From an uncultured Candidatus Saccharibacteria bacterium (lineage in GTDB: Bacteria; Patescibacteriota; WWE3; 9FT-COMBO-53-11): a stretch of 64,000 nucleotides of DNA. Each line of letters opens with the position of its first letter. Positions within the stretch are counted from its first letter, which is position 1. Location: the NCBI GenBank assembly GCA_964348395.1, contig CAYGCK010000001.1:21018-85017 (forward strand), read 5' to 3'. The notes below the pieces were generated by a model. It had not been told where the DNA came from. It ran no database searches and saw only the letters and a list, made by a program, of their open reading frames with translations. The translations under genes were made by a program, and so were the position numbers. Positions 1 to 64,000 of the stretch are shown one piece after another.

Positions 1-2299
1 AGTGTTCCTGATATATCCTTGAAAGCTCTGCAAGTGAAACACGCTCGCCGCGCAGTTTCCTCACCTCAAACTCTCGAAGAGTCTCGTGCACCGAGATTCC
101 AAAGCTCATAGGCGGTGTGGGAGGAGCAGGGATCTTAAGTATGTAAGCGTAGCGGTACTTCCAAGGACAGGTTTTGTAATCCTCCAGCTGAGAATAAGAA
201 AGCTTGGAGGGAATTTGTGCCTTAAGGTCTGCCCTCCTAATTTTCTTCTTCACCTCAATAACGGACGGGGTGGTCAGCCCGTCCGGCCTCTCGGGCACTT
301 CCAGACCTAACTCATGAATAAACTGTGAAGGACGCTTCTCCCGCAAACCTCCATAGTTTTGTGCAAACGACAAAAACAGCTGCTCTGAAGCCCGTGTCGC
401 TCCCACATAAAATAACCGCCTCTCCTCCTCAATGTGACCGGATTTTGCCAAATCCTCGGGTGAGGATTTATCCCCAGCTCTCGCGAACCGCAATTCCTTT
501 ATAAAGTGTTGCGGTAATTCAATAGAAGCTGACCGGCGCCTCGTTGGAAAACGGTCTGATGTCAAAGAAACCAAGAATACTACCGGGAACTCCAGACCCT
601 TAGCCGCGTGTACCGTCATAAGGTTTATAGTGTCGACATCCTCGATAACGGCCTGGGCTGGAGACTCGCCCGCCTCGATTAGCATATCGAGCCAATCGAC
701 AAGTTCGGGGATATTCGGTTCTCTGATTCGCGACTCGAACTGCTGGATTTTTTGAAAAAACAAAGAAATATTTTCGACCTTGAGTTGATTCTCCACACTC
801 GAAATTTCAGAAAGCTTTTCGACATAGCCGCTTTTTTGCACGAAGTCAAAGAGCAGATGGGACGGCGCAACGGTCAGCGCGTCGCGCGTTAGAGATTTGA
901 TTATCTTCAATCCCGGAAACTTCGCCTCCTCAAGAACATCGGACATTGCCTTGTGATCCCTGCTAGCTTTGTTTAAAAAATCTAAAACCTCTCGTGCCGT
1001 TAGCCCAAAGCTTGGTATGGATAAAACCTTAAACCACGCTATGTTGTCCTCTGGGTCTTTAATAACGCGAAGGACCGCCAAAAGCGCCGCGACCTCTTCT
1101 TGCTGGAAAAGTCCACGGTTACCGACAATCTGAAAGGGTAGCTCGTGTCGCTTGGCGGCTGCGATAAAAGGATCAAGGTGTGCGTTTGCGCGAGCCAAAA
1201 TAGCAAAATCCTTAAACTGCCGGCCTTGCGTGTTGACCATCTCGACAACTTTTCGCAAAACCGCTTCTGCTTCCTCCTCGGGCGCTCTCGTGTATAGCAA
1301 TTGAGGGTCTGGCCCGGTCTTTAAAGTATTTAGCTTCTTGGAGATCTTCTTTAGTTTAACCTCCAGACGGTTGGGGTTGTTGTTCTGTATAAGTTCATAG
1401 GTCAACCGCGCTATCGCATCGGTTAATCTGTAGGACGTTCTCAGGACCCTGGTTTTGGCCTGAGGATATATTCTTTTGAACTCTAAGGTGTTTGCGACTG
1501 ACGCACCGCGCCATTTGTAAATAGCTTGATCGTCGTCCCCAACTACGATAAGATTCGCAGAACGACTGGTCGACCGGACTGCTTGCCGGCTTGAAATGAG
1601 GAGTTTGAGTAAAGAAAATTGAGCAACATTTGTATCCTGAAACTCGTCGACGAAAATGTATTTGAATTGTTCGCGATACTGCTTGAGGATGTTCGGTCGA
1701 TCCTTAAAAAGTTTTATCGTCCAGGTTACAAGGTCGCCAAAATCAAGATATGAGTTTTTTACGAGAAGTTTTTGATACGCCTCATAAACCCGCCCGAGCT
1801 CAAGTTGCCGCTTTGCCTCCTCTTTCTCTTCTTTGCCTTTCGCCTTTTTCTTTTGCCTCATAGCCCACCTAAGGTACTCCTTTGGGGTTACCTCCTCGTC
1901 TTTGGCGCGTGAGAAGAAATTCAAGAGCGCGGTCAAGAATCGCGTTGGGTTGCCGAGCGGTCGATAATACTTTAGGGGTAGCTCGTAAAGATGTTGCCGA
2001 AGAAGTATCCAAGCCTCCGGTTCGGTTATTATCCGGTAAGCTGGGTCGAGTCCCACGTCGAGTGAGCGCTCGCGAAGGACACGCTCACAAAACCCGTGAA
2101 AGGTCAAAACCCAGGGCGGCTCATACCCCAGAGGCATCTCTTCGTCAAGGCGCCCGAGCATCTCCTCGGAGGCCTTTTCGGTGAAGGTCAAAGCCAGAAT
2201 GCCCGCGGGGTCTTGGTCTTTTTCAAGAAGTTTCTTAATCTCGTCCGTGATATAGGTGGTTTTTCCGGTGCCGGGTCCGGCTACGACAAGTCTGACCAT
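1..2299 (-). CDS. UvrD/PcrA-family ATP-dependent DNA helicase (3' end outside window)
   Basis: Minus-strand frame from ATG at 2299 reads MVRLVVAGPGTGKTT (Walker A). Further in: VDEFQDTN (helicase motif III, ~1590-1615) and IVVGDDDQAIYKWRGA (motif IV, ~1525-1575). Frame stays open to position 2, so the gene is partial; it is absent from the ORF track for that reason. Confidence 0.8.
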   Translation of the reverse strand, partial: MVRLVVAGPGTGKTTYITDEIKKLLEKDQDPAGILALTFTEKASEEMLGRLDEEMPLGYEPPWVLTFHGFCERVLRERSLDVGLDPAYRIITEPEAWILLRQHLYELPLKYYRPLGNPTRFLTALLNFFSRAKDEEVTPKEYLRWAMRQKKKAKGKEEKEEAKRQLELGRVYEAYQKLLVKNSYLDFGDLVTWTIKLFKDRPNILKQYREQFKYIFVDEFQDTNVAQFSLLKLLISSRQAVRSTSRSANLIVVGDDDQAIYKWRGASVANTLEFKRIYPQAKTRVLRTSYRLTDAIARLTYELIQNNNPNRLEVKLKKISKKLNTLKTGPDPQLLYTRAPEEEAEAVLRKVVEMVNTQGRQFKDFAILARANAHLDPFIAAAKRHELPFQIVGNRGLFQQEEVAALLAVLRVIKDPEDNIAWFKVLSIPSFGLTAREVLDFLNKASRDHKAMSDVLEEAKFPGLKIIKSLTRDALTVAPSHLLFDFVQKSGYVEKLSEISSVENQLKVENISLFFQKIQQFESRIREPNIPELVDWLDMLIEAGESPAQAVIEDVDTINLMTVHAAKGLEFPVVFLVSLTSDRFPTRRRSASIELPQHFIKELRFARAGDKSSPEDLAKSGHIEEERRLFYVGATRASEQLFLSFAQNYGGLREKRPSQFIHELGLEVPERPDGLTTPSVIEVKKKIRRADLKAQIPSKLSYSQLEDYKTCPWKYRYAYILKIPAPPTPPMSFGISVHETLREFEVRKLRGERVSLAELSRIYQEH

Positions 2300-2327
2300 T
2301 AAGAAAACTATACCAGCATCCTAAAAC

Positions 2328-2355
2328 TTGCATTTTAAAAGTTATGGGTTACTAT
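2328..2355 (+). promoter_or_regulatory. sigma70-like promoter (TTGCAT-N16-TACTAT) for the Flp pilin gene
   Basis: -35 TTGCAT at 2328-2333 and -10 TACTAT at 2350-2355. The leader contains hairpin CCCGCC-TCA-GGCGGG just before the SD GCAAGGAGAG. Confidence 0.45.
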
Positions 2356-2421
2356 TTAAGGCGAGCGCACCCTAAACTGCAAGTCAAAAACCCGCCTCAG
2401 GCGGGGCAAGGAGAGTTACAC

Positions 2422-2568
2422 ATGTTGTTTGCACCCAAGGAACGAGGCCAGGGCTTGGTCGAGTATGCTCTGATCCTGGTTTTGGTCGCGGTCGTCGTGA
2501 TCGTGATCCTGGCACTCCTGGGCCCGGCCGTCGGCAACGTGTTCAGCAACATCGTCAGCAACATCTGA
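2422..2568 (+). CDS. Flp/Fap-family type IVb pilin (48 aa)
   Basis: MLFAPKERGQG|LVEYALILVLVAVVVIVILALL carries the Flp hallmark G-x4-EY followed by a hydrophobic helix. SD AAGGAGAG lies 6 nt upstream of ATG 2422. The ORF-track start at 2344 falls inside the promoter spacer and is rejected. Confidence 0.8.
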   Translation: MLFAPKERGQGLVEYALILVLVAVVVIVILALLGPAVGNVFSNIVSNI

Positions 2569-2589
2569 TCGACTATCGATTCGAGAAGA

Positions 2590-2662
2590 CTTAACTAGTT
2601 CATCTGCACAGGAAGGGTGCGCGGGGCGATTGTGTGTTTGTCCGCACAGTCGCCCTTTCCTG
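2590..2662. terminator. imperfect long hairpin between convergent genes (possible bidirectional terminator)
   Basis: cacaggaagggtgcgcgg ... ccgcacagtcgccctttcctgt forms an approximate inverted repeat and is followed by an attttt run. Confidence 0.3.
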
Positions 2663-2663
2663 T

Positions 2664-3644
2664 TTAACCGATTTTTAACACCCGAACCTGCCGGGTTTCC
2701 TCCTCAAACTTAAGGACGCGAAGGCCGACAAGTCCCCGGTAAACAAGCTCAAACACCCCAATGCAAAAGAGTGTAAAAACCGGAGTCAAGAAAAGCAGAG
2801 AAAGCGCTACACCGAGTGAGGCAATGAGCGGAATGAAGGGAAGGTACGGACCCAAGAAGTCCGCTATAAAAAGATCCAAATCCTGGCCTAGTTGCTCTCG
2901 GAGAGATTCGCTCAAGTTTTGCGCGAGTCGGTCTGGAGTACCCACCTCCCCCTCACCGAGAGTGATATTAAACTGTTCCTGCAAAACCTCAAGAAGACCC
3001 GTCTTTTTAAGCTCCTCTAAAAACTGCTCCTCGGATAGTTCCTGCGAACCGAATTGCTCCTGCACCTGCTCTATTGCTCGATCGACCACAAAGTTAAGCG
3101 TCGGGTTAAGAACCTCCTCGGGGACCTTAAATTGGGAAACCGCGGAGTGCTGGGTCGAAAAGTAAACCAAAAACCCGCCGATTACAGTAAAAAAGAAAAA
3201 GAACCTAGAATAGGAAGCCCCAAACATAGTAGAGGAGAAAATAGAACGGGTTGAGACGGCGCGGCGGGAGACATAGTCAAGAACCAAAAGCGCCCCAAGA
3301 TAAAGAAAGGGTAAAAAGAGCCGAAAGTGCATCGGTATAGGGACGGGCGCGGGCCCGACAAAAAACGCCAGACCAAAGCCCAGGGTTGCCGACCCATAAC
3401 CAATCGCTCGCCATACCCTATCGGATGTAACAGAAAAAATGGTTAGAAAAGCGACGGTTAGAACAAAGGATAATACAAGCGGTAAGAATCTCCTCCAAAG
3501 AGCGGGATCCAAGATAAACCCCTCCCTAAAAACCGCCTCTAAAAAGAACCCCAAAGCAACGCTCCCTAAAACTACGGCGGCGGCAACCAACGCCATCTTT
3601 GGGTTAAACGCTGTTTTCGATTCTATGCTTGACGATGCCTCCAC
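2664..3644 (-). CDS. hypothetical polytopic membrane protein
   Basis: 326-aa ORF with several hydrophobic helices and an acidic coiled region; no recognisable family. Confidence 0.5.
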   Translation of the reverse strand: MEASSSIESKTAFNPKMALVAAAVVLGSVALGFFLEAVFREGFILDPALWRRFLPLVLSFVLTVAFLTIFSVTSDRVWRAIGYGSATLGFGLAFFVGPAPVPIPMHFRLFLPFLYLGALLVLDYVSRRAVSTRSIFSSTMFGASYSRFFFFFTVIGGFLVYFSTQHSAVSQFKVPEEVLNPTLNFVVDRAIEQVQEQFGSQELSEEQFLEELKKTGLLEVLQEQFNITLGEGEVGTPDRLAQNLSESLREQLGQDLDLFIADFLGPYLPFIPLIASLGVALSLLFLTPVFTLFCIGVFELVYRGLVGLRVLKFEEETRQVRVLKIG

Positions 3645-3646
3645 AG

Positions 3647-4573
3647 TTACTTCCTTGGTTTTGAGTCCAAATCCTCCAAGCTTTCCAACTTGCCCAAAAG
3701 CGAAGAAAAGACAGAAACCAATCTATCGACGTTGTTTTTTGCATTTGCCACCTGATTGGAAGCGGTACCCAAGAGCCCCTCAAAATCCCGCGCGTCTTTG
3801 GAAACGGAATGGATCATTCTTATAAGCTCCTCCGCCTGTTCGGCAAACTGTTCGCGCTTTAGAGAAAAGGTCAAAAACTGCAACGTAACCCAGAACGTCT
3901 GTGGAGAGGTAAAGTAAGCCCTTTTAGAGAGTGCGTACTGCCAAAGTTCCGAATCAGAAACCACCTCCTGGAACATTGGCTCGTAGGGCACATACATAAG
4001 AACAAAAGGTACCGTCCCCTCATCCGGGCGGATGTAGGAAGCGGTTTCATCCAGCTTTTGCTTCACATTTCTTTTGAATGCGCGCCAAGCTGGGTCCCTT
4101 TCCTCCTCGCTCTTAGCGGAGGCATAGACCTGGAAATCTTCGACGGGGAACTTGGAATCCACGGGAACCAGAAGCCCACCGCTTGTTTTCACCACCGCGT
4201 CAACCCTATCTCTTCCAAGCTGATATTGAGCTTCCCACCTGTCCTTGGGCAAAACCTGGCGTAAAAGGTCAGTCAGAACCGCCTCCCCCACACCTCCGCG
4301 GTACTTAGACGCCTTGAGCGATTCTTGAAATTCTCTAAGCTGGGTAGTCACATCGCGCACACCTCCGATATCACGAGTCACCGCATGGAGGCGTTCATCG
4401 AGCGATTTGAGATTAGCGCCGAGCTCACCCCGGTGTTGCTCAAGCCTCTGCAAAATCTCCTCCCCCCTGAAACGGGAGCCCCTCTGGCTCCTCTCCTCAA
4501 GAAGAAGAAAGAGAATACCCCCAACCGCCACCAATAGGACGACAATGAGAATAATGATTAAAGCGTCCATCAA
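3647..4573 (-). CDS. rmuC: DNA recombination protein RmuC homolog
   Basis: N-terminal TM, coiled coil, and a C-terminal region (VPFVLMYVPYEPMFQEV ...) typical of the RmuC family. Confidence 0.7.
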   Translation of the reverse strand: MMDALIIILIVVLLVAVGGILFLLLEERSQRGSRFRGEEILQRLEQHRGELGANLKSLDERLHAVTRDIGGVRDVTTQLREFQESLKASKYRGGVGEAVLTDLLRQVLPKDRWEAQYQLGRDRVDAVVKTSGGLLVPVDSKFPVEDFQVYASAKSEEERDPAWRAFKRNVKQKLDETASYIRPDEGTVPFVLMYVPYEPMFQEVVSDSELWQYALSKRAYFTSPQTFWVTLQFLTFSLKREQFAEQAEELIRMIHSVSKDARDFEGLLGTASNQVANAKNNVDRLVSVFSSLLGKLESLEDLDSKPRK

Positions 4574-4617
4574 GAAAAGTCTATCAGAGTCCCTTTTCGC
4601 TAAGCTTAAAGAAGAAG

Positions 4618-5016
4618 ATGAGAAGAACTCTTCCCACGAGAAAAAAAATCAAGCGCGACGCGACCCCTAGGGTAATTTACCTTATTGGGTTCTTGGCCTA
4701 CGCGGCGTGGGGCGGATGGGCGTGGGTACTATTTAACCTTGCGCCCGAGGGGGTACCTAACCAGCTTGTCTTCTTAGGTACCTCCTTTCTTGCGCTTTTC
4801 TTGACCTTTCTCTTCCTTTTTTACCAAGCCGCAAAAGAGGCAACCGGTAAGGCTCCCCCAGTTGTGTTTTACCCAGCGGCTCGGCGCGCTTTTTTTGTCG
4901 CTTTCTTTTTTCCCGCTCTTGGAGTGATGAAACTACTTGGAATTTTTAATCTTATCAACGCCGGGCTTTTGAGCTTGATCCTCCTTCTTGTTGAGATTCA
5001 AATAAGTAGAGGTTGA
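4618..5016 (+). CDS. small membrane protein, unknown function
   Basis: 132-aa ORF with 3-4 predicted TM helices. Confidence 0.4.
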   Translation: MRRTLPTRKKIKRDATPRVIYLIGFLAYAAWGGWAWVLFNLAPEGVPNQLVFLGTSFLALFLTFLFLFYQAAKEATGKAPPVVFYPAARRAFFVAFFFPALGVMKLLGIFNLINAGLLSLILLLVEIQISRG

Positions 5017-5040
5017 TGGCAAGAGGTATCATTAACTGAA

Positions 5041-6462
5041 ATGCCAAAGGAAAAGTTCTATGTCACAACCGCCATACCCTACGTCAACGCCGCCCCTCAT
5101 ATTGGGTTTGCTCTCGAGATTGTCCAAACGGACGCCCTAGCCCGCTACCACCGCTTGCTCGGTGAGGAAACCTATTTTCTGACCGGAACTGATGAAAACG
5201 CTCTAAAAAACGTCCAAGCTGCTTTGACTGCGGGGGTGGACGTAAAGACATTTGTCGACCAAAACTCCCAGCGCTTTGAAGACTTAAAAGGTGTCTTAAA
5301 TATCTTGTCCGACGATTTCATAAGAACGACCGAGGACCGCCACAAGAAAGGTGCTCAAAAACTTTGGAAGGCTTGTAGGGGAGAGGACATATATAAGAAA
5401 AAGTACAAAGGGCTCTACTGCGTGGGGTGCGAGGAGTTTAAAACAAAAAAGGAACTGGTCGACGGCAGGTGCCCAGAGCACAACACCGTACCGGAGAAGG
5501 TCGAAGAGGAGAACTATTTCTTCCGTCTTTCCAAGTATCGAGACGAACTCAAGAGTCTAATCGAGAAAGACGAGCTGAAAATCGTCCCCGAATCTCGAAA
5601 GAACGAGGTTCTCTCCTTTATCAATCAAGGCTTGGAAGATTTTTCCATCTCCCGCTCAAAAGAACGAGCGAAAGGGTGGGGCGTCCCTGTTCCGGGCGAC
5701 GCTACCCAGGTAATGTACGTTTGGTTTGACGCCTTAGCCAACTACATAACCGGTCTGGGTTACGCAGAAGAAGGCGAACTCTTTAAGAAATTCTGGCTCA
5801 AAAATGAGAGCCGCGTGCACGTCATCGGCAAGGGAATCCTGCGCTTCCACGCCGTCTACTGGCCGGCGATGCTCCTGTCGGCCGGTCTTCCCCTACCGAC
5901 TGCAGAGTTTGTCCACGGCTACCTCACCGTCGAGGGGCAAAAAATCAGCAAGTCACTGGGCAACGCTATAGATCCCTTTACCCTTACCAAAAAGTACGGA
6001 ACCGATCCCGTGCGCTACTATCTCCTCTCCAAATTTTCACCTTATGAGGATGGAGATTTTTCAGAAAATCACCTCAAAGAGGTTTATAATTCCGATCTGG
6101 CTAACGGGTTGGGAAATTTGGTGTCTAGGATAGCGAAGCTAGCCGAAGGAAGAAAGTTCGAAGTTAAAAGTTCGAAGTTAAAAGTTGAGAAGTATCATAA
6201 ATCCTTGGAGGAATTTAGGTTTGACGAAGCCCTAGGATTTATTTGGTCAGAAATTTCGGAATTGGATCGGTACGTAAACGAACAAAAACCTTGGGAAAAG
6301 AAAGGCGCTGACCTTGAAAAAGATCTGACCCACCTAACCTCCAACCTATTACACCTGACGCCTATCCTAGAGCCCTTCCTCCCAGAAACCGCGGAGAGAA
6401 TCCGGAAACAATTCAGCGGAAAGATCACTCCCGCCGAACCCCTGTTCCCTAGGATAGGGTAA
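5041..6462 (+). CDS. metG: methionyl-tRNA synthetase (short form)
   Basis: YVTTAIPYVNAAPHIGFALE (HIGH motif), KISKSLGNAIDP (KMSKS motif), and a class I aaRS catalytic core resembling MetRS. Confidence 0.85.
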   Translation: MPKEKFYVTTAIPYVNAAPHIGFALEIVQTDALARYHRLLGEETYFLTGTDENALKNVQAALTAGVDVKTFVDQNSQRFEDLKGVLNILSDDFIRTTEDRHKKGAQKLWKACRGEDIYKKKYKGLYCVGCEEFKTKKELVDGRCPEHNTVPEKVEEENYFFRLSKYRDELKSLIEKDELKIVPESRKNEVLSFINQGLEDFSISRSKERAKGWGVPVPGDATQVMYVWFDALANYITGLGYAEEGELFKKFWLKNESRVHVIGKGILRFHAVYWPAMLLSAGLPLPTAEFVHGYLTVEGQKISKSLGNAIDPFTLTKKYGTDPVRYYLLSKFSPYEDGDFSENHLKEVYNSDLANGLGNLVSRIAKLAEGRKFEVKSSKLKVEKYHKSLEEFRFDEALGFIWSEISELDRYVNEQKPWEKKGADLEKDLTHLTSNLLHLTPILEPFLPETAERIRKQFSGKITPAEPLFPRIG

Positions 6463-6487
6463 AATACTAGGGATTGCGCCCTAATAG

Positions 6488-8005
6488 ATGGTCAAGGAAT
6501 TAGTCGAAAAACACGAAGATAAGTTCCACAGATTTTTTGAAATGGTGCCGGGTCTTTTGACCTGGGGGGTGTTGCTGTCCCCCGTATGGCTCGGTAGAAT
6601 TGCGCCTCAAGTGGTTGTTTTCTTCTTGACCTTCTTGGCAATATTTTGGGTCTACCGCGCCTTTATACACCTTGTCGGGGTCGTGGTAGGCTACCGTCGC
6701 TACAACCGAGAGAGCAAGGTCGATTGGCTTTCTGAGATTCAAAACCTTTGGGGATTTGAACACCTTAAACACCTCGTCATAATCCCGGCCGTCTCGGAAA
6801 GCTATGAGGTTTTGGAAGGAACCTTCTCCTCTATCGCCGACCAAGATTACCCCCAAGACAAGATCTTCGTCGCTTTCTCGGTAGAAGAGAAAAACGCCAA
6901 GCGCATCCTCAAGGACGTTAAGAAGATAAAAAAGAAGTTCGGAAAGCGACTCGGTACCGTTTGGACATTTGTCCACCCCAGGGGATTACCCGGGGAGGCG
7001 GTAGGTGCGGCCTCCAATAGAACATGGGCGGCAAAACGAGCGGTTGAAAAGATTAAGGAACTCGGATTTGAAACGGACGATTTTCTCATGACCACGCTTG
7101 ACGCAGATATGCGGTTTCACCCGCAGTTTCTGGCTCGTCTTTCTCGCGCGTTCTTAACCGACCCGGAGCGCAAGAACAAGTTCTTCCAAACGGCCGTCTA
7201 TCTTTTTGACAACAATCTTTGGGACGTGCCGCCTCTTATGAGGATACAAGCAAACTCCATAACGCTGGCAGTCTTATCCTCCTGGGTCATAGAACCGGAC
7301 CGCAAAGATACGTGGTCTTGCTACTCGGTGCCTCTAACGACCCTTATGGAGACGGGCTACTGGGACACCTCTTTGGGGGTTGACGATACGCCGTTTTACT
7401 GGAGAACTCTTATTAAAAAGGAAGGAAATTTTGAGGGACATCACTTCTACGTGCCCGTCTACGCCGACGCGGTACAAGACGAGGGGTTCATTAAAACCCA
7501 TGTTTCCCAGTACAAGCAGCTCCTTCGTTGGGGGTGGGGCGTTATAACCTTTCCCATCGCCATGAAAGGTTTCCTTACGACCAAGATGTCTTTATCCCTC
7601 AAGCTTTCCAAGCTTTATCATCTCCTGGAGCAATACACCATCTGGAGAACGGTTACCTTTCTCATAACCTTTGGTTTCTTGCTTCTAACTCTTGCCAACC
7701 CCGATATAAGACTTACCTCGGCGGGTTACAGGTTGCCTAAGATAACGGGTGTTATCCTCACAACCGCGTTTATCTTCCTTGTCCCTTTGACATTCCTGCG
7801 CTCCAAGATATCAAGCAACATCCCATCTGGCTGGCCGTGGTGGAAAAGAGTGTGGGCGTGGGTTGAGGGTCCTCTTGTGATACTCAATCTTCTAACCTAC
7901 ACCTTCATACCTTACATAGACGCGGAAACCCGTCTCATGCTAGGAAAACGACTTGAGTTTTGGCCCACCCCTAAGGTAAGAGAACAAAAAGAAGATGGGG
8001 TCTAA
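6488..8005 (+). CDS. membrane glycosyltransferase family 2 (processive, cellulose/chitin-synthase-like)
   Basis: DAD (DXD) motif in TTLDADMRFHPQFL, QxxRW motif (QYKQLLRW), and flanking TM helices. Confidence 0.65.
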   Translation: MVKELVEKHEDKFHRFFEMVPGLLTWGVLLSPVWLGRIAPQVVVFFLTFLAIFWVYRAFIHLVGVVVGYRRYNRESKVDWLSEIQNLWGFEHLKHLVIIPAVSESYEVLEGTFSSIADQDYPQDKIFVAFSVEEKNAKRILKDVKKIKKKFGKRLGTVWTFVHPRGLPGEAVGAASNRTWAAKRAVEKIKELGFETDDFLMTTLDADMRFHPQFLARLSRAFLTDPERKNKFFQTAVYLFDNNLWDVPPLMRIQANSITLAVLSSWVIEPDRKDTWSCYSVPLTTLMETGYWDTSLGVDDTPFYWRTLIKKEGNFEGHHFYVPVYADAVQDEGFIKTHVSQYKQLLRWGWGVITFPIAMKGFLTTKMSLSLKLSKLYHLLEQYTIWRTVTFLITFGFLLLTLANPDIRLTSAGYRLPKITGVILTTAFIFLVPLTFLRSKISSNIPSGWPWWKRVWAWVEGPLVILNLLTYTFIPYIDAETRLMLGKRLEFWPTPKVREQKEDGV

Positions 8006-9446
8006 ACTTAAAAACCTCCTTAAGGAAAAGCCTAGATTCTTGAGCTCATCTCCCCTTATTTTTCCTTTTGGCCTTTCGGCGCTCGTGATCTTCGCCGCTA
8101 CCTTTACTTTGGCTCTTTCCTTCGGAACGCTTCCGCAGGAGGTTCCGCTCCTTTTCACAACAAGCCAAGCTCTAACCAGCAAATCCCTACTTTTTGCAGT
8201 GCCGGCACTTTCCGTTTTTTTTGTTGTCGTGGACGCAATAGCGGCGGAGGTGCTCCTTCGGCGAGGCGAAAAGGCCGCCGCCGTATTCCCGGCCTTCCTA
8301 GGTCTTTTTGTAAGTTCTATACTGTCGGGATCATTATTTAGAATCGTCAGAGTTTTCCCTATCTCCCCGCTTCCTTTTGAGCGGTTGTTATATCCCCTCC
8401 TTCTCCCGCTCGCCGTTTCTATAACCCTCGGTTTGCTTTTGACCTATGCGACAATCTTGGTCGCGAGGAAACTTCGCCTTTTTGACCGTCCCCACGGCCC
8501 CTACCCCAAAGTCCGCCCCATCCCGCGCCTCGGCGCGATTCCTATTTTTCTAACTTTTACCATGACCGCTCTCGCCTTCACACCCGCCGATCGACACCTT
8601 GTTGCTTTTCTTGCCGGGGCAGCTTTAATAACTATCATCCAAACCGTCGACGACGTGAGACCGCTCCCGCCCCTCGTGCAGGGTGCGGGGCATGTTTTGG
8701 CGGCCTTGATTATCGTTGCAGGAGGCGGTGGGGTGGATTTTATAAGAAATCCGCTCTCCCAATGGGTCGGGGGCCCTTATATCAGGCTCGACGCCATCGA
8801 AATACCAATAGCGCTTTTCGGAACAACCTACCATTTCACCGTTCTTGCCGACCTCTTCACCGTTCTGTGGGTTTTTGCGCTTATAAACGTGGTCGATTGG
8901 ATAGACGGGCTGGACGGGCTGGCCGCCGGCGTGGGAACGTTAGCGGGAGCGACGATTGTTCTTATATCCTTTATGGCTCAAACACCTGCGACCGCGGTTT
9001 TGGGAACCATTTTGGTAGGAACCCTTCTGGGTTTTTTGCCCTTAAACTTCTACCCGGCAAAGATATACCTGGGGGGAGGGGCGTTTCTTCTAGGGTACCT
9101 TTTGGCCGTTCTCTCCATCTTCTCGGGCGCAAAAACGGGAACGGCGATTTTGGTTCTAGCTATACCAATAATAGACGCGGCGTTTGTTATCTATAGACGG
9201 CTAAGGGCTGGTAAATCGCCCTTCAAAGGGGATAAAACCCATCTTCATCACAGACTTCTCGAGGCCGGATTCGCTCATCCGCATATCGTATTTTTGGAAT
9301 GGTTTGTGGTTTTAGCTCTGGCGGTGACGGCGGTCGCGCTTAGTGGATTCGCCAAGTTTGCGGCAGTTGCACTAGTATTTGCTGCAACTCTATTAGCAAA
9401 CAGATTACTACTAGCACACCTTGAGTCAAGAGCCCAAAAGCTTTAG
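7995..9446 (+). CDS. WecA/TagO/MraY-family polyprenyl-phosphate N-acetylhexosamine-1-phosphate transferase with N-terminal extension
   Basis: VVDWIDGLDGLAAG, KIYLGGGAFLLG and DKTHLHHRLL motifs are diagnostic of the GT4 MraY/WecA family; about 10 TM helices. Confidence 0.7.
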   Translation: MGSKLKNLLKEKPRFLSSSPLIFPFGLSALVIFAATFTLALSFGTLPQEVPLLFTTSQALTSKSLLFAVPALSVFFVVVDAIAAEVLLRRGEKAAAVFPAFLGLFVSSILSGSLFRIVRVFPISPLPFERLLYPLLLPLAVSITLGLLLTYATILVARKLRLFDRPHGPYPKVRPIPRLGAIPIFLTFTMTALAFTPADRHLVAFLAGAALITIIQTVDDVRPLPPLVQGAGHVLAALIIVAGGGGVDFIRNPLSQWVGGPYIRLDAIEIPIALFGTTYHFTVLADLFTVLWVFALINVVDWIDGLDGLAAGVGTLAGATIVLISFMAQTPATAVLGTILVGTLLGFLPLNFYPAKIYLGGGAFLLGYLLAVLSIFSGAKTGTAILVLAIPIIDAAFVIYRRLRAGKSPFKGDKTHLHHRLLEAGFAHPHIVFLEWFVVLALAVTAVALSGFAKFAAVALVFAATLLANRLLLAHLESRAQKL

Positions 9447-9849
9447 GAGCTTTAGCGGCTGTTTGAAGTTTGTTTTGCATCCTCACAACCCACATCACCG
9501 TCCCCCAACGTTTCCCAAAAAAAGCAAGAGGTAGGTAATAAATATCCGGAAGTATAGAGGCCACAAAACAGGCTCCCAAGGTTACTGCGACGCCGAAATC
9601 AGGCATGGCAAAATAGATTAGAAAGAGGGCGAGGGACAAAGCGACTAAAAAATCAAAAAGGACGGCTTTAAAAGCGGAACGTGAGATTCTTTTGAAGCGT
9701 TTCTCAAGAAGCCCTAACCCCACCTCGTCCCAGTGAGGAACGGCGTCCAAGACAAAATGTGAAGCAAACGCCAAAGGCACCGCTATTTTAGGGTCCGGAA
9801 TAGCAGCGCCGATCGCCATCCCTGCGGCCACGTGAGGGGTAAGTAGCAT
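9340..9849 (-). CDS. possible membrane-bound metal-dependent hydrolase (YdjM/DUF457-like)
   Basis: HVAAGMAIG ... HFVLDAVPHWDE pattern; no SD; 106-nt convergent overlap with the preceding gene lowers confidence. Confidence 0.35.
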   Translation of the reverse strand: MLLTPHVAAGMAIGAAIPDPKIAVPLAFASHFVLDAVPHWDEVGLGLLEKRFKRISRSAFKAVLFDFLVALSLALFLIYFAMPDFGVAVTLGACFVASILPDIYYLPLAFFGKRWGTVMWVVRMQNKLQTAAKAPKAFGLLTQGVLVVICLLIELQQILVQLPQTWRIH

Positions 9850-9922
9850 ATCAGTTGATAGTTTATAAGTTGTTGGTTTCGATTATCAAACTAAACTTTT
9901 ACGATAAAATCATTAAGGAGCA

Positions 9923-10855
9923 ATGCTTTTTCGTAGCGCAAGAGCAATCCTTATCTCCGCCCGACCTTGGCAATGGCTGAAAAACCTGAGTCTTTTTGCA
10001 GCGGCGTTTTTTGGAGGGGATCTTTTTAAGCTGGGTTTTCTACCAAAACTCTTTTGGGCTTTTGTCGCCTTTTGCCTACTTTCGTCAACCGCTTACTTGA
10101 TAAACGATATACGGGATAGGAAGAAGGATCAGAAACATCCTACCAAGAAGAAAAGACCGATCGCCTCGGGAGAATTGTCGGTGGGGTGGGCGGTGGTGGT
10201 TGCTGCAGTTTTAGGCATCGGAACTTTGACTTACACCTATATCTCCTTCAACGCTTACTTTTTCTTAGTGTCGGTAGCTTTTATTATCCTTCAGCTAAGC
10301 TACAGTTTTTTGATAAGGGACGTAATCATACTCGACGCTTTGTGGGTTGCCGCGGCTTTTGTCCTCCGGGTTTACGCAGGAGCTTTCGTTATCCCAACAC
10401 CAATCTCCGCGTGGCTGATACTATCCGTAATAGGTTTATCGCTGCTTCTTGCTTTTGGTAAACGCCGTAGCGAGCGGACCCTTTTGTCTAAGTTGCATAA
10501 AAGGCTTTTGACTCGGGAGACTCTTCGCCACTACCCCGATACGCTGCTGGATTCTATGATCGCTATGTCCTCCTCCTACACAGCCTTGGCCTATTCAATT
10601 TTTGCCTTCCAAAGTTCGCCGGAGGGGGCGTCGTATCTTGCCGGGATCTTGCCCGCCACTCTCGCCTCCCCGAAGTGGGCACTTCTTACCGTACCTCTAG
10701 TCCTCTATGGTATAGCGAGATATCTTTTCGTAATTTACGAAAAAAAGGAAGGAGAATCTCCTGAGAAGGTTCTTATCACCGATTTGCCGCTTCTGGCTGT
10801 GGTTTTGGTTTGGGTTTTTACCTCCTTCGTTATCGTTTATTCGCTCGGGGACTAA
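9923..10855 (+). CDS. UbiA-family prenyltransferase, decaprenyl-phosphate phosphoribosyltransferase (DPPR synthase)-like
   Basis: NDIRDRKKDQKHPTKKKRPIASGEL matches the Rv3806c-type NDxxDxxxDxxHPxKxxRPIAxG motif. SD TAAGGAG precedes the ATG; 8-9 TM helices. Confidence 0.7.
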   Translation: MLFRSARAILISARPWQWLKNLSLFAAAFFGGDLFKLGFLPKLFWAFVAFCLLSSTAYLINDIRDRKKDQKHPTKKKRPIASGELSVGWAVVVAAVLGIGTLTYTYISFNAYFFLVSVAFIILQLSYSFLIRDVIILDALWVAAAFVLRVYAGAFVIPTPISAWLILSVIGLSLLLAFGKRRSERTLLSKLHKRLLTRETLRHYPDTLLDSMIAMSSSYTALAYSIFAFQSSPEGASYLAGILPATLASPKWALLTVPLVLYGIARYLFVIYEKKEGESPEKVLITDLPLLAVVLVWVFTSFVIVYSLGD

Positions 10856-11917
10856 CTAAAGCTTTTTTGAAAATTCGGCGGATACCCAACCCTCGCGCCC
10901 CTGAAAGTCTATCTTAAACCATCCGCCCTGCTCACTAAGGTAGGTATATGTATCGCCAGGAGCGGCTTTTCCGATCTCCGAGTAGGTCGTGCCGGGGCCG
11001 GATCGAACGCGCAGAAACCCGAGCCCGGTTTCCAGAATTTGAACCTTGGGAGGAGTGGGATACAGTTTTGAAATCACCAAGTTGAGGGTGTTTTGGCCAG
11101 CTTGCGAGAGGGTGCTACCTTGCCCGAGATACCCCACGCTATAACTCTCCTCCGTCCTTGGCAAAGAGGCTATGGCAACCTCAGAACCCGCCGAATCGTA
11201 AAACTTCCCGTCCTCCGTCAGGAAGAAGTCATAAGATGCTCCTCCCTCACGCGTTACCCAAAATACTACACCTTGAACCCAGACGGACAAATCGGAATAT
11301 AGCGCTTGGATGCCGGTTGAAAGGTTTGACAAGGTTATCTTGTTATGCGGAGAAGAAAGTTCCTGAGGGCTTTCCGGAAAAGGCCTGAGAGCAAGGTTAG
11401 CCGAAACATTCAACCTAAACCCATCCCTAACAGATATTTTCACGGTCCTTGGAAAGTAACCCTCTTTTTTGATTTCTAGTTCGTACTCACCGGGATCTAT
11501 AGAGCGGGATAACGGAGAGTCTCCGATAGATTCGCCGTCCAAAAAAACCTCGGCGACGGGCTTTGTTATTACCAGAAGCTCACTCCCCGTCGAGGACTCC
11601 GAAAACCAAACCACGTGTCCACCGGAGAAAGTTTCCGACGGTCCTGTGACCCAATCGACGACGCTTAAAGCGCCGGATGTTAAGTGGACTTTTTGATTAA
11701 AATCTCCGAATTGGATAACCGGGTCCCCGGGTTCGAGTTGCTCTGAGAAGTAGGGGGTCTCCCCGACCTCCTCCCCACTTAGATAGACCTTCTGCCCCTG
11801 CGGATCGGAATTTATAGACAAGGCGGCGCGGCGGGCTATTGCCCCGCTTAAGTAAACCGCGGCGACCAAGCCGACGACGATGAGAAATACAACAACCCAG
11901 CGAAGTTTCCTTAGCAC
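10856..11917 (-). CDS. PEGA-domain protein with C-terminal SH3b domain, N-terminal TM anchor
   Basis: VFLDGESIGDSPL ... PGEYELEIKKEGYFP (PEGA) and GFLRVRSGPGTTYSEIGKAAPGDTYTYLSEQGGWFKI (bacterial SH3-like). Confidence 0.6.
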   Translation of the reverse strand: MLRKLRWVVVFLIVVGLVAAVYLSGAIARRAALSINSDPQGQKVYLSGEEVGETPYFSEQLEPGDPVIQFGDFNQKVHLTSGALSVVDWVTGPSETFSGGHVVWFSESSTGSELLVITKPVAEVFLDGESIGDSPLSRSIDPGEYELEIKKEGYFPRTVKISVRDGFRLNVSANLALRPFPESPQELSSPHNKITLSNLSTGIQALYSDLSVWVQGVVFWVTREGGASYDFFLTEDGKFYDSAGSEVAIASLPRTEESYSVGYLGQGSTLSQAGQNTLNLVISKLYPTPPKVQILETGLGFLRVRSGPGTTYSEIGKAAPGDTYTYLSEQGGWFKIDFQGREGWVSAEFSKKL

Positions 11918-11979
11918 GCCTCTAGTGTAACAGAAGAAAAAAGACCGCCGAAATCAAAAGACTCGGCGGCGTCTACGCT

Positions 11980-12195
11980 CTACCTCCAGATCCCCGCCCT
12001 CCAAAGCGTAAAGAGTGCGAGAAAGCTGAAGCTTCCCGAACAGAAAGACATAGCGACGATCCCCCACATCAGGAATTTGGGCAACCCTTCTCCCAGCCTC
12101 ACCAAGCTGACGACCAGGATAATGAGGGAAAGAACCAAAGCAAACAGCACACAGGCTGCAGCGATTTCTGCTCGTCGACGAGTCTCGGGATCCAT
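11980..12195 (-). CDS. small membrane protein (71 aa), hypothetical
   Basis: Internal ATG at 12195 preceded by GGAAAGGAGGGG. The longer ORF-track version runs antisense through tRNA-Cys. Confidence 0.3.
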   Translation of the reverse strand: MDPETRRRAEIAAACVLFALVLSLIILVVSLVRLGEGLPKFLMWGIVAMSFCSGSFSFLALFTLWRAGIWR

Positions 12196-12283
12196 CGTCC
12201 CCTCCTTTCCTAAAGTTGTATTAGCTATAGGGTAACAGCGGAAAGGATTGAAATCAATTCCGGGTGTTAAAATACACTCGTAT

Positions 12284-12357
12284 GGTGCGGTGGCCGAGTG
12301 GTTAGGCAGGCGCCTGCAGAGCGTCTCACGGGGGTTCGACTCCCCCCCGCACCTCCA
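12284..12357 (+). tRNA. tRNA-Cys (GCA)
   Basis: Cloverleaf folded by hand: acceptor GGTGCGG/CCGCACC, T-arm GGGGG-TTCGACT-CCCCC, anticodon loop CTGCAGA, encoded CCA. Confidence 0.85.
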
Positions 12358-12382
12358 CCAAATCACGAGAGGAGGTGAAAAC

Positions 12383-12799
12383 ATGGCTTATTACGACTTT
12401 GACTTTCCATCAATCTTTAAACTTTTCGGTTGGGGCGGTATGGACGAGAACATGCCCCGCTTCTCATCCGCGGGTTTGAATATCCACGAGGCCAAAGGAG
12501 AACTTGTGGTTGAAGCCCCCGTTCCAGGCGTCAAAAAGGGTGAGGTAACTGTCGAGGTTGCCGATGGGGTTATCAAGATTGACGCCGTCCACCGGGAAAC
12601 GGAGGAGGAGAAAAAAGAAAAATCCTTCATTTACCGAGCCCAGAGGGCACGCGAGTTTCACTACTCGACCTCCCTACCTAAAGAGGTAAAAGAGGGTGAA
12701 GCCAAAGCGAAGCTCGAGGACGGGGTTTTAAAAATCCACATCCCCCTAAAAGAAAGCGCAAAGAAAAAGCGCTCCACCGTCCCGGTTGAGGGAGAGTAG
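12383..12799 (+). CDS. Hsp20/alpha-crystallin small heat-shock protein
   Basis: SD GGAGGTGA lies 5 nt upstream. An alpha-crystallin-domain-like core (LVVEAPVPGVKKGEVTVEV ... LEDGVLKIHIP) is present. Confidence 0.8.
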   Translation: MAYYDFDFPSIFKLFGWGGMDENMPRFSSAGLNIHEAKGELVVEAPVPGVKKGEVTVEVADGVIKIDAVHRETEEEKKEKSFIYRAQRAREFHYSTSLPKEVKEGEAKAKLEDGVLKIHIPLKESAKKKRSTVPVEGE

Positions 12800-12808
12800 G
12801 TAGAGCGC

Positions 12809-12979
12809 CTAGCCTTCGAGCCTAAAAAGACGGGCAAAGAAGGCAAACGATAGTACCAGCATGGCGGGAGCCCAGAGACCGGAGGTAACTCGAAAAATGA
12901 GGCCGGCGTTCCAGAGCTCGGCTCCCACGAAGTAGACCACAACCGCCCCGGCCCCTACCGCCAGAAGAAATTTGAACAT
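12809..12979 (-). CDS. small membrane protein (56 aa)
   Basis: ATG at 12979 with SD GAAAGGAGAC; two hydrophobic helices. Confidence 0.3.
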   Translation of the reverse strand: MFKFLLAVGAGAVVVYFVGAELWNAGLIFRVTSGLWAPAMLVLSFAFFARLFRLEG

Positions 12980-13022
12980 CGAACGTCTCCTTTCTATAGG
13001 TTTTAACCATTTTAGCACGGGA

Positions 13023-13625
13023 TTACCTTTTTTTGAAGATTTTGCGGAAAAGTCCGTCCACAATCTCCCTTAAGCGGAGCGGGAAGAGATGTCCATAGTG
13101 GTTAAACTTGACGAGGAGGATATTTCCCCTCTCACCCTCCAAGATTGTGACACCGGTGTTGGCGACGTGGGAGTTTTTGATGAGCTGGTCACGGTAACCC
13201 AAGCTGTAAAGGAGCGCTTTGGTAAACACCCCGTGGGCTATGATTGCAACCCTCTTCCCCTTCTCTTGCCGGATAACCTTATCCAAAGCTTTCCGTCCAC
13301 GCTTCATCACCTCATTCAACGATTCCTTCCCACCGACAGGAAAATCCAATTCCATATGGTGGGTCTTGACGTATTCGGTCCAATCCTCCGGTGAGTTGGT
13401 CGAAATCTCGCGAAACTCGGGGACTATCTTAACGCCGAGTCCTAACCCATCCCCCACAACCTTCGCCGTCTCGACAGCTCGCTTGAGGTCGCTAGAGTAG
13501 AGGGATTCCGCACCTTCTCCCGCTAAAAAACGAGCAAGAGCCAAAGATTGCCTCTCGCCAAGTCTTGTTATACCCCCGTCCTCCGCCTCCTGCGCGTGAC
13601 GGCAAAGATAGATCCTCATAATCAC
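13023..13625 (-). CDS. histidine phosphatase family protein (phosphoglycerate-mutase-like)
   Basis: RHG motif (IYLCRHAQ) and a downstream AIIAHG histidine motif. Confidence 0.7.
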   Translation of the reverse strand: MIMRIYLCRHAQEAEDGGITRLGERQSLALARFLAGEGAESLYSSDLKRAVETAKVVGDGLGLGVKIVPEFREISTNSPEDWTEYVKTHHMELDFPVGGKESLNEVMKRGRKALDKVIRQEKGKRVAIIAHGVFTKALLYSLGYRDQLIKNSHVANTGVTILEGERGNILLVKFNHYGHLFPLRLREIVDGLFRKIFKKR

Positions 13626-13708
13626 AACAGTTTATCAGAAGTCGACTTGACGTTTAAGGTTTTTAGTTCCAAAATTGGTGAAACCTATAAGGAAAGGAGA
13701 AGGACCAA

Positions 13709-14860
13709 ATGCCACTGAGCAAGAAGCATTTCCCTTGGTACCTGGGAGGTTTTTTTCTGTTCGGCCGACTGGTGTTTCTGACGGTACAATCGGAAACGGC
13801 AACCTGGCCCTTCTACCAGCTTGCCGAAATGGGGTGGCCGTACCTCGATTTGTGGGTGGAGTACCCACCTATCTTCCCGTTCCTCTCCAAGATTTTGTTC
13901 TATCTTGCGGGTGGGACCGAGCATGCGTTCGGTTACATGGTTGGGATTACCCTAGCCCTGGTCCATGGATTAGGAATCTCCCTCTTCGCACTTGTTTCTC
14001 GCGAAGTCCACGCCCAATACGAGGATCGTGAGCTTTGGTGGGTTTATCTCGCTTTCGCCCTTATCCTCTCTGCGGGTGGAATGTCTTTTGACGTTCTGGC
14101 TCTTACCCTGATGCTTTTGGGGATCTACTGGGCACTAGCGGGGAAAGATTTGGCCGCCGGGGTAACTATAGGTATTGGGATGCTAAGCAAATGGTTTCCC
14201 GTCTTCGCACTTGTAGGTTTCTTCGCTGGTCTGCCCAAACGGCGGGCGCTCACCATAACCCTGGTCGCGTTTGCCTTGGTCGGGGCGACCTTGGGAGTAC
14301 TCTATGCGGCTTCGCCGGAGATGACCGTCGCCTCCTTGAAGTCGCAACTGACGAAGGGCTCTTGGGAAACCGTCTGGGCGCTCCTGGACGGCAACTACCA
14401 AACCGGTAACTTCGGTGGCCCCCTCTCGGAGCGATTGGACCCTTCTTCGGCCGGTAAGCTCGCGAGAAAACCCGCCGTAGTTCCCGGCTGGATGACACTT
14501 GTCGCGTTTGGAGCGGTTGGTCTTTGGGAGCTCTCAAAGGTCAAAACCGACTCCAGGAACGCCGTCTCCATGCTGGGCCTGACTTGGTGTCTGTTTGGAC
14601 TTTGGACCCCGGGATGGACGCCGGCGTGGGTGGTCTACATAGTGCCGTTCGTTCTTCTCGCATTGCCGAGAAAGAAAGCGCTGCTTTTCACCGCCACCCT
14701 AACTCTGATATCGCTTCTTGAGTGGCCCGTACTTCTGACGCGCGGAAGGTTCGATCTACTGCCGATCCCGGTGATCGCTCGAACCGCTCTGCTGGCCCTT
14801 CTGGCAATCGAGTTCGCGCGGAATTCTTTACGCAAGAGTGGCCGATACCCTCTCCGGTAA
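13709..14860 (+). CDS. polytopic membrane protein, possibly a GT-C-type glycosyltransferase
   Basis: Strong SD AAAGGAGAAGG; about 10 TM helices; no firm family assignment. Confidence 0.5.
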   Translation: MPLSKKHFPWYLGGFFLFGRLVFLTVQSETATWPFYQLAEMGWPYLDLWVEYPPIFPFLSKILFYLAGGTEHAFGYMVGITLALVHGLGISLFALVSREVHAQYEDRELWWVYLAFALILSAGGMSFDVLALTLMLLGIYWALAGKDLAAGVTIGIGMLSKWFPVFALVGFFAGLPKRRALTITLVAFALVGATLGVLYAASPEMTVASLKSQLTKGSWETVWALLDGNYQTGNFGGPLSERLDPSSAGKLARKPAVVPGWMTLVAFGAVGLWELSKVKTDSRNAVSMLGLTWCLFGLWTPGWTPAWVVYIVPFVLLALPRKKALLFTATLTLISLLEWPVLLTRGRFDLLPIPVIARTALLALLAIEFARNSLRKSGRYPLR

Positions 14861-14920
14861 GGACTTATCCGTACCGGAGAGGGAGCGTTAAAAATCTAAC
14901 CAAAGAAAGGAGACGAGAAT

Positions 14921-15679
14921 ATGGCTAAGCGTGATCCGCGCCACCCGGCGCTTCGCGGCTATCAGGTTTGGCGTTGGCTTGGGAAGAGCATCCTCAAAGC
15001 CAAACCACTCTTCGGAACCCAGATCTTGGTTGTGCAGGAGGCGGTTCGGGTTCGCTTGAACGCGAAATACCGGACTACGCTCTCTCAGGGAATCTTCCTC
15101 GTCCCCCGTTGGATCCAGGCTCCAGAGTACGAACTCGAGAAATTCCTCAAACTCTCCCAAGAAGAGCTTCGAGAGAAGGGGATAGTCTGGGTCTCTGAGA
15201 AGGATGGATACTACCTCCTCATCTTCCAACAGGTCGAGGATATGGACCACCTGGTTCGCCAGCAGGACCACATCCTTTTTGACGAGGTGCACACCAGGGC
15301 GTTTGACCTACAGATCAGACCCTATATCCTGGTCCGAAAGACCGCGGCGCGGGAGCTTCGCGAGGTACGTCAAAGACAGCTGACTATGAGGAGGAGGCAG
15401 ATTGAGCGTCTAAGAGAGGGGAAGCTCCGCCCGCCCATCAAACTCCTCAAGGACCCCAAGAAGATGACTCCTAAGGTCATCCAAGGGGTTGTGAACCACC
15501 TTAAGAAGGTGGTCTCCGAGCTCGACGAGATTATCGAGCGGCCGCTTGTGGTAAGGAGAAAGAGGGCGCAGAGGAGCATCCGCTCCGCGATACGCTGGAT
15601 TGGCGAGAGAAATTTCTATCTGGCAAGACGCAGGCTCGAGAAGGCTCTCGAGAATCTGATTTGGCCAGAAGAAGAGTGA
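14921..15679 (+). CDS. basic (R/K-rich) soluble hypothetical protein
   Basis: Strong SD AAAGGAGA; 252 aa; no TM; no recognisable domain. Confidence 0.5.
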   Translation: MAKRDPRHPALRGYQVWRWLGKSILKAKPLFGTQILVVQEAVRVRLNAKYRTTLSQGIFLVPRWIQAPEYELEKFLKLSQEELREKGIVWVSEKDGYYLLIFQQVEDMDHLVRQQDHILFDEVHTRAFDLQIRPYILVRKTAARELREVRQRQLTMRRRQIERLREGKLRPPIKLLKDPKKMTPKVIQGVVNHLKKVVSELDEIIERPLVVRRKRAQRSIRSAIRWIGERNFYLARRRLEKALENLIWPEEE

Positions 15680-15719
15680 GAAGGCTTGGGTCCTAAAGCG
15701 GCTCAGGCCTTTTTCTTTT

Positions 15720-15971
15720 TCAGCCAGCTTTCTGGCTCTCAAACCTTTTGTATTCCTCCGCCATCTCCGGAGTTATAAGTTCAAGAACCTTATCCCTTAT
15801 CGCCGAGGTTTTGATGACCTCCTCCTCGGCAGCGGTTGGAGCCCACGCCTCAACCTTGTCGGCGACCGCACCGGCCTCTTCCCCCGAAAGACCCACCCGC
15901 GTGAGCGCGGAGGAAATCTTAGATTTATCAAAGTCAACTACCTGACCGTCTTTCTTCTCGACCTGAAGCAC
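15720..15971 (-). CDS. stand-alone ATP-cone domain protein
   Basis: VEKKDGQVVDFDKSKISSAL fits the ATP-cone consensus (V-x-KRDG-x-x-E-x-FD-x-x-KI). Confidence 0.5.
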   Translation of the reverse strand: MLQVEKKDGQVVDFDKSKISSALTRVGLSGEEAGAVADKVEAWAPTAAEEEVIKTSAIRDKVLELITPEMAEEYKRFESQKAG

Positions 15972-15999
15972 TTATATCACCCCCTCATCCAAAATACTT

Positions 16000-16266
16000 T
16001 TATTTTTTGCTAAGCACCTCCCAACACCACCCGAAAATGTAGCCCGTTACCCACAAAGAACCGGTAAGAATTATGCCACCCAAGAGGAAGTTTTCTAGGG
16101 TTAGGTTCCACGAGCCAAGGACCGAAAGGTCCATCCCGTGCATCCACCACTCTGTAGCGGTTAGCGAGAGATCGGGCAAAAGCCAAACTATGAGGGAACA
16201 CAAAGCCCAAAGAATCGCTGTTGATAGCGCAAAGGCGTTAGCCAGAACCATTTTGTCCAGCTTCAC
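16000..16266 (-). CDS. small membrane protein
   Basis: GTG start preceded by GGAGGTGA; 3 TM helices. Confidence 0.4.
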   Translation of the reverse strand: MKLDKMVLANAFALSTAILWALCSLIVWLLPDLSLTATEWWMHGMDLSVLGSWNLTLENFLLGGIILTGSLWVTGYIFGWCWEVLSKK

Positions 16267-16353
16267 TTGTTCTTATCACCTCCCCCCAAAAGCAAACCCT
16301 TCCCTTCTTTAAGACTAGAATATTAGGTCTCGATTTCACAACCCACCGTTTTC

Positions 16354-16382
16354 TTTACACTATAGGGTTGGGAAGGTATAAT
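16354..16382 (+). promoter_or_regulatory. near-consensus sigma70 promoter TTTACA-N17-TATAAT
   Basis: -35 at 16354-16359, 17-nt spacer, -10 at 16377-16382. SD GAAAGGAG at 16401 and ATG at 16417 follow. Confidence 0.5.
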
Positions 16383-16416
16383 AGTTTTAACCCTCAAAAA
16401 GAAAGGAGTATGAGAT

Positions 16417-16971
16417 ATGGGACTCAGATTGCGCGATATTCTAGGTCCGCTTATCTGGATGGTACCTCTGGGAGCTGCGACCTTTTTCCTCATGGTCAAG
16501 TTTGGAGAGCAAATCTCCATGGAGCGAAGGGCGCAGGTGGCGGTGGAGGAGACCCTTATGGGGCTCAATATCCCCGCCTGCCGCACCGACTCCGAGATTG
16601 CCTCCTACCTTGCAAGGGCAGAAGACGCCCTCTACGAGGCCGATCAGGACGCCAAAAGCTACCACTTGAAGCGTGAGGAAAACCAGGAGGTGAATCTCGC
16701 GACGCGTTTCAGGGTGAGGTATCTTACCTGGCAACAGGTTGAGCCCCCAGCTTGTGCGGTCGAGATACACGAGCGCATGCTCGCCTACTTTAAGGCTTAC
16801 GAGCGGGCCTACACCGTGAAGCACAACGGAATCTTGGGAGAGCTTTTAGATCCCGTCTACATGGGCTTCATCGGCGTGGGAGTCGAGAACCTTGAGGTCG
16901 CGTGGCGTTTGATCCAGGCCCTCAAAGTCCCACCCCCGCCGCCGAGGAATAACAACTTCCTACACGCCTAA
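16417..16971 (+). CDS. hypothetical protein with N-terminal TM helix
   Basis: 184-aa ORF with its own promoter, SD and terminator; no known domain. Confidence 0.55.
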   Translation: MGLRLRDILGPLIWMVPLGAATFFLMVKFGEQISMERRAQVAVEETLMGLNIPACRTDSEIASYLARAEDALYEADQDAKSYHLKREENQEVNLATRFRVRYLTWQQVEPPACAVEIHERMLAYFKAYERAYTVKHNGILGELLDPVYMGFIGVGVENLEVAWRLIQALKVPPPPPRNNNFLHA

Positions 16972-16980
16972 ACGCGAACA

Positions 16981-17014
16981 GGTGTCCGACCCTCCCACGG
17001 ACACCTTTTCTTTT
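16981..17014 (+). terminator. rho-independent terminator
   Basis: GGTGTCCG-loop-CGGACACC followed by TTTTCTTTT. Confidence 0.65.
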
Positions 17015-17026
17015 ATCCCATAGAAT

Positions 17027-17055
17027 TTGACCGTTAGCGTTATTGCTGGTAACAT
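17027..17055 (+). promoter_or_regulatory. candidate promoter TTGACC-N17-TAACAT
   Basis: -35 at 17027-17032; -10 at 17050-17055. Confidence 0.35.
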
Positions 17056-17072
17056 TACGGAGGTCTGGTATT

Positions 17073-17104
17073 GCACCTGCCTTCGGGCAAGGTGCTTGTT
17101 TTTG
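17073..17104 (+). promoter_or_regulatory. terminator-like hairpin in the leader (attenuator or short sRNA 3' end)
   Basis: GCACCTGCC-TTCG-GGCAAGGTGC stem with tetraloop, followed by TTGTTTTTGG, about 120 nt upstream of the lipoprotein start codon. Confidence 0.4.
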
Positions 17105-17223
17105 GCTCCTTTAAACCAAAACCTCCCGGGACGCGAAAGGGATTTGAGAGTCTCGAGTCTCTCTCGCGTCTCAGGGGCAGGGGCGCACAAAGATCCGAAA
17201 CACCTACGTTCAAGGAGCGTACC

Positions 17224-17835
17224 ATGAAGAAACTCTTGTTCGTGGTGGCCGCACTCGCCCTGCTGGTGGCGGCGTGCGTCCCCGAAGGGGTGACCGGCGA
17301 CGTCCTCGGTTTCTGTGAAGCCGACGGGCGGGTGTACGCAAACCTCACCAACACCACCGACGAAGACGTCGATCTTGAAGGCGCTTGGGGTCTCGGCGTT
17401 CTTGGCGCGGGCGAAACCGCGCTCGGATACCTCGAGGTGGAAGACGGCGAAGGACTAGATCCTTGGTGCCCGCCGCCTCCAGAGGTAGAGCTTCCGGTGG
17501 CCATCCCTAAGATGTGGCTCCTCACCGGGCCTTACGTTGAGCGAAAAGAGCCCGGCGTCGGCTATTCGGGCCACACATGCATCCTGATCAGCGAATCACA
17601 CCCCGCTGTGGAGTGGCAGAACGCCAAGTGCTTCCCCATCAACGATCCCACCTGGACGGCGACCAACGCGCCGTGCGCCGGGCCCGTCTATGAAGACGGT
17701 TCCGACGAGGGTTTGTGGGCGTGTGATGCGCAGATGCGTGCTGAAGGAGCCGGCCGTCTACCGTTGCACGACGCCGACGGCCCAGATCTGATGGAGGTCT
17801 ACCAGCAACACCTGTCCAACATCGGCGACGAATAA
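17224..17835 (+). CDS. Cys-rich lipoprotein, unknown function
   Basis: SD AAGGAG; signal peptide MKKLLFVVAALALLVAAC with lipobox; 10 Cys; GC-rich coding. Confidence 0.6.
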   Translation: MKKLLFVVAALALLVAACVPEGVTGDVLGFCEADGRVYANLTNTTDEDVDLEGAWGLGVLGAGETALGYLEVEDGEGLDPWCPPPPEVELPVAIPKMWLLTGPYVERKEPGVGYSGHTCILISESHPAVEWQNAKCFPINDPTWTATNAPCAGPVYEDGSDEGLWACDAQMRAEGAGRLPLHDADGPDLMEVYQQHLSNIGDE

Positions 17836-17847
17836 CATCGCCACTAA

Positions 17848-17884
17848 GGTGCTCTCTCTGCCCCGAGAGCACCTTTTTCTTTTT
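17848..17884 (+). terminator. rho-independent terminator
   Basis: GGTGCTCTC-loop-GAGAGCACC followed by TTTTTCTTTTT. Confidence 0.65.
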
Positions 17885-17890
17885 GCTTCA

Positions 17891-17933
17891 AAAAAGATTC
17901 GGGGCTGGGTAAACGCCGACTATACCCAGCCCC
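17891..17933 (-). terminator. minus-strand terminator (11-bp perfect stem followed by T-run)
   Basis: GGGGCTGGGTA / TACCCAGCCCC stem; on the minus strand it is followed by TTTTTT. Confidence 0.45.
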
Positions 17934-18072
17934 ATCCATCAAGGAGGAGAAGATGAGAAACACCGCAGGTTGCCTCTCATGTTGTCCACCAACCAAACGG
18001 GCCTGCACGCGCTTGGAAGGCTTGCTTGGCCTGCATGTGCTCTTCTTCTTCCACAAAGAGTCTAACACGAAA

Positions 18073-19134
18073 TTACTCTTCCCCAAACGCCTCCTCAAGA
18101 AGAATCTGCATCGCTTCGCGGTTAGGTAAAAGAACCGCCGCTCCGCCTGGTGTTCTCCAGGGGTCAACCATGGAACGCTCAATCGCAAACTGCCGAAGCG
18201 CCGCCGAATCCGCAACCACGTCGACCGCGAGAGGGACGAGAGGCAAAGCGTCCCCCAAGGCGACGTCGGTCTCGACCATACCACGATATACCTCGTAGAG
18301 ATCGGGAACCTTGGAAAGCCCGCCCAGAGAAACCACCTTTCTAAAGATCGCGAGCATCACTTCCTGCTGACGGCGTAGACGGTCGAAGTCCCCGGTTGTT
18401 TTCCTCATTCGCACATAGCAAAGCGCCGTCCACCCGTCCATATGGTAAGTTCCTGGTGCAAACCGGTACCAGGTTCCGCCACACTCGTCGGTGAGGTAAC
18501 CCGTCACCTCGACGTCTATCCCTCCTAGAGTGTCGACTATATCCATAAAGCCCCAGAAGTTGACCAAGACGAAGCGGTCGACCTGCACACCGAAGTTGTA
18601 GAGCAGAGTCTGCTTGACGCGCTCCGCTCCTCCCCAACCCCAAGAGGTGTTTACCCTGTCCATACGCGCGCCTGGGACATAGACGTAGAGGTCCCGAGGT
18701 ATGGAGAGGACGGTTGCGGTTCCCGCGCTTGGGTTTAGCGACACAATCATAATGGTATCGGTCCTAAGGCCCGCAGTATAGGGGCGCTGGTCGGAACCCA
18801 AGAGAACCACGTTGAGCGTACCATCGGGAAACTCGATCGGCCTCACGGGGCGGGGGATCTCGGTCGAGGACGGTTCCGAAGGTCCCGCAAAGTTCTCCCA
18901 CGGGTCAACCGGAGTAGGTGTAGCGGTTGGGGTGTGGGTTACCGTTGGCGTGTAGGTCGCCGTCGGTGTAGGTGTCTGCGTCGGAGTCGGCGTTTCGGTC
19001 GCCGAGGCGGTTTTAAACGGCGTCGGAGTCGGCGTCCCAAAAACTGGTAACGGGACGTCAGAGCGGCTGCAGGCCAAAACCGCCGACAAAAGCATAACCG
19101 TCGCCGACAAAAGGGTAAATGTTGTCTTTCTCAC
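18073..19134 (-). CDS. LytR-CpsA-Psr (LCP) family protein, lipoprotein with PT-rich linker
   Basis: VVLLGSDQR ... TDTIMIVSLNP ... LSIPRDLYV motifs typical of the LCP family; signal peptide with Cys; TPTPTPT linker. Confidence 0.75.
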   Translation of the reverse strand: MRKTTFTLLSATVMLLSAVLACSRSDVPLPVFGTPTPTPFKTASATETPTPTQTPTPTATYTPTVTHTPTATPTPVDPWENFAGPSEPSSTEIPRPVRPIEFPDGTLNVVLLGSDQRPYTAGLRTDTIMIVSLNPSAGTATVLSIPRDLYVYVPGARMDRVNTSWGWGGAERVKQTLLYNFGVQVDRFVLVNFWGFMDIVDTLGGIDVEVTGYLTDECGGTWYRFAPGTYHMDGWTALCYVRMRKTTGDFDRLRRQQEVMLAIFRKVVSLGGLSKVPDLYEVYRGMVETDVALGDALPLVPLAVDVVADSAALRQFAIERSMVDPWRTPGGAAVLLPNREAMQILLEEAFGEE

Positions 19135-19218
19135 TCTCTCCTCCTTAATTATGGTTTAGGGTGCTCTCTAGTTGCTTTAATTATATTCTGTCCCACCAAG
19201 AAACAGGTAAGATAAACT

Positions 19219-19770
19219 ATGCCTGCTGAAACTGCAACTTTTGCCGGTGGGTGTTTTTGGTGTACCGACGCCATCTTTAGGAAATTGAAAGGCGTGGAGA
19301 AAGTAACGGTAGGGTACGCCGGCGGAGAAAAGGGATCCCCGACCTACGAGGAGGTATCAACCGGCTCGACCGGACATCTCGAGGCGGTGCAGATAGAGTT
19401 TGACCCCGAGGTTGTCTCCTTTGAAGAGCTTTTGGACGTCTTCTGGACAACTCACGACCCCACCCAAACGGGCGGCCAGGGCCCCGACGTGGGACCGCAA
19501 TACCAGGCCGCCGTCTTTTACCATTCCGACGAACAAAAAAGCAACGCTGAGAAATCCAAGCGCTCGCTCGAGGAATCCGGGCAGTATAAAGAGCCCATTA
19601 TGACGCAAATCCTTCCCTTCAAAACCTTCTTCCCAGCCGAAGAATACCACCAAGACTATTTCGCCAAAAACCCACACGCCCCCTACTGCCAGGTGGTGAT
19701 AAAACCAAAGGTCGAGAAGGTCGAAAACCTATTTCCGAGTAAGTTAATAGAGAATAGGAATAGTGAATAG
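19219..19770 (+). CDS. msrA: peptide methionine sulfoxide reductase MsrA
   Basis: GGCFWC active-site motif. Confidence 0.9.
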   Translation: MPAETATFAGGCFWCTDAIFRKLKGVEKVTVGYAGGEKGSPTYEEVSTGSTGHLEAVQIEFDPEVVSFEELLDVFWTTHDPTQTGGQGPDVGPQYQAAVFYHSDEQKSNAEKSKRSLEESGQYKEPIMTQILPFKTFFPAEEYHQDYFAKNPHAPYCQVVIKPKVEKVENLFPSKLIENRNSE

Positions 19771-19780
19771 TTAGGAAAAA

Positions 19781-20170
19781 ATGGAACTGACAGAAAAAGA
19801 GTGGCAGAAGAAGCTTTCGCCCGAAGAGTATCGGGTCCTTCGCCAGTGCGGCACCGAACCCCCTTTCTCCGGGCAGTACGTCTATACCAAAGATAAAGGT
19901 ATTTACCGCTGCAAGGCGTGCGGAAATCCCCTCTTCTCCTCCGAAACCAAGTACGAATCCGGAACCGGATGGCCGAGCTTCTTTGACGTTTTGGAAACCG
20001 GGAAAGTAAAACTAAAAGAAGACAAGAGTTTGGGGATGGTGAGTACCGAGGTGGTGTGCTCCCGCTGCGGCGGCCACCTGGGGCACCTCTTTGACGACGG
20101 CCCGGAGCCCACCGGAAAAAGATACTGCATCAATTCTCTAGCTCTTAATTTGGATTCTTCCAAAGGGTAG
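19781..20170 (+). CDS. msrB: peptide methionine sulfoxide reductase MsrB
   Basis: Zinc-binding CxxC pairs, GTGWPSF, and RCGGHLGHLFDDGP. Confidence 0.9.
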   Translation: MELTEKEWQKKLSPEEYRVLRQCGTEPPFSGQYVYTKDKGIYRCKACGNPLFSSETKYESGTGWPSFFDVLETGKVKLKEDKSLGMVSTEVVCSRCGGHLGHLFDDGPEPTGKRYCINSLALNLDSSKG

Positions 20171-20207
20171 TCAAACCGGCGACCGTCTCCTTAAAGGAGG
20201 AAACAAA

Positions 20208-20237
20208 ATGATAAACTACCCCTGTAGGAATGGCTAG
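20208..20237 (+). other. 9-codon upstream ORF (MINYPCRNG) with perfect SD, overlapping the next gene start
   Basis: AAAGGAGG at 20193-20200; ATG at 20208; stop TAG at 20235-20237 overlaps ATG 20230 of the downstream gene (ATGGCTAG). Confidence 0.3.
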
Positions 20238-20724
20238 AATACTGCGAGTTAGAAAAAAGAGGAAGAAGAAGGGTGGCTTGGGAAAGATAAAACCCTTTCT
20301 TTTGCCATCCTCGCTTATGCTTCTGGCGGTTCTAGTTGCCCTTTATATCCTCGTCTTTGGGTTGCCAGGTTTAAAATCGACGACAGCTCCGACCAATCCA
20401 GTTATAGAAAACCTTTCCCCCACCTCGGGCTCCGTGGGAGAAGAGGTAACCGTGAAGGGAACCGGATTTACCAAAACCGCAAATAACGTCCTTTTTACCA
20501 GCCAGGACAGTATGCCGGGGTATATCTCAAATCTCGAGTCGAAGGACGGGAAGACACTTAGGTTCACGGTGCCCAACGGTTTGGACCTTTGCCCCCCGAG
20601 CGCAGAAGACCTTGGAATCCCCTGCTCTCTGGCGTACCCTCAAGTTACCGGCGGGATATATCAGGTCGAGGTTTACAACTCTCAAGGGGGGAGTAACAGC
20701 ACCACCTTCACGGTAACGGATTAG
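20230..20724 (+). CDS. IPT/TIG-domain surface protein with basic N-terminus and signal anchor
   Basis: IENLSPTSGSVGEEVTVKGTGFTKTANNVLF is IPT/TIG-like; N-terminal TM. Confidence 0.5.
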   Translation: MARILRVRKKRKKKGGLGKIKPFLLPSSLMLLAVLVALYILVFGLPGLKSTTAPTNPVIENLSPTSGSVGEEVTVKGTGFTKTANNVLFTSQDSMPGYISNLESKDGKTLRFTVPNGLDLCPPSAEDLGIPCSLAYPQVTGGIYQVEVYNSQGGSNSTTFTVTD

Positions 20725-20745
20725 TGGCGATAGCTAGTCACTAAA

Positions 20746-22392
20746 TCAAAACTCACCGCCCATTCCGGCGCCGGGCGGCATTTGTGGGGTTTCCTTCTTC
20801 TCCTCCGGAATGTCGGTTATGAGGGACTCGGTAGTCAAAACCATAACCGCGACGGAGGAGGCGTTTTGCAGGGCGCTCCGTGTAACTTTGGCCGGATCGA
20901 TGATACCTCGCGAGACCACGTTGCAAAACTCTTCCCTTAGGGCGTCCCAACCCCACTGGGCGGCGTCAGCCGAGCGTTTTCTTTCGATCTCAGAAACCAC
21001 ATATCCGGCGTCCACGCCAGCGTTTGCTGCGATAGCGCGAAGCGGCTTGTCGAGCGCCTTATAAACGATGTCCCGACCAAGCGCAACGTCCGCATTTTCT
21101 TTGGATGCGGAAAGCTTCTTTACGGATTCTCTCGCCCTAAGAAGGGTGATACCTCCGCCGGGAACTATCCCCTCCTCAAGCGCCGCCTTGGTCGCCTCGT
21201 ACGCGTCCGTCACGCGGTGCTTCTTCTCCTTCATCTCGACCTCAGTCGCCGCTCCGACGTAGATAACCGCGACCCCACCCGAGAGCTTGGCGAGACGCTC
21301 TTCGAGCTTCTCACGGTCATATTCGGCCTCGGCAGCCTCGATTTGCGATTTTATATGCTCCACCCGAGCGTTGATATCCCGCTTGGTTCCCTTTCCTCCG
21401 ACGATGATGGACTCCTCCTTTCCGGCAATAAGCCGGTCGGACTGGCCCAAATCGTCCAAAGTCACGGAGTCCAATTTCCGTCCGGTATCCTCCGAGATAT
21501 AATTTGCACCAGTCAATATTGCTATATCCTGGAGCATCTCTTTTCTTCTATCCCCGAAACCCGGTGCCTTTACAGCTACCACATTTATTGTGCCCCTAAG
21601 CTTATTAACTACCAAAGTGGCGAGTGCCTCCCCGTCGATATCGTCGGCGATTATAACTACATTCTTGGTTGTTTTGACTACATTTTCCAAAACGGGGAGT
21701 AGGTCGTTTAAGGCGGATAACTTCTGATCGGTTATCAACACGCGAGGCTCCTCGACCACGGCTTCTCCTCGATCGGCGTCGGTAATAAAGTAAGCGGAAG
21801 CAAAGCCCTTGTCTATGACCATACCTTCTTTGTACTCGACGGTGGTTTCCAACCCTTTACCTTCCTCGACGGTTATCACCCCGTCGTCGCCGACCTTCTC
21901 AAATGCCTCGGCGATAAGCTCACCTATCTCCTGGTCCTGGGAGGATATCGCGGCGATTTGGGCTTTCTCCTCCTTAGACTTTATGGGTTTGGCTATCTTT
22001 TCGATTGCGGCTGTAATCGCCTCGACCGCCTCTTCAATCCCACGCTTTAAAAGCATAGGATTGGCTCCGGCGGCGATCGCCTTAAGGCCTTCGTTCACAA
22101 TCTGGGCGGAAAGCAGGGTCGCGGTTGTTGTGCCGTCACCCGCGACGTCGTTGGTTTTGGAAGCGGCCTCCGAAACGAGCTGTGCCCCCATATTCTCGAA
22201 AGGGTCCTCGAGCTCAATCTCCTTGGCGACCGTCACGCCGTCGTGGACTACATTCGGCGCTCCCCATTTCTTGTCGAGTGCTACGTTTCTCCCTTTGGGG
22301 CCCAAAGTGGTAACCACCGCTCGGGCCAGTTTGTCTATCCCTGCTTTAAGTTTTTCCCGCGCCTCCTCGGCGTAGATTACTTGCTTTGCCAT
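20746..22392 (-). CDS. groL: chaperonin GroEL
   Basis: [12 protein letters not shown] ... [11 protein letters not shown] ... C-terminal GGMGG. True ATG at 22392; the ORF-track start at 22410 is an upstream extension. Confidence 0.95.
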
Positions 22393-22399
22393 CTTCCAT

Positions 22400-22693
22400 T
22401 CACCCAACAACGGCCAGTATGTCGTCCGCGTCTACTATTAAGTACTCCTTTCCTTCTTGATCTTTGATTTCGTCTCCGCCAAAGCGTTTATAGAGCACGT
22501 GGTCGCCAACTTTAACCTCGGGTTTTATAAGCTCCCCCTTTTCTCGCTTACCCGGCCCTACCGCAAGAACCTTCCCCTCCTGCGGTTTTTCTTTCGCGGT
22601 ATCCGGAATGACAAGGCCTGACGGGAGCTTCTCCTCTCGCTCGAGGGGCTGCACCAGTACGTTATTTCCAAGCGGCTTAACCTTAAATTTCAT
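22400..22693 (-). CDS. groS: co-chaperonin GroES
   Basis: [22 protein letters not shown] ... typical GroES; 7 nt upstream of groEL. Confidence 0.9.
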
Positions 22694-22718
22694 GAGCTCA
22701 AAAGTTGTTTCGCGGACA

Positions 22719-22737
22719 CCTTAGAGCGCGCCTAAGG
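22719..22737. promoter_or_regulatory. inverted repeat CCTTAG-N7-CTAAGG in the groES leader (not CIRCE)
   Basis: Palindrome at transcript positions about +16 to +34 relative to the predicted promoter. Confidence 0.3.
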
Positions 22738-22758
22738 CAGGGGCTCACACAATTTGTC

Positions 22759-22787
22759 ATTCTAAACACGACGGCTATTCTTGTCAA
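22759..22787 (-). promoter_or_regulatory. near-consensus sigma70 promoter for groES-groEL (TTGACA-N17-TAGAAT on the minus strand)
   Basis: Plus-strand tgtcaa at 22782-22787 and attcta at 22759-22764. Confidence 0.5.
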
Positions 22788-22852
22788 GGGTGAACACGCA
22801 AAACCGTGACTGCGGCTCACTTTTGTTTGGATTTCGCAAAGCCGAGTCCAAA

Positions 22853-23764
22853 TCAAGGGTTATCAGGAGAAAAATCCGGGTTTCGATGTTTTAGAGAGTA
22901 GAGCTTGACCCGGTAGGCCGAAAGGATTCTTCTCGATAAGTCGATGGGGTGGAAAAAGATGCGCTCTCGCTCGACAATCTCTCGGGTCCTTCTTTTTCTC
23001 ATATAGTAGAGCTGTAACCGATGCAACAAATAGTCAGTCGCGGTCAAAAATAGGTTTAAGAGTCTTTCTAAAACGTTTCTCTTTCTCGGGGCTTTTATCT
23101 TAATTTCCGGAATTTCCGCGTTTGGGAGGTACTTCTTAACCCAAGGATTTTCACCTAAGAATCTAAGATGCGTAAATTCCCGCGCCCAAAGGGGTCGAGC
23201 CAAATAAACCTCGTGGGCGGAAAAAAGATTTTGTTCGCCCTCCGGTACCCTAAGAGCGTTCTCCGCCAAAAACATATTTAGACAAACCATGTCGGGCGCT
23301 TTCTCCACTCCCGGCTTTCGCTTGACCCTCAAAACCGAGAAAAGGAGGTAGGATAAGAGCCGAACAAGCCAGACCCTTCCTTTGGCGGTTACTACCAAAA
23401 AATCAATATCGTCTTCCTCTTTGGCGTTTCCCGCAGCCAGTGCCCCGGTTAAAAAAACCGCCTTCACCCACGGAATCCTGCGAAGGTGTCTTGATAGACG
23501 GAGCGCCCGTACATATTTTTTCTCGCTTATCTTTTCGCGGCGCGCGCGCTCCCCAACCACCTCATTCCGGCCCGGCAGGTGGTAAAACCCATCCATCTTT
23601 GAGATTTGTCGCTCCGCTACAAGTTGCGCCAGAGTCCGTCGCACCGATAGAGCATCACCCTGGTGCTCGACCAGGAAGCGAATAACCTCATCCTCGGTTA
23701 AGGGGTAGTCAAAAAGATCACGATAGCAAAGCGTCCTTAAAATAGCTTCCCCGACCTCCTCCAT
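22853..23764 (-). CDS. Pol-beta-superfamily nucleotidyltransferase-fold protein
   Basis: AVFLTGALAAGNAKEEDDIDFLVV matches G[SA]-x9-13-DxD of minimal nucleotidyltransferases. Confidence 0.4.
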   Translation of the reverse strand: MEEVGEAILRTLCYRDLFDYPLTEDEVIRFLVEHQGDALSVRRTLAQLVAERQISKMDGFYHLPGRNEVVGERARREKISEKKYVRALRLSRHLRRIPWVKAVFLTGALAAGNAKEEDDIDFLVVTAKGRVWLVRLLSYLLFSVLRVKRKPGVEKAPDMVCLNMFLAENALRVPEGEQNLFSAHEVYLARPLWAREFTHLRFLGENPWVKKYLPNAEIPEIKIKAPRKRNVLERLLNLFLTATDYLLHRLQLYYMRKRRTREIVERERIFFHPIDLSRRILSAYRVKLYSLKHRNPDFSPDNP

Positions 23765-23794
23765 ACCTACAGTTTAAGGTTTAAATTCCAAAGT

Positions 23795-24208
23795 TCAAAG
23801 CGCAAGGTTCAAGGCCCTATTGGCTAACCGATCGGCGTGGGCGTTTTTCTCTCTCGAAACGAGCTTGTAGGTGACCGCCGGGAATTCCTTCTCTTTGCTC
23901 CTGACTTCGGTTATCAACTCTCTGAGATGCCGAGCTTTTACCTTGAAGTCCCCTTTAAGCTGCGAGACGACAAGCTGTGAATCCATAACACAAACCAAAC
24001 TATCCCCGCTTTTCACTCTTCGCTTTGCCAGCTCCAAACCAAGAAGAAGCGCTTTGTATTCGGCCTCGTTATTGGTCATCCGACCCAGAAATTGGGATTT
24101 CTCCTCAAAAATTGTTCCGCCCCCGTTCTTTAAAACCACCCCGGCGGCGGCCGGTCCGGGGTTGCCGCGGGAGGCGCCATCTGTAAACAAAAAATAACGC
24201 ACAACCAA
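23795..24208 (-). CDS. rnhA: ribonuclease HI
   Basis: FTDGASRGNPGPAAAGVVL ... NNEAEYKALLLGLE ... HADRLAN catalytic DEDD residues. Confidence 0.8.
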   Translation of the reverse strand: MVVRYFLFTDGASRGNPGPAAAGVVLKNGGGTIFEEKSQFLGRMTNNEAEYKALLLGLELAKRRVKSGDSLVCVMDSQLVVSQLKGDFKVKARHLRELITEVRSKEKEFPAVTYKLVSREKNAHADRLANRALNLAL

Positions 24209-24276
24209 TAGTATAGTACAGCTCTGGTTTTGCGGGATTTGGTCACTCTTGGAAGAAGTAATAGAATGAATTTGGA

Positions 24277-26832
24277 ATGCGTATCCTTCTTGCCTACGGG
24301 CAAAGACAATTTTCCAAAAAGCTTAAGGAGAGACTTGAAAAGGAGGGACATGCGGTATCCATCCTGGAAAAAGGGAGACCGCCGCGGGCCGCCTACGACG
24401 CCGTGGTTCAGCTCGGCCGCGACCCTGCAGACCTTGCCGAGGGAACGCGGGATCTTCTGGAGAAGGTAGTAAAGGATAAAGCGAGGTTTTTCCTCGTCTT
24501 ATTCAGAACCGACGAGCGCCTTTATGAGGAGGCAAGCGGATTCGCCAAAAGCTTGACCTTAGAGTGGGAGCAAAAGAAGAATGTTCCGACGACAGTTTTG
24601 AACCTAGCGCGACTTTACGGACCGGGAATCGAAAACAAAGACGCCGGCGCTGTCGGGCACCTGATTAAAGAATTTCAGGAAGAGGAATATCTAACCTTAT
24701 ACGGGCGCGGCGAGGATACGGACTATTATCTTTACATAGACGACGCGATAGAAGGCGTGGCTCGTGCTATCGAAGAAGCGCGTCGCAGCGAAACCTATTC
24801 CGTCTCCCCCTCCTCACCCACCTCCTCCGAGGCAGCGGCACGACTATTAACCGAGATCGGCGGAGGACGCCACGACTTACGCTTCCACCGCGGGCTCACA
24901 TCAGTAGAAAGTAAGGGAAAAGTAGAGGGCAAGCCGTTACCTAAGTTCGAGCCTAAGACGTCGTTTGAGGAAGGCGTTTTGAGCATTCTAAAAACACAAG
25001 GCGCGCCCCAAGCAAAGAAATCCGCAGATCTCCCGCACCTTAGAGCACCTCTTATCAAATGGCGGCCGCGGTTGCACTTGCGAGCGCCTAAGAAGCGCGA
25101 ACTTGTAACCGGCGCGCTGGTTCTTATTGTCGTCGCTCCCCTTATCTATCTAGGCACGGAGACGACGCTTGCCCTTTGGCAGCTCAAGAAGACCAAAGAC
25201 GCTCTATTGTCGTTTGACTTCGCCCAGGCGCAGACAGCAGCGCGGCGATCTATGGAGGGTTTTGAGAGGCTCGGTAAGTTTATACCTCAAGCTCGCGCGG
25301 GTCGCTACGCCGCGGAGGCGGCTTACGAGATCTCCTTGGAGGCGGACACCCTCGAGGCCGCCATAGAAAATCTTCGAAGAAGCTACAGAGGTGGGGAAGT
25401 CTCTCCCCAAAGTGAAGGTGATTTTCGATCGTTTGCCGTCTCTCTTGAATCTGCCAGACAAAAACTGGCCGTCTCTCTGCTCGAGGTTAAGTCCTCCCCT
25501 CTACCTTCTCTACCTCAAGGCAACGCCGCCATAAAGGAAGTCGAGGAGCTTATAGAGACCGCGACGGAGGCGCTTGATATCGCCATACCCTTCGCTAAGG
25601 AGGCGCCGGACTTTTTAGGTTATAAGGGTCAGCGAAACTACTTAATCCTCTTTCAAAACTCCACCGAACTACGCTCTCAGGGAGGATTCGTGGGGTCTCT
25701 TGCCGTCCTGAGTTTAAAAGACGGCGGGATAGAGAACCTCGAGTTCTTCGATTCTTATGAATTCGACAGCGGACCCAAAGCCCTCTCGCATCCTGCGGTA
25801 GCGCGCTTTCTTGAAGTCTCATCCGTTCCGCTTCGCGAGGCCAACTTCACCCCTTCCTTCCCCCAGGCGGCTAGAGATATCTCCGCCATCTTCGAAGAAG
25901 CCCACGGCGCTACCTTGGATGGGGTGTTGGGGGCCACACTGACTTTCGCTAAAGATCTGGTTGGGGCGACGGGCGAGCTCGAGGTGGCCGGGTTCGAGCG
26001 AACGATAACCGCCGATAACTTATTTGAAGTTACAACCCAGGAGGTAGAGCTTGATTTCTTCCCAGGCTCGACCAAGAAAAAACGCTTTATGCAAGGCTTG
26101 GGAGAGGCGCTTATTGGTAAGCTTTTCTCTCTTGAAACCAAAAATCTATCTAGCGTCGTCGCGGTGGCGGAAGAAGCGCTCGAGGAGAAAAACTTGCTTC
26201 TTTACTTCAAGAACGCTCAACTGGCACAGGCGGTCTGGGAGGCAGGCTTTGACGGCCACATACCCCAAAACGAGGGAGACTTTCTTCTGGTCCTCGATAA
26301 TACCTCGTCCGGAAAGGTCAACGAAGTCTGGGTGGAAAGGGGTGTCTCCTATCGTGTTTTCGCCCCCGACAAGGAGCAAGACATTCGCGGCGAGGTCACG
26401 GTGACTTGGGAGCACAAGGGGACGGACGCGTGGCCCTCCAAAAGCTATGACAACCTCCTCATGGTTCTCGTTCCCTCCGGGACAAGGTTTCTGGCCGCGC
26501 GCTTGAACGGCGAGTATTACTACAACACATTCGTTTTCGAGCAAGACGGAAAGACCGGATTCGCTGCCTACTTCGAAGTTCCCAACCAATCCACGACGGA
26601 GTTTATCTTTACCTACGAACTACCCTTCGGACATCCGCAGGACATAACTAGCTATAGCCTTACGGTCGGGAAACAACCGGGAACATCGGGGGACCAGTTT
26701 TCCTTTGCGTTTGAGGAGCCGATAGGCAAAGAGGCGGTATCGGAGGATCTCAGCCGAGATGGCGGCAGGCTCGTCTTCGAAGGAACGCTCGAGCGCGACC
26801 TTACATTTGATATCGAAGTAGGACAAAGATAA
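24277..26832 (+). CDS. DUF4012-domain protein fused to a degenerate N-terminal NAD-epimerase-like domain
   Basis: YLILFQNSTELRSQGGFVGSLAVL (DUF4012 signature). N-terminal LYGPG ... YLYIDD resembles the C-terminal half of epimerases but lacks GxxGxxG. Confidence 0.6.
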   Translation: MRILLAYGQRQFSKKLKERLEKEGHAVSILEKGRPPRAAYDAVVQLGRDPADLAEGTRDLLEKVVKDKARFFLVLFRTDERLYEEASGFAKSLTLEWEQKKNVPTTVLNLARLYGPGIENKDAGAVGHLIKEFQEEEYLTLYGRGEDTDYYLYIDDAIEGVARAIEEARRSETYSVSPSSPTSSEAAARLLTEIGGGRHDLRFHRGLTSVESKGKVEGKPLPKFEPKTSFEEGVLSILKTQGAPQAKKSADLPHLRAPLIKWRPRLHLRAPKKRELVTGALVLIVVAPLIYLGTETTLALWQLKKTKDALLSFDFAQAQTAARRSMEGFERLGKFIPQARAGRYAAEAAYEISLEADTLEAAIENLRRSYRGGEVSPQSEGDFRSFAVSLESARQKLAVSLLEVKSSPLPSLPQGNAAIKEVEELIETATEALDIAIPFAKEAPDFLGYKGQRNYLILFQNSTELRSQGGFVGSLAVLSLKDGGIENLEFFDSYEFDSGPKALSHPAVARFLEVSSVPLREANFTPSFPQAARDISAIFEEAHGATLDGVLGATLTFAKDLVGATGELEVAGFERTITADNLFEVTTQEVELDFFPGSTKKKRFMQGLGEALIGKLFSLETKNLSSVVAVAEEALEEKNLLLYFKNAQLAQAVWEAGFDGHIPQNEGDFLLVLDNTSSGKVNEVWVERGVSYRVFAPDKEQDIRGEVTVTWEHKGTDAWPSKSYDNLLMVLVPSGTRFLAARLNGEYYYNTFVFEQDGKTGFAAYFEVPNQSTTEFIFTYELPFGHPQDITSYSLTVGKQPGTSGDQFSFAFEEPIGKEAVSEDLSRDGGRLVFEGTLERDLTFDIEVGQR

Positions 26833-26860
26833 GGGAGCGTGTTAAACTTTTCCTCGATTT

Positions 26861-27562
26861 ATGGAACTTTCGGCTAAGAAACGCAAAATTCTAGGCAAGA
26901 AGGTCAAATCCCTAAGGCGCGGCGGCGTCCTGCCTGCCGTCGTCTTTGGCGGGGGGAAGCCATCGCTTCCAATTGAGCTGGACGAGACGGAGTTCAGTAG
27001 GGTTTACAACGAGGCGGGAGAGTCGACCGTAATAGACCTTATACTCGGTAAAGACAAGCAAGACGTCCTAATTTCCGAGGTTCAGATCGACCCTTTAGGA
27101 AAAGTTATCCACACCGACTTAAAGCGGGTCGCGGCCGGCGAAAAAATCACGGCCAACGTGGCGATCGAAATCGTAGGCGAGGCGGCGCCCGTTAAAACCG
27201 GCGAAGGTATCCTTTTACCCCTCTTGGATGAGATTGAGGTCGAGGCTTATCCGAAAGATCTGCCGTCAGAAATCAAAGTGGACGTCTCCAACCTCACCGA
27301 GATTGGGCAGGGTATTGAGATAAAAGACTTACCTATAGACCCCAGAAAGGTGGAAATCTTAGGACACGAGTCGAACGAGCTCGTCGTAAAGATCGATTAC
27401 CCCCAGGTCGAAGAGGAGGAGGAGGAGGAGGAAGCGCCAGTTTCTGAGGAAGCGGCGGTTGCCGCGGTTGAGGCGACCGAGGAGAGACCGGAGGGCGAAG
27501 GGGAAGAGGAAACCTCTACCGAAAAAGAACCGCAAGAGTCGGAAGAAGAAAAGCAAGACTAG
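26861..27562 (+). CDS. rplY: 50S ribosomal protein L25 / general stress protein Ctc with acidic tail
   Basis: KKRKILGKKVKSLRRGGVLPAVVFGGG N-terminus; poly-Glu C-terminal tail. Confidence 0.8.
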   Translation: MELSAKKRKILGKKVKSLRRGGVLPAVVFGGGKPSLPIELDETEFSRVYNEAGESTVIDLILGKDKQDVLISEVQIDPLGKVIHTDLKRVAAGEKITANVAIEIVGEAAPVKTGEGILLPLLDEIEVEAYPKDLPSEIKVDVSNLTEIGQGIEIKDLPIDPRKVEILGHESNELVVKIDYPQVEEEEEEEEAPVSEEAAVAAVEATEERPEGEGEEETSTEKEPQESEEEKQD

Positions 27563-27564
27563 AT

Positions 27565-29757
27565 TTACCTTTTAAGCGCTGCAGGCCAGGAGCTTTGCAG
27601 CAAGAGACCTTTCATATCCAACTCCTTCCATACCTCCTCCGTTACAAACGGCATAAAGGGATGCAGCAGCTTCAACGACGTGGTTACCAAGGTTGAAAGG
27701 GTATAGATCGCACCCAAATCCCCGGTTTTCAAGCGCCCCTTCGCTTTTTCAATATAAACGTCTGCCACCCTGTGCCATACAAACTCGTAAAGCACCTCGG
27801 CGGCGTGGGAGAACCGGAAATTATCAAGGCCGCGGCCAACCTTGCCTACTACCCCGTCTAGTTCCCTTAGAAATTCCACGTCCGTCTTCTCCAATTCCTT
27901 TGGTTCGTCGACCGAAACCTTCACACCCTCAAGGGACATCTTCGTAAACCGCCCAATATTCCAAATTTTGTTGGCAAAATTCCTCATCCCTTCGATCTTC
28001 TTCTCCCCAATCTTTGAGTCATTACCGGCGGCGACTCCCCAAATCAGAGCGAACCGCAAAGCGTCCGCTCCGTAAGTTTCGACTATGTCCATTGGATCGA
28101 CCACGTTGCCAGCCGATTTGCTCATCTTCTTCCCAAACGCGTCGCGTACCAACCCGTGAAGATAGACGGTCTCAAAAGGGATTTTTCCCGTTGCAAAAAG
28201 ACCGAGCATTATCATACGCGCGACCCAGAAGAACAGGATCTCGTATCCGGTTTCCATAACGCTGGTGGGGTAAAAGTATTTGAAGTCCTGGCTGTGCTTG
28301 CCGTTCCAAGAAAACCCTAGCGTGGTATAGGGCCACTGACCCGAGGAGAACCAGGTGTCAAAGGTATCGGGGTCTTGGATTATGTTGGTACCTTTGCACT
28401 TTGGGCATTTTGGCGGCTTTCTGGTTTGAACAAAGACCTGCCCGCATCCCTCGTCCCCGCGAGCTATCTCTGGATTCATAGATTTTTGAAGCTCGGAGAG
28501 ACCCTTGGTCCCGCAGTACCAAACGGGCATCCTATGCCCCCACCACAGCTGTCTGGAAACGTTCCAATCCTCGATGTTCTCCATCCAATGGAAGAAAACT
28601 TTATTAAAGCGCTTGGGTAGTATCTTTATCTTTCCGCTTCTGACCGCTTTCATAGCGTCCTCGGCGAGCGGTTTCGTCTTTACGAACCACTGAAGTGATA
28701 GTAGGGGTTCAACTGTGGTCTTGCAACGCTCGCAGATCCCGACCGAGTGTGTGTAGTCTTTAATATTTTCTATTAGGCCTTTAGTTTTCAAATCCTCGAC
28801 CACCTTTTTTCTAGCTTCTTTTTTAGAAAAACCTTCATAAGCGCCTCCCTCGGCGGTTATCCTGTCGTCAAAACCGATAACCGTGACCTGGGACAGGTTG
28901 TGGCGCGCGGACATTTCGTAGTCCGCGGGGTCGTGGGCAGGGGTAACCTTGACCGCCCCCGTCCCAAACTTAGGATCGACGGCGTTGTCTTTGATAACGG
29001 GAATTTCGCGATTTAAAAGAGGGAGAACCGCTGTTTTGCCGACAAGTTTTTTATAGCGCCTGTCCTTCGGATTTACTGCAACTGCTGTATCTCCGAGCAT
29101 GGTTTCGGGTCGGGTGGTAGCAACAACGACGTGCGATCCTCCCCCTTTAAGCGGGTACCTTATGTACCAAAGTTTGGTTTTTTTCTCCTCGTGTATAACC
29201 TCTAGGTTGGAAAGAGTGGTCTCACACCGCGGGCACCAGTTGACCAGACGCTCGCCGCGATAGACCAACTCCCTCTTGTGAAGACGAACAAAAGTTTCAA
29301 GCACCGTATCGCTTATTTTTGGATCAAGTGTGAACTTCTCTTTACTCCAACCGCAGCTCGCCCCTAAGGCGCGGAGTTGGTCGTACATAGCTTTCTTGTT
29401 CTTTTGGGTAAAGTTATAAACTTCCTTGTAGAAACGCTCTCGGCCCAGATCCCGGCGGGTTTTCCCCCGCTTGCCAAGCTCCCGCTCGTAGACGACCTGA
29501 GTCAAAATTCCCGCGTGATCGGCGCCCGGGAGCCATAACGACTCGTCCCCTCGCATCCTGCGGTAGCGGATCATAATATCTTGCAGCGTCACGAAAAGGG
29601 CGTGCCCAACGTGCAAGGGTGCGTTGGCATTTGGGGGAGGCATGATAATAGTAAAAGGGCGACTTGACGGCTTGACGGCCGGGGAAAAGGCGCCGGAGCG
29701 CTCCCATTTTTTATATATTTCCTTTTCAACAGTTTGCGGTTTGAAGGTCTTATCCAT
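27565..29757 (-). CDS. valS: valyl-tRNA synthetase (short form lacking the C-terminal coiled coil)
   Basis: PPPNANAPLHVGHA (HIGH), NWCPRCETTLSNLEV, KMSKSAGNVVDP (KMSKS). Confidence 0.85.
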   Translation of the reverse strand: MDKTFKPQTVEKEIYKKWERSGAFSPAVKPSSRPFTIIMPPPNANAPLHVGHALFVTLQDIMIRYRRMRGDESLWLPGADHAGILTQVVYERELGKRGKTRRDLGRERFYKEVYNFTQKNKKAMYDQLRALGASCGWSKEKFTLDPKISDTVLETFVRLHKRELVYRGERLVNWCPRCETTLSNLEVIHEEKKTKLWYIRYPLKGGGSHVVVATTRPETMLGDTAVAVNPKDRRYKKLVGKTAVLPLLNREIPVIKDNAVDPKFGTGAVKVTPAHDPADYEMSARHNLSQVTVIGFDDRITAEGGAYEGFSKKEARKKVVEDLKTKGLIENIKDYTHSVGICERCKTTVEPLLSLQWFVKTKPLAEDAMKAVRSGKIKILPKRFNKVFFHWMENIEDWNVSRQLWWGHRMPVWYCGTKGLSELQKSMNPEIARGDEGCGQVFVQTRKPPKCPKCKGTNIIQDPDTFDTWFSSGQWPYTTLGFSWNGKHSQDFKYFYPTSVMETGYEILFFWVARMIMLGLFATGKIPFETVYLHGLVRDAFGKKMSKSAGNVVDPMDIVETYGADALRFALIWGVAAGNDSKIGEKKIEGMRNFANKIWNIGRFTKMSLEGVKVSVDEPKELEKTDVEFLRELDGVVGKVGRGLDNFRFSHAAEVLYEFVWHRVADVYIEKAKGRLKTGDLGAIYTLSTLVTTSLKLLHPFMPFVTEEVWKELDMKGLLLQSSWPAALKR

Positions 29758-29779
29758 GGGAGTTCAGAGTATAAACCGT

Positions 29780-30421
29780 CTACTCATACGTGTAAATCTT
29801 ACCCCGATACTCCCCCTTTATCAAAGAGCGAGTCTTGGCGGTTGGGCGAAGTGTATAAAGGTCGGACGCGTCCCCTATCGTCTTCGCGGACAGGTATTCG
29901 TTGAAGCGCGGGCGAAGTTCTTCGATTAAAATCCCGTGCTTGAAAATCTCCTCTTGCACGGCGAGCGCACGAACGGAGTCGAGTGAGCCGTACGACAAAA
30001 ACACCCGCGCTCGCTCGCCGCGGGTTACGGCTTCGATTGCGCGCGAGAGAAAAAGGGAGACGCCTTGCGGGGTGTAGGGCGGGTCGGTAAAAACCACGTC
30101 GAAGGAGCGGGTGAGCCTTTTGGGGAGAGGGCTTGCCAAGTTATGCCGCACGATAGAGATTGCCCCTTTGCCCTCTTTTTTAATCACAGCGAGGACGTCA
30201 GGATCGACGTCCAAAACCCAAAGCTCACTATTTTTAGCTTTCGCTAGACAAGCGAGAGAGGTCAGGTCGAAATCGCCAAGAAACAGTATCTTTGAGTCGG
30301 TCAAGAAACCTAAAGTTGCTAGAAGATCGGCGCGGGCGTGGACGGTCTTTTCGGTTGCGCCAAACTGATCGAATGTCCTTTTAGGTTCGGGCCGAAAGGA
30401 GGAGAGGGTAGGCTCGCTCAT
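29780..30421 (-). CDS. DUF43/BpsA C-terminal-domain-like aminopropyl- or methyl-transferase-fold protein
   Basis: ILFLGDFDLTSLA and FDVVFTDPPYT motifs. Start taken at the internal ATG 30421, because the upstream part of the ORF-track ORF overlaps the next gene. Confidence 0.5.
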   Translation of the reverse strand: MSEPTLSSFRPEPKRTFDQFGATEKTVHARADLLATLGFLTDSKILFLGDFDLTSLACLAKAKNSELWVLDVDPDVLAVIKKEGKGAISIVRHNLASPLPKRLTRSFDVVFTDPPYTPQGVSLFLSRAIEAVTRGERARVFLSYGSLDSVRALAVQEEIFKHGILIEELRPRFNEYLSAKTIGDASDLYTLRPTAKTRSLIKGEYRGKIYTYE

Positions 30422-30432
30422 ACATAATCTAC

Positions 30433-32055
30433 TTACTCTTCCTCCGTCACTACCCCTTCGAGTTGATTGATAGTTGCTTGAGCGGTTCCCAAAGCCTCGG
30501 TCGCGGTCTTTCCGGCCAAGACGTCCCGAACCGCTTGTTTCAAGGCGTCGGCGTACGAGTCGTTCCCAGAGAAGTCCACGATCTTGCCGGATACCGCGTT
30601 CGCAGCGGATCCAAGAAGAGAGCCTAAAACATCGTGCTCCTCCACGGCCGAAGCGAGCGAGCGAAGGGCATAGGGTTCGCCAAAAAGACGCGATTGGCTC
30701 GCGGTGGAATAAAACGTCCTCTGCTGCTCCTCTTCCGTCAGGAATTTCAAAAACGCCCAAGCTACGTCAGTCCCTTCGCTCGCCCGGGAAACCCCTTCCA
30801 TCCAAAACGTTCCCCAGTGTACCCCACCCTCCCGCGCACCGGGCAGCTGGGGAACGGCGACGGCGGCGAGCTCTATTTGCGGATTAAGGTTTACTACGTC
30901 GAGAGCCCTCCAGGAAGGTGCGACAATCATTGCAACCTGCTCGTTAGCAAAAGCGTTGACCGAAAAAGGCAACGTAGCGTCCCACACCCTATCCTCCGTC
31001 GAGAAATTGGTGTAGAAGGTCAACGCGTCCGAGGCCGCCTGTGTCCCCAATTCTGTAAGTGGGTTGACTCCGCTTTGGGCGAAAAGAAGAGAAAGTATAT
31101 CCGCGGAATGTGAAACGTTGTCGCCGGTCCCAAAAGCCGCTCCGGAGAAAAGTATCTTCCCCCGTTCCGAGTCGTTCCCTTCCCACGTCGTGAGACGCAC
31201 CGCCTCTCGCCTAAAATCCTCCCAAGTTTTTATAGTCAAGGACACGTCAACTCCTTCAAAAAATTTTTTGTTGTAGAAAAGGACCAGACCGTCGTATTCG
31301 AGTGGAATCGCATAAATATCCGCTCCCGCCTTAGCAGAGCTTAAAGCAACGGGGTAAAAACGAAGAACGTATTCCTCCTCGGTCAAAACGTCGACTGGCA
31401 AAGAGGATAGGTTCGAGGAGAAGTCTGCAACCCAAGAGTTGTGAATTCTAAAGATATCAGGACCGGTCCCCTGTGCAAGACGCGTTAGGAGGGTTTCTTT
31501 GTACTGCTCGAGCGAGCCGAACGAGCGTTTTTCATAGACTACGGACACGTCCACGTTGGGGTTTTCGCTTTCGTAGGCCTGCTCAAAGCTTGAAATAAGC
31601 GGCTGTATCACGTCGGCCTCCTCCCAAAGACCCCAGTAGGTCAGCTCGACGGTTCGCTTACCTCCGAAAAGCGACCCTATAATCGGGATTTTAGAAAGAT
31701 CAAGAGATAGAAAAGTAAAAGCCAAAAACCCTAGAAGAACAACTATACCAACGATAATAAGAGGTCTTATAAGTCCCCTGATTCTCTCGATCATGTTCCC
31801 TGCGGGCGGGGTGGGAGGCGGAGGGGGAGGTGCTTGTGGTGGAGACGGCGGAGGAGGTGGCGGCGGGGCCGGCTTGGGGGGCGCTGCTGGGAGCTTAGGT
31901 GCTGGCGCTGCTGGCGGCGGGGCCGGTTGAGGCGGAGCCGGCGGTTGGGTTTTAGGGGGGGAAGGGGTAGTCGCCCCCCCGGGAGGCGGAAGGCTCGGTG
32001 AATCTTCCTTGACAGGCAGGTTTTCAGAAGGAGTGGCAGGTTTTTGCTCCATCAT
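30433..32055 (-). CDS. extracellular solute-binding protein (family 1) with Pro-rich N-terminal tail and TM anchor
   Basis: About 85-aa Pro/Ala-rich N-terminus, TM, then an SBP_bac_1-like body. ATGA overlap with the upstream gene suggests translational coupling. Confidence 0.6.
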   Translation of the reverse strand: MMEQKPATPSENLPVKEDSPSLPPPGGATTPSPPKTQPPAPPQPAPPPAAPAPKLPAAPPKPAPPPPPPPSPPQAPPPPPPTPPAGNMIERIRGLIRPLIIVGIVVLLGFLAFTFLSLDLSKIPIIGSLFGGKRTVELTYWGLWEEADVIQPLISSFEQAYESENPNVDVSVVYEKRSFGSLEQYKETLLTRLAQGTGPDIFRIHNSWVADFSSNLSSLPVDVLTEEEYVLRFYPVALSSAKAGADIYAIPLEYDGLVLFYNKKFFEGVDVSLTIKTWEDFRREAVRLTTWEGNDSERGKILFSGAAFGTGDNVSHSADILSLLFAQSGVNPLTELGTQAASDALTFYTNFSTEDRVWDATLPFSVNAFANEQVAMIVAPSWRALDVVNLNPQIELAAVAVPQLPGAREGGVHWGTFWMEGVSRASEGTDVAWAFLKFLTEEEQQRTFYSTASQSRLFGEPYALRSLASAVEEHDVLGSLLGSAANAVSGKIVDFSGNDSYADALKQAVRDVLAGKTATEALGTAQATINQLEGVVTEEE

Positions 32056-33275
32056 CCTTGAGAATAGCTGAAGGAGAGTCCTAAAGTCAAAGAAAGAAGA
32101 AAAAGACCTTGAGGGGAGGTAAGGAAGTAATGGTCAAAAAGTCCCAGAAGAACGATCTGGGAAAGGGAAACGGCAAGAAGCCGTTGCTTCCTCTTTACAG
32201 TCGTCCAGAAAGCAAAAGCGAAAAGAAGGAGAAAGGATAAAAGGGCAAACCCCCCGCTTTCCGCGGCCACGAGGGCGAAAATGTTGTGAACTGGTTGAAT
32301 GAATAAGGTCAGCCCCGATGGAACGCCAAATTCAGGAAGGTGTCGGGTAAAAGTGCTCAAGCCAACACCCCAAAAAGGAGCGCTCTTGAACATGGAGAAA
32401 GCGCTTTTCAGCAGGTCTACTCGCCGCGAAACGGAGAGATCTCCGAAGAAGGTTTGGTAGCCCATCAAAAAAAGCGCCATTTTCCTGGTTAGTATGAGAA
32501 ACCCAAGAAAGCCTAGGCTTAAAGATACAAAAGCGGTCCGCGAGAAGGATATAAGGGTTCCAAAAAAGCCAGACACAGCAAGACCCCACAAACGTGTCGA
32601 AAGAACCCAAAGAAAGACCACGCTTGCTACACCGCCTAGGACGTTGGGGTGGGGAAAGGTTGCATAAGGTCTGAGCACATCCGCCCCCAAGAAACTGGTT
32701 TTGGCGACTCCAGCTAAAGATGGGTAGATGGTGGGTTCCCCCAAAAACCAGTATCCGAAAATATTTCTTTGCAAAATAAATTGAGTGAGAGCCAAAAGAA
32801 AACTCCAAAGAACACCCGCCCCCACTAGCAAGAACACTTCCCGTCTTCTGCTCCAAGATACATTTTGCGAAACCCAATAAGAAAATATGAGCCACAGAGA
32901 AATCTCCAAGAACCGAACCAGAGATACTACTCTAAGGTCACTTAGAAAAACCGAGGGAAGAAGAGAAAAAAGAAACAAAGTTAGCAAAAGAAGAAATATT
33001 CTGTGTTCCCCCACGGGTTTCTTCCAGGAGGAGGTGATAAGAAGTAAGAAAACAAGAATTTCCGTTAAATATAAAGCGGGAGAGAGGTAATCTACCAAAA
33101 CCCCCAACACATAAGAAGAGGGAGTTACAAAGTGTTTTGCAAGATTTGCGGGAAATAAGATGAAAACTAATATAAAGATAAGTCGTTGTAGTAGGGCCCG
33201 TGGATTGGTGGAAAAACTCCGCTCTAATCTGATAAAGAGTTTCCTCGTCTTGTGGAAAGCCTGTTTAAGGAGCAT
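32052..33275 (-). CDS. O-antigen ligase/polymerase-like (Wzy_C) membrane protein
   Basis: About 10 TM helices with a periplasmic loop containing ATFPHPNVLGG. Confidence 0.45.
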   Translation of the reverse strand: MLLKQAFHKTRKLFIRLERSFSTNPRALLQRLIFILVFILFPANLAKHFVTPSSYVLGVLVDYLSPALYLTEILVFLLLITSSWKKPVGEHRIFLLLLTLFLFSLLPSVFLSDLRVVSLVRFLEISLWLIFSYWVSQNVSWSRRREVFLLVGAGVLWSFLLALTQFILQRNIFGYWFLGEPTIYPSLAGVAKTSFLGADVLRPYATFPHPNVLGGVASVVFLWVLSTRLWGLAVSGFFGTLISFSRTAFVSLSLGFLGFLILTRKMALFLMGYQTFFGDLSVSRRVDLLKSAFSMFKSAPFWGVGLSTFTRHLPEFGVPSGLTLFIQPVHNIFALVAAESGGFALLSFLLLFAFAFWTTVKRKQRLLAVSLSQIVLLGLFDHYFLTSPQGLFLLSLTLGLSFSYSQG

Positions 33276-33320
33276 TTACTTGTTGGGGAACACTTCGTAC
33301 TTATTTTGACAAAAAAGGGC

Positions 33321-34643
33321 TTAGGCGGTTTTCCCCAAAATTTCCACACGGAGGGTGTCGATCTGGTTTTTGAGAAGGGTGTTCTGCCTCAACTCCTTTT
33401 CTATCTTGTCGACACCGTAAAGAACGGTGGTGTGGTCGCGGTCTCCTAAAAGACCCCCTATGTCTTTAAGGGAAAGGCTGGAAAGGTCTCGTAGAAGATA
33501 AGCGGCGACGTGTCTGGCGGTAACGACTGTTCTGGTTCTTTTTTCGGATTTGACGGCGCTTTCTTCGACGTTGAATCGTTTACAGACGGTGGAAACTATA
33601 TCCTCTGGGGAGCCGGCGGCTCCGGCTGAGGCGCTGGGCAAGAGCGCACTGATAAGCTCTTTGGTTGGAGAAACACCGTGGGCCGAAGATACGGCTAAAA
33701 GCTTTTGCAGGAGCCCCTCGAGTTGTCTTATGCTCCCGGTGATATGCTCGGCTATCTCCAAAACGACTTCGTCCTGCAGCGTAGCTCCCTGCTCGGCCGC
33801 CTTTCTTTTAAGAATCTCCATTTTCATATCGAGGTCGGGGGTCTGGATGTCGGCGACCATTCCCCCGGAGAATCGTGAGACGAGTCGTTCCTCGAGCCTT
33901 TTTATACCCGAGGGATGGCGGTCGGAGGTTAGGACTATCTGCTTGCCGGAAAGATAGAGCTCGTTAAAGGTGTTGAAGAACTCCTCTTGCGTCGCTTCCC
34001 GTCCGGCAAGAAACTGAATGTCGTCGACCAAAAGCACGTCGACTTGACGATATCTTCTTCGAAAGCTCGAGGTAGAGCGCTTGTCTTGAATCGCTTTAAT
34101 AAGCTCGTTGGTGAAGCGCTCACTCGGGGTATAAAGGACCCGGGTTTTGGAATCACGCTCTTTTATGGCGTTTCCCACAGCGTGAAGAAGATGGGTCTTT
34201 CCAAGCCCGACGCCCGAGTGAAGAAATAAAGGGTTGTGTAGATTTCCGGGTCTCTCTACGACAGCCTGCGCCACGCTCGTTGCTAGTTGATTCGAGAGGC
34301 CTACCACAAAAGATTCGAAAGTATAGGAGGAGACGAGGCCGTCAAGCTCTCCGGATTTAAAGATGGGCCCGAGCTCTTGCGCCTTAGCCGAAGCAACTTT
34401 CTTGACCGCAAACGACGCGGTACAGGAGATCCCGGACAAGGTACTCAACGTTTCCTCTATCTTTGCACCATAGCGATGTTTTAGGTACTCCGTGGATAGC
34501 CTGTTGGGACAGGAGACGACTGCGACACCGTCGTCGAAGGAATCGAGAGCGGTTCCGGAGAAGAAAGCCCCCACAACCGCCTTCGAAAGCTCCGTCTCCA
34601 GGCAGGAGATAGTGTTTTTCCAAATCTCTCTGTTGTCTTGCAT
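33321..34643 (-). CDS. dnaA: chromosomal replication initiator DnaA
   Basis: NPLFLHSGVGLGKTHLLHAVGN (Walker A), sensor motifs, and a C-terminal DNA-binding domain. Start at the internal ATG 34643. Confidence 0.9.
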   Translation of the reverse strand: MQDNREIWKNTISCLETELSKAVVGAFFSGTALDSFDDGVAVVSCPNRLSTEYLKHRYGAKIEETLSTLSGISCTASFAVKKVASAKAQELGPIFKSGELDGLVSSYTFESFVVGLSNQLATSVAQAVVERPGNLHNPLFLHSGVGLGKTHLLHAVGNAIKERDSKTRVLYTPSERFTNELIKAIQDKRSTSSFRRRYRQVDVLLVDDIQFLAGREATQEEFFNTFNELYLSGKQIVLTSDRHPSGIKRLEERLVSRFSGGMVADIQTPDLDMKMEILKRKAAEQGATLQDEVVLEIAEHITGSIRQLEGLLQKLLAVSSAHGVSPTKELISALLPSASAGAAGSPEDIVSTVCKRFNVEESAVKSEKRTRTVVTARHVAAYLLRDLSSLSLKDIGGLLGDRDHTTVLYGVDKIEKELRQNTLLKNQIDTLRVEILGKTA

Positions 34644-34673
34644 GGCTTGCGTGGGGCAGGGGGATTTAATTTC

Positions 34674-34690
34674 GCTTAAAGCCTTTAAGC
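34674..34690. promoter_or_regulatory. perfect 8+1+8 palindrome GCTTAAAG-C-CTTTAAGC upstream of dnaA
   Basis: Seen in the dnaA-rpmH intergenic region, about 30 nt from the dnaA start. A tandem AGTTTTGG repeat at 34748-34764 lies nearby. Confidence 0.3.
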
Positions 34691-34848
34691 TAAAGAGGCA
34701 GGGACAGCAAGCTAAATCTAAAAAAGCTATCAACGCCCTGTCAAGATAGTTTTGGAAGTTTTGGGTGTATGTTATAGTAGTCTAGCCCTTGGGAAAGAAC
34801 CAATGCGCGCGTCATAACCTTATAACGAAAGGAGCACAATAATTACCC

Positions 34849-34983
34849 ATGCCAAAAAGGACATATCAGCCTAAAAAAAGAAAGAGAAAGCGAGTCCATG
34901 GATTTTCGAAGCGAATGCGAACCGCCGGCGGGCGAGCCGTTCTTAAGCGGAGGAGGAAGAAAGGACGAAAGCGCCTGACTTAA
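34849..34983 (+). CDS. rpmH: 50S ribosomal protein L34
   Basis: [44 protein letters not shown]; not in the ORF track because it is under 60 aa. Confidence 0.9.
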
Positions 34984-35339
34984 TGTTATCCAAGAGGAAC
35001 CGGCTTTTATCGGATTTCGATTTTAGAAGGGTCCGAAAGGTTGGGGAGAGATTCGATACCTCATACTTCTCTTTATTTATCGCCAGGTCTAAGAAAGACA
35101 TCCCCGCACGCTTTGGTTTCGTGATCTCTTTGAAAGTTAGTAAAAGCGCCGCCAAAAGAAACAGGGTTCGGAGAGTTTTGACTAGTGAAGTGGAAAAAGC
35201 TCTCCCCCAAATAGCGGGCGGTGTAGAAGCTGCCTTTTTTGTCCGAATTCGGGCGGTTGGGGCCGACGTCCAGGAGCTTAGAAAGCAGGTTCGAAGAACC
35301 TTTCGGGAGGCAGGGATCCTAAAAGAGGAAAACACTTGA
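34983..35339 (+). CDS. rnpA: RNase P protein component
   Basis: TAATG overlap with rpmH; basic 118-aa protein with RnpA-like [13 protein letters not shown] ... motif. Confidence 0.8.
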
Positions 35340-35373
35340 AAGTTTAGCCCCTTGCCTGCACAATGGTGTATAT

Positions 35374-35643
35374 ATGAGCGCTAAAAAGATTATCTTACGA
35401 GCCATCGACCTCTACCAGAAAACCGTATCCCCAGACCACGGGGTTTTGGGTAAGGCGGTTTTAGGAGGGTCGTGCCGGTTCGAGCCAACCTGCTCCCAGT
35501 ATTCGCGGGAAGCCATGGAAAGGTACGGAGTCTTGAGAGGAAGTTTTTTGGGAGTAAGAAGAGTTTTACGCTGCCATCCGCTGGCGAGAGGAGGATATGA
35601 CCCGGTGCCGCGACTTAAAGGCGGCGGTCTTTTGGAATCATGA
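35374..35643 (+). CDS. yidD: membrane protein insertion efficiency factor YidD
   Basis: [19 protein letters not shown] ... [14 protein letters not shown]. Confidence 0.85.
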
Positions 35644-36317
35644 ATCTCTGGAACACGTTCCTTATCGATCCTTTGACATCGGCTCTTTTTTTCCTTTATC
35701 AAAACTTGGGGCAGAACTTAGGCCTTGCGATTATTGCTTTGACTTTGGGCCTTAGAATTCTCCTTTTTCCTCTTGCTTTGCCTGCAATCCGTTCGACAAA
35801 AGTTCAGCAGGAGCTGAAACCCGAACTTGACAAGATAAAGAAAAAGTACAAGGGAGACCGTCAAAAGATGTCTGTCGCCCAGATGGAACTCTTCAAGAAG
35901 CGTGGGGTTAACCCTTTTGCAGGATGTCTTCCTCAAATTTTACAGCTTGTTATCCTCATAGCTCTCTATCGCGTCTTTATTGTGAACCTAGGAAACGGCG
36001 CCCTGGACCCGCATTTTCTGATTTGGGATTTGTCCGTAAGAGATAGATATCTGATACTCCCCATTTTGGCCGCAGCGGTTCAATTTTTCCTCTCTAAAAT
36101 GACGCTTCCGCAGGTTTCCGAAGAGCACAAGGCGGCGCACGAGGCAGGAGGGAGGGAGGAAGATTTCGCAACCGCCTTCCAGCGCCAGAACCTTTATATC
36201 TTTCCTATCTTGACGCTTATTCTGGGTTTCCAATTTCCGGCGGGTCTTATGCTCTATTGGCTCGTCTCTTCCCTGATTCAGCTTTTGCAGCAGTGGGTGA
36301 CGGTCCGTATCTTGTGA
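35640..36317 (+). CDS. yidC: YidC/Oxa1-family membrane insertase (short form)
   Basis: ATGA overlap with yidD; 5 TM core; PF02096-like region. Confidence 0.8.
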
Positions 36318-36335
36318 TACTCTTTTAAGAGGTAG

Positions 36336-36809
36336 ATGATTGAAGTTACGAATTTCCTTAAAGGAAAATCCGAGGAAGTCACAAAACGTATGGGTCTTGA
36401 GGCGGAAGCCTCAGTCTCCACAGATGACGATAGGGTCATGGTTGAGCTTAAAGCGCGCGACGAGGAAGATACCCCGCTTCTTATCGGGTTTCACGGTCAG
36501 ACTCTAAATTCTCTTCAAACCATCTTGCGCACAATGGCGTTTCGCGCGTTTGGTGAAGTTCCTTCTGTTTTGGTTGAGGTAGGAGACTACCGGAGAAATC
36601 GTGAGGAGGAGATAACCCGACGAGCGCTTGAGGCGGCGGACAAGACGAGATTCCTCCTAAAAGAGGTGTCATTCCCGGCTATGTCCGCCTATGAGCGGCG
36701 TATCATTCACATAGCTCTTTCTGGGGAAAAGGGAGTCAGAACCGAAAGTCGAGGGGAGGGACGCGAGAGACATGTGGTGGTTGTACCAGAGGGGCAAGGA
36801 CGCGATTAA
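36336..36809 (+). CDS. jag: Jag/KhpB R3H-domain RNA-binding protein
   Basis: LLIGFHGQTLNSLQ (KH-like) and ERRIIHIAL (R3H). Confidence 0.75.
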   Translation: MIEVTNFLKGKSEEVTKRMGLEAEASVSTDDDRVMVELKARDEEDTPLLIGFHGQTLNSLQTILRTMAFRAFGEVPSVLVEVGDYRRNREEEITRRALEAADKTRFLLKEVSFPAMSAYERRIIHIALSGEKGVRTESRGEGRERHVVVVPEGQGRD

Positions 36810-36830
36810 CCGTCGCTAGCTTTAAAAAAT

Positions 36831-37922
36831 ATGAAAGTAACTATACTTCAAGAAAATCTTCTGCCGAAGCTCTCTGCGGTTTCCAGGTTCGCCTCTTCCC
36901 GCGCAGCGCTCCCTGTTTTGGAAAACATTCTTTTGACTGCGGAGCGCGGAGTTCTAACTTTAAGCGCAACCGATTTAGACACCGGGGTGAGGACTAGCGT
37001 GGGTGCGAAGGTTGAACGTGGGGGCTCGACCACTGTTCCCGCGCGGCTTTTGGTTGGACTTATTGGAAACCTTCCCCCGGGACGTCTCATACTCTCCTCG
37101 CAGAAAGATATTTTAACTGTCGAGGCCGAAGATTTTGCCTCCAAAATCAATGGTCTTTCCTCCGAGGAATTCCCGGCGTTTGTTGAGGAAGGAAAGAAAG
37201 CATTCGCGATTGACGCCAAAACTTTTAGGGAGGCTATCACGCAGGTTTCCTTCGCGGCTGCTCAAGACGAGTCGCGCCCTATTTTAACCGGGCTTTTACT
37301 TCGTCTAGATGGTGGGATTTTGACTCTGGTGGGGGTTGATGGGTTTCGTCTTGCGGAGAAGAGGATAAAGATAGAGGGGACGGATATGTCCGTTGTTGTG
37401 CCCTCCCGATCTTTTGCTGAAGTTTCAAAACTTATGAGCGGAGAGGTTGAGGTTTTACAGTCTGAGGGCGGTCAGCTGATTTTCAAGAGCGAAGATTTCA
37501 CGGTTTTCGCTCAAGCGCTTGAGGGGGAATTCCCGGAATACGAGCAAATAATACCCTCGAATTTTGAGACGAAAATTACCTTTAGCAAGGACGAACTTTC
37601 AAAAGCGGTTCAGCTTACCTCCATATTCTCTGAGGTTGGGACGGGAATTATTTCTTTGGACTACGATCCCAAAGGAAAAAAGCTTGAAGCATCGTCGCAG
37701 GAATCGGAAAGCGGGGAGGCAAGGCAAATGGTCGCAATATCGGGTGAGGGAAAGCGCGGAACCATCTCTTTTAATTCTCGCTACCTAACCGACGCTCTGA
37801 ACGCTCTTGGGTCCGAAGAGATTGTTCTGTCCCTAAACTCTTCTGTCGATCCGGTCCTTTTCTCCGTCCCCAAGGATAAGACTTACATCCACGTCGTGAT
37901 GCCCGTTAGGCTGCAGGGATAA
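36831..37922 (+). CDS. dnaN: DNA polymerase III beta sliding clamp
   Basis: Three-domain clamp; PVLENILLTAERGVLTLSATDLDTGV and a C-terminal VVMPVRL region align with DnaN. Confidence 0.9.
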   Translation: MKVTILQENLLPKLSAVSRFASSRAALPVLENILLTAERGVLTLSATDLDTGVRTSVGAKVERGGSTTVPARLLVGLIGNLPPGRLILSSQKDILTVEAEDFASKINGLSSEEFPAFVEEGKKAFAIDAKTFREAITQVSFAAAQDESRPILTGLLLRLDGGILTLVGVDGFRLAEKRIKIEGTDMSVVVPSRSFAEVSKLMSGEVEVLQSEGGQLIFKSEDFTVFAQALEGEFPEYEQIIPSNFETKITFSKDELSKAVQLTSIFSEVGTGIISLDYDPKGKKLEASSQESESGEARQMVAISGEGKRGTISFNSRYLTDALNALGSEEIVLSLNSSVDPVLFSVPKDKTYIHVVMPVRLQG

Positions 37923-38054
37923 TATATCGCTCGGTTCTCCCACACTTATCGTTGATGCTCGCCCCTTACGGGTCGCGGCTGTCTTAAGCGCAGGTGCTTT
38001 AAGACCCACGCCGCTCTCGCAAAGCAACGTCTGCGTTTAGTGAAAACCTCGCTT

Positions 38055-38330
38055 TTACAGGATTCTAAACTTAATCTCCTCCACCGCGCGAGCGGGAAGC
38101 TGCTCGTTTATCACCTTCTTGAGTTCTCTTGCTTTCAAAAAAAGCTCTTGTGAGTGTGTGGGAGAGGGGGAAGCTAAGACGAGTCTGCCGTCTTTGAACG
38201 AGACCATTTCTGCCCACTTTGGAAGTATTCTTTTGCAGATGGCTTCTACCTTAAGAGCCAGAGCGACTCCTCTTATGGGGCTTCTGCGAAGCGACGTGTC
38301 CAGGGTATCTTTGAGCGGCTCGAATGTCAT
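38055..38330 (-). CDS. DUF721 (DciA-like) small protein
   Basis: W-x-E ... DGRLVLASPSPTHSQELFLKARELKKVIN fits the DUF721 pattern; 4-nt overlap with the preceding ATPase ORF. Confidence 0.45.
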   Translation of the reverse strand: MTFEPLKDTLDTSLRRSPIRGVALALKVEAICKRILPKWAEMVSFKDGRLVLASPSPTHSQELFLKARELKKVINEQLPARAVEEIKFRIL

Positions 38331-40357
38331 TTTTTAGGGCTTTCCTCGGGAGGAGTCGGAGGAGCTGGTGGTTTTGGCGGTTTTGGTTCCCCTCTTTCCT
38401 CCGTCGGTAACCCCCGCTCTTGTGCCTCTTGCTCGAGTTTCTCTTTGATAGCCAGGATTTCCTTGGGTGAAGAGGTTGCTAAGGGATGTTCGTCTGCTGA
38501 GGCGACGACCTGCATGGCGACGTGGTTTGGGCCGGCGAAGAAAAGACCTTCCCCGACGTTGGCTGACAAAAGGAGATGTTTCTCCCCTTCTGATAAGTAG
38601 AAGACCTTGGCTATCTCGTCTATCGCCGCAGGGTGCTGCTTTAGAAGAATTTGAATCGAGGAGTTTGTGACTATCGCCTTACCGTAATCCGAGCGCAAGA
38701 AATCGGCGACGTCTTGGGTGATGGTTGTTAAGCCCAGGTAATACTTGCGAGCGCGTTTGGCAATTGAGTACATAAAGGTCGCAGAGTCGGGGTGTTGCAT
38801 CAGATACCAAGCCTCGTCCACGATCAAAATTCTCTTTTTTAGTTCTCGCCGGATTCTATTCCAAATAAAGTCCAAAATTATATACATCGCGACCGGCCTA
38901 ACCTTCTCCTCCAGGTCTCGGGTGGAGAAAACGGTAAAGGTGTTCTTGATATCCACCGTTGACGGTTGGTCGAAAATACCCGCCAAGGATCCGGTGACAT
39001 ACTGCTCCAGCCGGTCGGCCAGGGGCTTACCTTCCTCTGATGCCTTTAGAACCTCGTAAAGGTCGCTCATTACAGGAGCGGGGTTGCTGTGAGTCGCAGG
39101 ATCCTGGGTAATCCCTTTCTTTGCGTAGGTTTCCAAGAGCGCTCGGTCCAGCAACGCGTCTTCCGAGGGGGAGAGGCTTCCCATCACAATCTTGAAAAGC
39201 GTGTGAAGCGAGAGGATTTTAAGGGCGAGTTCGTTCGCCCCCTCCTCGTAGGTTCCGGACAAGTCAAAAGGATTTATCTTGGCCGGGGAGGTTGGCGAGA
39301 AGGTGATGAAGTCTCCCCCAATGGCGCCGGCCAACTGCTCGTACTCTTTCTCAGGGTCGATTACCATGATTTCCGTCCCAAACATCAAGGAGCGCACCGC
39401 CTCGAGCTTAACCATATAGGATTTGCCGGCCCCGGACTTGGCAAAGACGACCGAGTTGGCGTTCTCGAGCGAGAACCGGTCGAAGATTATGAGGGAGCCG
39501 TTGTGCTCGTTAATACCGTAAAGAATTCCTTCGTTTGCGGTAAGCTCCGAGGAGGTTAGAGGAAAGGTGGTCGCAAGAGAGGTCGTGTCCATGTTTCGCA
39601 TTATCTTGATTTTGTCTTGACAGGTCGGGATGGTCGACTGGAAGGCCTCCTCCATACGAAGCGTCGTGTGCTTGGAGAGAAGAAGAAGCGAACCCAAGGT
39701 TGACTCAACTTTTTTGGTCACCGCTTCCAATTCTTCCAAGGAATCAGCGGCCACTGTTATGTAGAAGGAGAATTGGAAGAAGCGTTCGGTCCCTTTGACA
39801 AGCTGCTCTTGGAGGGTTTTCGCGTCCTCCAAGGCGGCCTCGACCGCCGGATCCACAACCCGTCCCGTCTTTTCCGACTCCTTTATGGTAGCCTCAAGCT
39901 CGGCTATTTTTCTCCTAAGATCGCTCAAAACCCCTCGGGACTCAACCGGGTAATAGAACATGGAGATGGTTAGGGTATGCGGGAAATTGATGAGTGGGGA
40001 GAGCCAGTTTGCTCCGACAAATCTGGGGTAGCCGGAGACGAATATGGTGCGCACAAATGTCTCTCCGATTTTAAGGTGGTTGAAGTCGACGTCCAAGGAC
40101 GGGGGCGCAATAATATCTTGAACCGTAACCTGGCCGGCGGCTATGGTTTGAGCCAACTCGTCCATGCTTCGGACTCCCACCCCGCCGGTGGGCTGCACGG
40201 CCGGCGTTGGGGAAGCCGGAGGCAAGGACGGGGACTGGGGCGCTGCTGGCGGCGGGGTCTGGGGCGGGACCGCGGCTCCTCCCGCTGCAACTTGAGGAGC
40301 GGGCGGCGCTCCTTCGGGCATTTGGTTTTGTGGGTTTTGTGGTGTTTGAAACTCCAC
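38327..40357 (-). CDS. VirB4/TrbE/CagE-family type IV secretion ATPase, C-terminal ATPase part
   Basis: Walker A VVFAKSGAGKSYMV and Walker B RILIVDEAWYLM. GTG start 2 nt after the upstream stop, with GGAGG 9 nt upstream. About 60-aa Pro/Ala/Gln-rich N-terminal linker. Confidence 0.75.
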   Translation of the reverse strand: MEFQTPQNPQNQMPEGAPPAPQVAAGGAAVPPQTPPPAAPQSPSLPPASPTPAVQPTGGVGVRSMDELAQTIAAGQVTVQDIIAPPSLDVDFNHLKIGETFVRTIFVSGYPRFVGANWLSPLINFPHTLTISMFYYPVESRGVLSDLRRKIAELEATIKESEKTGRVVDPAVEAALEDAKTLQEQLVKGTERFFQFSFYITVAADSLEELEAVTKKVESTLGSLLLLSKHTTLRMEEAFQSTIPTCQDKIKIMRNMDTTSLATTFPLTSSELTANEGILYGINEHNGSLIIFDRFSLENANSVVFAKSGAGKSYMVKLEAVRSLMFGTEIMVIDPEKEYEQLAGAIGGDFITFSPTSPAKINPFDLSGTYEEGANELALKILSLHTLFKIVMGSLSPSEDALLDRALLETYAKKGITQDPATHSNPAPVMSDLYEVLKASEEGKPLADRLEQYVTGSLAGIFDQPSTVDIKNTFTVFSTRDLEEKVRPVAMYIILDFIWNRIRRELKKRILIVDEAWYLMQHPDSATFMYSIAKRARKYYLGLTTITQDVADFLRSDYGKAIVTNSSIQILLKQHPAAIDEIAKVFYLSEGEKHLLLSANVGEGLFFAGPNHVAMQVVASADEHPLATSSPKEILAIKEKLEQEAQERGLPTEERGEPKPPKPPAPPTPPEESPKK

Positions 40358-40359
40358 GA

Positions 40360-41076
40360 CTATTGGCCTCCTTCGACCGCCGGTTGAACAAACGTAGAGG
40401 TGTAGTTCCCGGCTCCTCCTGCAATATGTTGCACCCTCGCCTGCTCTGGATTATATATCTCGTAGAAAAGTTCGATCAGCTCTGGAGTTGTGAGTTGACG
40501 CGCCTTGATCCCTAAACGCTCCAGCTGTTTTGTGACGTGGTCTCGCTTGGGTTCAAGATCGGTTTTTGCCTGTTCTATGACCTGGGATTTATTGACCCGC
40601 GGCGCTTTGGGTTTTCGGCCAAACAGGAAATCCAAAATTCCCGGTTTTGGCAACGTCACCGCTCCGTAGTAGGGTATGGCGATATAGAACCTCTTGTCCA
40701 AGACTTCACCCTTTTGAACCAAAGACACGATGAACTCCTTGTAGGAGTCTATCCTTTCTCTGAGGTATGGGTTGGCTTGGGAAGCGGTGCCTTGGGCTTG
40801 CTCGTCGACCCACCGCAGGTAGTTTGATATATCAAGCTTTCGCGAGCGAATGACTATCTGTAAAGGGAAAGACAGTGAGTTTAGCATAGAGGAGTAGGCC
40901 GCGATCATCGAATCCTGCTCTTTTTCCGAAAGAAGATCGAAGTTGACAGAGGTCGCCTCCAAGACCAGGGCAGCTCCCCCGTTTTTAAGGATTACCAAAT
41001 CCTCGTGTATGTCGAGGATGTCGAGGTGTTCTTGGGTCGAGGCTTGTTTTGGTGTTTGCGGTTTTCCTAAGGCCAT
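40360..41076 (-). CDS. VirB4 N-terminal-domain-like protein (split from the ATPase ORF)
   Basis: GAALVLEATSVNFDLLSEKEQDSMIAAYSSMLNSLSFPLQIVIRS resembles the N-terminal CagE/TrbE/VirB4 region. TAATG overlap with the upstream gene. Confidence 0.5.
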   Translation of the reverse strand: MALGKPQTPKQASTQEHLDILDIHEDLVILKNGGAALVLEATSVNFDLLSEKEQDSMIAAYSSMLNSLSFPLQIVIRSRKLDISNYLRWVDEQAQGTASQANPYLRERIDSYKEFIVSLVQKGEVLDKRFYIAIPYYGAVTLPKPGILDFLFGRKPKAPRVNKSQVIEQAKTDLEPKRDHVTKQLERLGIKARQLTTPELIELFYEIYNPEQARVQHIAGGAGNYTSTFVQPAVEGGQ

Positions 41077-42530
41077 TATCCTTTGGGTTTGATCTCCAAC
41101 TCCTCTACTTTCTCTCCTGTAAGCTCAAGTTTTATTGTATCAAAGGGTTGGGGAGCCTTCGGTATCTCTAAAGTGTAAGTTCCATTGGGCAAGGAGGCGG
41201 TGGCGAACTTCCCAAGCTCGTTGGTTCGCGTCGCTCGAACCACATTTCCTTTGGCGTCTTTTATTACGACGAGGGTCTGGGACAACACCCCGCCTCCTGA
41301 GTCGTGTACGACTCCCTCTATGGCGTTTGCCTGCTCCCCAGTTTTGGGCGCAGGTTTTTTGTCCACTTTGGGGGCAACCTTTTTTACCGTCGGCAAGGGA
41401 GACGGCGGAGGAGGTGGCGGCGGAGCTGAGGGCTCCTCAACCTTCTCCTCCTTAGCCGGTTCGGGTTTTGGTTGGGGTGGGGGCGGTGGAGGAGCTTTGC
41501 CCTCCTCTTTTATGGTGACCTCCTCGGGAGGTGGAAGCGGTATCTCCTTGGGGGGTGGGGTGGGTGGAGGCTCGGGTTTTGCAGGCGGCGCCTCGGGCGC
41601 CGGCGGAGCCGGCTCGGGCTCCTGTGCTACTGGTTGGATAGGCGTGGGGGGGAGCTGCGGAGCCCCTGGGAGTTCGGGCTCAAGAATTCGTTCCCTCGCC
41701 GGGGCATAGACCGCCTCTCCCGATATAGCAATCGGGGTTAGACGCCTACCGACCCTGACGTTTTTTCGGGTTGTGAAGTAGCTTGCCGCCTCTCCGCGCT
41801 GGACCTTGTAGACCTTCTCTGCTGCCCAGTTTATCGGCGAGGCCAAGGACGGTCTTTTCTGGATTTTCTGTACCTCGATAAAGCGAAGCTCGGGCAAAGT
41901 GGGCGCCGGCGGTGCGGGCTTCTCCTCTGGGAGGAGGGGGGCTTCGGGGGGTTTGACGGCTTCTTTGGGAGGAGCTCCGGGGGTTGGAGGCGGTGTGGGT
42001 AAAGCAGGAGGTGCTTTGGGAGCGGTGATCTGCCGCGCCAAGACATTTATGGACTGAAGATACTGCTTCTCCTCCAGATCCAAAGGGCTAATTTCCCCTT
42101 CCTTCTCGCGGACCGCCTCAAGGTAGGTCTGCAACCGCCGCTCCGCTTCCTCTTTGGAGACTCCGGGCGCCGTCTCGGCGGCGATTTTGGGGATTTCCAG
42201 GGTTAAAAACTCGGGAGGTTCCTTGCTTTGCACCCAGACTCGGCGGGTCGGCGCGTAGACCGCTCTCAAAAACGACATCAACCATTGGTCGAGAGGTTGG
42301 TCTTGAACCGGAACAAAGGCCAGACCGACGCCGATAAGGAGAGCGCCTATTGAGAGAAGTAGCCGTATGGGAAGGAATAACCCAGAGGAAAAAATTGCGA
42401 AAGCTAGGACTCCGGCTATTGCCAGAAAGACAAACTGGCGGATAGTAAAGTCGCCTATGAGCTTGAACTGGACCCCAAAAACCTCCTGCGGGACCGGGTG
42501 TTGTTTTCGTGCTTGCGGTTCTTCGGGCAT
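41076..42530 (-). CDS. VirB3/PrgI-like 2-TM protein with long Pro-rich spacer and C-terminal beta-sandwich (CarboxypepD_reg/Cna-B-like) domain
   Basis: N-terminal FGVQFKLIGDFTIRQFVFLAIAGVLAFAIF plus a second TM; about 250 aa of PxxP repeats; C-terminal GVVHDSGGGVLSQTLVVIKDAKGNVVRATRTNELGKFATASLPNGTYTLEI. Confidence 0.4.
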   Translation of the reverse strand: MPEEPQARKQHPVPQEVFGVQFKLIGDFTIRQFVFLAIAGVLAFAIFSSGLFLPIRLLLSIGALLIGVGLAFVPVQDQPLDQWLMSFLRAVYAPTRRVWVQSKEPPEFLTLEIPKIAAETAPGVSKEEAERRLQTYLEAVREKEGEISPLDLEEKQYLQSINVLARQITAPKAPPALPTPPPTPGAPPKEAVKPPEAPLLPEEKPAPPAPTLPELRFIEVQKIQKRPSLASPINWAAEKVYKVQRGEAASYFTTRKNVRVGRRLTPIAISGEAVYAPARERILEPELPGAPQLPPTPIQPVAQEPEPAPPAPEAPPAKPEPPPTPPPKEIPLPPPEEVTIKEEGKAPPPPPPQPKPEPAKEEKVEEPSAPPPPPPPSPLPTVKKVAPKVDKKPAPKTGEQANAIEGVVHDSGGGVLSQTLVVIKDAKGNVVRATRTNELGKFATASLPNGTYTLEIPKAPQPFDTIKLELTGEKVEELEIKPKG

Positions 42531-42589
42531 ACCCTAACAAAAGCGTATCAAATTCCAGGTTCGCTCTGGAAACGCCCTATTGCCAAGAA

Positions 42590-42618
42590 CACCACCTCGT
42601 GCTATCCTATAGTTAAGC
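42590..42618 (+). promoter_or_regulatory. candidate promoter TTGCCA-N17-TATCCT
   Basis: Precedes SD AAAGGAGGAAG and ATG 42663. Confidence 0.4.
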
Positions 42619-42662
42619 ACCTATCCAGATAAATAAATCCTGACGAAAGGAGGAAGTATCCA

Positions 42663-43109
42663 ATGTTCGTGATCGACTTTATGTCCCGAGCATGGCCTTA
42701 CCCGGCTTTGGCTCTGGCACTCGCCGCGATTGTGGCCTTCGCGCTGGCGCACCGCCCCTTCCGGCAAGGCGTTTGGTCGCTGATCGAGCGATTCGCCGGT
42801 TGGTTGCAGACCAACACCCCTAAAGCAGGGGGTATGGTTTGGACTCTCGGCGGCAAGGGACTGGGAGGACTGGCTAAGATAGTAGTCTGGGTCCTCTCCA
42901 AAGCCGGAGTTGTGATCCTGCTTCTCTTTCTCCTAGGCATCCTTGGGATTGCTTGGCAGATAGGGAACTTCGGTTTTCAGGTGGGGGTCCAGTACGAAGG
43001 AGACGCATTCACGACCTTCTTCAAGTGGTCTGCTTTAGCGTTTGCTCTGCTCCTGGGAGGTATAGTCTTGATCCCTCTCTTTGCGACGCTAAAGAAGCTG
43101 GTGAGCTAG
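42663..43109 (+). CDS. membrane protein (4 TM), unknown function, embedded in the T4SS-like island on the opposite strand
   Basis: Good SD; 148 aa. Confidence 0.45.
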   Translation: MFVIDFMSRAWPYPALALALAAIVAFALAHRPFRQGVWSLIERFAGWLQTNTPKAGGMVWTLGGKGLGGLAKIVVWVLSKAGVVILLLFLLGILGIAWQIGNFGFQVGVQYEGDAFTTFFKWSALAFALLLGGIVLIPLFATLKKLVS

Positions 43110-43129
43110 AGAGTGTGGGAGGTGCAACG

Positions 43130-43177
43130 GCCCTGGGTTTACGTCTTTTTAAGACGAGCCCGGGGCTTACTTTTTGC
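43130..43177 (+). terminator. compound hairpin followed by T-run (terminator between convergent genes)
   Basis: Outer stem GCCCTGGG / CCCGGGGC enclosing CGTCTT-TTT-AAGACG, then TTACTTTTTG. Confidence 0.4.
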
Positions 43178-44408
43178 CGAACATACCCTTAATATCTAGG
43201 GCGTCTTCGACCATTGATGGGGCTTTGAAGGCGGCGGCGATCATTATTAAAGCCAGTACTCCCCCTATAACTCCTTGCGCTCCGAAAACCCCGCCGGCTA
43301 AGTCCCCGTAAGTTCCGCTTATTACGTTTTGTATCCTTTCTGTCGCGCTGGCGGCAGTGCCGACTGCTAACCCTACACCCAGGTAAAGGAAGAACAAGAC
43401 TACCGGGAATACCAAAGTCTTAGCGGTAACGTTTTTAAAGAAGTTTGTTATCGATCCCTCCTGACCGGGTAAAGAGCCAAAGAGGAGAAGTATCGGGGAG
43501 AAAACGGTGTAGATAAGGATGTAGCCGTAAGCTATTAAGACTCTTATGAAGGTCAACCCCAAAAGTACCACGGCCGCGACAGCAAAAATTGCCAGAAGAA
43601 CCAGCGATGAAAGCGCGCTTTGCACCTCGGCCAAACCTTCGAGCCCTCCTAAGAAAACTCCGGTTATCATAGCAGGAGCGGGAGAAAGAGACGCTGCTAT
43701 CGAGCCAGCTCCACCCACAAGGTCAGCGGTTATAGTGCCAAAGGCCTCGGAAATGGCCGTGAGAACTAGATTACTAGTGAAAACCGCGCCGACGTCGATG
43801 ATAAGAGCGATAATAGGGTACGAGAAGGTTATGAGAACCAATCCCAGCAGTATTTTGGGAAGAGCATTGGTGAAAGTTACGACGACTCTGGGAGAAATTT
43901 CCTTTTGCAGGATAATCATAAGGCCGATCACGACCACCACTATCACAAAAAGCCCGTACGCCACGTTTCTCATCCCGCTCCAAACCTCTCGAATGGGGGT
44001 GAGAGCTCCCTGTCCCAAAGTTTCCTGAGCTCTTACTGGGGTATTAAGGAGGTTATCGGCGAGCTCTCCTCGCACGTACTCGCCCAAATCCACAGGCGGA
44101 AAAGTATAGGCCAGTCCCCCCATCCGACCGACAGCCGCCACCAGACCTTGGTCCCAATCCCCACGAACCATCTTATTGATATCCCCGATACTAACCTCGT
44201 CGAAATCTTCCCCAACAGTGGTATAGGAAACGAAGTTCATAGCGGATACGCCGGCGGCGCGGACGGTGCAGTTTATATTAGTAATACACTTAGCTTTTTC
44301 CCACAGGTCGTCAAAAGGCCAAAGGTCAATGGCGTGTGCCGGAGCGGCTTTAAAGCCAAAGAGGGCGAGAGTTATTAAAGGTATCAGGAGAAGTTTAAGC
44401 TTCTTCAC
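43167..44408 (-). CDS. VirB6/TrbL-like polytopic membrane protein with signal peptide and periplasmic N-domain
   Basis: GTG start; signal peptide; about 110-aa exported domain; 6-7 TM helices. Assignment rests on topology and context, not on a motif. Confidence 0.35.
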   Translation of the reverse strand: MKKLKLLLIPLITLALFGFKAAPAHAIDLWPFDDLWEKAKCITNINCTVRAAGVSAMNFVSYTTVGEDFDEVSIGDINKMVRGDWDQGLVAAVGRMGGLAYTFPPVDLGEYVRGELADNLLNTPVRAQETLGQGALTPIREVWSGMRNVAYGLFVIVVVVIGLMIILQKEISPRVVVTFTNALPKILLGLVLITFSYPIIALIIDVGAVFTSNLVLTAISEAFGTITADLVGGAGSIAASLSPAPAMITGVFLGGLEGLAEVQSALSSLVLLAIFAVAAVVLLGLTFIRVLIAYGYILIYTVFSPILLLFGSLPGQEGSITNFFKNVTAKTLVFPVVLFFLYLGVGLAVGTAASATERIQNVISGTYGDLAGGVFGAQGVIGGVLALIMIAAAFKAPSMVEDALDIKGMFGKK

Positions 44409-44481
44409 TACGGAACCATTGTATCAAATTAATTTAGAAACTAATTCAACAAATTGATTCGAGAATGCTACCATTTATCCG

Positions 44482-46422
44482 ATGGCGGTTTTCCAGAACA
44501 TCTTTAGCTTCTTTATGCCCGGTAGGCGCCCCGCCTCTCCTGATGGAGGCGGAGGTCCCACGGATCCGGCTGCTATGCAGCGCACGTTGGGCACGATCGA
44601 AGCAACGCTTAGGGAATATGATGTTTCGGAGGGGATAATCGCAAATGTTAGACAAGATTTTATAACGGCTTTTAACGCGGGGACGGCTCCGGTCACTTCT
44701 CTACCTGGTGTGCCCGGCGCAGCGATTTCTAACCTCCGCGTCAATCTTTACAACCTCGCCACTGCCCCGAGTAAGGTCACGGATTCGTGGCAGAAGACTC
44801 TAAGGAATACTCTCAACCAAAACCTTATCACCAGACACTTGGAGGACAAGCTCGTTGTCGAACAGGTATTGGGCGCTCTAGGTGGGGAGCTTGTCGGCGC
44901 CGATATCAGAAACGCCTTTTCCGCTTGGGTTTACCAGACGGATAGCAGATCAGACCGTATAGAGAAAGCAATGGAGATTGGGGAAAAGCTCGAAACCTCC
45001 CTCGATGCAAGAAGATCCGCGCTTCAAGAGCAATTGGAGGCCGAGTTGAGTCGATTATCCGACCCCGCCCATGTGCGCGTTCGCCTCGAGGAACTTAAAA
45101 ATCAAGGGGTAAAGACGATTAATGGAGTAGATGTGGAACAGGCTTATCGTGGAGCTCTTTTTGCCGAGTTAAAACTAAAAGACCATCAAAGCAACTACCA
45201 AAAAGCGCTTAGCGACGCTGCCGCCTTTGAATCTAGAGGAGATACAAAGCGAGCCGCATCGATGCGGGCTAACGCGGAGTTTATCCAAAAAAATTTGAAC
45301 AAGGATTTAGGCCGATGGCAGTCGACGTCCAAAGGCTACAGACAGACCTGGATCGGCGAAGCCGCCTCCTCGATACAGGCTCGAGCAGCTGCTCTTGAAG
45401 CAAGCTACAAACAACTATCCACTTATCTGAGAAACAGGAACATCCGTTATGGCGTTCACAACTTTTTAACAACCCTGCGCAAAGATGGGGTCGGTGGAGT
45501 GTTTCGGGAGTATGCTTGGAAGAGCTTCACAAAGAGATTGGGAAGCCTCTACCCGCCAAACGCTATAAGGGCGTTTCTGAAAAAAACCCCCATACTTAAG
45601 CCTTTGCAGATAGTGAACCAATGGAGAGCTCAGCTGACCTCGTTAGCCCTAAAAGGAATCACGCAGTTAGCTCGGAAACTGGGGTTGGGGAGGATCTTAG
45701 GTGCTGCGCTTGGCTCTGCGCTTCCCGGTGCTGGAACTGCCTTAGGGGCCGTTTTAGGAGCTGTTATTCAGTTCGCTGGAGAAGTGGTTATTGAAAAGCT
45801 GGGCGGGGTGCTTAAACTTGTGGGGTATACAATTGCGGGGGCTATGGGGTGTGTAATGCTCGTTTTGGTAGGGTTTGTGATTCTTGTTTCCATTATCCTA
45901 AGCGACTATTCTGCCGCCGAGGGGATTGACTGTGATCAGACCGCAACCGCCACCGACGCGTGCGTCGCCTCCAAAGCCGCGGTCAAAAACATTGCGGACA
46001 ACTGGGGCGTAGGGCCCGGGAACCACGTGGAGGAGTGCTACAACGACGTAATCGCCAAATCCAAGGAGGTTGGGGTGGACCCTCGAATCTCTATGACGAT
46101 CTGGCTAAACGAAAGTAACGCCTCAAACTACGAGCTTTATAAGCGGTTGGGTGAACCGCCTCAGGATTTTGGTATCCCCGCTCGCGCCGGCGACGGATTC
46201 ACCGCCCAGATAACCACCTTTCTCAACTTCTACAAAAGCAGCCATCAAACTTATGCGTCGTGCTATCAGGGTTACAGCGACGCGGAGGGTTTCTTTAGAG
46301 CGTTTTGTACCGCGGGGCGGGAAGAGTTTGGGGTGGGACAGTGCCCTAACCTCACCGGAGAAGGTGAGGATTGTGTGGATATCTATACGGGGGTTTATAG
46401 TTCGATTAACAGGTGCCAGTAA
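44482..46422 (+). CDS. large coiled-coil membrane protein with Cys-rich extracytoplasmic C-terminal domain (possible SLT-like lytic transglycosylase motif)
   Basis: No signal peptide; about 430 aa helical; 2 TM helices near 440-480. The C-terminus AKSKEVGVDPRISMTIWLNESNAS resembles the SLT catalytic E-S region, weakly. Confidence 0.45.
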   Translation: MAVFQNIFSFFMPGRRPASPDGGGGPTDPAAMQRTLGTIEATLREYDVSEGIIANVRQDFITAFNAGTAPVTSLPGVPGAAISNLRVNLYNLATAPSKVTDSWQKTLRNTLNQNLITRHLEDKLVVEQVLGALGGELVGADIRNAFSAWVYQTDSRSDRIEKAMEIGEKLETSLDARRSALQEQLEAELSRLSDPAHVRVRLEELKNQGVKTINGVDVEQAYRGALFAELKLKDHQSNYQKALSDAAAFESRGDTKRAASMRANAEFIQKNLNKDLGRWQSTSKGYRQTWIGEAASSIQARAAALEASYKQLSTYLRNRNIRYGVHNFLTTLRKDGVGGVFREYAWKSFTKRLGSLYPPNAIRAFLKKTPILKPLQIVNQWRAQLTSLALKGITQLARKLGLGRILGAALGSALPGAGTALGAVLGAVIQFAGEVVIEKLGGVLKLVGYTIAGAMGCVMLVLVGFVILVSIILSDYSAAEGIDCDQTATATDACVASKAAVKNIADNWGVGPGNHVEECYNDVIAKSKEVGVDPRISMTIWLNESNASNYELYKRLGEPPQDFGIPARAGDGFTAQITTFLNFYKSSHQTYASCYQGYSDAEGFFRAFCTAGREEFGVGQCPNLTGEGEDCVDIYTGVYSSINRCQ

Positions 46423-46425
46423 GGG

Positions 46426-47112
46426 TCAGTCGATCAAAAAATAGTAGCTGTATTCGTTTAAGTCAACTCCGATTGCTTCCAAATCCCCAAGAGCTCTGTT
46501 TTTAGCCGCTTCTACCTCCGCTCCCAGAGCGTTTTCTCCAAGAGTTAGGCGGATTCGGAATGCCTCTTTTTCAAAGTTGTAGACGATAACATACTCGTTG
46601 GTTTCTATAGGGATGCTCGCGTACCAAGGATAGGTTTTATAGAAATCTTTTTCGGCCTCGGCGACCAAGAAGTCGTCCGCCGCCTGCTGTCGGGCTTCCT
46701 CTTCTATTTGTTCCTTGGCTTTGTCCGTCGTTTTAAAAGAAAATGAATAGATCTCCTTCTGCTTGTAAAGGACGGCTACGGTGTAGGTTGTTGCGCTCTC
46801 CAATCCCTGGTCGATGGTTACCTGGAGGGTATTTGCGGAACTCCAGGTGGCGGAGGAGTCCGTCTCTGGATTGATTACCACAGCGACGTCGCTTTGGACG
46901 GCCCCATCCAACTCTTCTTGGAACGTTATCTCCAACGGGAGAATACCGAGTACCCCTTCTTCGTTGTCCTGGGGAATTGTTGAGGCGACAGCTGGCATAA
47001 GCTCGGGCTCTCTTATTAACAAGATCCCTACGATGAGCATAGCAATCAAACCCACTATCAAAATAATTGCGGTTATGGTTATAGTCCTTGGGGAGATATC
47101 TTCTAATTTCAT
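46426..47112 (-). CDS. N-terminally anchored hypothetical protein, last gene of the pilin operon
   Basis: ATGA overlap with the CHAP gene; single TM. Confidence 0.45.
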   Translation of the reverse strand: MKLEDISPRTITITAIILIVGLIAMLIVGILLIREPELMPAVASTIPQDNEEGVLGILPLEITFQEELDGAVQSDVAVVINPETDSSATWSSANTLQVTIDQGLESATTYTVAVLYKQKEIYSFSFKTTDKAKEQIEEEARQQAADDFLVAEAEKDFYKTYPWYASIPIETNEYVIVYNFEKEAFRIRLTLGENALGAEVEAAKNRALGDLEAIGVDLNEYSYYFLID

Positions 47113-48995
47113 GGTCTGCCAAAACCCTCAATCTTAAAGCCGCCGGCACTTTGGATTCGACCGTCGTCTCCAACGGGCAAGACCAACGATTTTGTAGCCG
47201 CGTTTGAGTGAACTATTCTGATAGCATCCTGCGTGACGCTATAGACTATACCGACGTGGTTTATACGCCACGAGGTAGCGTTTGAGACTCTAAAGAAGAC
47301 TGCGTAACCCGGCTGAAGATTGTGCCAGGTGGCGTCTCTTGCGGCGATGAACCTCCCACCGCTGGAGTAGGTTTCGGTGCCCCCCGAGGCAGTAACGATG
47401 GCCCCAAACGATTTTGCCATTTCGTTAGAGAGAAGACTGTAGCTTTTGCCGTGGGTGGTGTTAACCAAACGCGTACACCAAAACATGTTTATAAATTTAT
47501 CCGGCGGGTATGGGGGGTTGGGGTTTCTTGCGTATTCGGCCTCGTCAAAGTATTGGGGGTAGTCATCCTTACTCCAGTTCCAGAGACACCAAAATCCCTG
47601 GTAGAGATTGTTTACGATTTCCCAAGCCCGCCCGGCGATTCCTCCCATGGTATTGGGGAACTCCAGTGGGGTAGCCTCGTCGGTGCATACAATCGGAAAT
47701 CCGGCGAAGGGCCCAAACGCCGCTTCGCACGCCCCGACAGCCGCGTTTGCCGGGTGGGCGGTGAGTTGGTCGTAGATGCAGGAAGTGGCGCTTCCTACGT
47801 TTCCAAGGTCCGCGATGTGAAGGTTTGAACTATCGTTATATGTGGCTTTGCCCTCGCTGTGCGGATCGTAGACGTAGTTTAGGAGGGGTTTGGCCTGTTC
47901 GGTCATAAAGAACTTCCCTGGAGGAAGAAGAACATTGAGCACGCCACCACCACCGGCGGTGGTGCTCGGGGCGCCTATCCTCTCCCACGCGTCGCTGGCG
48001 TAGGATACTTCTGTCTGCGTGTCGAGATTTCCTCCAATTTCGTAATTGAATTCCCCCGCGCTGTCGGGGCAATCTGTAATGTTGCCGTCCTCATCGGTTT
48101 CGCAGGGTAGCCTCTCCTCCTCTGCATCCTCCTCCGGAACTGGTTGATACGCCGTCCAGGGAGCAACTCTGTGGGGATTGGCGTCCGCGAAACCTACTGT
48201 CGGTGTAACCACGATGGTGCTGGGGTCGTAGGCGGAGCAATCTTTGTCTAGATCCGGTATGTCCGCAACCTCTTGGGTAAAGGGAACTAGAGCTTGTTTC
48301 AAGAGCCCAAAACGGTCATAAAGGGGAGAGACCTCGCCAAATCTCCCTTGGACGTCGTAGTTTGCGACGGCTTCCTCTTCCGCTCCTAGTTGGAGGTCGT
48401 AGTATCCTAGCCGGTTGGGGTCAAAGCCGGTGTCTTCATAAACCGCGCTGGGGATTGTGGTAGTGAAACCCTTTTGAAGGGCTCGGTTGTTGAGGATTAT
48501 GGTTCCCGTGACCAGCTGGCCCTCCGACTTGGTGAGTTCCTCGAGCGGGTCGCGGTCGTCCTGTCTGTAGTTAGGAGCTAGAACGCGGGCTATGGAACCA
48601 TTAAGTTCCCCAGGCTCGTCGGATGTGGGGTCCCCCGATAGAGCGAGTCGGTTGGCTCGCCTAAGGTATGGGGGCATTTGGGAGTCTTGGAGGTTGAGGT
48701 TCCCTGGACCGGTGTAGTCGGCGAAGAGTTTGGCGAGAACACAAGTGACGAAACCGATTAAGCCGCCTTGAGAGCACGCCTTGTTAATAACATCGTCTTC
48801 CTTAAGCTCGTTGGGGTTGGTAGCTACGTCGGAAGGTGATAGGCTCCCACTCTTAAACTGTGGACAAACCGTAGTTGCCGCGGTGACTTGAGGGGCAGAG
48901 CCAAGAATTAAGAACAGAAGAACAGTAAGCAGGACTAGGGGTTTTCTTGGGATATTCATCAAGAAAATCTTATCAGAAATATCTTGAAACCCCAT
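47109..48995 (-). CDS. secreted cell-wall hydrolase with C-terminal CHAP-like domain
   Basis: Signal peptide; C-terminal NMFWCTRLVNTTHG ... GYAVFF ... HVGIVYSV gives a Cys/His arrangement like CHAP amidase/peptidase. Confidence 0.55.
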   Translation of the reverse strand: MGFQDISDKIFLMNIPRKPLVLLTVLLFLILGSAPQVTAATTVCPQFKSGSLSPSDVATNPNELKEDDVINKACSQGGLIGFVTCVLAKLFADYTGPGNLNLQDSQMPPYLRRANRLALSGDPTSDEPGELNGSIARVLAPNYRQDDRDPLEELTKSEGQLVTGTIILNNRALQKGFTTTIPSAVYEDTGFDPNRLGYYDLQLGAEEEAVANYDVQGRFGEVSPLYDRFGLLKQALVPFTQEVADIPDLDKDCSAYDPSTIVVTPTVGFADANPHRVAPWTAYQPVPEEDAEEERLPCETDEDGNITDCPDSAGEFNYEIGGNLDTQTEVSYASDAWERIGAPSTTAGGGGVLNVLLPPGKFFMTEQAKPLLNYVYDPHSEGKATYNDSSNLHIADLGNVGSATSCIYDQLTAHPANAAVGACEAAFGPFAGFPIVCTDEATPLEFPNTMGGIAGRAWEIVNNLYQGFWCLWNWSKDDYPQYFDEAEYARNPNPPYPPDKFINMFWCTRLVNTTHGKSYSLLSNEMAKSFGAIVTASGGTETYSSGGRFIAARDATWHNLQPGYAVFFRVSNATSWRINHVGIVYSVTQDAIRIVHSNAATKSLVLPVGDDGRIQSAGGFKIEGFGRP

Positions 48996-49010
48996 TGGAA
49001 AGAAATTTAT

Positions 49011-49379
49011 CTAGCGGGCGATGGATGTCAGGACCAGATTTACGATAAATATGGCCGCAATAATAAGAACGAGTCCAAGAATTGAGTAGGTGATGGTTGC
49101 TTTGGCGGTCGAGAGAGATTTTTCGTCACCTCCGGACATCATGTATTGGATTCCACCGTAGATGAGAAACAGTACCGCCACTGTTCCGGCAAGACCGAGA
49201 AGGACATCCACAATTCGCGCGATTATGCAAAATATGCCAGATATCTCTTCGGTTGAGCACGCGGTGAGGGATATTCCAAGGTAATCCTCTATAAAGTCAA
49301 AGGCACTAGCCGCAAAAACCGGCTGAGCCAGACCTAATGAGGCAATCGCTGCTGCAGATGAGCTCAATATTATTTTCAT
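49011..49379 (-). CDS. VirB2/TrbC-like pilin paralog 1
   Basis: SD AAGGAGG 7 nt upstream of ATG 49379. Signal peptide, then two hydrophobic helices separated by IYGGIQYMMSGGDEKS. Confidence 0.55.
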   Translation of the reverse strand: MKIILSSSAAAIASLGLAQPVFAASAFDFIEDYLGISLTACSTEEISGIFCIIARIVDVLLGLAGTVAVLFLIYGGIQYMMSGGDEKSLSTAKATITYSILGLVLIIAAIFIVNLVLTSIAR

Positions 49380-49442
49380 CGTTATCCTCCTTTCAACGTT
49401 AAACACTTTAAGACCAAGCGCTGGGGCAATCCTTACCTAAAT

Positions 49443-49796
49443 CTAGACTGCACAGGCCGGTATATTTGGTGTGATTGTACGTAAGACAACGTTGACGATC
49501 AACCAGGCCCCAAGAACAATTACAAGCCCGATAACCGCGCTAGTAATTCGGCCTCGTGCCTGCTCAACCCCAATCTTATCTCCGCCGGAGGTCATGTACT
49601 GGATACCACCCATAATGAGAATAATGACGGCGATTGTTCCGGCTATTCCGAAAAGGATGTTAGTGATAGCGGAAGCAGCGTCGCAGATGGAATCCCACCG
49701 CAACGGGTTTTTCCCTGCCTGCGCGAGAACCGGTGTAGCTGACAACGCTAACGCACTGATTGTTGCTGCTGTCGTTTTGACTTTGTTTCTAAGCAC
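49443..49796 (-). CDS. VirB2/TrbC-like pilin paralog 2
   Basis: GTG start with GGAGGTGA SD; signal peptide; IMGGIQYMTSGGDKIG between two hydrophobic helices. Confidence 0.55.
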   Translation of the reverse strand: MLRNKVKTTAATISALALSATPVLAQAGKNPLRWDSICDAASAITNILFGIAGTIAVIILIMGGIQYMTSGGDKIGVEQARGRITSAVIGLVIVLGAWLIVNVVLRTITPNIPACAV

Positions 49797-49811
49797 TTAT
49801 TTCACCTCCTC

Positions 49812-50429
49812 TCAAAACGGAAAGATGTCCGGACTAATACCTATAATCCTAATTCCGATTATATGGAGTATTACAGTGGATATCAAGAGAAATACTAAGC
49901 CGGATATTGCGGCCGTGATTTGGGCTCTTGCCTTTTGGAGTTTGTCCGGGTCACCCGTGGATGTTGCAACCCCGTACCCACCGACGACGATTAAAAGGAT
50001 GGAAAGTAAGGTTCCTATACCGATACCAACCCTAAGAAGCACGGTGGCTAGAGCCGTGGGGTTGGTGGGGAGCGTGATGAATCCTATGTCGATCTCGTCC
50101 TTGCCCTCTGGTAATTTGATTTCCACTTCCCCGGCCTCTTCTCCCTCTACATTGTTGGTTGGAGTCGTTTCCGGCTCTGGAGTCGGGGTGGGCGTTGGTG
50201 TTCCATCGTCGCAGGTGTAAGTTCCTGATGCGCAGGTGGATGGGGATCTGGGTAAACATGGGTTGGGAGAGGGAGTGCAGGTGCTGGGCTGAACATCACA
50301 ATAATTATCCGCGCGTAACTGACAGTTGTAGGTCGCCGCGTAAGTTGTGGATAGTGAGGAGGCCGATAATCCAAGGAAAGTTAAGGTTATGAGCAAACCG
50401 AAAAATATCTGGGCAAGTGATTTCTTCAT
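49812..50429 (-). CDS. VirB2/TrbC-like pilin paralog 3 with Cys-rich / PT-rich N-terminal extension
   Basis: Signal peptide MKKSLAQIFFGLLITLTFLGL; Cys-rich segment and TPTPTPTPEPETTPT linker. C-terminal LLSILLIVVGGYGVATSTGDPDK ... hydrophobic pair. The upstream part of the ORF-track ORF is rejected because it overlaps the divergent gene. Confidence 0.5.
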   Translation of the reverse strand: MKKSLAQIFFGLLITLTFLGLSASSLSTTYAATYNCQLRADNYCDVQPSTCTPSPNPCLPRSPSTCASGTYTCDDGTPTPTPTPEPETTPTNNVEGEEAGEVEIKLPEGKDEIDIGFITLPTNPTALATVLLRVGIGIGTLLSILLIVVGGYGVATSTGDPDKLQKARAQITAAISGLVFLLISTVILHIIGIRIIGISPDIFPF

Positions 50430-50508
50430 TCTCAAGCTGATAATAGCAGAACTCACGGGAAATACGCTAGAGGATAAAGCGGCCGGCCCCTTGCTACAAT
50501 ATAAAGGT
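50430..50508. promoter_or_regulatory. divergent promoter region; extended -10 (TGCTACAAT at 50492-50500) places the transcription start at or next to ATG 50509 (leaderless)
   Basis: TGn-TACAAT ends 8 nt before the plus-strand ATG. A minus-strand TATTAT lies 10 nt before pilin-3 ATG, with no SD. Confidence 0.3.
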
Positions 50509-52323
50509 ATGGTTCCAAAACTGCCCCAAGTTCGCAAACTCACTGTTTTTGGTTTAGTTCTCGCTCTCCTTGGCGTAGTAATAAGCTTCCAACTTACCTC
50601 GGCGGATGAGCTCGACGACGTAACCAACGAGCTTTCCCAGCAGCAACAACAGCTTTCCGATCTTGAAGAAAGAAAAGAACAGCTGGCGCGGGATATCTCC
50701 TCGGCCTCTGCATCTTTATCCCAGGTTTCTGCCGAGCTTTCACAAGCAGAAGAAGAGTTATCGGCGATAGAAAGTGAGCTCGCCAAGCGTGAGGCGACTC
50801 TAAAGCAGTGGGAGGAAGACCGCAACTTCCTTATAAGAGTCCTCTACAAACAAAGCCGCGTATCCCCTGTCGAGGTGGTTTTTTCCTCCGACAATCTGGT
50901 TGAATCGACCAAAAACCTACAGTACTACGATGACAACCTAGATCTTCTTAAAGACCGGATAGGATTACTGGTCGACGAGATAGGGGTTTTCCAAGCCAAC
51001 AAAGCCACCGCCCGGCAGTTGCGTGATGATCTTGCCGCTCTTAGGGATCAATATCAATACCGTCTTGCTTCAAGCCAGCGCCAGTTTTCTTCAACTTCCT
51101 CGCAATTAGCTTCCGTCAAGTCTTCGATCCAAAACCTAACCGCGCAGCAGGAACAGTTGATACTGGCAAAGTTTGCTGCTGGTGGCGGGAGTGAGACGGT
51201 TGGGGATAGCCCACCTCTATCCGAGCAATTACCTGACCCATCGTTCTCCCCCGCTTATATGGTGGCCGCCTACGGGTATCCCCATCGAATTGGGATGAGC
51301 CAGTACGGGGCCTATGGTCGAGCGAAGAAAAACCAAGATTATAAATCAATTCTGGCTGCTTATTACAAAGTTTCTGCCTCAAGTATCCAGACTTACCGGG
51401 TTGGAGGAACTATCCACGTAAAGGGTTGTAGCGTAGGCCCACCGCCTTGGTACCCCGGAGGAGGAGGTTGGAGTCAGAGTACTTGTCAAAGCAAAGGGTA
51501 TAAGTGGTACGACGCCACTTTAAGCATGGAAACATATATTAAGGGTCTTGGAGAAATGCCACTAAGTTGGGGAAGCGCTGCGATGGAGGCATATAAAGCC
51601 CAGGCGGTTGCTGGACGTAGTTATGCCTGGGCCTATGCGGATGGAAATGGAGGGACTATTTGCCCATCAACTTACTGTCAGGTCTATTTGGGTTATAACA
51701 AAGGGAGTTACTGGGAACAGGCCGTGAACGCTACACCGAACCAAGTGATTGTACAGGGCGGAGCCCCACTTAAGGCGTTCTATCACTCCACCGCCGGTGG
51801 TTACACCATCTCTACGCAGCAATGGACTAGCTACTGGAACTACATCGATGGCATTAAAGACTTTCACTCCGACGGACAAGCATACGAGCAGGTCGCTAGT
51901 GCTCCTTGGTACCACACTGGATGGGGTTCTCGTACCGGTAGTGGTTATAATCCTTGGATGACGCAGGAAGAGTTTGCCGATATCTTCAATGCAATTCTGC
52001 TTTGTCGCAAGTCGAACACCCAGCCCTACGAACTCGCTTCCGACTGTCCGTATATGCAATACCTCTCTCCGATAGACAAAGGCGGTTGGGATATGCCCAC
52101 AGTTCGAAACAACGTTTCGGGTGTTACTCCGATAACGTCTATCTCGGCGGTTGTTCCCACATTTCCATCAGGAGTCCCGGCCAACACCTCGACTGTCCTC
52201 GTTTATGGGTCACATGGAACTTACGCCTTTAGCGCCCGTTACTTTAGGGATATGTTCAATTTACGCTCCCGCGGGACTCTCCAAATTCCTACCTACCGCT
52301 TCGATTTCACTGTTAAGCAGTAG
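50509..52323 (+). CDS. SpoIID/LytB-family lytic transglycosylase with N-terminal signal anchor and long coiled coil
   Basis: ETYIKGLGEMPLSWGSAAMEAYKAQAVAGRSYA ... TYCQVYLGY ... FYHSTAGGYT match the SpoIID domain. N-terminal about 230 aa is coiled coil with a QQQQ stretch. Confidence 0.75.
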   Translation: MVPKLPQVRKLTVFGLVLALLGVVISFQLTSADELDDVTNELSQQQQQLSDLEERKEQLARDISSASASLSQVSAELSQAEEELSAIESELAKREATLKQWEEDRNFLIRVLYKQSRVSPVEVVFSSDNLVESTKNLQYYDDNLDLLKDRIGLLVDEIGVFQANKATARQLRDDLAALRDQYQYRLASSQRQFSSTSSQLASVKSSIQNLTAQQEQLILAKFAAGGGSETVGDSPPLSEQLPDPSFSPAYMVAAYGYPHRIGMSQYGAYGRAKKNQDYKSILAAYYKVSASSIQTYRVGGTIHVKGCSVGPPPWYPGGGGWSQSTCQSKGYKWYDATLSMETYIKGLGEMPLSWGSAAMEAYKAQAVAGRSYAWAYADGNGGTICPSTYCQVYLGYNKGSYWEQAVNATPNQVIVQGGAPLKAFYHSTAGGYTISTQQWTSYWNYIDGIKDFHSDGQAYEQVASAPWYHTGWGSRTGSGYNPWMTQEEFADIFNAILLCRKSNTQPYELASDCPYMQYLSPIDKGGWDMPTVRNNVSGVTPITSISAVVPTFPSGVPANTSTVLVYGSHGTYAFSARYFRDMFNLRSRGTLQIPTYRFDFTVKQ

Positions 52324-52346
52324 GTTATTCTGCTATCATAATCCTG

Positions 52347-54341
52347 ATGCCTCAGGAGTTAGAGGTTAAAGTCTCCAAACTAGAAGGCTCCCCTGCCGCC
52401 GAGCGCGGAAAGACTGTTCAGGTTTTCGAGTTCATCCCCCCTCAAGGAGAGGATTTTCCGGAAGAACGAGGACAACTTTTTGCCGTTGTGGAGGTGAATT
52501 TGCCCACCGAGCGGCAAGAGGTGGATTTGACCGAGGACGCGGCTTTGGCCGCCAAACTCGTTTGGGATACCCTAGTCGGAACCTATTATGATCCATCGGA
52601 AGAAACAGCGCTAAAGGCGCTGGAGGATGCAACCGAAACCGCCCGCGAGAAGCTTAAAGATTTCGCCGAGGATAGCGACCTTAACCTCATAGCTGTCGCC
52701 ATTTTAGGAAACGTCGCTTATTTCTCCCGCGTCGGCGGCGGCGCACTTTATCTTAGGCGAGGCGCGGAGGTTAGAGATTTAGCTCAAGAGGAGGAAGCCG
52801 TCGATATCGGTTCCGAGATTTTAGAGGGAGACGATGTTTTAGCCGTGGGGTCCCCGGTTTTTGGCAAAAACTTCACCGCCGCCAACCTCCCTCAAACGGA
52901 ATTTCTGGTTAAACAATTCGAGCAAGGGGTTAAGGTCCCGGGTTTTTCCGCTCTCCTTTTAATGCTCAAACCCTCAAGGGAATCACGCGAGGAGGCGGTA
53001 AAAAATGGGGTATCCCGCTCCCCACTCGCAAAGATTTTCAAAAGAGCAAAGAAACTGCCCGCGGATCTGCCTAAAGTTAAGCTCGGCGCCTTGTCCCCGT
53101 CAAAACTAGGTAAAGGGGTTTCGCGCTTCTTGAGCGACCGCGTTTCTCGAGGCAAAAAGCTAGCGGAGGCGAGAAAGGCGGCGCCTGAGGAGAGAGAGGG
53201 CGGGGAAGAGCTTAAGGCGCTCAAACCGCCTAAGCTTAAAAAGCTTCCCCGGCTGCCATTGTCGCGAATCATTGCCGTTTTGGTGATTCTTCTTGTCGTT
53301 TCCATCGGGTTCACCGTATGGAGGCAAGCGCAAAAAGCCAAGGCGGAGGAGTTTGAACGCATCATCACCGAAACCACGCAAAGTTTGGACGAGGCGGCAG
53401 GTCTGGTGGGGTTGTCAAACGAGCGGGCGCTTGAGCTCGTCGAAGAAGCGCGTGCCGATTTGGAGCGGGCGAGGGATATAGACCCCCGCTCTGGCGAGAT
53501 AGACCCCTTGTTGTCGCGCGCCGAGGAACTCTACAACGCCATAGAGAAAATTACTCCGGTTGGGGAGGAGCATATAGTATACGATTTGGGACTCCAGGTC
53601 GAGGGGGCTCAGGGTGTAGCCATCTCCGGTTCTGGAACCACACTTTATGTTGCAGATTCAACAAGCGGATCGGTATTTTCGATTGTTATCCCTTCGGGGG
53701 AGGGGGAGCTTCCGCAGGTTTCGGCTATCGCAGAGGGAACTATACAAGGTATCCGCGAGATCGGCTCCGAAGGCGGATTCTTATATCTACTTTCCGAAGA
53801 TAAACTCTACCGGTTTAACTTGTCGACCAAGGCGGTCGACGAGCCCGTACCTTTCGAGCGCTATAGCCTCTCCGTCTCCTTGGATACATACTCTGGGAAC
53901 GTCTATCTTTTAGTTCCCGAGGAGGATCAGATCTACAAGTTCTGGAATCTCGAGACGGGATATTCTAAGGCGGTTTCTTGGGTTAAGGCGGTCGTGGACT
54001 TGGGGTACTTTACGGATATGGCGGTGGATGGGGATATCTGGCTCTCCGCCTCCGGTGGAGAGATTATGCGTCTGACCAAGGGTGAGGGCACCGCTTTCGC
54101 GATTTCCAATCTGTCGACACCTTTTTCTAGTGTGAACAAAATATTTACCCGCCCCAATCTAATCCGCCTTTACATTCTTGACACAGGAAACCAGAGGGTC
54201 GTGGTTTTGGACAAAGGAGGGAATTTTGTCCGGCAGGTCAAGGGCGACGGATTGGAGGGAGCTACAGACCTTTGGGTTTCGGAGGACGAGAAAACACTCT
54301 ACATACTCGTAGGTAGCAAGATTTACCGCATAGGTTTGTAG
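52347..54341 (+). CDS. membrane-anchored protein with C-terminal beta-propeller-like repeats
   Basis: Central TM (IIAVLVILLVVSIGF). C-terminal repeated LYV/LYI ... D motifs suggest NHL/YVTN-like blades. The N-domain is unassigned. Confidence 0.45.
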   Translation: MPQELEVKVSKLEGSPAAERGKTVQVFEFIPPQGEDFPEERGQLFAVVEVNLPTERQEVDLTEDAALAAKLVWDTLVGTYYDPSEETALKALEDATETAREKLKDFAEDSDLNLIAVAILGNVAYFSRVGGGALYLRRGAEVRDLAQEEEAVDIGSEILEGDDVLAVGSPVFGKNFTAANLPQTEFLVKQFEQGVKVPGFSALLLMLKPSRESREEAVKNGVSRSPLAKIFKRAKKLPADLPKVKLGALSPSKLGKGVSRFLSDRVSRGKKLAEARKAAPEEREGGEELKALKPPKLKKLPRLPLSRIIAVLVILLVVSIGFTVWRQAQKAKAEEFERIITETTQSLDEAAGLVGLSNERALELVEEARADLERARDIDPRSGEIDPLLSRAEELYNAIEKITPVGEEHIVYDLGLQVEGAQGVAISGSGTTLYVADSTSGSVFSIVIPSGEGELPQVSAIAEGTIQGIREIGSEGGFLYLLSEDKLYRFNLSTKAVDEPVPFERYSLSVSLDTYSGNVYLLVPEEDQIYKFWNLETGYSKAVSWVKAVVDLGYFTDMAVDGDIWLSASGGEIMRLTKGEGTAFAISNLSTPFSSVNKIFTRPNLIRLYILDTGNQRVVVLDKGGNFVRQVKGDGLEGATDLWVSEDEKTLYILVGSKIYRIGL

Positions 54342-54414
54342 CACACTACTAAACCCGATCTGACTACCTGCTAACTATACTATTATACTTTCCGTTGGTT
54401 AGTGGATCTAGTAA

Positions 54415-54506
54415 TGGCGGAGGGTGTGGGATTCGAACCCACGCGGCGGCTGTTAACCACCAACGGTTTAGCAAACCGTCGCCTTAAACCACTCGGCCAA
54501 CCCTCC
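54415..54506 (-). tRNA. tRNA-Ser (GCT)
   Basis: Reverse complement folds as a type II tRNA: acceptor GGAGGGT, anticodon loop TTGCTAA, long variable arm, T-arm GTGGG-TTCGAAT-CCCAC, CCA. Confidence 0.85.
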
Positions 54507-54557
54507 GTACCCTTTATTTTACCAGCAGGGCGCTTGCTTTTTGCTAAACTACCCTTG

Positions 54558-55055
54558 ATGGAGCGGCAGGGGGAAAAGGAAAACATTCTTTTGGAGTGGG
54601 AATCCCCAGAGAGAGCGTTCACAAAAAAGGGAACATCCTACTTTCGCAACCTCTTCACACTTTTGGCGATTTTGGCCGCGGTCGCTATCTTCTTTAAAGA
54701 GTTTCTTCTCGCCGGAGTTTTGGCGGCTCTCGGTTTCGTGAAGTGGGCGCTCGGGACGACCCCTCCCAAGGAATCCAAGCATTCCGTTTCCAACCTCGGC
54801 ATAAGGACCCACGGGCACCAGTATACCTGGGACCAGCTCAAGGACTTCTGGTTCGACGAGATTGCTGGTCAGCGAGCGCTTCTTGTGGATACAAAGAGCC
54901 TCTATCCCGGAAGGCTCTTTCTTATTCTGGATGGGGCTAAGGAGGGAGAGGTCAAGGAGACGCTTAGGCAATACCTCCCTTACCGCCAAAAGGTCAAAGA
55001 AGATTTTCTGGAGAAGATCTCCGTCGGTATCGCCCGTAAGTTTCCATTAGAGTAG
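54558..55055 (+). CDS. hypothetical membrane protein
   Basis: Internal ATG chosen because the upstream part of the ORF-track ORF is antisense to tRNA-Ser; 2 TM helices. Confidence 0.4.
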   Translation: MERQGEKENILLEWESPERAFTKKGTSYFRNLFTLLAILAAVAIFFKEFLLAGVLAALGFVKWALGTTPPKESKHSVSNLGIRTHGHQYTWDQLKDFWFDEIAGQRALLVDTKSLYPGRLFLILDGAKEGEVKETLRQYLPYRQKVKEDFLEKISVGIARKFPLE

Positions 55056-55087
55056 GTTTTCCGTTCTCGGGTTATAATTAAATGTTA

Positions 55088-55164
55088 GTCCTCGTAGCTC
55101 AACTGGACAGAGCGTCAGCTTGCGGAGCTGAAGGTTGGGTGTTCGAGTCACCCCGGGGACACCA
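55088..55164 (+). tRNA. tRNA-Arg (anticodon GCG as read)
   Basis: Acceptor GTCCTCG/CGGGGAC, D-arm GCTC-AACTGGACA-GAGC, anticodon stem TCAGC/GCTGA with loop TTGCGGA, T-arm GGGTG-TTCGAGT-CACCC, CCA. Near-identical D-arm to the tRNA-Arg(CCG) downstream. Confidence 0.75.
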
Positions 55165-55168
55165 TTTA

Positions 55169-55258
55169 GGAAGGGTGGCAGAGTGGACGATTGCGCACGC
55201 CTTGAGAGCGTGAGACCCCGCAAGGGGTTCGGGGGTTCGAATCCCTCCCCTTCCGCCA
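55169..55258 (+). tRNA. tRNA-Ser (TGA)
   Basis: Type II tRNA: acceptor GGAAGGG, anticodon loop CTTGAGA, long variable arm, CCA. Confidence 0.85.
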
Positions 55259-55263
55259 CACTT

Positions 55264-55351
55264 GGAGGGGTCGCATAGTGGCCTAGTGCGCACGCTTGGA
55301 GAGCGTGTAATCCGAAAGGATTCGCGGGTTCGAATCCCGCCCCCTCCGCCA
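55264..55351 (+). tRNA. tRNA-Ser (GGA)
   Basis: Acceptor GGAGGGG, anticodon loop TTGGAGA, long variable arm, T-arm GCGGG-TTCGAAT-CCCGC, CCA. Confidence 0.85.
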
Positions 55352-55352
55352 C

Positions 55353-55429
55353 GCGCCCGTAGCTCAACTGGACAGAGCGTCGGTTTCCGGAACCGAAGGC
55401 TGTGGGTTCAAGTCCCTCCGGGCGTACCA
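55353..55429 (+). tRNA. tRNA-Arg (CCG)
   Basis: Acceptor GCGCCCG, anticodon loop TTCCGGA, T-arm GTGGG-TTCAAGT-CCCTC, CCA. Confidence 0.85.
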
Positions 55430-55461
55430 TCTAAATTGGTGTCGGTGAATTCCGGAGGAAT

Positions 55462-55478
55462 AGTCGCCTAAGGCGACT
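55462..55478 (+). other. short hairpin AGTCGCC-TAA-GGCGACT downstream of the tRNA cluster
   Basis: Perfect 7-bp stem; no T-run follows. Confidence 0.25.
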
Positions 55479-55503
55479 GCTCGAGTCCTGCTGGGAGCAC
55501 CAC

Positions 55504-56259
55504 CTATCTGGATAGATATTCCTCAAGAGTAAGACCTTGGTTAAAAAGTTGAGTAGCCAGATCGATTCCGACCCACCTCACATGCCAGGGTTCCGATATG
55601 TACCCCGTGATGCTCTCCTTCCCCGGTGGGTAGGAGACCACGAACCCAAAGCGATGGGCGTTTTTGGCTACCCAGGGAGCCGCTGGGCTCGACACGAACC
55701 TCTCAAAATTTACGTTTTCCGCAAGAGCCAAATCGACGGTTGTCCCGAGCTGATGCTCGGAGTGTCCAGGGAGAGCTGAACCCCTCAGAGCCGCCTCCCA
55801 CCCGACCTGCTCCACCCACCATAAGAAAACCAGCTCCTGCTCGGCGTAGGAGCGGTAGGCCGAAGCGACCGCGAGTTCATAGCCCGCCTCCTGTGCCGCG
55901 CCGAAAAGTTGGTAGAGGTAGGGGAGAATACCTGCTCGTAACCTTTGGGTTCCAAAGGTAGGTACCGACGTAATCTGTGTGAGATTGGTAGGGACGTAGC
56001 TTGATGGCAGACCATAGATTTTGTTTATATGCGCTAGAGTTGTGTCTTCGACGGCGGATAAAACTACCTCCCCTTGGGGAGCCAGAACGCTCCTCTCCTC
56101 GGCGAAGGTTCCCTCCTCGATCTCAACCGGCGGAACGGTTACAAATAGATCGTAGTAGGATGAGGCAGATATCTCCCGTGGTTGAGAGATTCGGCTTGCC
56201 ATACCAAAAGTCAGAATAAAAAGGTAGGATACGACGGGGTAAAGTTTTTCTTTATTCAT
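55504..56259 (-). CDS. M15B (VanY-like) D-Ala-D-Ala carboxypeptidase family protein
   Basis: SAYRSYAEQ, LPGHSEHQLGTTVDL and EPWHVRWVG zinc-binding motifs. Internal ATG 56259 chosen because the upstream part is antisense to tRNA-Ser(CGA). Confidence 0.7.
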   Translation of the reverse strand: MNKEKLYPVVSYLFILTFGMASRISQPREISASSYYDLFVTVPPVEIEEGTFAEERSVLAPQGEVVLSAVEDTTLAHINKIYGLPSSYVPTNLTQITSVPTFGTQRLRAGILPYLYQLFGAAQEAGYELAVASAYRSYAEQELVFLWWVEQVGWEAALRGSALPGHSEHQLGTTVDLALAENVNFERFVSSPAAPWVAKNAHRFGFVVSYPPGKESITGYISEPWHVRWVGIDLATQLFNQGLTLEEYLSR

Positions 56260-56284
56260 ATCATTATTATAATGATAAGGAAGA

Positions 56285-56372
56285 GGAGGCGTGCCGGAGC
56301 GGCCTAACGGGCTGGTCTCGAAAACCATGCGGGGTTTACCCCACGGAGGTTCGAATCCTCCCGCCTCCGCCA
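56285..56372 (+). tRNA. tRNA-Ser (CGA)
   Basis: Acceptor GGAGGCG, anticodon loop CTCGAAA, long variable arm, T-arm GGAGG-TTCGAAT-CCTCC, CCA. Confidence 0.85.
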
Positions 56373-56382
56373 CTCGACTCTG

Positions 56383-56601
56383 ATGTGCATAGCAACGCCG
56401 GTAAAAATTATTAAGCTGAAGGGTTCAAAAGCCACCGTAGACGCGCTGGGCGAGAAGCTTGACGTGGACGTAAGTCTCCTGAAGAATGTCTCCGCGGGAG
56501 ACTATCTTTTGGCTAAAGGTGAGCTCGCCATTCAAAAACTCGCCCCAGAAGAGGCGCGAGAAATATTAAAATTGGTTGAGGAGTGCGAGCATAACTCATG
56601 A
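56383..56601 (+). CDS. hypC: [NiFe]-hydrogenase maturation factor HypC/HybG
   Basis: MCIATPVKIIKL ... GDYLLAKGELAI; N-terminal Met-Cys is typical of HypC. Confidence 0.8.
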   Translation: MCIATPVKIIKLKGSKATVDALGEKLDVDVSLLKNVSAGDYLLAKGELAIQKLAPEEAREILKLVEECEHNS

Positions 56602-57497
56602 CCAGACTAGAAAAACGCGGAACTCTTCTTGTCCTATCAACGGCCTTCATATCTGGTTTTTCCATTTTTGCCAATAAGTTTGGGGTTTCGGGTTTTGACC
56701 CTTACCTTTTCGCCTGGCTCAAGAACGCGAGCGTAGCCTTTCTTTTAGGGGCGCTACTTCTGGGCTCGGGCAATATCGGGAAGCTTAAGGCTCTAAACGT
56801 TAAGCAGTGGGGGCTTCTTGCTTTAATCGGCCTGGTGGGCGGTTCTATTCCATTTTTACTGTTTTTTAAGGGGCTTTCCTTAACCTCCGCGGCAAGCGCT
56901 TCCTTTATCCACAAAACCATGTTTGTTTACGTGGCGTTTTTGGCCGCCGTGTTTTTAGGGGAAAAACTAAATGCCCGGGTTTTAGCTGCGGGTTTGGCGC
57001 TTCTTTTGGGCAACGTTCTTTTCCTAAAGGTGCTTCGCCTAAGTTTGGGGACCGGGGATGTTTTGGTTTTTTTAGCGACACTTCTTTGGGCGGTTGAGAA
57101 CGTCATCTCCAAATACGCGCTTCGTGAACTCGCCTCTTCGGTGGTTGCTTTTGGGAGAATGGCGTTTGGGTCGGTTTTTATCCTTAGCTTTCTCCTTTTT
57201 GGCGGCTATCTTAACGGGATTGCTGATCTAACCACAGCACATTGGGTGTGGGTTTTGGTAACCTCCGCGTTTCTTTTTGGGTATGTTTCAACGTGGTACG
57301 CTGGGTTAAAGCACGTTAAAGCTACAGTTGCAACAAGCGTTCTTCTTTTGGGCGGTCCGGTGACCGCGTTTTTGGCTTTTGCCACCACCTCCGCCTTACC
57401 CGATATCGGGCAAGTGTTGGGGATAATGCTTCTGGTTCTTGGAGTAATCACAATTGGGAGGGTTTATGAACTCGTCAGGCCTTCAGCTGGCTATTAA
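56598..57497 (+). CDS. EamA/DMT-family transporter
   Basis: 10 TM helices in two 5-TM repeats. Confidence 0.65.
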   Translation: MTRLEKRGTLLVLSTAFISGFSIFANKFGVSGFDPYLFAWLKNASVAFLLGALLLGSGNIGKLKALNVKQWGLLALIGLVGGSIPFLLFFKGLSLTSAASASFIHKTMFVYVAFLAAVFLGEKLNARVLAAGLALLLGNVLFLKVLRLSLGTGDVLVFLATLLWAVENVISKYALRELASSVVAFGRMAFGSVFILSFLLFGGYLNGIADLTTAHWVWVLVTSAFLFGYVSTWYAGLKHVKATVATSVLLLGGPVTAFLAFATTSALPDIGQVLGIMLLVLGVITIGRVYELVRPSAGY

Positions 57498-58188
57498 ATA
57501 CGCACTTCCTCCGTGTCGGTTGGGTTTTTGCGGTCCCCAAGAAGAGGCGCGACGGCAGACGCTTTATGGCTTTGTCGTGGGGGAGGATGCTGGTGAGGAG
57601 AAGATTCGAAAAACCCTTGAAGGGTTTGAGGCGATGTACCCCTATCTTCGCCTTATCGCCTCAGAAAACGGGGTTTCCGATCCGTTTGAGAGAGAGGTTG
57701 TCGAGGCTCTTTGGGTCGGTAACGATCTTCTCGACGGGGTGCGCGTTGAGAGCCTCAAAAAGCTTATCCTCACCGACTTTGTTAAACCACGTCTTTTGAC
57801 AATGGATGAGGCTAAGGACAGGGCTTTGCGGGTTGTGGATGGGGTAGTTCCGCACCACAGCTTTCACGTTCTGGTTTTGGGATCTATAACCGGAAAAGTG
57901 GATCTGAGCGGGCCTTTGAGGGAGATTTGTCGTATAGGGTGGGGAAAGGTTTTAAGAGTTGGGGAGGGAAAGGTCAGGATCCGGTTTCGTCCTCTAAAGT
58001 TAGAAGCGTTGACGCTTGGGGAGGAGCGTGAGAAGGAGGTAGACTGGGATTCCCGTGTCACGCCGGGAGTTTCCACGGGCGATTATGTGTCTTTTCACTG
58101 GGGTAGGGTATGTGATGTTCTCGAGCCGGAAGGTATAGAGAGCCTCGAAAAGTACACAAAGCGCACGCTTAATGCACTGAACAGGTGA
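57466..58188 (+). CDS. hypothetical protein with HypC-like C-terminal motif
   Basis: C-terminus GVSTGDYVSFHWGRVCDVLEPEG resembles the GDYVLVHVGFAI region of HypC; weak. Confidence 0.4.
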   Translation: MNSSGLQLAIKYALPPCRLGFCGPQEEARRQTLYGFVVGEDAGEEKIRKTLEGFEAMYPYLRLIASENGVSDPFEREVVEALWVGNDLLDGVRVESLKKLILTDFVKPRLLTMDEAKDRALRVVDGVVPHHSFHVLVLGSITGKVDLSGPLREICRIGWGKVLRVGEGKVRIRFRPLKLEALTLGEEREKEVDWDSRVTPGVSTGDYVSFHWGRVCDVLEPEGIESLEKYTKRTLNALNR

Positions 58189-59425
58189 TACAGGGATCAA
58201 AGGCGCGAACAAGCATCTCCAGAAGCTTTTCGCGTCTTTCTTTTTTGAGGTTCTTGGTTTGAGCGACCAGATCCTTGGACGCCCTCTCCAGAGCCCCGAG
58301 GTTTTGAACCGTTGGGGTTATGATGTTGGCTTCGGTGATTATTCCTTTCGCATCTACGGTATATTCGTGATAGAGACCACCTCTTGGGGCCTCCAGTGCG
58401 CCTACGCCGGTTTGTGGGGATTTGAGCTCTGGGATTTGAGTAAATGATTTGTCCTTTTTAATGGTAACGTTTTCGGATAACGCTTTTACCATCTCTATGG
58501 CCTCTTCCGTGAAATGGACTATCTCTATCGCCTGGGCGAGGTTGTTGTTGAAGGGGTTCATTAGGTCGATTTTGGATTGCAAGAGGAGTTTTTTGGCTTT
58601 TGGAAAGAGGAGCTTTCCTTGGATGGCTATTCTTGGCAGCGCCCCGACCATGGCGGGTCTTCCCCTGTAGAAACCGAATTTGGCGGTTGAGAAGTCTCGG
58701 AGCGCTTCGCCGATTTCTTTTCTGTAGTCTTCGCTTACCCAAGAGGGCGCGCCGCTTGGCTTAACCTTCGGACTTTCGTATATGTTGTATGTTCCCTCCT
58801 CGTTTATTTGAGAGAGGGAAAGGAGAGGGCTTTTGAGCTTGGGGTATTTGAGATTGGATGCAAGATGTGCGGTTTCAATACCCGCCTTAAGGGCTCTATC
58901 GAGTTTTTTTGCAAGTTTCTTGAGCTCACCCTGGGCTGGGTATTTTAGGTAGCTGCCTATGGTGGTAGTTGTGGGGTGGGTGGATCGTCCGCCTACTATG
59001 AAAGCGATCTCATCCGAGACCTCCTTTAGGGTTAGAGCGGCTTTAAAGTGTTTGGGGTGGGAGTCCTTGAGCTCAAGTCCGGAGTCGATTCCTAGGTAAT
59101 CTGGGAAGGAGAGGAAGTAAAGGTGTAGGGCGTGACTTTGAATCATTTGGGCGTCGAGGTGTAGCTTCCTTAAAAGGACGGTGGTCTCGTCGGGCTTGAC
59201 TCCCAAGGCGTCCTCTATCGCTTTGAAGGCGCAGATGTTATGGGCGGTCGGGCAGACGCCGCAGATGCGGGCCGTAATCCAGGGGGCTTCGGCCGCGGGA
59301 CGTCCGACGACGATACCCTCAAAGAGCCGTTCGCTCTCGGTGACCTCGAGCACGACTTCGTTTTTTCGCCAATCGGTTCTTAGTCGTCCGTGGCCTTCGA
59401 TTTTAGTGATGATTGCGTCTTCCAT
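58169..59425 (-). CDS. hydA: [NiFe]-hydrogenase large (alpha) subunit, group 3-like
   Basis: N-terminal RICGVCPTAHNICAFKAIEDALG and C-terminal DPCITCSVH Ni-binding motifs. Confidence 0.85.
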   Translation of the reverse strand: MEDAIITKIEGHGRLRTDWRKNEVVLEVTESERLFEGIVVGRPAAEAPWITARICGVCPTAHNICAFKAIEDALGVKPDETTVLLRKLHLDAQMIQSHALHLYFLSFPDYLGIDSGLELKDSHPKHFKAALTLKEVSDEIAFIVGGRSTHPTTTTIGSYLKYPAQGELKKLAKKLDRALKAGIETAHLASNLKYPKLKSPLLSLSQINEEGTYNIYESPKVKPSGAPSWVSEDYRKEIGEALRDFSTAKFGFYRGRPAMVGALPRIAIQGKLLFPKAKKLLLQSKIDLMNPFNNNLAQAIEIVHFTEEAIEMVKALSENVTIKKDKSFTQIPELKSPQTGVGALEAPRGGLYHEYTVDAKGIITEANIITPTVQNLGALERASKDLVAQTKNLKKERREKLLEMLVRAFDPCITCSVH

Positions 59426-59456
59426 ACCGGCTTAAGCGTTCTCGAAATCCTTCTTC

Positions 59457-60218
59457 TTATTTGCTTGTCCTCTCTTTTAGTTTCTCGTAAGCTTCCGTTC
59501 TTTTCAGGAACATGGAAAAGTACTTTTCCGCCTCGTCCGAATCGGAGAACTTGAATACTATATCCAAGAGCCCCTCGACGTCGGCTCCTTCCCGCAGTCC
59601 AAAACAGCCCCAGCAGGCGCTTCCTCCGGTTACGCAGATCGCTCCGCACCCGCCTTGGGTTATGGGACCAAGGCAGGGCTTTTTGTTGATGAGTCGGCAT
59701 GGGTTACCGGCCTGCTTACATTCAAAGCAGACCGAATAACCTCTGGAATGCGGCTCCTTTCCTGCCAAAAGCTCCTCCACCACCCGGACCACCTCGTCGC
59801 GGTTTACGGGACAACCGTGGATGGGGAAATCGACGGTGACGTGGGCGGAAAGCGGTAGAGCGTCTATTCCTCGCGGTTTATACTTGGGGCCGTATATTTT
59901 CTTGTACCAGTAGGCGCGTTTTTCGGGATCCATGATGGCGGGGATTCCGCCTAAGGTAGCGCAGGAGCCCAGTCCGATTATCTTTTTGGATTCGCTGCGG
60001 ATCCACTTGAGCATATCTCGCTCTTCCTTGCTTATGGGGGTGCCCTCGACTATAGCTATTTCATATGGTCCGGGCTCCGCCCTTTCCTGTCCCAAGCGCC
60101 AGGTGACTATGTCGACTTGCTCGGCAATTTCAACCAGGCGCTCGCGTAAGCCCACAAGCTCCACTTGACAGCCCTCGCAGTCTGTAAATTCAAATATTGC
60201 AACCCTTGGTTTAGCCAT
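59457..60218 (-). CDS. hydD: [NiFe]-hydrogenase small (delta) subunit
   Basis: FEFTDCEGCQ, GSCATLGGIP and C-terminal Cys clusters. Internal ATG at 60218. Confidence 0.8.
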   Translation of the reverse strand: MAKPRVAIFEFTDCEGCQVELVGLRERLVEIAEQVDIVTWRLGQERAEPGPYEIAIVEGTPISKEERDMLKWIRSESKKIIGLGSCATLGGIPAIMDPEKRAYWYKKIYGPKYKPRGIDALPLSAHVTVDFPIHGCPVNRDEVVRVVEELLAGKEPHSRGYSVCFECKQAGNPCRLINKKPCLGPITQGGCGAICVTGGSACWGCFGLREGADVEGLLDIVFKFSDSDEAEKYFSMFLKRTEAYEKLKERTSK

Positions 60219-60220
60219 TT

Positions 60221-61045
60221 CTAGTCCCAATTCCCTTGAACCTCGTCGAAATTTAGAACCGGCCCGTCGATGCAGACGTATTTCTCTCCGGTTGTGCAGT
60301 GCTGACACTTCCCAACCCCGCAGTACATCTTCCTCTCCTCGCTCACAAAAATCCTTCTATCGGAGATTCCTAGCGGGCGAAGGATATTCTCGAGCGCGTT
60401 CGTCATAGGACCCGGCCCGCACATCGCGCAAGCGGTGTTTGTAGGGTTGATCTTTATCTCGTCGATGAGGGTGGAGACGAGTCCGACGTGGCCCTTCCAA
60501 TCGCGCGTTGGTTTGTCGACGGTTAGGATTACTTTGATTCCGGCTTCCTCCCAGCTTGAATAAAGCTCTTCGAATAAAAGATCCTTGGGAGTTGCCGCGC
60601 CGTAGAGCAGATAGACGTTGCCGAAGTTTTTCCGGTTTTTCGCTATGTAAGTCATGAGGGCGGATATGGGGGGTATACCGCACCCTCCGGTCACGGCTAC
60701 CACGTCCTTCCCTTGAAAAAAATCGAGCGGGAACCCCTGCCCGTACGGTCCGCGGATGGTTACCAAATCCCCTTCTTTTAAGCGATGCAGCGCCGCGGTT
60801 ACTTCCCCGACTTGTCGTATTCCAAATTCGACATAGCGATCCTCGTAAGGGGAGGACGCGCCGCCAAAAGGCGCCTCTCCGTATCCCCATAACCCCAGGA
60901 GAAAGAATTGTCCGGGGGCAAAAACCATCTCGCCGTCCACTTTGGGTAGCTTGCTGGTAGGTTTAAGGCGAAAGAGCTTGACGTTTGGGCTCATTTCGAC
61001 GATCTTCGTAAGTTTTGCGTTCTGTGGTTTGTACTCGTTCCCCAT
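60221..61045 (-). CDS. hydG: sulfhydrogenase gamma-like FAD/NAD(P)-binding subunit with C-terminal [2Fe-2S] Cys cluster
   Basis: Ferredoxin-reductase-like fold (GPYGQGF, VVAVTGGCGIPP) and C-terminal CGVGKCQHC. Confidence 0.8.
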   Translation of the reverse strand: MGNEYKPQNAKLTKIVEMSPNVKLFRLKPTSKLPKVDGEMVFAPGQFFLLGLWGYGEAPFGGASSPYEDRYVEFGIRQVGEVTAALHRLKEGDLVTIRGPYGQGFPLDFFQGKDVVAVTGGCGIPPISALMTYIAKNRKNFGNVYLLYGAATPKDLLFEELYSSWEEAGIKVILTVDKPTRDWKGHVGLVSTLIDEIKINPTNTACAMCGPGPMTNALENILRPLGISDRRIFVSEERKMYCGVGKCQHCTTGEKYVCIDGPVLNFDEVQGNWD

Positions 61046-61046
61046 T

Positions 61047-62051
61047 TCAAAACTCCCTCTTGGGATGAGCCTTTTGAAACTCCTCTACTATCTCCCCAAG
61101 AACGTTCTCGATATCTATACCCGCCGGGCAGTATTTTTGACAGCGACCGCAAGCCACGCACTGGGCGCGTCCGAATTCTTTGTAGGCGCGGACAAACTTG
61201 TGGTAGTACCAGTTGAAGTAACGCTCCTTTACGGTGGGTCTGAAGTTGTGCCCTCCGGCAATTTTGGCGAAGCTCGGCAGCGTGCAAGCCGACCACAACC
61301 TACACCGGCTGCAAGATGAGCCGTCGAGACTCTTTTGATCCTCCACTTCGAAGCAGTAGCAAAGGGGGCAAACATAGGTACATATTCCGCAGTTTATGCA
61401 TAGTTTCTCCAGTCGTTGCCAAATCTGAGGGTAGTTCTCTCTTGACCATTCAACGGAGCGGGCTAAAAGCTCGCTATCCAAAAGCATCTCGTCGAGCTTA
61501 CTCATCTTTTTGGGTTTCGGCTTGAGATCGATGTTTCTTGTTTCAAAAACGGGGAGACTGGCGATTTTCTGTCCCGCCTTTGTGGGGGCTATCGCGCGGT
61601 AAAATCCCTCTATCTTCTCCAAAACCAAGTCTCCTCCTGGTGGGACCCCGACTTCGTTTCCTGAGGCGGCGATAATGACGGCTTTGTTTCTTCTTTTGAA
61701 ATAAAAACTATCCTTTGGCTCATGCCTCATGATCTCGTCGAGCTCGCAAATACCCAAAAGATCCTTAAGATGCAGACCAAAGAGAACAAACGGTTTTGGC
61801 GGTGCGCTTGCCGTGACTTTTTTGCCCTTAACCGTAAAAAGCGTCTCTTTTGGGGGTAGGAAGAAGGTCTTAGGTGGCAGGACTGTGGTTTGGTAGTGTA
61901 AAACTATCTTTCCCGGATCCGAGACTTCAGAAAAAACTACTTCTTTATCTTTTTCCTGGGGGGCGAAAACCTCGAATCTATCTTTTAAAAGAGTAACAAG
62001 CTCGGGGATTCTACTTTGGTGAATAACTTTGATACCCACCCGTTTAAGCAT
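61047..62051 (-). CDS. hydB: sulfhydrogenase beta-like iron-sulfur subunit
   Basis: Two CxxCxxCxxxCP ferredoxin motifs (CINCGICTYVCP, CVACGRCQKYCP). Confidence 0.75.
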   Translation of the reverse strand: MLKRVGIKVIHQSRIPELVTLLKDRFEVFAPQEKDKEVVFSEVSDPGKIVLHYQTTVLPPKTFFLPPKETLFTVKGKKVTASAPPKPFVLFGLHLKDLLGICELDEIMRHEPKDSFYFKRRNKAVIIAASGNEVGVPPGGDLVLEKIEGFYRAIAPTKAGQKIASLPVFETRNIDLKPKPKKMSKLDEMLLDSELLARSVEWSRENYPQIWQRLEKLCINCGICTYVCPLCYCFEVEDQKSLDGSSCSRCRLWSACTLPSFAKIAGGHNFRPTVKERYFNWYYHKFVRAYKEFGRAQCVACGRCQKYCPAGIDIENVLGEIVEEFQKAHPKREF

Positions 62052-62084
62052 ATCAAACGTGTGGGCTTGCGGTTAAGAGATAAA

Positions 62085-63854
62085 ATGGGGGTGGCAATGG
62101 CAAATGAGGTAGAGGAAATAAAGCGTAAGATCGATATCGTTGATCTGGTCTCCTCTTACGTACCGCTTCAGAAAGCGGGGAAGAACCACAAGGCGCTTTG
62201 CCCGTTCCACAGCGAAAAGACCCCTTCCTTTATGGTTTCTCCCCAGCTGCAGATATTTAAATGCTTTGGTTGTGGGGAGGGTGGGGACATCTTTTCCTTC
62301 TACAGCAAGATGGAGAACGTTCCTTTTTCAGAAGCCTTAAACGAGCTCGCCCGCCGCGCTGGGGTTAAACTCCCCTCCCGGAAGAAAACACCGGAGGATG
62401 AGCAAAGGGAAAAGATTCACGAGATAAATAGACTATCCTCGGATTTTTTCCACTTTCTTCTCAAAGGTCATAAAATCGGAGGGTCCGCGCGCGAGTTTCT
62501 CAAAAAACGAGGCGTGAAGGATACATCCGTAGAGGAGTTTGGTCTAGGTTACGCACCGGACTCTTGGGACAGTTTGGGACGTTTTATCTTGAAGAAAGGT
62601 TACAGCACGACGGATTTTCTGCAAAGCGGTGTAGGAAGTAAAAAAGAAGGAGGACGCGGTTACTTCGATTTCTTCCGAGGGAGACTTATTTTCCCTCTTC
62701 GCTCGAGTGCCGGTCGAGTCGTCGGTTTTTCGGGGAGGGCTTTGGGCGGCGAAGAATCGCCGAAGTATTTAAACTCACCCGAAACCCCCGTCTTTGAAAA
62801 ACGTCGATTCCTCTACAATCTAGACCTCGCCAAACGTGAAGTGAGAAAGAAAAAAGACGTCCTCTTAGTTGAAGGGATGATGGACGTTATAGCTCTATGG
62901 GAGCGAGGGATTAAAAACGCCGTCGCGACGGGGGGAACAGCGCTTTCCGCAGAACACGTCGCCCAGCTTGCTAAGTTTGCAAATCGTGTGACCATTTGCT
63001 TCGACCGAGACGCGGCGGGGCTTGCGGCAACAAAGAAGGGTATCCTTCTTGCTCAATCGGCGGGACTCGAGGTTCGCGCGGTGCTGCTTCCCGAGGGCGA
63101 GGATCCGGATAAGGCTATTCGCGATGACGAGAAAGGGTTCAAGAAGCTTATTTCACAAGCCCCCTCGGTTTTTGACTATTATCTTTCCTCCGCACTCTCG
63201 CGCTTCGATCCCGACACCGCCGCCGGGAAGAAGGAAATTTCTCAGGAAATCCTGCCCTTGGTCAAAAGCTTGGCCAACGAGGTTGAGAAAGCGGCCTACA
63301 TCGGCAGACTCAGCGAGGTCTTGGAGGTCGCCGAGGAAGTTTTGTGGAGACAGCTCGAGCGCGAGCAGGCTATCGAGGATGAGGAAGCGTTTTCCAGGGC
63401 AACTAAGACCAAAGGGCTGACCTCGGCCTTGCCCAAGAAAGAAGCATATCTTATGGCTCTGCTTTTTTCTGCTCCCGCGCAAAGACTCCGTTCCTTGCAA
63501 AGAAAGATTGCCCTTGAGGATTTAGATGACGAGGGGTTGAGGAAGATTTTGCTTGAATTGCGGGAATACTTGAAGGGGGTAAAACGGTTTCTCCTCCAGA
63601 ATTTTTCTGTTAAACTGGGGAAACGGGAGCGAAAAGTTCTTGAGGAGTTGGTTCTTTTGCCTCTGCCCCAGAGCGAGCTTGCGGAGGAGTTTAGTCGTGC
63701 TCTATCATCCGTCAAAAAGGCACGACTCGTGAGGGAGAGACGGGACCTGGTCTCCCAGGTTCGAGAGGCTGAGCGAGAGGGAAAAACCGCTAAGGTTCGC
63801 AAACTCCAAAAACAAATCCATGAGATTAGTTCAAAGATAGATTCGGCGATTTAG
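62085..63854 (+). CDS. dnaG: DNA primase DnaG
   Basis: CHC2 zinc finger CPFHSEKTPSF ... CFGCGEGGD; TOPRIM LVEGMMDVIAL ... CFDRDAAG. Confidence 0.85.
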   Translation: MGVAMANEVEEIKRKIDIVDLVSSYVPLQKAGKNHKALCPFHSEKTPSFMVSPQLQIFKCFGCGEGGDIFSFYSKMENVPFSEALNELARRAGVKLPSRKKTPEDEQREKIHEINRLSSDFFHFLLKGHKIGGSAREFLKKRGVKDTSVEEFGLGYAPDSWDSLGRFILKKGYSTTDFLQSGVGSKKEGGRGYFDFFRGRLIFPLRSSAGRVVGFSGRALGGEESPKYLNSPETPVFEKRRFLYNLDLAKREVRKKKDVLLVEGMMDVIALWERGIKNAVATGGTALSAEHVAQLAKFANRVTICFDRDAAGLAATKKGILLAQSAGLEVRAVLLPEGEDPDKAIRDDEKGFKKLISQAPSVFDYYLSSALSRFDPDTAAGKKEISQEILPLVKSLANEVEKAAYIGRLSEVLEVAEEVLWRQLEREQAIEDEEAFSRATKTKGLTSALPKKEAYLMALLFSAPAQRLRSLQRKIALEDLDDEGLRKILLELREYLKGVKRFLLQNFSVKLGKRERKVLEELVLLPLPQSELAEEFSRALSSVKKARLVRERRDLVSQVREAEREGKTAKVRKLQKQIHEISSKIDSAI

Positions 63855-63862
63855 TATTTGAA

Positions 63863-64000
63863 ATGGCGAAATTTAAGAAAAAGGAATCGGTAATAATCAA
63901 AAAACTCCTTGAAAAAGGCAAGCGCGACGGCTACATAACCCAGGAGGAGGTATTGGAACATTTCCCTGAAGCGGAGGAGGATATAAAAAAGCTCGATAAC
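63863..64000 (+). CDS. rpoD: RNA polymerase sigma-70 factor RpoD (5' part only)
   Basis: MAKFKKKESVIIKKLLEKGKRDGYITQEEVLEHFPEAEEDIKKLD matches sigma-70 region 1.1; the classic dnaG-rpoD pair. Confidence 0.6.
   Translation, partial: MAKFKKKESVIIKKLLEKGKRDGYITQEEVLEHFPEAEEDIKKLDN

Follow-up and report, generated by a model that had tools for sequence, protein, structure and literature searches.

The window (the whole 64-kb stretch of DNA analysed here) comes from a WWE3-like Patescibacterium and carries, at positions 38327-50429, an origin-proximal, relaxase-free type IV secretion system (T4SS)/pilus gene cluster, a core chromosomal trait of ultrasmall Patescibacteria (CPR). The block encodes a VirB4 ATPase, a PrgI/VirB3-like protein, a polytopic protein with a VirB6 fold, three VirB2-like pilins and lysozyme-like and CHAP wall hydrolases, and is followed by a SpoIID gene pair at 50509-54341 (Table 1). 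It is a well-preserved new example of a kind of machine already known from the 2020-2025 literature (McLean 2020, Wang 2023, Quinonero-Coronel 2025). Our best explanation, to which we assign a probability of roughly 0.8, is that the block is a chromosomal Patescibacteria T4SS that derives from monoderm (MPF-FATA) conjugation systems, has lost its linkage to a relaxase and coupling protein, has gained VirB2-type pilins and serves the epibiont-host interface.

A first-pass annotation made from the sequence had proposed that the block holds parts of a T4SS-like pilus or contact apparatus, and this is borne out by family profile matches and, for VirB6, by fold; the components lie at or near the positions first assigned to them, and most are supported above chance. 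Its likening of the apparatus to chromosomal systems of reduced-genome episymbionts also agrees with a published architecture that is the same, relaxase-free and dnaA-proximal (PMC12102498). In contrast, the proposed start of the island at 38055 was not upheld, because Pfam assigns 38055-38330 to DciA rather than to a secretion gene. In the HMM searches that had been suggested as a check, VirB4, PrgI, pilins 1 and 2 and SpoIID score above their cutoffs, pilin 3 is below the cutoff, the CHAP match is weak and the VirB6-like protein is without a match.

Table 1. Features of the T4SS/pilus gene block and its flanks (window coordinates).
Feature	Position	Strand	Evidence
Replication-origin set: dnaA (-), then rnpA, yidD, yidC, jag, dnaN (+)	33321..37922		Pfam
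DciA, replicative helicase loader, not a T4SS part	38055..38330	-	Pfam DciA, 33.9 bits (gathering score 24)
VirB4-family T4SS ATPase	38327..40357	-	NF045971, P-loop_TraG, PDB 4ag5
TrsD-like protein, separately encoded VirB4 N-terminal domain	40360..41076	-	NCBIfam TrsD/TraD, 1e-9
Extended PrgI/VirB3-like protein	41076..42530	-	PrgI and CarboxypepD_reg (Pfam)
Small 3-TM membrane protein	42663..43109	+	Three hydrophobic segments
VirB6-like polytopic membrane protein (candidate)	43167..44408	-	Fold and synteny
Membrane-anchored wall hydrolase, VirB1-like in role	44482..46422	+	Lysozyme-like (GH23-fold) C-terminal domain
Single-pass membrane protein, Ig-like Big_5 domain	46426..47112	-	Big_5, 1.7e-8
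Secreted wall hydrolase, C-terminal CHAP	47109..48995	-	Weak CHAP match and homologues
VirB2/TrbC-like pilin 1	49011..49406	-	T4SS_pilin, 40.6 bits (gathering score 26.6)
VirB2/TrbC-like pilin 2	49443..49796	-	T4SS_pilin, 46.2 bits; TrbC, 43.7 bits
VirB2-like pilin 3	49812..50429	-	T4SS_pilin, 6e-4, below gathering score
Membrane-anchored coiled-coil protein, SpoIID/LytB lytic-transglycosylase domain	50509..52323	+	TIGR02669, Pfam SpoIID
Bitopic protein, beta-propeller-like C-domain	52347..54341	+	Weak NHL and YVTN repeat matches only
tRNA cluster (Ser, Arg, Ser, Ser, Arg, Ser), far boundary of the block	54415..56372		ARAGORN, Rfam

The ATPase is encoded apart from its N-terminal domain

The VirB4 protein matches the NCBIfam model NF045971 (CD1110-type VirB4) with 391 bits against a cutoff of 325, over profile positions 179-733 of 752, and is also recognized by Pfam P-loop_TraG (3e-27) and by the structure of a VirB4 C-domain (PDB 4ag5, 1e-50). 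Walker A (AKSGAGKS) and Walker B (ILIVDEAW) motifs read intact in the translation. The ORF corresponds to the C-terminal two thirds of a canonical VirB4, and its N- and C-terminal tails are disordered and rich in Pro and Ala. Positions 38327-41076 had been annotated as one VirB4-family ATPase ORF. The family assignment stands, but a TAG stop codon divides this region into a TrsD-like gene and the ATPase gene. The stop is followed after 2 bases by a GTG start, which is preceded by GAAGGAGG, and the two frames differ.

The match of the TrsD-like protein to the TrsD/TraD model is below the cutoff; the protein also aligns to N-terminal positions of VirB4 models and matches Pfam TraC_F_IV at 0.0011, and its homologue in related locus L084 carries a TraC-like domain (PF26593). 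Of 76 related loci, 75 keep the two proteins as distinct ORFs, and L064 has them fused. In two loci (L074 and L076), dnaN-dnaA-yidC-jag lies between the two genes.

Membrane components and pilins

The first-pass reading of 41076-42530 as a two-TM VirB3/PrgI-like protein is confirmed by a PrgI domain (39.4 bits, gathering score 27) and N-terminal TM helices at residues 24-42 and 57-75. These helices are followed by a Pro-rich linker of ~300 amino acids and a C-terminal, prealbumin-like CarboxypepD_reg domain (35.7 bits against 32.3). The long form is common, with a median length of ~467 amino acids in 59 loci, at least 24 of which encode a C-domain in the same ORF, and L084 has a PrgI-like protein of identical architecture.

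The polytopic protein at 43167-44408, earlier proposed to be VirB6/TrbL-like, has a signal or anchor sequence, an extracytoplasmic region of ~120 amino acids with two conserved Cys residues, and 5-6 TM helices. Pfam and NCBIfam scans return no match for it. When its AlphaFold2 model (pLDDT 74, pTM 0.70) is compared with PDB structures by Foldseek, the top hits are chains of R388 TrwI/VirB6 (7o3v_F/G/J, 8rtd_L, 8rt9_F), followed by DotA; probabilities for TrwI/VirB6 are 0.97-1.00, with borderline E values (0.03-0.2) and modest TM scores (0.38-0.50). In 38 of the best 80 loci the gene occupies a syntenic position. We consider this predicted structure and synteny to identify a VirB6 candidate, consistent with the earlier proposal.

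Two other membrane proteins are encoded in the block. The small 3-TM protein has no family match in Pfam and NCBIfam scans, and L084 has a small membrane ORF in the same position whose sequence similarity to it is nil; whether this protein belongs to the system is uncertain. The Big_5 protein is anchored by a TM helix at residues 15-33; the first 4 nucleotides of its gene are shared with the end of the CHAP gene, and tblastn matches it in 3 of the 80 loci. The analysis identified no VirB8-like component, and the Big_5 protein is a possible VirB8-type analogue.

Three tandem VirB2/TrbC-like pilins had been annotated at 49011-50429. Pilins 1 and 2 clear their profile thresholds, pilin 2 (above the gathering scores of both T4SS_pilin and TrbC) being the best match to canonical pilins and pilin 1 having a signal peptide and two hydrophobic helices. 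Pilin 3, with its sub-threshold score, carries an N-terminal extension of ~90 amino acids rich in Cys, Pro and Thr, but has a GG...S.GD loop and two-helix topology in common with the other two. An alignment of all three contains 18 invariant columns, and a pilin 3 homologue occupies the corresponding position in locus L086. Of the promoter-like sites in the block, the strongest (TTGATA-17-TATAAT, minus strand, 49886 to 49858) lies upstream of pilin 2.

Wall hydrolases and the SpoIID gene pair

The possible SLT-like enzyme of the first-pass annotation (44482-46422) consists of a conserved helical N-module of ~400 amino acids, a Gly-zipper/TM region at residues 405-473 and a Cys-rich lysozyme-like C-domain in which a WLNES motif is invariant. 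Catalytic domains on this scaffold are swapped among relatives (lysozyme-like, M23 and C39-like). The exported CHAP enzyme proposed at 47109-48995 has a signal peptide, a conserved N-module of ~430 amino acids and a C-terminal CHAP domain. Its own Pfam match is weak (E 0.0024), but homologues of the N-module carry CHAP PF05257 (7), Peptidase_M23 (3) or Amidase_2 (1), and Cys507, His580 and Asn598 are invariant. The orthologues in L084 and L086 have M23 at the C-terminal end.

SpoIID was likewise annotated correctly at 50509-52323 (TIGR02669, 102.5 bits against a cutoff of 83.3; Pfam SpoIID, 8e-13). The next gene encodes an N-terminal cytoplasmic domain, a TM helix at residues 306-324 and the propeller-like domain, and its homologue follows SpoIID in L086 and L087, making it a conserved SpoIID partner. 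The SpoIID gene is probably part of the secretion system, a membership suggested for the 50509-54341 pair by adjacency in only two relatives. It is possible, although we lean the other way, that the system comprises 38327-50429 only and that the pair is an unrelated module for wall growth or division. SpoIID/LytB proteins commonly remodel the wall during septation or engulfment. In L087 the two genes remain linked on a short contig that shows no pilin genes, and the 2025 survey does not mention SpoIID in its main text (PMC12102498). However, the pair in L086 again lies divergently beside a three-pilin array, as it does in the window, where a gap of only 79 bp separates pilin 3 from the SpoIID gene.

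Comparison with known systems

The closest comparators are the Patescibacteria-clade T4SS (Quinonero-Coronel et al. 2025, PMC12102498) and, as the experimental case, SEML1_0006-0019 of Southlakia epibionticum (Wang et al. 2023, PMC10633639); the first report in Saccharibacteria is PMC7427843. In the 2025 survey, VirB4 was found in 2,417 of 3,035 Patescibacteria genomes and forms a monophyletic clade within MPF-FATA, with TrsD, PrgI, VirB6, VirB2 arrays, few relaxases and proximity to dnaA/dnaN. T4CP homologues occur in most of those genomes at a distance from virB4, and VirB6 is scarce in the related class Microgenomatia (PMC12102498).

The block resembles this clade in its VirB4 with a separate TrsD-like protein, PrgI/VirB3, VirB6, tandem divergent VirB2-like pilins, nearby peptidase/lysozyme genes, absence of a relaxase and T4CP from the cluster, and chromosomal location by dnaA/dnaN. 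It differs from the Southlakia case in lineage (WWE3-like, not Saccharimonadia) and in having three rather than six pilins. Three locus-specific traits are absent from the survey's main text (PMC12102498): a VirB6 candidate that escapes Pfam and NCBIfam models and is recognized by fold, with synteny; a PrgI protein ~4-5 times the usual length that bears the Pro-rich extension and prealbumin-like domain; and two hydrolase scaffolds whose catalytic domains are swapped among relatives. The set of hydrolases (lysozyme-like, CHAP, SpoIID) and the coupling of dciA to virB4 are further differences from the clade.

With MPF-FATA systems (pCF10 Prg, pGO1 Trs, CTn2/CD1110-type ICEs) the block shares a CD1110-family VirB4 above the NCBIfam cutoff, TrsD, PrgI, a VirB6-type channel, modular wall hydrolases with SLT, CHAP or M23-type domains, and no outer-membrane core. 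Unlike these, it is without a relaxase, T4CP, oriT and PrgB-type surface adhesin, is not on a mobile element, and has VirB2-type pilins, which monoderm conjugative systems lack. Likeness to diderm VirB/D4 systems (MPF-T; R388 Trw, Agrobacterium VirB) extends to pilins that match Pfam TrbC, the VirB6 fold with TrwI on top, and VirB3 and VirB4 homologues. However, VirB5, VirB7, VirB9, VirB10, VirB11 and VirD4 were not detected here with Pfam and NCBIfam, and VirB4 is similar to TrwK at 1e-4 only.

Proposed function

By homology, the VirB4 hexameric ATPase would work with the separate TrsD-like N-domain and would be docked at the membrane through the PrgI/VirB3-like and VirB6-fold proteins. ATP-driven extraction of Sec-exported VirB2-like pilins might then yield a polymer, a conjugative-type pilus or tube, while the membrane-anchored lysozyme-like, secreted CHAP and SpoIID enzymes could open the peptidoglycan of the cell's own wall, that of the host, or both. 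A role at the epibiont-host interface rather than in plasmid transfer is suggested by analogy with the homologous cluster of Southlakia epibionticum, for which Tn-seq essentiality has been published. In a 2026 preprint, tubular structures are described where parasite and host meet, and these may be T4SS pili.

By analogy with archaeal Ced and Helicobacter ComB, the machine could instead be an importer that moves DNA, RNA, nucleotides or other macromolecules from host to epibiont, which we regard as unlikely. Patescibacteria are missing nucleotide biosynthesis, and the same preprint reports host RNA feeding along with tube-like structures. In Southlakia epibionticum, a cultured Saccharibacterium, the T4SS, pilin array included, is essential for growth as an epibiont, whereas comEC and ComEC-dependent competence are dispensable (PMC10633639), and for this reason import was proposed by the authors. 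Similarity to CedB is weak (2e-10, far under the cutoff) and reflects only the shared VirB4 fold, and the cluster has no CedA or ComB-specific partners in Pfam and NCBIfam and no nuclease or nucleic-acid-binding gene.

Export of protein effectors at a host bacterium, with the polymorphic hydrolases as cargo or tip enzymes, is quite improbable. Neither hydrolase needs a T4SS for exit, as one carries a Sec-type signal peptide and the other is anchored in the membrane, and the VirB1-type proteins of monoderm conjugation are also modular. PrgK, TraG and CwlT are modular VirB1-type proteins of this sort. No immunity-like gene was identified, nor is there a T4CP for substrate recruitment.

Chromosomal context and inheritance

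A comparison of gene neighbourhoods with related MAGs, another suggested check, was made with the best 80 of 229 confirmed relatives. All 80 VirB4 relatives are in Patescibacteria MAGs; the closest (59-89% identity) include WWE3, Woykebacteria, Curtissbacteria and Amesbacteria. The order VirB6-like, PrgI, TrsD, VirB4, dnaN/dnaA recurs in nearly all of these loci and is shared by WWE3, Woyke-, Curtiss-, Ames-, Blackburn-, Shapiro- and Levybacteria, and dnaA, yidC, jag and dnaN are neighbours in ~60 of the 80. VirB4 and DnaA identities are correlated (Spearman rho 0.67), the median identity in the same loci being higher for VirB4 (66%) than for DnaA (37%) and DnaN (35%). The dnaN-dnaA adjacency and this co-variation indicate that the cluster is vertically inherited and is not an ICE.

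The earlier statement that no VirD4, relaxase, VirB11 or integrase is visible agrees with Pfam scans of long ORFs across the 64-kb window (at least 150 amino acids outside 30-60 kb). A relaxase and VirD4 immediately outside the window had been named as contrary evidence; on the left side, ~5 kb beyond the edge contain no relaxase, T4CP or integrase. Among ORFs of at least 100 amino acids, plausible matches to a strict Walker-A pattern (which overlooked DnaA) are VirB4 and a UvrD-like helicase only; a further match, a 167-amino-acid ORF at 7943-8443 (minus strand), is too short for a coupling protein. Flanking direct or att-like repeats were not found beyond tRNA self-similarity, and no tRNA-derived direct repeat lies at the opposite end of the block. 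These observations fit the first-pass view that the block is not a mobile conjugative element.

That the block is an integrated conjugative element or its decayed remnant beside the tRNA cluster, with T4SS genes left over from DNA transfer, is close to refuted: VirB4 does best match a model of conjugative-transposon ATPases (CD1110 family), the tRNA cluster abuts one block end and the system evolved from monoderm conjugation machinery, but the dnaN/dnaA-adjacent site is common to ~60 of 80 loci from several candidate phyla, VirB4 co-diverges with DnaA, the 64-kb window has no integrase, relaxase or T4CP and the block no flanking repeats or compositional break, and the ATPase motifs are intact with strong purifying selection.

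The chromosomal T4SS also matches its surroundings in composition, the GC content of the block being inside the range of the flanks. dciA is translationally coupled to virB4 through an ATGA overlap, and tblastn places DciA downstream of VirB4 in the 7 closest loci.

Genomic setting of the type IV secretion cluster

The gene cluster at window positions 38327-50429 is a type IV secretion system (T4SS) of the Patescibacteria clade, which derives from MPF-FATA systems and is already described in the literature. ORF listing and family searches place it in a compact stretch of genes for membrane and secretion proteins, with dnaN on one side and a tRNA cluster on the other. The features of this type of system, namely VirB4, a separate TrsD-like protein, PrgI, tandem pilins, the lack of a local relaxase or type IV coupling protein (T4CP), and an origin-proximal chromosomal location, are all present in the window. 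The steps leading from ATPase to pilus would, by homology, resemble those of studied T4SSs.

The surrounding DNA is ordinary chromosome, carrying dnaA, rnpA, yidD, yidC, jag, dnaN, dnaG, aminoacyl-tRNA synthetase genes, genes for GroEL and L25, and a NiFe hydrogenase operon. The dnaN gene lies 400 bp from the cluster and dnaA lies 3.6 kb from it. A VirB4-based scan that took a single genome from each species confirmed 229 relatives. The best 80 come from Patescibacteria MAGs with 59-89% VirB4 identity, WWE3 being the closest. In nearly all of these best 80 of 229 loci, the gene order VirB6-like, PrgI, TrsD, VirB4 is found beside dnaN/dnaA. Pilin arrays are located ~9-10 kb upstream in related loci whose flank extends that far, and the entire arrangement, down to the Wzy_C gene on the far side of dnaA, recurs on a WWE3 CSP1-7-like contig (L084). 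This neighbourhood comparison, which had been proposed with the first-pass annotation, agrees with its reading of the island as a chromosomal T4SS-like apparatus rather than a mobile conjugative element, since the gene order on the dnaN/dnaA side is nearly constant.

VirB4 identity also tracks DnaA identity among the best 80 of 229 loci (rho 0.67), with median identities in these same loci of 66% for VirB4 versus 37% for DnaA, 35% for DnaN and 39% for YidC. Judged from these identities, purifying selection on VirB4 is unusually strong for the ATPase of a secretion system.

Coordinates of features in the window
Feature	Position	Strand
UvrD-like helicase (truncated)	2-2320	minus
Hsp20 ORF (as listed)	12248-12799	plus
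tRNA-Cys	12284-12357	
BpsA_C gene	29780-30760	minus
dnaA	33321-34733	
DciA	38055-38330	minus
VirB4	38327-40357	minus
TrsD-like	40360-41076	minus
PrgI-like	41076-42530	minus
148-aa membrane protein	42663-43109	
VirB6-like, 413 aa	43167-44408	minus
Lysozyme-like hydrolase, 646 aa	44482-46422	plus
Big_5 protein	46426-47112	minus
CHAP hydrolase, 628 aa	47109-48995	minus
Pilin 1	49011-49406	minus
Pilin 2	49443-49796	minus
Pilin 3	49812-50429	minus
Sigma-70-like site	49858-49886	minus
SpoIID/propeller pair	50509-54341	plus
Six-tRNA cluster	54415-56372	
ORF overlapping tRNA (start region)	54402-55055	
ORF overlapping tRNA	55047-55430	
VanY ORF (5' end overlapping tRNA)	55504-56373	
NiFe hydrogenase operon	58169-62051	minus

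An integrated conjugative element (ICE) is effectively excluded by the conserved site of the cluster across the best 80 of 229 loci, by the co-variation of VirB4 with DnaA, and by the absence of mobility genes, repeats or a compositional break at the block. No family match to a relaxase was found among the long ORFs of the 64 kb (at least 150 aa outside 30-60 kb). Likewise, long-ORF scans of the window revealed no relaxase, coupling protein, VirB11 or integrase, and none of these was found in the ~5 kb beyond its left end, which upholds the earlier remark that VirD4, relaxase, VirB11 and integrase are absent. Strict Walker-A matches among ORFs of at least 100 aa yield only VirB4 and a UvrD-like helicase as plausible NTPases, the third match being an unexamined 167-aa ORF that is below T4CP size. 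No flanking direct or att-like repeats were found around the block, and integration of an ICE at the adjoining tRNA cluster is ruled out by this result, the lack of an integrase and the conserved site.

The UvrD-like helicase gene (Walker A AGPGTGKT) is cut off by the start of the window, and its product is not a relaxase. A different assembly of this region (L082) has two gene calls here, one of them with UvrD_C and PDDEXK_1 matches.

The cumulative GC skew is lowest at ~28-30 kb, within a few kb of dnaA. Across the window, 9-mers resembling DnaA boxes are more frequent than expected (19 versus 7.8) but do not cluster near dnaA, and oriC was not located. In the source record, the organism is given as 'Candidatus Saccharibacteria bacterium' (locus tags GTO10_...). 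Because the nearest relatives by VirB4 and synteny are WWE3 MAGs, this label is probably imprecise. Several related MAGs carry Gammaproteobacteria or Nanoarchaeia labels, which are evident mislabels.

Organization of the cluster

The PrgI-like, TrsD-like, VirB4 and DciA genes abut or overlap on the minus strand and therefore have the appearance of a single operon. Base 41076 is common to the PrgI and TrsD genes, the TrsD stop codon (TAG) is followed two bases on by the GTG start of virB4, with GAAGGAGG ahead of this GTG, and the virB4 stop overlaps dciA in an ATGA (window 38327-38330). The dciA gene, which encodes the replicative helicase loader, appears to be co-transcribed with this operon, and its position after virB4 recurs in the 7 closest loci.

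A second minus-strand unit comprises pilin 3, pilin 2, pilin 1, the CHAP hydrolase and the Big_5 protein, in this order. The divergent VirB6-like and 646-aa hydrolase genes are separated by a 73-bp spacer, and 79 bp separate the pilin operon from the divergent SpoIID gene and the gene for its neighbouring 664-aa propeller protein. In L084 (998-3158 of that contig), the pilin array is separated from the hydrolases by DnaJ-domain and VWA-domain genes, both absent from the window.

VirB4 is encoded as two separate genes

VirB4 scores 391 bits with NF045971, the CD1110-type VirB4 model (curated cutoff 325), in a match restricted to profile positions 179-733. The protein aligns with the solved VirB4 C-domain 4ag5 (1e-50) and keeps both the Walker A and Walker B motifs. 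Upstream, the 238-aa TrsD-like protein matches the TrsD/TraD model at 1e-9, which is below the curated cutoff, and also matches N-terminal parts of VirB4 models. These profile matches indicate that the TrsD-like and VirB4 genes jointly correspond to one canonical VirB4.

In 75 of 76 related loci, the two genes occupy ORFs of their own. They are fused once, as a single 819-aa ORF in an Amesbacteria locus (L064), whereas in two other related loci (L074 and L076) dnaN-dnaA-yidC-jag lie between them, such that the TrsD-like gene and virB4 are on opposite sides. This fusion and these separations indicate that, in the clade, the gene for the N-domain of VirB4 and that for the ATPase are independent of each other. 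A single VirB4 ORF at 38327-41076, as initially annotated, is ruled out by the stop, the frame change, the GTG preceded by a Shine-Dalgarno sequence and the conserved split, and should be replaced by two genes.

VirB4 is of the monoderm type and its nearest relatives are patescibacterial, its clade placement being drawn from nearest neighbours and not from a formal tree. With the archaeal Ced system, the likeness is slight: VirB4 from the window scores 39.8 bits with CedB (cutoff 700) and 19.6 with CedD (cutoff 600). The partner families of Ced/ComB import systems (CedA/CedA1/A2, ComB) were not detected. The T4SS may serve to import macromolecules from the host or to export effectors, and both are live readings of its function.

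PrgI-like, VirB6-like and pilin components

The PrgI-like protein, whose gene adjoins that of TrsD, scores 39.4 bits with Pfam PrgI (gathering score 27). Its two TM helices are followed by a Pro-rich stretch of ~300 residues and then by a CarboxypepD_reg domain. Many members of the clade have this long form (median ~467 aa, 59 loci), and the CarboxypepD_reg C-domain is encoded in the same ORF as PrgI in at least 24 of the 59 loci. Such a conserved, greatly extended PrgI/VirB3 is a lead for further work.

The VirB6-like polytopic protein of 413 aa has no sequence-model match in Pfam or NCBIfam, and a Pfam scan of 27 of its homologues gave nothing relevant. A precomputed PF19590 match on four homologues was not reproduced by a scan at E<=0.01. 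Comparison with PDB sequences gave no sequence-based identification of this protein or of the 646-aa and 628-aa hydrolases. For the AF2 model of the VirB6-like protein (pLDDT 74), the best PDB matches are TrwI/VirB6 chains of R388, followed by DotA. The TrwI/VirB6 matches are borderline, with probabilities of 0.97-1.0, but E values of 0.03-0.2 and TM <=0.50. The gene is syntenic in 38 loci among the best 80 of 229 relatives. This borderline fold match and synteny suggest that the 413-aa protein probably belongs to VirB6. Scarcity of VirB6 in Microgenomatia has been reported and suggests extreme divergence (PMC12102498). A structure-supported candidate from a lineage related to classes in which HMM searches find VirB6 scarce is another lead, and may help fill this Microgenomatia-type gap at the level of fold. 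In the search for a VirB8-like component, no informative matches were obtained for the Big_5 protein or the 148-aa membrane protein.

The three tandem VirB2-like pilin genes are divergent, with the other two products sharing 39% and 24% identity with pilin 1. Two of the three exceed the gathering scores of T4SS_pilin and TrbC, and the remaining one falls below. Common to all three are a signal peptide, a pair of hydrophobic helices and a GG..Y..S.GD loop. The best sigma-70-like site of the block (TTGATA-17-TATAAT, 11/12) sits within the 3' end of pilin 3, immediately upstream of pilin 2, a position that may permit separate, strong expression of pilin 2 as the major pilin.

Domain exchange in the wall hydrolases

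Residues 1-475 of the 646-aa protein form an N-module that aligns with part of a WWE3 protein of 739 aa, the C-terminal end of which is Peptidase_M23. The lysozyme-like domain of the 646-aa protein spans residues 476-646. Among 20 representatives of the 646-aa family, M23 is present in 8 and Peptidase_C39_2 in 2, and the remainder are mostly without a recognised Pfam catalytic domain; a lysozyme-like domain is common to close homologues. The N-module of the CHAP protein is found with CHAP (7), M23 (3) or Amidase_2 (1). These domain combinations suggest that catalytic 'warheads' are exchanged among close relatives, with lysozyme-like, M23 or C39-like domains on one scaffold and CHAP, M23 or Amidase_2 on the other.

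This modularity could be the ordinary modular evolution of VirB1-type enzymes. We consider it unlikely that both scaffolds are instead host-directed, matched to host peptidoglycan chemistry rather than serving as housekeeping VirB1 equivalents. On such a reading, the hydrolases would open the host wall and the VirB2 pilus, perhaps with guidance from the extended tail domain of PrgI, would then form a feeding conduit. If true, the host range of uncultivated lineages of WWE3 and Microgenomatia would be predictable from warhead type. The modular domain exchange is a lead that could be mined for host-specificity signals.

The SpoIID/propeller pair is linked to the system solely via adjacency, in the window and in one related locus (L086). 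Because SpoIID relatives come from only two loci of a metagenome scan, this link is weakly sampled.

Relation to described systems

Few machines are known to be essential to the epibiotic lifestyle of the Patescibacteria, a radiation estimated to make up about one quarter of the domain Bacteria, and the T4SS is among them. The first report of a T4SS in Saccharibacteria was that of McLean et al. 2020 (PMC7427843). In the study of Wang et al. 2023 (PMC10633639), the cluster with its pilin array proved essential to growth as an epibiont, and recognizable coupling and relaxase proteins were lacking. Essentiality on a host is known solely from Saccharibacteria, by Tn-seq in Southlakia epibionticum (PMC10633639). 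Quinonero-Coronel et al. 2025 (PMC12102498) detected VirB4 in 2,417 of 3,035 genomes as a monophyletic clade nested in MPF-FATA, and described TrsD, PrgI, VirB6, VirB2 arrays, rare relaxases and dnaA/dnaN proximity; their main text makes no mention of WWE3, CarboxypepD_reg, SpoIID or CHAP. A 2025 review regards Patescibacteria T4SSs as unique among monoderms in being essential and possibly pilus-making.

An earlier claim to novelty for the island is not borne out, as the system was reported in 2020-2025 (PMC7427843, PMC10633639, PMC12102498). The locus brings no new principle and is a clean, complete example from a WWE3-like lineage without cultured members.

Other genes in the window

The NiFe hydrogenase operon has four genes, for the large subunit, an Oxidored_q6 small subunit, and FAD/NAD-binding and Fe-S subunits. 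This layout resembles that of group 3b hydrogenases, here in a reduced Patescibacteria genome. The six-tRNA cluster comprises four Ser isoacceptors and two Arg tRNAs, and the three ORFs that overlap these tRNAs must have true starts further in. A branched-chain polyamine synthase-like (BpsA_C) gene is close to the origin. Because tRNA-Cys falls within the listed Hsp20 ORF, the real start of this ORF is probably downstream.

Follow-up and report, generated by a model that had tools for sequence, protein, structure and literature searches.

When the coding sequence of a VirB4-like protein runs into a stop codon and resumes 2 nt later in another frame, the question arises as to whether the break is real and, if so, how the protein is made. 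Such a locus lies in the 64,000-nt stretch of DNA from an uncultured Candidatus Saccharibacteria bacterium that was analysed here, hereafter the window. A first-pass annotation of this DNA had left four possibilities side by side, namely a naturally split and translationally coupled VirB4, a programmed frameshift, a pseudogene and an assembly indel. Comparative data speak for the first of these and against the other three: the locus very probably represents the standard two-gene VirB4, i.e. a TrsD-like protein plus an ATPase, of the chromosomal T4SS of Patescibacteria (CPR). The pair of TrsD and VirB4 is already known from Patescibacteria and from some Gram-positive plasmids and is hence ordinary.

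The two reading frames (ORF1 and ORF2) and their neighbours are listed in Table 1. Their coordinates, the TAG, the 2-nt gap, the GTG in the other frame and the GGAGG 9 nt upstream all agree with the first-pass annotation, as do its estimates of a low-complexity Pro/Ala/Gln linker of about 60 aa (62 aa, including 18 P, 10 A, 8 Q and 6 G) and of a combined length of about 914 aa (238 + 676). The excess of this sum over the 750–800 aa of a typical VirB4 corresponds to the 62-aa leader and the Pro/Glu/Lys-rich tail of ORF2. The genes form a chain in the order prgI (virB3-like)–trsD–virB4–dciA, adjoining dnaA/dnaN, and are joined by a 1-nt overlap (the prgI stop TAA shares one nucleotide with the ORF1 ATG, giving TAATG), the 2-nt gap and a 4-nt overlap (ATGA), respectively. 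The prgI product combines a PrgI membrane domain (aa 12–98), a long stretch rich in Pro and, at the C-terminus, a CarboxypepD_reg beta-sandwich (aa 404–456). In the relatives L002–L008, dciA also lies 3′ of the ATPase gene; it is genomic context outside the secretion system. Elsewhere in the window, Shine-Dalgarno motifs were seen 5′ of 11 of 37 other ORFs, a count that is unreliable as the ORF starts were set mechanically.

Table 1. Features of the two-gene VirB4 locus and its neighbours (positions within the window).
Feature	Position	Strand	Remarks
PrgI (VirB3-like) gene, first of chain	41076..42530	(-)	Pfam PrgI E 9e-10; CarboxypepD_reg E 1e-8
ORF1, TrsD-like gene	40360..41076	(-)	238 aa; separate protein homologous to VirB4 residues 1 to ~215
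GGAGG, Shine-Dalgarno-like motif	40367..40371	(-)	9 nt 5′ of the ORF2 GTG, within the last ORF1 codons
ORF1 stop TAG	40362-40360	(-)	
Spacer TC between ORF1 stop and ORF2 GTG	40358..40359	(-)	2 nt
ORF2, VirB4-type ATPase gene	38327..40357	(-)	676 aa; opened by GTG 40357-40355
Pro/Ala/Gln-rich low-complexity leader	40172..40357	(-)	ORF2 aa 1-62
Walker A SGAGKS	39419-39436	(-)	ORF2 aa 308-313
Walker B ILIVDEAW	38807-38830	(-)	ORF2 aa 510-517
Pro/Glu/Lys-rich C-terminal tail of ORF2	38330-38500	(-)	~57 aa
dciA	38055..38330	(-)	91 aa; Pfam DciA E 4e-8

That ORF2 encodes a VirB4 ATPase, as had been proposed, is borne out by its match to NCBIfam NF045971 (conju_CD1110), a VirB4-like ATPase family (391.4 bits at a cutoff of 325, E 8e-117), with ORF2 residues 71–614 covering positions 179–733 of the 752 in the model. 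Pfam P-loop_TraG (95.6 bits, cutoff 25.8, E 3e-27) and the C-terminal domain of VirB4 in PDB entry 4ag5 (E 1e-50 against the ATPase domain) match as well, and both nucleotide-binding motifs, Walker A and Walker B, are intact. ORF2 is, however, no full-length single-chain VirB4, which would include the extreme N-terminal ~200 residues: its residues 70–609 align with residues 215–772 of the 796-residue PrgJ (25% identity, E 2e-41), and the first ~214 residues of PrgJ have no counterpart in it. Going by the alignments, the absent segment corresponds to ORF1. ORF2 thus supplies the ATPase domain together with the latter part of the N-terminal region of VirB4, and the chain is broken within that N-terminal region, at about residue 215 of PrgJ, rather than at the boundary of the ATPase domain.

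The resemblance of ORF1 to the N-terminal domain of VirB4, likewise proposed at first pass, is visible only via family HMMs, in-silico fusion and the predicted fold. Among VirB4 models, its weak HMM matches are confined to the N-terminal parts (VirB4_plasma positions 105–233 of 894, E 6e-10; CD1110 positions 123–171 of 752; TraC-F positions 122–172 of 800). The NCBIfam model of TrsD/TraD, NF041427, scores 38.4 bits (E 1e-9) without reaching its cutoff of 200, and the matches to VirB4 and TrsD models alike fall far below the curated cutoffs. A local Pfam scan of ORF1 returned a sub-threshold TraC_F_IV match only. Its assignment to Pfam PF26593 (‘TraC-like’) rests on precomputed matches of its homologues, not on scoring ORF1 itself; these matches are present on all 120 listed homologues, including one that is 92% identical (P0001). 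When a family of 57 ORF1 sequences was compared with Staphylococcus aureus TrsD by hhalign, the two aligned over 179 columns at ~25% identity (probability 94%, E 1.2e-7), whereas the same family gave no alignment with the single PrgJ sequence (probability 0.8%). A profile of ORF1 relatives found chance-level matches only among PDB sequences.

The AF2 model of ORF1 (pLDDT 77) carries the comparison further. In a Foldseek search of the PDB, its 14 top-ranking matches are without exception TrwK/VirB4 chains, and those below them are noise; the best extends over 218 columns (E 4.9e-4, probability 1.0) at ~15% identity to TrwK, with a TM-score of 0.47 on the query length and an rmsd of ~7 Å, the matched TrwK residues not being given in the output. 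ORF1 is homologous to TrsD for the greater part of its length (by hhalign and by PF26593 on its homologues) and to the N-terminal portion of VirB4 (by HMM positions, fusion alignments and fold), and it is a small stand-alone gene between a VirB3/PrgI-like gene and a VirB4-type ATPase gene. By sequence comparison, it is a distant relative of TrsD that lies outside the narrow staphylococcal/enterococcal subfamily of NF041427.

Scored with VirB4 HMMs, an in-silico fusion of ORF1 and ORF2 without the leader aligned through residues 165–790 with positions 124–733 of CD1110 (408 bits, compared with 391 for ORF2 alone), through residues 163–780 with positions 122–741 of TraC-F, through residues 175–775 with positions 153–727 of VirB4_CagE and through residues 165–422 with positions 243–476 of SCO6880, in each case as a single continuous HMM stretch crossing the junction. 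As judged from these alignments, ORF1 and ORF2 are collinear with a single-chain VirB4.

The break is also found well beyond the window. A protein search returned 2258 relatives of ORF1, the best 120 of which are all stand-alone proteins of 224–316 aa. Such relatives are encoded in 362 species-level genomes; 80 loci were fetched, and in 77 of these 80 the stop of the small gene is followed directly by the ATPase ORF. Universally fused orthologues, named at first pass as an indication of a sequencing error, are the opposite of what was found, the orthologues being almost universally split. The fetched loci come from CPR genomes, among them WWE3, Woykebacteria and Curtissbacteria, and share this layout; the frame relations 0, +1 and +2 all occur, by lineage, 11 loci being in frame with an intervening stop. 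Counted from the stop of the small gene, the ATPase start lies between −14 and +40 nt in the 77 loci, with most offsets between −4 and +7 nt and +1, −1, +2 and −4 being the commonest. The probable start is ATG in 74 of the 77, a GGAG, GAGG or AGGA motif occupies the same site in 53 and is absent from 24, and the leader measures 12–99 aa (median 30), its length varying between lineages. In two loci (L051 and L055), trsD has retained prgI but lacks a downstream ATPase gene, the latter lying elsewhere; the L055 TrsD homologue had no match in a local Pfam scan. A trsD without an ATPase gene downstream has likewise been reported in Gracilibacteria (PMC12102498). As these cases show, a TrsD gene need not accompany virB4, and its product might have a role beyond completing VirB4.

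The closest relative (L086), an independent assembly from another metagenome, encodes an ORF1 that is 92% identical. Its junction reads TAA-TCTT-ATG where the window has TAG-TC-GTG, a 2-nt indel that changes the frame relation and comes with an ATG start. An internal ATG at codon 13 of ORF2 in the window is ACG in this relative, which is why the GTG at 40357 is taken as the homologous start of ORF2. Automatic gene calling in the relative set the ATPase start 64 codons too far downstream and predicted, across the Pro-rich leader, a spurious antisense gene. Between the two genomes, dN/dS is 0.03 for ORF1, 0.04 for the core of ORF2 and 0.26 for its leader, with synonymous change being saturated in this comparison. 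Purifying selection acts on both ORFs, which are conserved genes in their own right.

These observations bear directly on the three readings in which the break is an artefact, a signal or a lesion. A sequencing or assembly error of 1–2 nt, creating both the stop and the frame change in what is truly a single 914-aa ORF, would leave two ORFs abutting within 2 nt in different frames, just as observed. Yet the stop recurs in independent assemblies from many projects (77 of 80 genomes, three frame relations, 11 times in frame), the closest relative has a stop, a spacer size and a start codon of its own, the 120 best of the 2258 ORF1 relatives are all short, and no fused close relative was seen among either the 80 loci or these 120 proteins; this reading is exceedingly improbable. 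Decay of a formerly intact VirB4 after a disruptive mutation has only the interruption itself in its favour and is hardly credible given the low dN/dS of both halves (0.03–0.04, at saturated synonymous change), the intact Walker motifs, the persistence of the arrangement across many CPR lineages and Firmicutes plasmids, and the reported essentiality of a TrsD homologue and virB4 in a cultivated Saccharibacterium (PMC12102498). Programmed frameshifting or stop-codon readthrough, yielding a fused full-length VirB4, gains some appeal from the fact that the ORF2 frame extends without a stop for 93 nt into the end of ORF1, where a −1 shift would fuse the two. This stretch contains no slippery heptamer of the type X XXY YYZ, however, and the frame relation is unconserved, differing even from that of the 92% identical relative, which speaks against a frameshift signal since such a signal would require a conserved relation. 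Most lineages moreover have a canonical start codon and a Shine-Dalgarno-like motif at the junction, many loci carry a stop that closes the ORF2 frame a few nucleotides 5′ of the start, and trsD lies apart from the ATPase gene in some lineages. A fused product is accordingly very improbable.

The naturally split VirB4 has close counterparts. In Patescibacteria, TrsD is the most abundant T4SS component, with 2,272 homologues of which 1,664 adjoin virB4, and its homology to the N-terminal part of VirB4 was described as remote; the T4SS often lies near dnaA or the replication origin, and a TrsD homologue and virB4 are essential in the cultivated Saccharibacterium Ca. Southlakia epibionticum (PMC12102498, Quinonero-Coronel et al., Microb Genom 2025). 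The locus in the window resembles these chromosomal systems in family, host group, the PrgI/VirB3-like gene upstream, virB4 downstream and the place near dnaA/dnaN, and nothing essential differs. Compared with Patescibacteria T4SS generally, its clade has a longer Pro/Ala/Gln leader (62–70 aa, and 99 aa in L001, against the median of 30), a GTG start and a dciA chained downstream. The prototype used in the same study is a staphylococcal conjugative plasmid of the pGO1 type. On S. aureus p0915, which is of this type, a trsD of 227 aa stands directly 5′ of a 670-aa VirB4-type ATPase gene and is preceded by a gene for a small membrane protein, comparable to prgI in the window; there, however, the pair is plasmid-borne, conjugative and accompanied by a relaxase, with a gap of 20 nt instead of 2 nt, whereas the pair in the window is chromosomal and beside the origin. 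Bacillus anthracis pXO1 shares the order PrgI then TrsD together with an ATPase gene, and a Pontibacillus plasmid has the same gene order as the window.

Single-chain forms provide the contrast. PrgJ, of the Gram-positive CD1110 family, also has a PrgI gene upstream but is one polypeptide of 796 aa, the first ~215 residues of which are a separate protein in the window. TrwK/VirB4 of R388 (cryo-EM structures 7o41, 8rtb and 8rtd), the sole PDB fold match of the ORF1 model and a weak match of ORF2 through its ATPase domain (E 1e-4), is, unlike the two-chain form, a single chain of 823 aa and belongs to a Gram-negative system that includes an outer-membrane complex. In R388, it is through its N-terminal region that one VirB4 protomer is connected to another and that VirB4 touches VirB3 and VirB8 at the membrane (PMC12857230). 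A search of the literature for an explicitly described ‘split VirB4’ returned nothing relevant, a paper on Helicobacter pylori ComB using ‘split’ in another sense, and Guglielmini et al. (2014) do not use the word TrsD in their main text.

How the two chains might be made and joined can be sketched from the locus. The first ~215 residues of VirB4 would be produced as a separate 238-aa TrsD/TraD (‘TraC-like’) protein, and the next gene would provide the remainder, i.e. the second half of the N-terminal region and the Walker A/B ATPase domain. The near-contiguous stop and start, with a ribosome binding site inside the upstream gene, have the geometry of a coupled pair and suggest that trsD and the ATPase gene are translationally coupled: a ribosome ending trsD may re-initiate at the GTG, aided by the GGAGG, which would yield roughly equal amounts of both chains. 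TrsD and the ATPase would then associate non-covalently and rebuild the N-terminal region of VirB4, with the loop in which the chain is interrupted presumably being marked by the disordered TrsD tail and the flexible ATPase leader.

Two further ideas concern what the separate protein does. TrsD could be an independent accessory subunit of VirB4 N-terminal descent, with a role of its own, for instance as an adaptor linking PrgI/VirB3 to other components, and not a mere completion of the ATPase. The loci in which prgI, but not the ATPase gene, accompanies it would agree with this, as would a haloarchaeal plasmid on which the TrsD-like region forms the N-terminus of a larger, 544-aa protein encoded 5′ of the ATPase gene. 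Against it, the ATPase lacks exactly the TrsD-like segment, joining the two in silico gives a chain collinear with a one-piece VirB4, the genes as a rule adjoin with tight junctions (77 of 80 loci), and separate loci do not stop two chains from assembling; we therefore regard an accessory role as distinctly unlikely. It is also conceivable, if rather doubtful, that the fission is functional instead of neutral, with free TrsD being loaded at another stoichiometry or time than the ATPase, or remaining with PrgI/VirB3 as a docking platform at the membrane that exchanges ATPase subunits. Such a function would fit the retention of trsD beside prgI after the ATPase gene had moved away in some CPR lineages, as well as the evolution of flexible Pro-rich leaders (12–99 aa) at the broken end.

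For annotation, the two-gene reading means that TrsD-like (VirB4 N-terminal module) is the fitting name for the small gene, that the junction should be left without ‘repair’ and that the ATPase start belongs at GTG 40357. The exact complementarity of TrsD and the shortened ATPase to single-chain VirB4 modestly sharpens the published description of a remote homology with no function assigned. Were the fission functional, it would offer a natural two-piece system in which to dissect how the N-terminal region of VirB4 organises the inner-membrane complex in a T4SS that is essential. The locus itself adds one more case of the T4SS near the origin, on which cultivated Saccharibacteria depend for epibiotic growth.

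The TrsD-like ORF1 and the ATPase gene ORF2 meet at a tight junction with an internal ribosome-binding site. What the first-pass annotation had described there, namely the ORF coordinates, the TAG, the 2-nt gap, the GTG in another frame and the GGAGG at 9 nt, was in each case confirmed on the window sequence, as was a low-complexity Pro/Ala/Gln linker of ~60 aa, which corresponds to the first 62 residues of ORF2 (also rich in Gly; hereafter the leader).

Features of the split virB4 locus and its flanks
Feature	Position	Strand	Remarks
Hydrophobic protein, 413 aa	43167-44408	-	probably multi-pass membrane; flanks operon
Membrane protein, 148 aa	42663-43109	+	flanks operon
VirB3/PrgI-like gene	41076-42530	-	unusually large, 484 aa
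ORF1 (trsD-like)	41076..40360	-	238 aa; stop TAG at 40362-40360
GGAGG	40371-40367	-	9 nt 5' of ORF2 GTG
Spacer TC, 2 nt	between ORF1 TAG and ORF2 GTG	-	
ORF2 (virB4)	40357..38327	-	676 aa; GTG start; frame differs from ORF1
dciA	38055-38330	-	replicative helicase-loading factor; ATGA overlap with virB4 end

Judged from its sequence, the product of ORF2 is a VirB4-type ATPase: it exceeds the cutoff of NCBIfam conju_CD1110 (391 bits; cutoff 325), matches Pfam P-loop_TraG and the structure of the VirB4 C-terminal domain (4ag5, E 1e-50), and has intact Walker A (SGAGKS) and Walker B (ILIVDEAW) motifs. VirB4 family models are covered only from around position 180 on, and residues 70–609 correspond to residues 215–772 of the enterococcal single-chain PrgJ (796 aa), so ORF2 lacks the ~215 residues with which a canonical VirB4 begins. 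Its C-terminal tail (38330-38500, minus strand; ~57 aa, Pro/Glu/Lys-rich, ending …GEPKPPKPPAPPTPPEESPKK) lies outside the region covered by these models.

ORF1 resembles the missing segment. Its matches to VirB4 models are weak and confined to N-terminal parts (VirB4_plasma, positions 105–233 of 894; CD1110, 123–171 of 752; TraC-F, 122–172 of 800), and it also matches the TrsD/TraD family; Staphylococcus aureus TrsD is recovered with a profile of the ORF1 family (57 sequences) at 94% probability (E 1.2e-7, 179 columns). The domain already has a Pfam family, PF26593 'TraC-like', and NCBIfam includes TrsD/TraD. For the AlphaFold2 model of ORF1 (pLDDT 77, pTM 0.66; disordered from residue 220 on, pLDDT <50), the 14 best PDB matches are all TrwK/VirB4 chains of plasmid R388 (best E 4.9e-4, probability 1.0, 218 columns), followed by unrelated proteins at probabilities of 0.3 or less.

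When both proteins were joined in silico, leaving out the leader, alignments to VirB4 HMMs crossed the junction as a single stretch and scored above ORF2 alone: CD1110 (fusion residues 165–790, model positions 124–733; 408 versus 391 bits), TraC-F (163–780, 122–741; 185 versus 178), VirB4_CagE (175–775, 153–727; 141 versus 139) and SCO6880 (165–422, 243–476; 45 versus 30). At the sequence level, the two ORFs are complementary to each other and collinear with one VirB4. The chain break lies inside the VirB4 N-terminal region, not at the ATPase domain boundary.

The first-pass annotation had left the choice between a natural split, an assembly indel, a pseudogene and a programmed frameshift; comparative data support the first and reject the others. 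A relative of ORF1 is encoded in 362 species-level genomes, and the best 120 of its 2258 relatives in the protein collection are all stand-alone (224–316 aa). Among 80 loci fetched from species-level genomes, 77 have the stop of the small gene followed at once by an ATPase ORF, likely starting with ATG (74) or GTG (3) at −14 to +40 nt from the stop-codon end (most commonly +1, −1, +2 and −4); an SD-like motif is found at 53 of these 77 junctions. This conservation argues against an assembly error, as does the closest relative, L086, which comes from a separate metagenome (ORF1 92% identical): its junction reads TAA-TCTT-ATG instead of TAG-TC-GTG, a 2-nt spacer indel after which both ORFs are still intact but stand in another frame relation. 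A pseudogene is rejected by dN/dS values against L086 of 0.03 for ORF1 and 0.04 for the ATPase core (leader, 0.26). As for programmed frameshifting, no slippery heptamer occurs in the 93 nt of ORF1 where the ORF2 frame stays open, and the ATPase frame relative to the small gene is 0, +1 or +2 depending on the lineage, with 11 loci having a stop between genes in the same frame. Two genes are present, both of them conserved.

The window GTG aligns with the L086 ATG, and an internal ATG (codon 13) is ACG in L086, which identifies the GTG at 40357 as the ORF2 start. In this stretch of L086 (1145-1339), the public gene call places the ATPase start at 1339, 64 codons after the homologous ATG at 1147, and reports a spurious antisense gene of 43 aa over the Pro-rich leader.

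The locus forms a chain, prgI-like–trsD-like–virB4–dciA, in which the first two genes overlap by 1 nt (TAATG), the trsD-like gene and virB4 lie 2 nt apart, and virB4 and dciA overlap by 4 nt (ATGA). Adjoining dnaA, yidC, jag and dnaN place it next to the replication origin. The co-transcription of a replication gene, dciA, with secretion genes beside the origin is curious; dciA also lies 3′ of the ATPase gene in the relatives L002-L008. In the VirB3/PrgI-like protein, a PrgI membrane domain is followed by ~300 aa of low-complexity, Pro-rich sequence and, at the C-terminus, by a CarboxypepD_reg beta-sandwich that presumably lies outside the cell; a distant relative shares this architecture (L055:2877-3968). 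Neither flanking membrane protein has a Pfam or NCBIfam match; the larger could be a VirB6-like channel subunit.

The PrgI–TrsD-like–ATPase order is identical in Bacillus anthracis pXO1, while a Pontibacillus plasmid has an unannotated small ORF at the PrgI position and on S. aureus plasmid p0915 a membrane-protein gene lies ahead of trsD (227 aa), with an ATPase gene (670 aa) next. Unlike in the window, VirB4 is fused in pCF10-type plasmids. In a haloarchaeal plasmid of Halorientalis marina, the TrsD-like region is the N-terminus of a 544-aa protein (L083:4980-6614) encoded directly 5′ of a DUF87 ATPase gene, extending the split arrangement to archaeal conjugation-like loci. Several public MAGs (L013, L016, L019, L026, L027, L038, L051, L055, L062) carry this kind of locus, typical of CPR, under Gammaproteobacteria, Pseudomonadales or Nanoarchaeia labels, which looks like taxonomic mislabelling.

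Termination–reinitiation coupling would lead to matched synthesis of the TrsD-like and ATPase chains, which probably come together and restore the VirB4 N-terminal region; the disordered ORF1 tail and the variable Pro-rich leader (12–99 aa in the 77 loci) would mark the interrupted loop. In R388, the VirB4 N-terminal region is embedded in the membrane, where it connects protomers with one another and touches VirB3 and VirB8 (PMC12857230). A minor alternative is an independent adaptor role of TrsD, in line with a published exception in Gracilibacteria and with two genomes labelled 'uncultured Pseudomonadales' (L051 and L055, the latter at L055:3989-4663), where prgI-trsD lacks a downstream ATPase gene (in L055, dnaN and dnaA follow on the opposite strand), so that an ATPase is either encoded at another place or missing.

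TrsD has been described as a remote homologue of the N-terminal part of VirB4 and as the most abundant T4SS component of Patescibacteria; of the 2,272 homologues in this group, 1,664 are associated with virB4. These T4SS are often near dnaA, and in Ca. Southlakia epibionticum the homologue is essential (Quinonero-Coronel et al. 2025, PMC12102498). The split VirB4 of the window is a genuine and natural feature of a kind known before, and noticing it from sequence was a correct rediscovery of a published arrangement. Added here are explicit evidence for the exact complementarity of TrsD and the shortened ATPase, a junction-geometry map over 77 genomes and the right ATPase start codon for the window's clade.

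Follow-up and report, generated by a model that had tools for sequence, protein, structure and literature searches.

Three putative peptidoglycan hydrolases as a probable wall-remodelling set of an origin-proximal Patescibacteria T4SS

The three proteins described here, A, B and C, probably serve a chromosomal, origin-proximal T4SS of the Patescibacteria type as its set of cell-wall-remodelling enzymes. Each carries a peptidoglycan-hydrolase-type domain with conserved catalytic residues, and each is tied to T4SS genes in many genomes. Within the window (the whole stretch of 64,000 nucleotides that was analysed), all three genes are intact open reading frames (ORFs), and the locus reads as follows:

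38327-40357, minus: VirB4-like ATPase (T4SS core)
40360-41076, minus: 238-aa protein occupying the place of TraC-like genes (T4SS core)
41076-42530, minus: PrgI/VirB3-like protein with a CarboxypepD_reg domain (T4SS core)
42663-43109, plus: 148-aa gene with three TM segments, by TM count
43167-44408, minus: polytopic 413-aa protein, "VirB6-like" by position only (TM count, gene order)
44482-46422, plus: protein A, 646 aa (ORF, hydropathy, Cys positions)
45913-46419, plus: predicted lysozyme-like (GH23/goose-lysozyme/SLT-like) domain of protein A, aa 478-646 (family alignment, AF2, Foldseek)
46426-47112, minus: Ig-like (Big_5) protein of 228 aa with a membrane anchor (TM aa 15-33; PF13205 at 35.6 bits, cutoff 23.6)
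47109-48995, minus: protein B, 628 aa, CHAP at the C-terminal end
47112-47687, minus: CHAP domain of protein B, aa 437-628 (PF05257, triad)
47202-47204, 47256-47258 and 47475-47477, minus: Asn598, His580 and Cys507 of protein B (alignment)
47700-48878, minus: N-terminal module of protein B, aa ~40-432, behind a signal peptide (alignment A1)
49011-49406, 49443-49796 and 49812-50459, minus: three tandem VirB2/TrbC-type T4SS pilin genes (PF18895, PF04956)
50509-52323, plus: protein C, 604 aa from ATG (TIGR02669, PF08486, PDB SpoIID matches)
52347-54341, plus: protein of 664 aa, TM segment in the middle (aa 306-324), C-terminal region resembling a beta-propeller (weak NHL, YVTN and 6-bladed-propeller matches)

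T4SS setting

The locus is an origin-proximal Patescibacteria T4SS of the kind previously described in the literature: it is chromosomal and kin to the monoderm MPF-FATA class, yet has VirB2-like pilins. The core block (38327-44408) gave PF19044, PF12846 and PF12666 matches, and the three pilin genes matched PF18895 (40.6, 46.2 and 19.5 bits), the second of them also PF04956 (43.7 bits). Immediately upstream of the core lie dnaN, yidC and dnaA, and the ORFs scanned included neither a relaxase nor VirD4; this combination of VirB4, PrgI and pilins beside dnaA/dnaN, without relaxase or VirD4, matches the T4SS of Wang et al. (2023; PMC10633639) and Quinonero-Coronel et al. (2025; PMC12102498), which has been grouped with monoderm systems (PMC12102498).

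The order of the core genes is the same in loci L001, L003 and L089, and an extended order of SpoIID, pilins, hydrolase, Ig-like protein, protein A, VirB6-like, PrgI and VirB4 is shared by L001, L003 and L004. Homologues of protein A take the equal position in L001-L004, and the Big_5 gene is kept after the hydrolase gene in L001, L002, L004 and L005.

Protein A

Protein A has a single strong TM segment (aa 455-473) and a Gly/Ala-rich hydrophobic stretch (aa 413-437) by hydropathy. Its N-terminal ~410 aa, which have neither a signal peptide nor Cys, are for that reason probably cytoplasmic, and the C-terminal part, with eight Cys within aa 484-645, is predicted from sequence and model to be an extracytoplasmic, lysozyme-like domain.

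The original prediction had pointed to a weak SLT-like E-S motif in this Cys-rich domain. The motif is real: in a 40-sequence family alignment, the candidate catalytic Glu544 (nt 46111-46113) is invariant and the following Ser545 at least 90% conserved, within the invariant pattern W..E(S)..S(NY)...DFG...Q, whose DFG is D562-F563-G564. No sequence match to SLT was detectable (nor did protein A have any Pfam, NCBIfam or PDB match at sequence level), and it is the fold that strengthens the weak SLT-like call and gives the lysozyme/transglycosylase assignment. The AF2 model of the domain (pLDDT 95.3, pTM 0.90) found g-type lysozymes as its best Foldseek matches (probability 0.84-0.99, TM 0.44-0.55), followed by GH73, MltE, MltF and phage transglycosylases; these matches are individually weak (E 0.01-0.2, TM ~0.5), and the Glu-Ser pair lies at the end of model helix H57-68.

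As modelled, the domain resembles GH23 goose-type lysozyme and family 1 lytic transglycosylases (153L, 3GXK, MltE, Slt70) in its all-helical lysozyme-like fold, but differs in having no match to GH23 at sequence level and another disulfide pattern, with eight Cys. We take the counterpart of its NESNAS to be RESHAG of GEWL, and DFG presumably stands where GH23 has GLMQ.

The family comprises 333 cluster representatives (E<=1e-3), the named members being Patescibacteria. It sits between VirB6-like and pilin genes in L007, L013, L014 and L023, directly after VirB4 in a Woesebacteria genome, and is fused to M23 or CHAP in P0064, P0090 and P0076, recalling the SLT+CHAP of TraG and the LytM+SLT+CHAP of PrgK (PMC12857230, PMC11323569). 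This family, recurring in T4SS loci, appears to be new and is a candidate for the "missing VirB1."

Protein B

That a CHAP hydrolase stands in the pilin gene row was borne out. Cys507 (FWCT), His580 (NHVGIVY) and Asn598 (SNA) are invariant across 14 sequences, so that the Cys/His dyad, whose absence had been named as a sign against the assignment, is present. Pfam CHAP scored below threshold on the window protein (18.8-20.1 bits, gathering score 26; PF05257 E=0.0009-0.0024), and all 12 of 12 CHAP-type homologues matched PF05257 at E<=0.01 (best 1.6e-8). Weak PDB profile matches led to the NlpC/P60 wall hydrolases 7cfl and 4hpe, the latter being the Tn916-like CTn1-Orf17; the AF2 model of protein B had a pLDDT of 36.9.

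The N-terminal module bears conserved Cys residues (alignment A1). Protein B is 51% identical to P0013 across aa 24-432, where the homology ends; the C-terminal domain is Amidase_2 in P0013 and Peptidase_M23 in P0016, P0018 and P0019. As judged from these alignments, one N-terminal module is joined to CHAP, Amidase_2 or M23 across relatives, an arrangement that appears to be new.

Protein B and the three pilin genes share one orientation with gaps of 15, 36 and 15 nt, and protein B and the downstream Big_5 gene share 4 nt, a geometry that fits a putative operon. Amidase_2 and M23, the domains that replace CHAP in the relatives, likewise target the wall's peptide moiety.

Protein C and its linkage to the pilins

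The SpoIID/LytB protein with a coiled coil, oriented divergently from the pilins, was likewise confirmed: protein C scored 102.7 bits with SpoIID_LytB TIGR02669 (cutoff 83.3) and 49 bits with PF08486 (cutoff 23), and matched SpoIID structures in PDB (4rwr, 5i1t, 5txu). The Glu of its GEMP motif aligns with SEMN of 4rwr, and this catalytic Glu, E349 (nt 51553-51555), is invariant in 21 homologues. A TM anchor (aa 11-29) is followed by a coil of ~200 aa (coiled-coil family matches at ~aa 85-285 of the 658-aa ORF) and by the SpoIID/LytB domain from aa ~245. NCBI calls a 644-aa protein starting at 50389; homologue N-termini support the start at 50509, so that the divergent pilin gene, starting at 50459, lies 49 bp away.

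In 22 of 33 Patescibacteria loci, but in 0 of 42 other loci, a coiled-coil SpoIID gene stands divergently beside T4SS pilin genes (Fisher p=3.7e-11, uncorrected for phylogeny), and five further loci show the linkage. Even where protein identity falls to 25-35%, the pairing is kept in Microgenomatia, Saccharimonadia, WWE3 and a record titled Parcubacteria, with a gap of 16-250 bp in most loci. On the other flank, the 664-aa propeller-like gene starts 23 nt past protein C and is a conserved downstream partner, with phmmer homologues 0.5-5 kb downstream of SpoIID in 24 of the retrieved loci. This divergent SpoIID-pilin linkage in Patescibacteria appears to be new. A text search for "SpoIID" had no match in PMC10633639, PMC12102498 or the ML1 supplementary tables searched as text. 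Weighing against the wall-remodelling set are 9 of the 33 SpoIID loci, which have no pilin nearby, and the Ca. Southlakia epibionticum pilin array, beside which no SpoIID is annotated.

The origin-proximal synteny also takes in housekeeping genes (ComFC-like, SmpB, DnaG), so that part of the linkage may reflect inherited gene order rather than function. Protein C could then be a housekeeping division or elongation enzyme, like the SpoIID found at the septum in Waddlia or the coiled-coil hydrolases EnvC, PcsB and CwlO, which are under FtsEX control; its adjacency to the pilins would be conserved gene order and the T4SS hydrolases would be two, A and B. The anchor-coil-SpoIID architecture is indeed widespread in Patescibacteria (280 matches) and labelled "CwlO-like" in some sources, SpoIID homologues of non-sporulating bacteria act at the division septum (PMC6635528), and 9 of 33 Patescibacteria SpoIID loci have no nearby pilin. 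Against this stand the retention of the divergent pairing across the lineages named above and the lack of ftsEX among the window ORFs scanned; we consider this explanation rather unlikely, though the strongest of the alternatives.

Protein C shares with the SpoIID of the sporulation DMP (B. subtilis, C. difficile) and of Waddlia the catalytic Glu, the GxGxGMSQYGA motif and an N-terminal membrane anchor. It differs in the coil separating anchor from domain, in a motif order circularly permuted relative to Firmicutes SpoIID, and in its genomic partner, a T4SS pilin array; SpoIIP and SpoIIM were not found with it. In B. subtilis, SpoIID digests glycan only once an amidase has denuded it (PMC6635528), and protein C would be expected to need a similar partner that removes stem peptides.

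Three hydrolases in one T4SS locus

The enzyme assignments of the original prediction were right, but its interpretation is only partly supported. One lytic enzyme is usual for Gram-negative systems with VirB1 but not for monoderm ones, and three are not excessive here, since monoderm T4SSs normally carry multi-module hydrolases: PrgK of pCF10 has LytM, SLT and CHAP domains (PMC11323569), TraG of pIP501 has SLT and CHAP (PMC12857230), and in the S. epibionticum T4SS cluster SEML1_0006 combines a cysteine proteinase with two lysozyme-like domains and SEML1_0007 has the fold of a DD-peptidase (PMC10633639 Table S2), four hydrolase domains together.

PrgK, TraG and Orf14 (Tn916) resemble the window in placing membrane-anchored extracellular wall hydrolases in a monoderm T4SS cluster, which pair a lysozyme/SLT-type glycosidase with CHAP/NlpC-P60 and, in some cases, a metallopeptidase. 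There, however, all domains are on one polypeptide and the systems lack both pilins and SpoIID, whereas the window has both and separate polypeptides; nor is sequence similarity detectable between the protein A glycosidase domain and SLT. The ML1 cluster (SEML1_0004-0019; PMC10633639) also lies on the chromosome beside dnaA/dnaN and, with the Patescibacteria T4SS class (PMC12102498), shares VirB4, PrgI, VirB6-like, tandem VirB2-like pilins and the lack of a relaxase. In ML1, as in the window, several peptidoglycan-hydrolase domains adjoin an Ig-like exported protein, SEML1_0005, neighbour of SEML1_0006 and comparable to the window Big_5 protein. ML1 differs in that the two Pfam-recognisable lysozyme-like domains and the cysteine proteinase are on one protein, and that 0006 and the DD-peptidase protein 0007 both directly follow VirB4; in the window a separate bitopic protein carries the glycosidase, a GH23-like domain that lacks annotation, CHAP has another carrier in the putative pilin operon, and the coiled-coil SpoIID is extra.

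Alternatively, at least some of the three enzymes might target the peptidoglycan of a host bacterium at the epibiont-host contact, for pilus/T4SS penetration or nutrient release, the secreted protein B being the foremost candidate. Such action is plausible and could coexist with self-wall remodelling: cultivated Saccharibacteria are epibionts on host bacteria, in S. epibionticum the T4SS cluster with its hydrolases is essential for epibiotic growth, SEML1_0006 and SEML1_0007 both included (PMC10633639), and protein B has a signal peptide. CHAP, Amidase_2 and M23 are swapped on its module among ~50%-identity relatives, like polymorphic effectors, which would better suit a changing target-wall chemistry because the cell's own wall should change slowly. 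Yet catalytic-domain shuffling is common in ordinary autolysins as well, membrane anchoring of A and C in the producer favours action near its own envelope, and no gene resembling an immunity factor was identified, the 228-aa Ig-like protein being a conceivable exception; on balance we regard host-directed lysis as unlikely.

It is quite improbable that at least one domain is catalytically silent, a scaffold or regulator: PrgK is active in its middle domain only, its LytM and CHAP showing no hydrolytic activity in vitro and acting as down-regulators (PMC11323569), so that conserved residues are no proof of activity, and the window CHAP is below the Pfam threshold, but the PrgK LytM active site is degenerate, whereas the candidate catalytic residues here are invariant in every family alignment.

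We return to the wall-remodelling set as the preferred reading. The external GH23-like domain of the bitopic protein A would cut glycan strands beside the machine; the CHAP of the Sec-exported protein B would remove or cleave stem peptides; and protein C, membrane-anchored and projected on its coiled coil, would act as a SpoIID-type lytic transglycosylase, degrading the glycan strands that B has stripped of peptides, in the way SpoIID follows an amidase. Together they would open a local wall gap for channel and pilus, which may be cut in the cell's own wall only or in the host wall too. The VirB1-type job, done in Gram-positive conjugation by one multi-domain protein, would be split in this organism over three polypeptides.

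Three predicted wall-hydrolase genes at the pilin locus

The genes of proteins A, B and C lie in a T4SS gene cluster, like those of the VirB1-type hydrolases of monoderm T4SSs. On the best-supported reading, the three polypeptides share between them the VirB1-type task of remodelling the wall for this T4SS. The original prediction of three wall-hydrolase genes at the pilin locus is confirmed as an observation, and the locus is of an already known kind, the Patescibacteria T4SS of Quinonero-Coronel et al. (2025; PMC12102498). That T4SS is MPF-FATA-like, has arrays of VirB2-like pilins, usually lacks a relaxase and often lies near dnaA (PMC12102498); an equivalent cluster is essential for epibiotic growth (Wang et al., 2023; PMC10633639).

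Genes of the cluster and the adjoining origin region
33321-34733, dnaA
35640-36317, yidC
36831-37922, dnaN
38327-40357, minus strand, VirB4-like ATPase
between the VirB4-like ATPase and the PrgI/VirB3-like gene, 238-aa protein
41076-42530, minus strand, PrgI/VirB3-like protein with a CarboxypepD_reg domain
between the PrgI/VirB3-like gene and the 413-aa gene, plus strand, 148-aa protein with three TM segments
43167-44408, minus strand, polytopic 413-aa protein, VirB6-like by position only
44482-46422, plus strand, protein A (646 aa)
46426-47112, minus strand, Big_5 Ig-like membrane protein
47109-48995, minus strand, protein B (628 aa)
49011-50459, minus strand, three VirB2/TrbC-type pilin genes
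50509-52323, plus strand, protein C (604 aa), start placed from homologue N-termini
52347-54341, plus strand, 664-aa propeller-like membrane protein

The cluster is chromosomal and directly adjoins dnaA, yidC and dnaN at the replication origin, and the order of genes around A, B and C is preserved in the close relatives L001, L003 and L004. The adjacency of dnaA, yidC and dnaN to the T4SS cluster is also seen in the homologous loci L003, L005 and L089, and the origin-proximal placement here (genes at 33321-37922) agrees with the published survey (PMC12102498). A conjugative element was rejected, given that neither a relaxase nor a VirD4 coupling protein was found among the window ORFs scanned and that several genomes carry the locus next to oriC. 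At 484 aa the PrgI/VirB3-like protein is of unusual length, with a proline-rich linker of ~250 aa and a C-terminal, prealbumin-like CarboxypepD_reg domain, a build shared by its homologues in L003 and L089. A promoter and terminator scan gave little information: where 9.0 +/- 2.9 promoter-like sites were expected it counted 15, none of them in the 49-bp or 73-bp divergent regions.

It had been assumed that one lytic enzyme is usual for a T4SS, which does not hold for monoderm systems. PrgK has LytM, SLT and CHAP domains (PMC11323569), TraG has SLT and CHAP domains (PMC12857230), and in Ca. Southlakia epibionticum ML1 the T4SS cluster encodes both SEML1_0006, with two lysozyme-like domains and a cysteine proteinase, and SEML1_0007, with a DD-peptidase fold, both of them essential (PMC10633639). 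Because these proteins carry several hydrolase domains, three modules are ordinary for the clade. Proteins of the PrgK/TraG class hold glycosidase and peptidase on one membrane-anchored polypeptide, whereas here the two are split between A and B; in the relatives P0064 and P0090 (M23) and P0076 (CHAP) they are fused, as in the PrgK/TraG class. By analogy to the essentiality of SEML1_0006 and SEML1_0007, the T4SS may likewise require A, B and C.

Protein A: a lysozyme-like domain family

Hydropathy of protein A shows one strong TM segment (aa 455-473), with eight of the nine cysteines after it. The C-terminal 169 aa (aa 478-646) define a family with 333 representatives, each of a cluster at 50% identity, at E<=1e-3 among 1.84 billion proteins; three named members among ten clusters checked belong to Cerri-, Woese- and Dojkabacteria. 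Its invariant motif is W..E(S)..S(NY)....DFG....Q; across 40 divergent members the candidate catalytic E544, which may correspond to Glu73 of GEWL and Glu478 of Slt70, never varies, and S545 is kept in at least 90%. Pfam, NCBIfam and PDB sequence searches with protein A and its profiles gave no match; PDB and Pfam hits of the domain to uS15, isocitrate dehydrogenase kinase, Glucosaminidase and SLT_2 were dismissed as noise, the stray matches among 40 family members being Glucosaminidase in two (E=0.053) and SLT_2 in one (E=0.07).

The AF2 model of the domain, built with 40 family sequences, reached a pLDDT of 95.3 and places E544 at the C-terminal end of helix 57-68. Structure comparison of this model with the PDB returned g-type lysozymes as all of the top nine matches (probability 0.84-0.99, TM-score 0.44-0.55, E 0.01-0.2). 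Next came a GH73 glucosaminidase and the lytic transglycosylases phi6 lysin, MltF, MltE and phiKZ gp144, and the top matches in the viral library BFVD were SLT, g-lysozyme, glucosaminidase and LT_GEWL proteins. These matches are singly weak and the lists agree; as modelled, the C-terminus of protein A has the lysozyme-like all-helical fold. Since single fold scores are weak (E 0.01-0.2, TM-score about 0.5), the domain is predicted to belong to the lysozyme-like superfamily as a highly divergent member.

Genomic context supports an enzymatic role, because family members are fused in one chain to M23 (P0064, P0090) or CHAP (P0076) and because they lie in T4SS gene neighbourhoods: in L007, L013, L014 and L023 they stand between the VirB6-like and pilin genes, and one member directly follows VirB4, beside dnaN and dnaA. 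In L089 and L090 the pilin HMM built for this analysis detected no pilin close to members of the family, which may be a true absence or a miss by the HMM.

Protein B: a CHAP domain on a carrier module shared with other hydrolases

Protein B has a signal peptide, and a protein identical to it across 98% of its length is public as GTO10_01990 ("Candidatus Saccharibacteria bacterium"). Its C-terminal domain (aa 437-628) scores 18.8-20.1 bits against PF05257, below the gathering score of 26, with the Pfam alignment beginning F505-W506-C507 at profile position 7. The same profile matches 12 of 12 CHAP-type homologues at E<=0.01 (best 1.6e-8), and several homologues bear a precomputed PF05257 annotation. 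Cys507, His580 and Asn598 are invariant in the 14 sequences aligned, so that the protein has the catalytic Cys, the His and the third polar residue required of the CHAP/NlpC-P60 superfamily, and the domain profile finds, weakly, NlpC/P60 wall hydrolases in the PDB, including one from a Tn916-like conjugative element. Given the homologue matches to PF05257, the invariant Cys/His/Asn and the NlpC/P60 matches, the assignment to CHAP, made from sequence, appears secure despite the sub-threshold Pfam score. The full-length AF2 model from the 14-sequence alignment was unusable (pLDDT 36.9); in its unreliable secondary structure C507 begins a helix (506-515) and H580 begins a strand.

Residues 1 to ~430 form a conserved module of ~400 aa (47700-48878, minus strand) with many conserved cysteines. 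Identity to the homologue P0013 is 51% up to residue ~432, where homology breaks off sharply; beyond the shared module P0013 ends in Amidase_2, and P0016, P0018 and P0019 end in Peptidase_M23. Since homology to P0013 stops at ~432 and these four proteins continue with other domains, one N-terminal carrier bears three alternative enzymes (CHAP, Amidase_2, M23), all predicted to target the peptide portion of the wall.

Protein C: a permuted, coiled-coil SpoIID/LytB

Protein C scores 102.7 against TIGR02669 (cutoff 83.3) and 49 against PF08486 (cutoff 23). Its E349 ("GEMP") aligns with "SEMN" of 4rwr; we take the catalytic Glu of SpoIID to be the one identified from work on B. subtilis and C. difficile. 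Across 21 homologues, reaching down to about 31% identity, the invariant positions are E349, H259, G262-M263, Q265-G267, A364, Q365, R370, C385, C390 and S427-G431. Homologue N-termini place the start at 50509, which puts it 49 bp from the divergent pilin gene. The ATG there is backed by the homologue N-terminus MVxKLPxVRKL... and preceded by AAAGG; the public annotation GTO10_01970 (644 aa) begins at 50389, within the divergent pilin gene.

Coiled-coil families match aa 85-285 of the ORF, with the SpoIID domain after them, and proteins built in this way, from a TM anchor, ~200 aa of coiled coil and a SpoIID domain, are widespread among Patescibacteria (280 hits). A coiled coil followed by a hydrolase domain is common to protein C and the FtsEX-controlled hydrolases EnvC, PcsB and CwlO, a resemblance of architecture only; no ftsEX was found among the window ORFs scanned.

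The SpoIID domain (51241-52320) is circularly permuted relative to Firmicutes SpoIID/LytB and does not follow the canonical Firmicutes segment order. In protein C the GxGxGMSQYGA segment is N-terminal to the catalytic-Glu segment, whereas in the Bacillus, Anoxybacillus and Marinisporobacter proteins it is C-terminal (loci compared: L055, L060, L070, L071 and L084). Judged by segment order, protein C is a permuted SpoIID/LytB subtype, still within the family. An actinobacterial protein, from Sanguibacter (in L084), has the same order as protein C, which rules out a permutation unique to Patescibacteria.

Linkage of SpoIID to the pilins

We scanned SpoIID loci of GTDB species representatives, seeking pilins with our own HMM. 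A divergent pilin gene lay within 1.3 kb of SpoIID in 22 of 33 evaluable Patescibacteria loci (within 3 kb, a pilin in 24/33) and a pilin was near SpoIID in 0/42 loci of other phyla (22/33 vs 0/42, Fisher p = 3.7e-11, uncorrected for phylogeny); in nine loci the HMM detected no pilin near SpoIID, either a true absence or an HMM miss. The head-to-head arrangement of SpoIID and pilin array persists at 30-37% SpoIID identity in a Woykebacteria genome and two unclassified Patescibacteria contigs, with the caveat that neighbouring housekeeping genes (ComFC-like, SmpB, DnaG) are in places syntenic as well. The word "SpoIID" is absent from the text of both Patescibacteria T4SS papers (PMC12102498, PMC10633639) and from the ML1 supplementary tables in text form, and a search of the literature gave no paper that connects SpoIID with Patescibacteria.

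On the other side of SpoIID, 23 nt after it, lies the gene of the 664-aa protein. The N-terminal half of this protein is cytoplasmic, its C-terminal part resembles a beta-propeller, and a single TM segment (aa 306-324) lies between them; counterparts, conserved much as the pilins are, lie downstream of SpoIID in 24 of the loci fetched. In two Levybacteria loci (L011, L015) SpoIID is preceded, in place of pilins, by a co-oriented protein of ~810 aa that has a TM segment at its N-terminus and a conserved "LLE(V/I)xLPRENEIKIDAA" motif.

Other features of the window

A fourth cell-wall enzyme near the locus is a VanY-type D,D-carboxypeptidase (55504-56373, minus strand; PF02557, 121 bits), and a VanY gene also lies nearby in L008. 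It falls among six clustered tRNA genes (54415-56372; four Ser, two Arg), and its maximal ORF overlaps tRNA-Ser 56285-56372, so the true start is probably further in. A four-gene set at 58169-62051 (minus strand) resembles a soluble [NiFe] hydrogenase, with large, small (Oxidored_q6), FAD/NAD-binding and 4Fe-4S subunits, and is followed by DnaG (62016-63854). At 10856-11917 (minus strand) is a 353-aa protein with PEGA and SH3_3 domains; in S. epibionticum, too, the hydrolases of the T4SS cluster are flanked by exported proteins of PEGA/Ig-like type (SEML1_0005).

Discussion

If A, B and C together perform the VirB1-type function, B and C would probably act in sequence. B. subtilis SpoIID digests only glycan strands from which the stem peptides have been removed (PMC6635528 and work it cites); since it needs such peptide-free glycan, protein B, or its amidase and M23 variants, would act first and protein C second, and protein A, tethered to the membrane at the machine, would contribute lysozyme or transglycosylase activity.

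Action on the wall of a host, which the original prediction had raised, is possible. The one observation leaning towards it is the exchange of the protein B warhead among relatives with about 50% identity, and it points there indirectly, since catalytic domains are shuffled among ordinary autolysins as well. In its full form, which we consider improbable, this reading would have the pilus-bearing T4SS of Patescibacteria carry a three-part wall-drilling machine used on the host wall where epibiont and host meet. One part would be a secreted enzyme that strips peptides and has interchangeable warheads (CHAP, amidase, M23), their type tracking the peptidoglycan chemistry of the host; the second, a coiled-coil SpoIID, would degrade the denuded glycan; the third would be a lysozyme tethered to the membrane, from a GH23-like family not recognised before. 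If true, the locus would be a determinant of host range and would physically underlie epibiotic growth through the T4SS.

No T4SS before that of the Patescibacteria had been reported as essential to the growth of the bacterium carrying it. In the main genomic survey VirB1 homologues showed poor association with VirB4, from which it was concluded that pilus biogenesis may not need VirB1 (PMC12102498). What is new here, namely the unannotated lysozyme-like family, which recurs in T4SS loci, the pairing of SpoIID head-to-head with the pilin array, which spans several Patescibacteria classes, and the swappable peptidase carrier, offers candidates for this "missing VirB1." The division of labour proposed under the VirB1-type reading, peptidase first and then SpoIID on bare glycan, is testable, and whether its substrates are the bacterium's own sacculi or those of the host bears on how epibionts breach or remodel walls.
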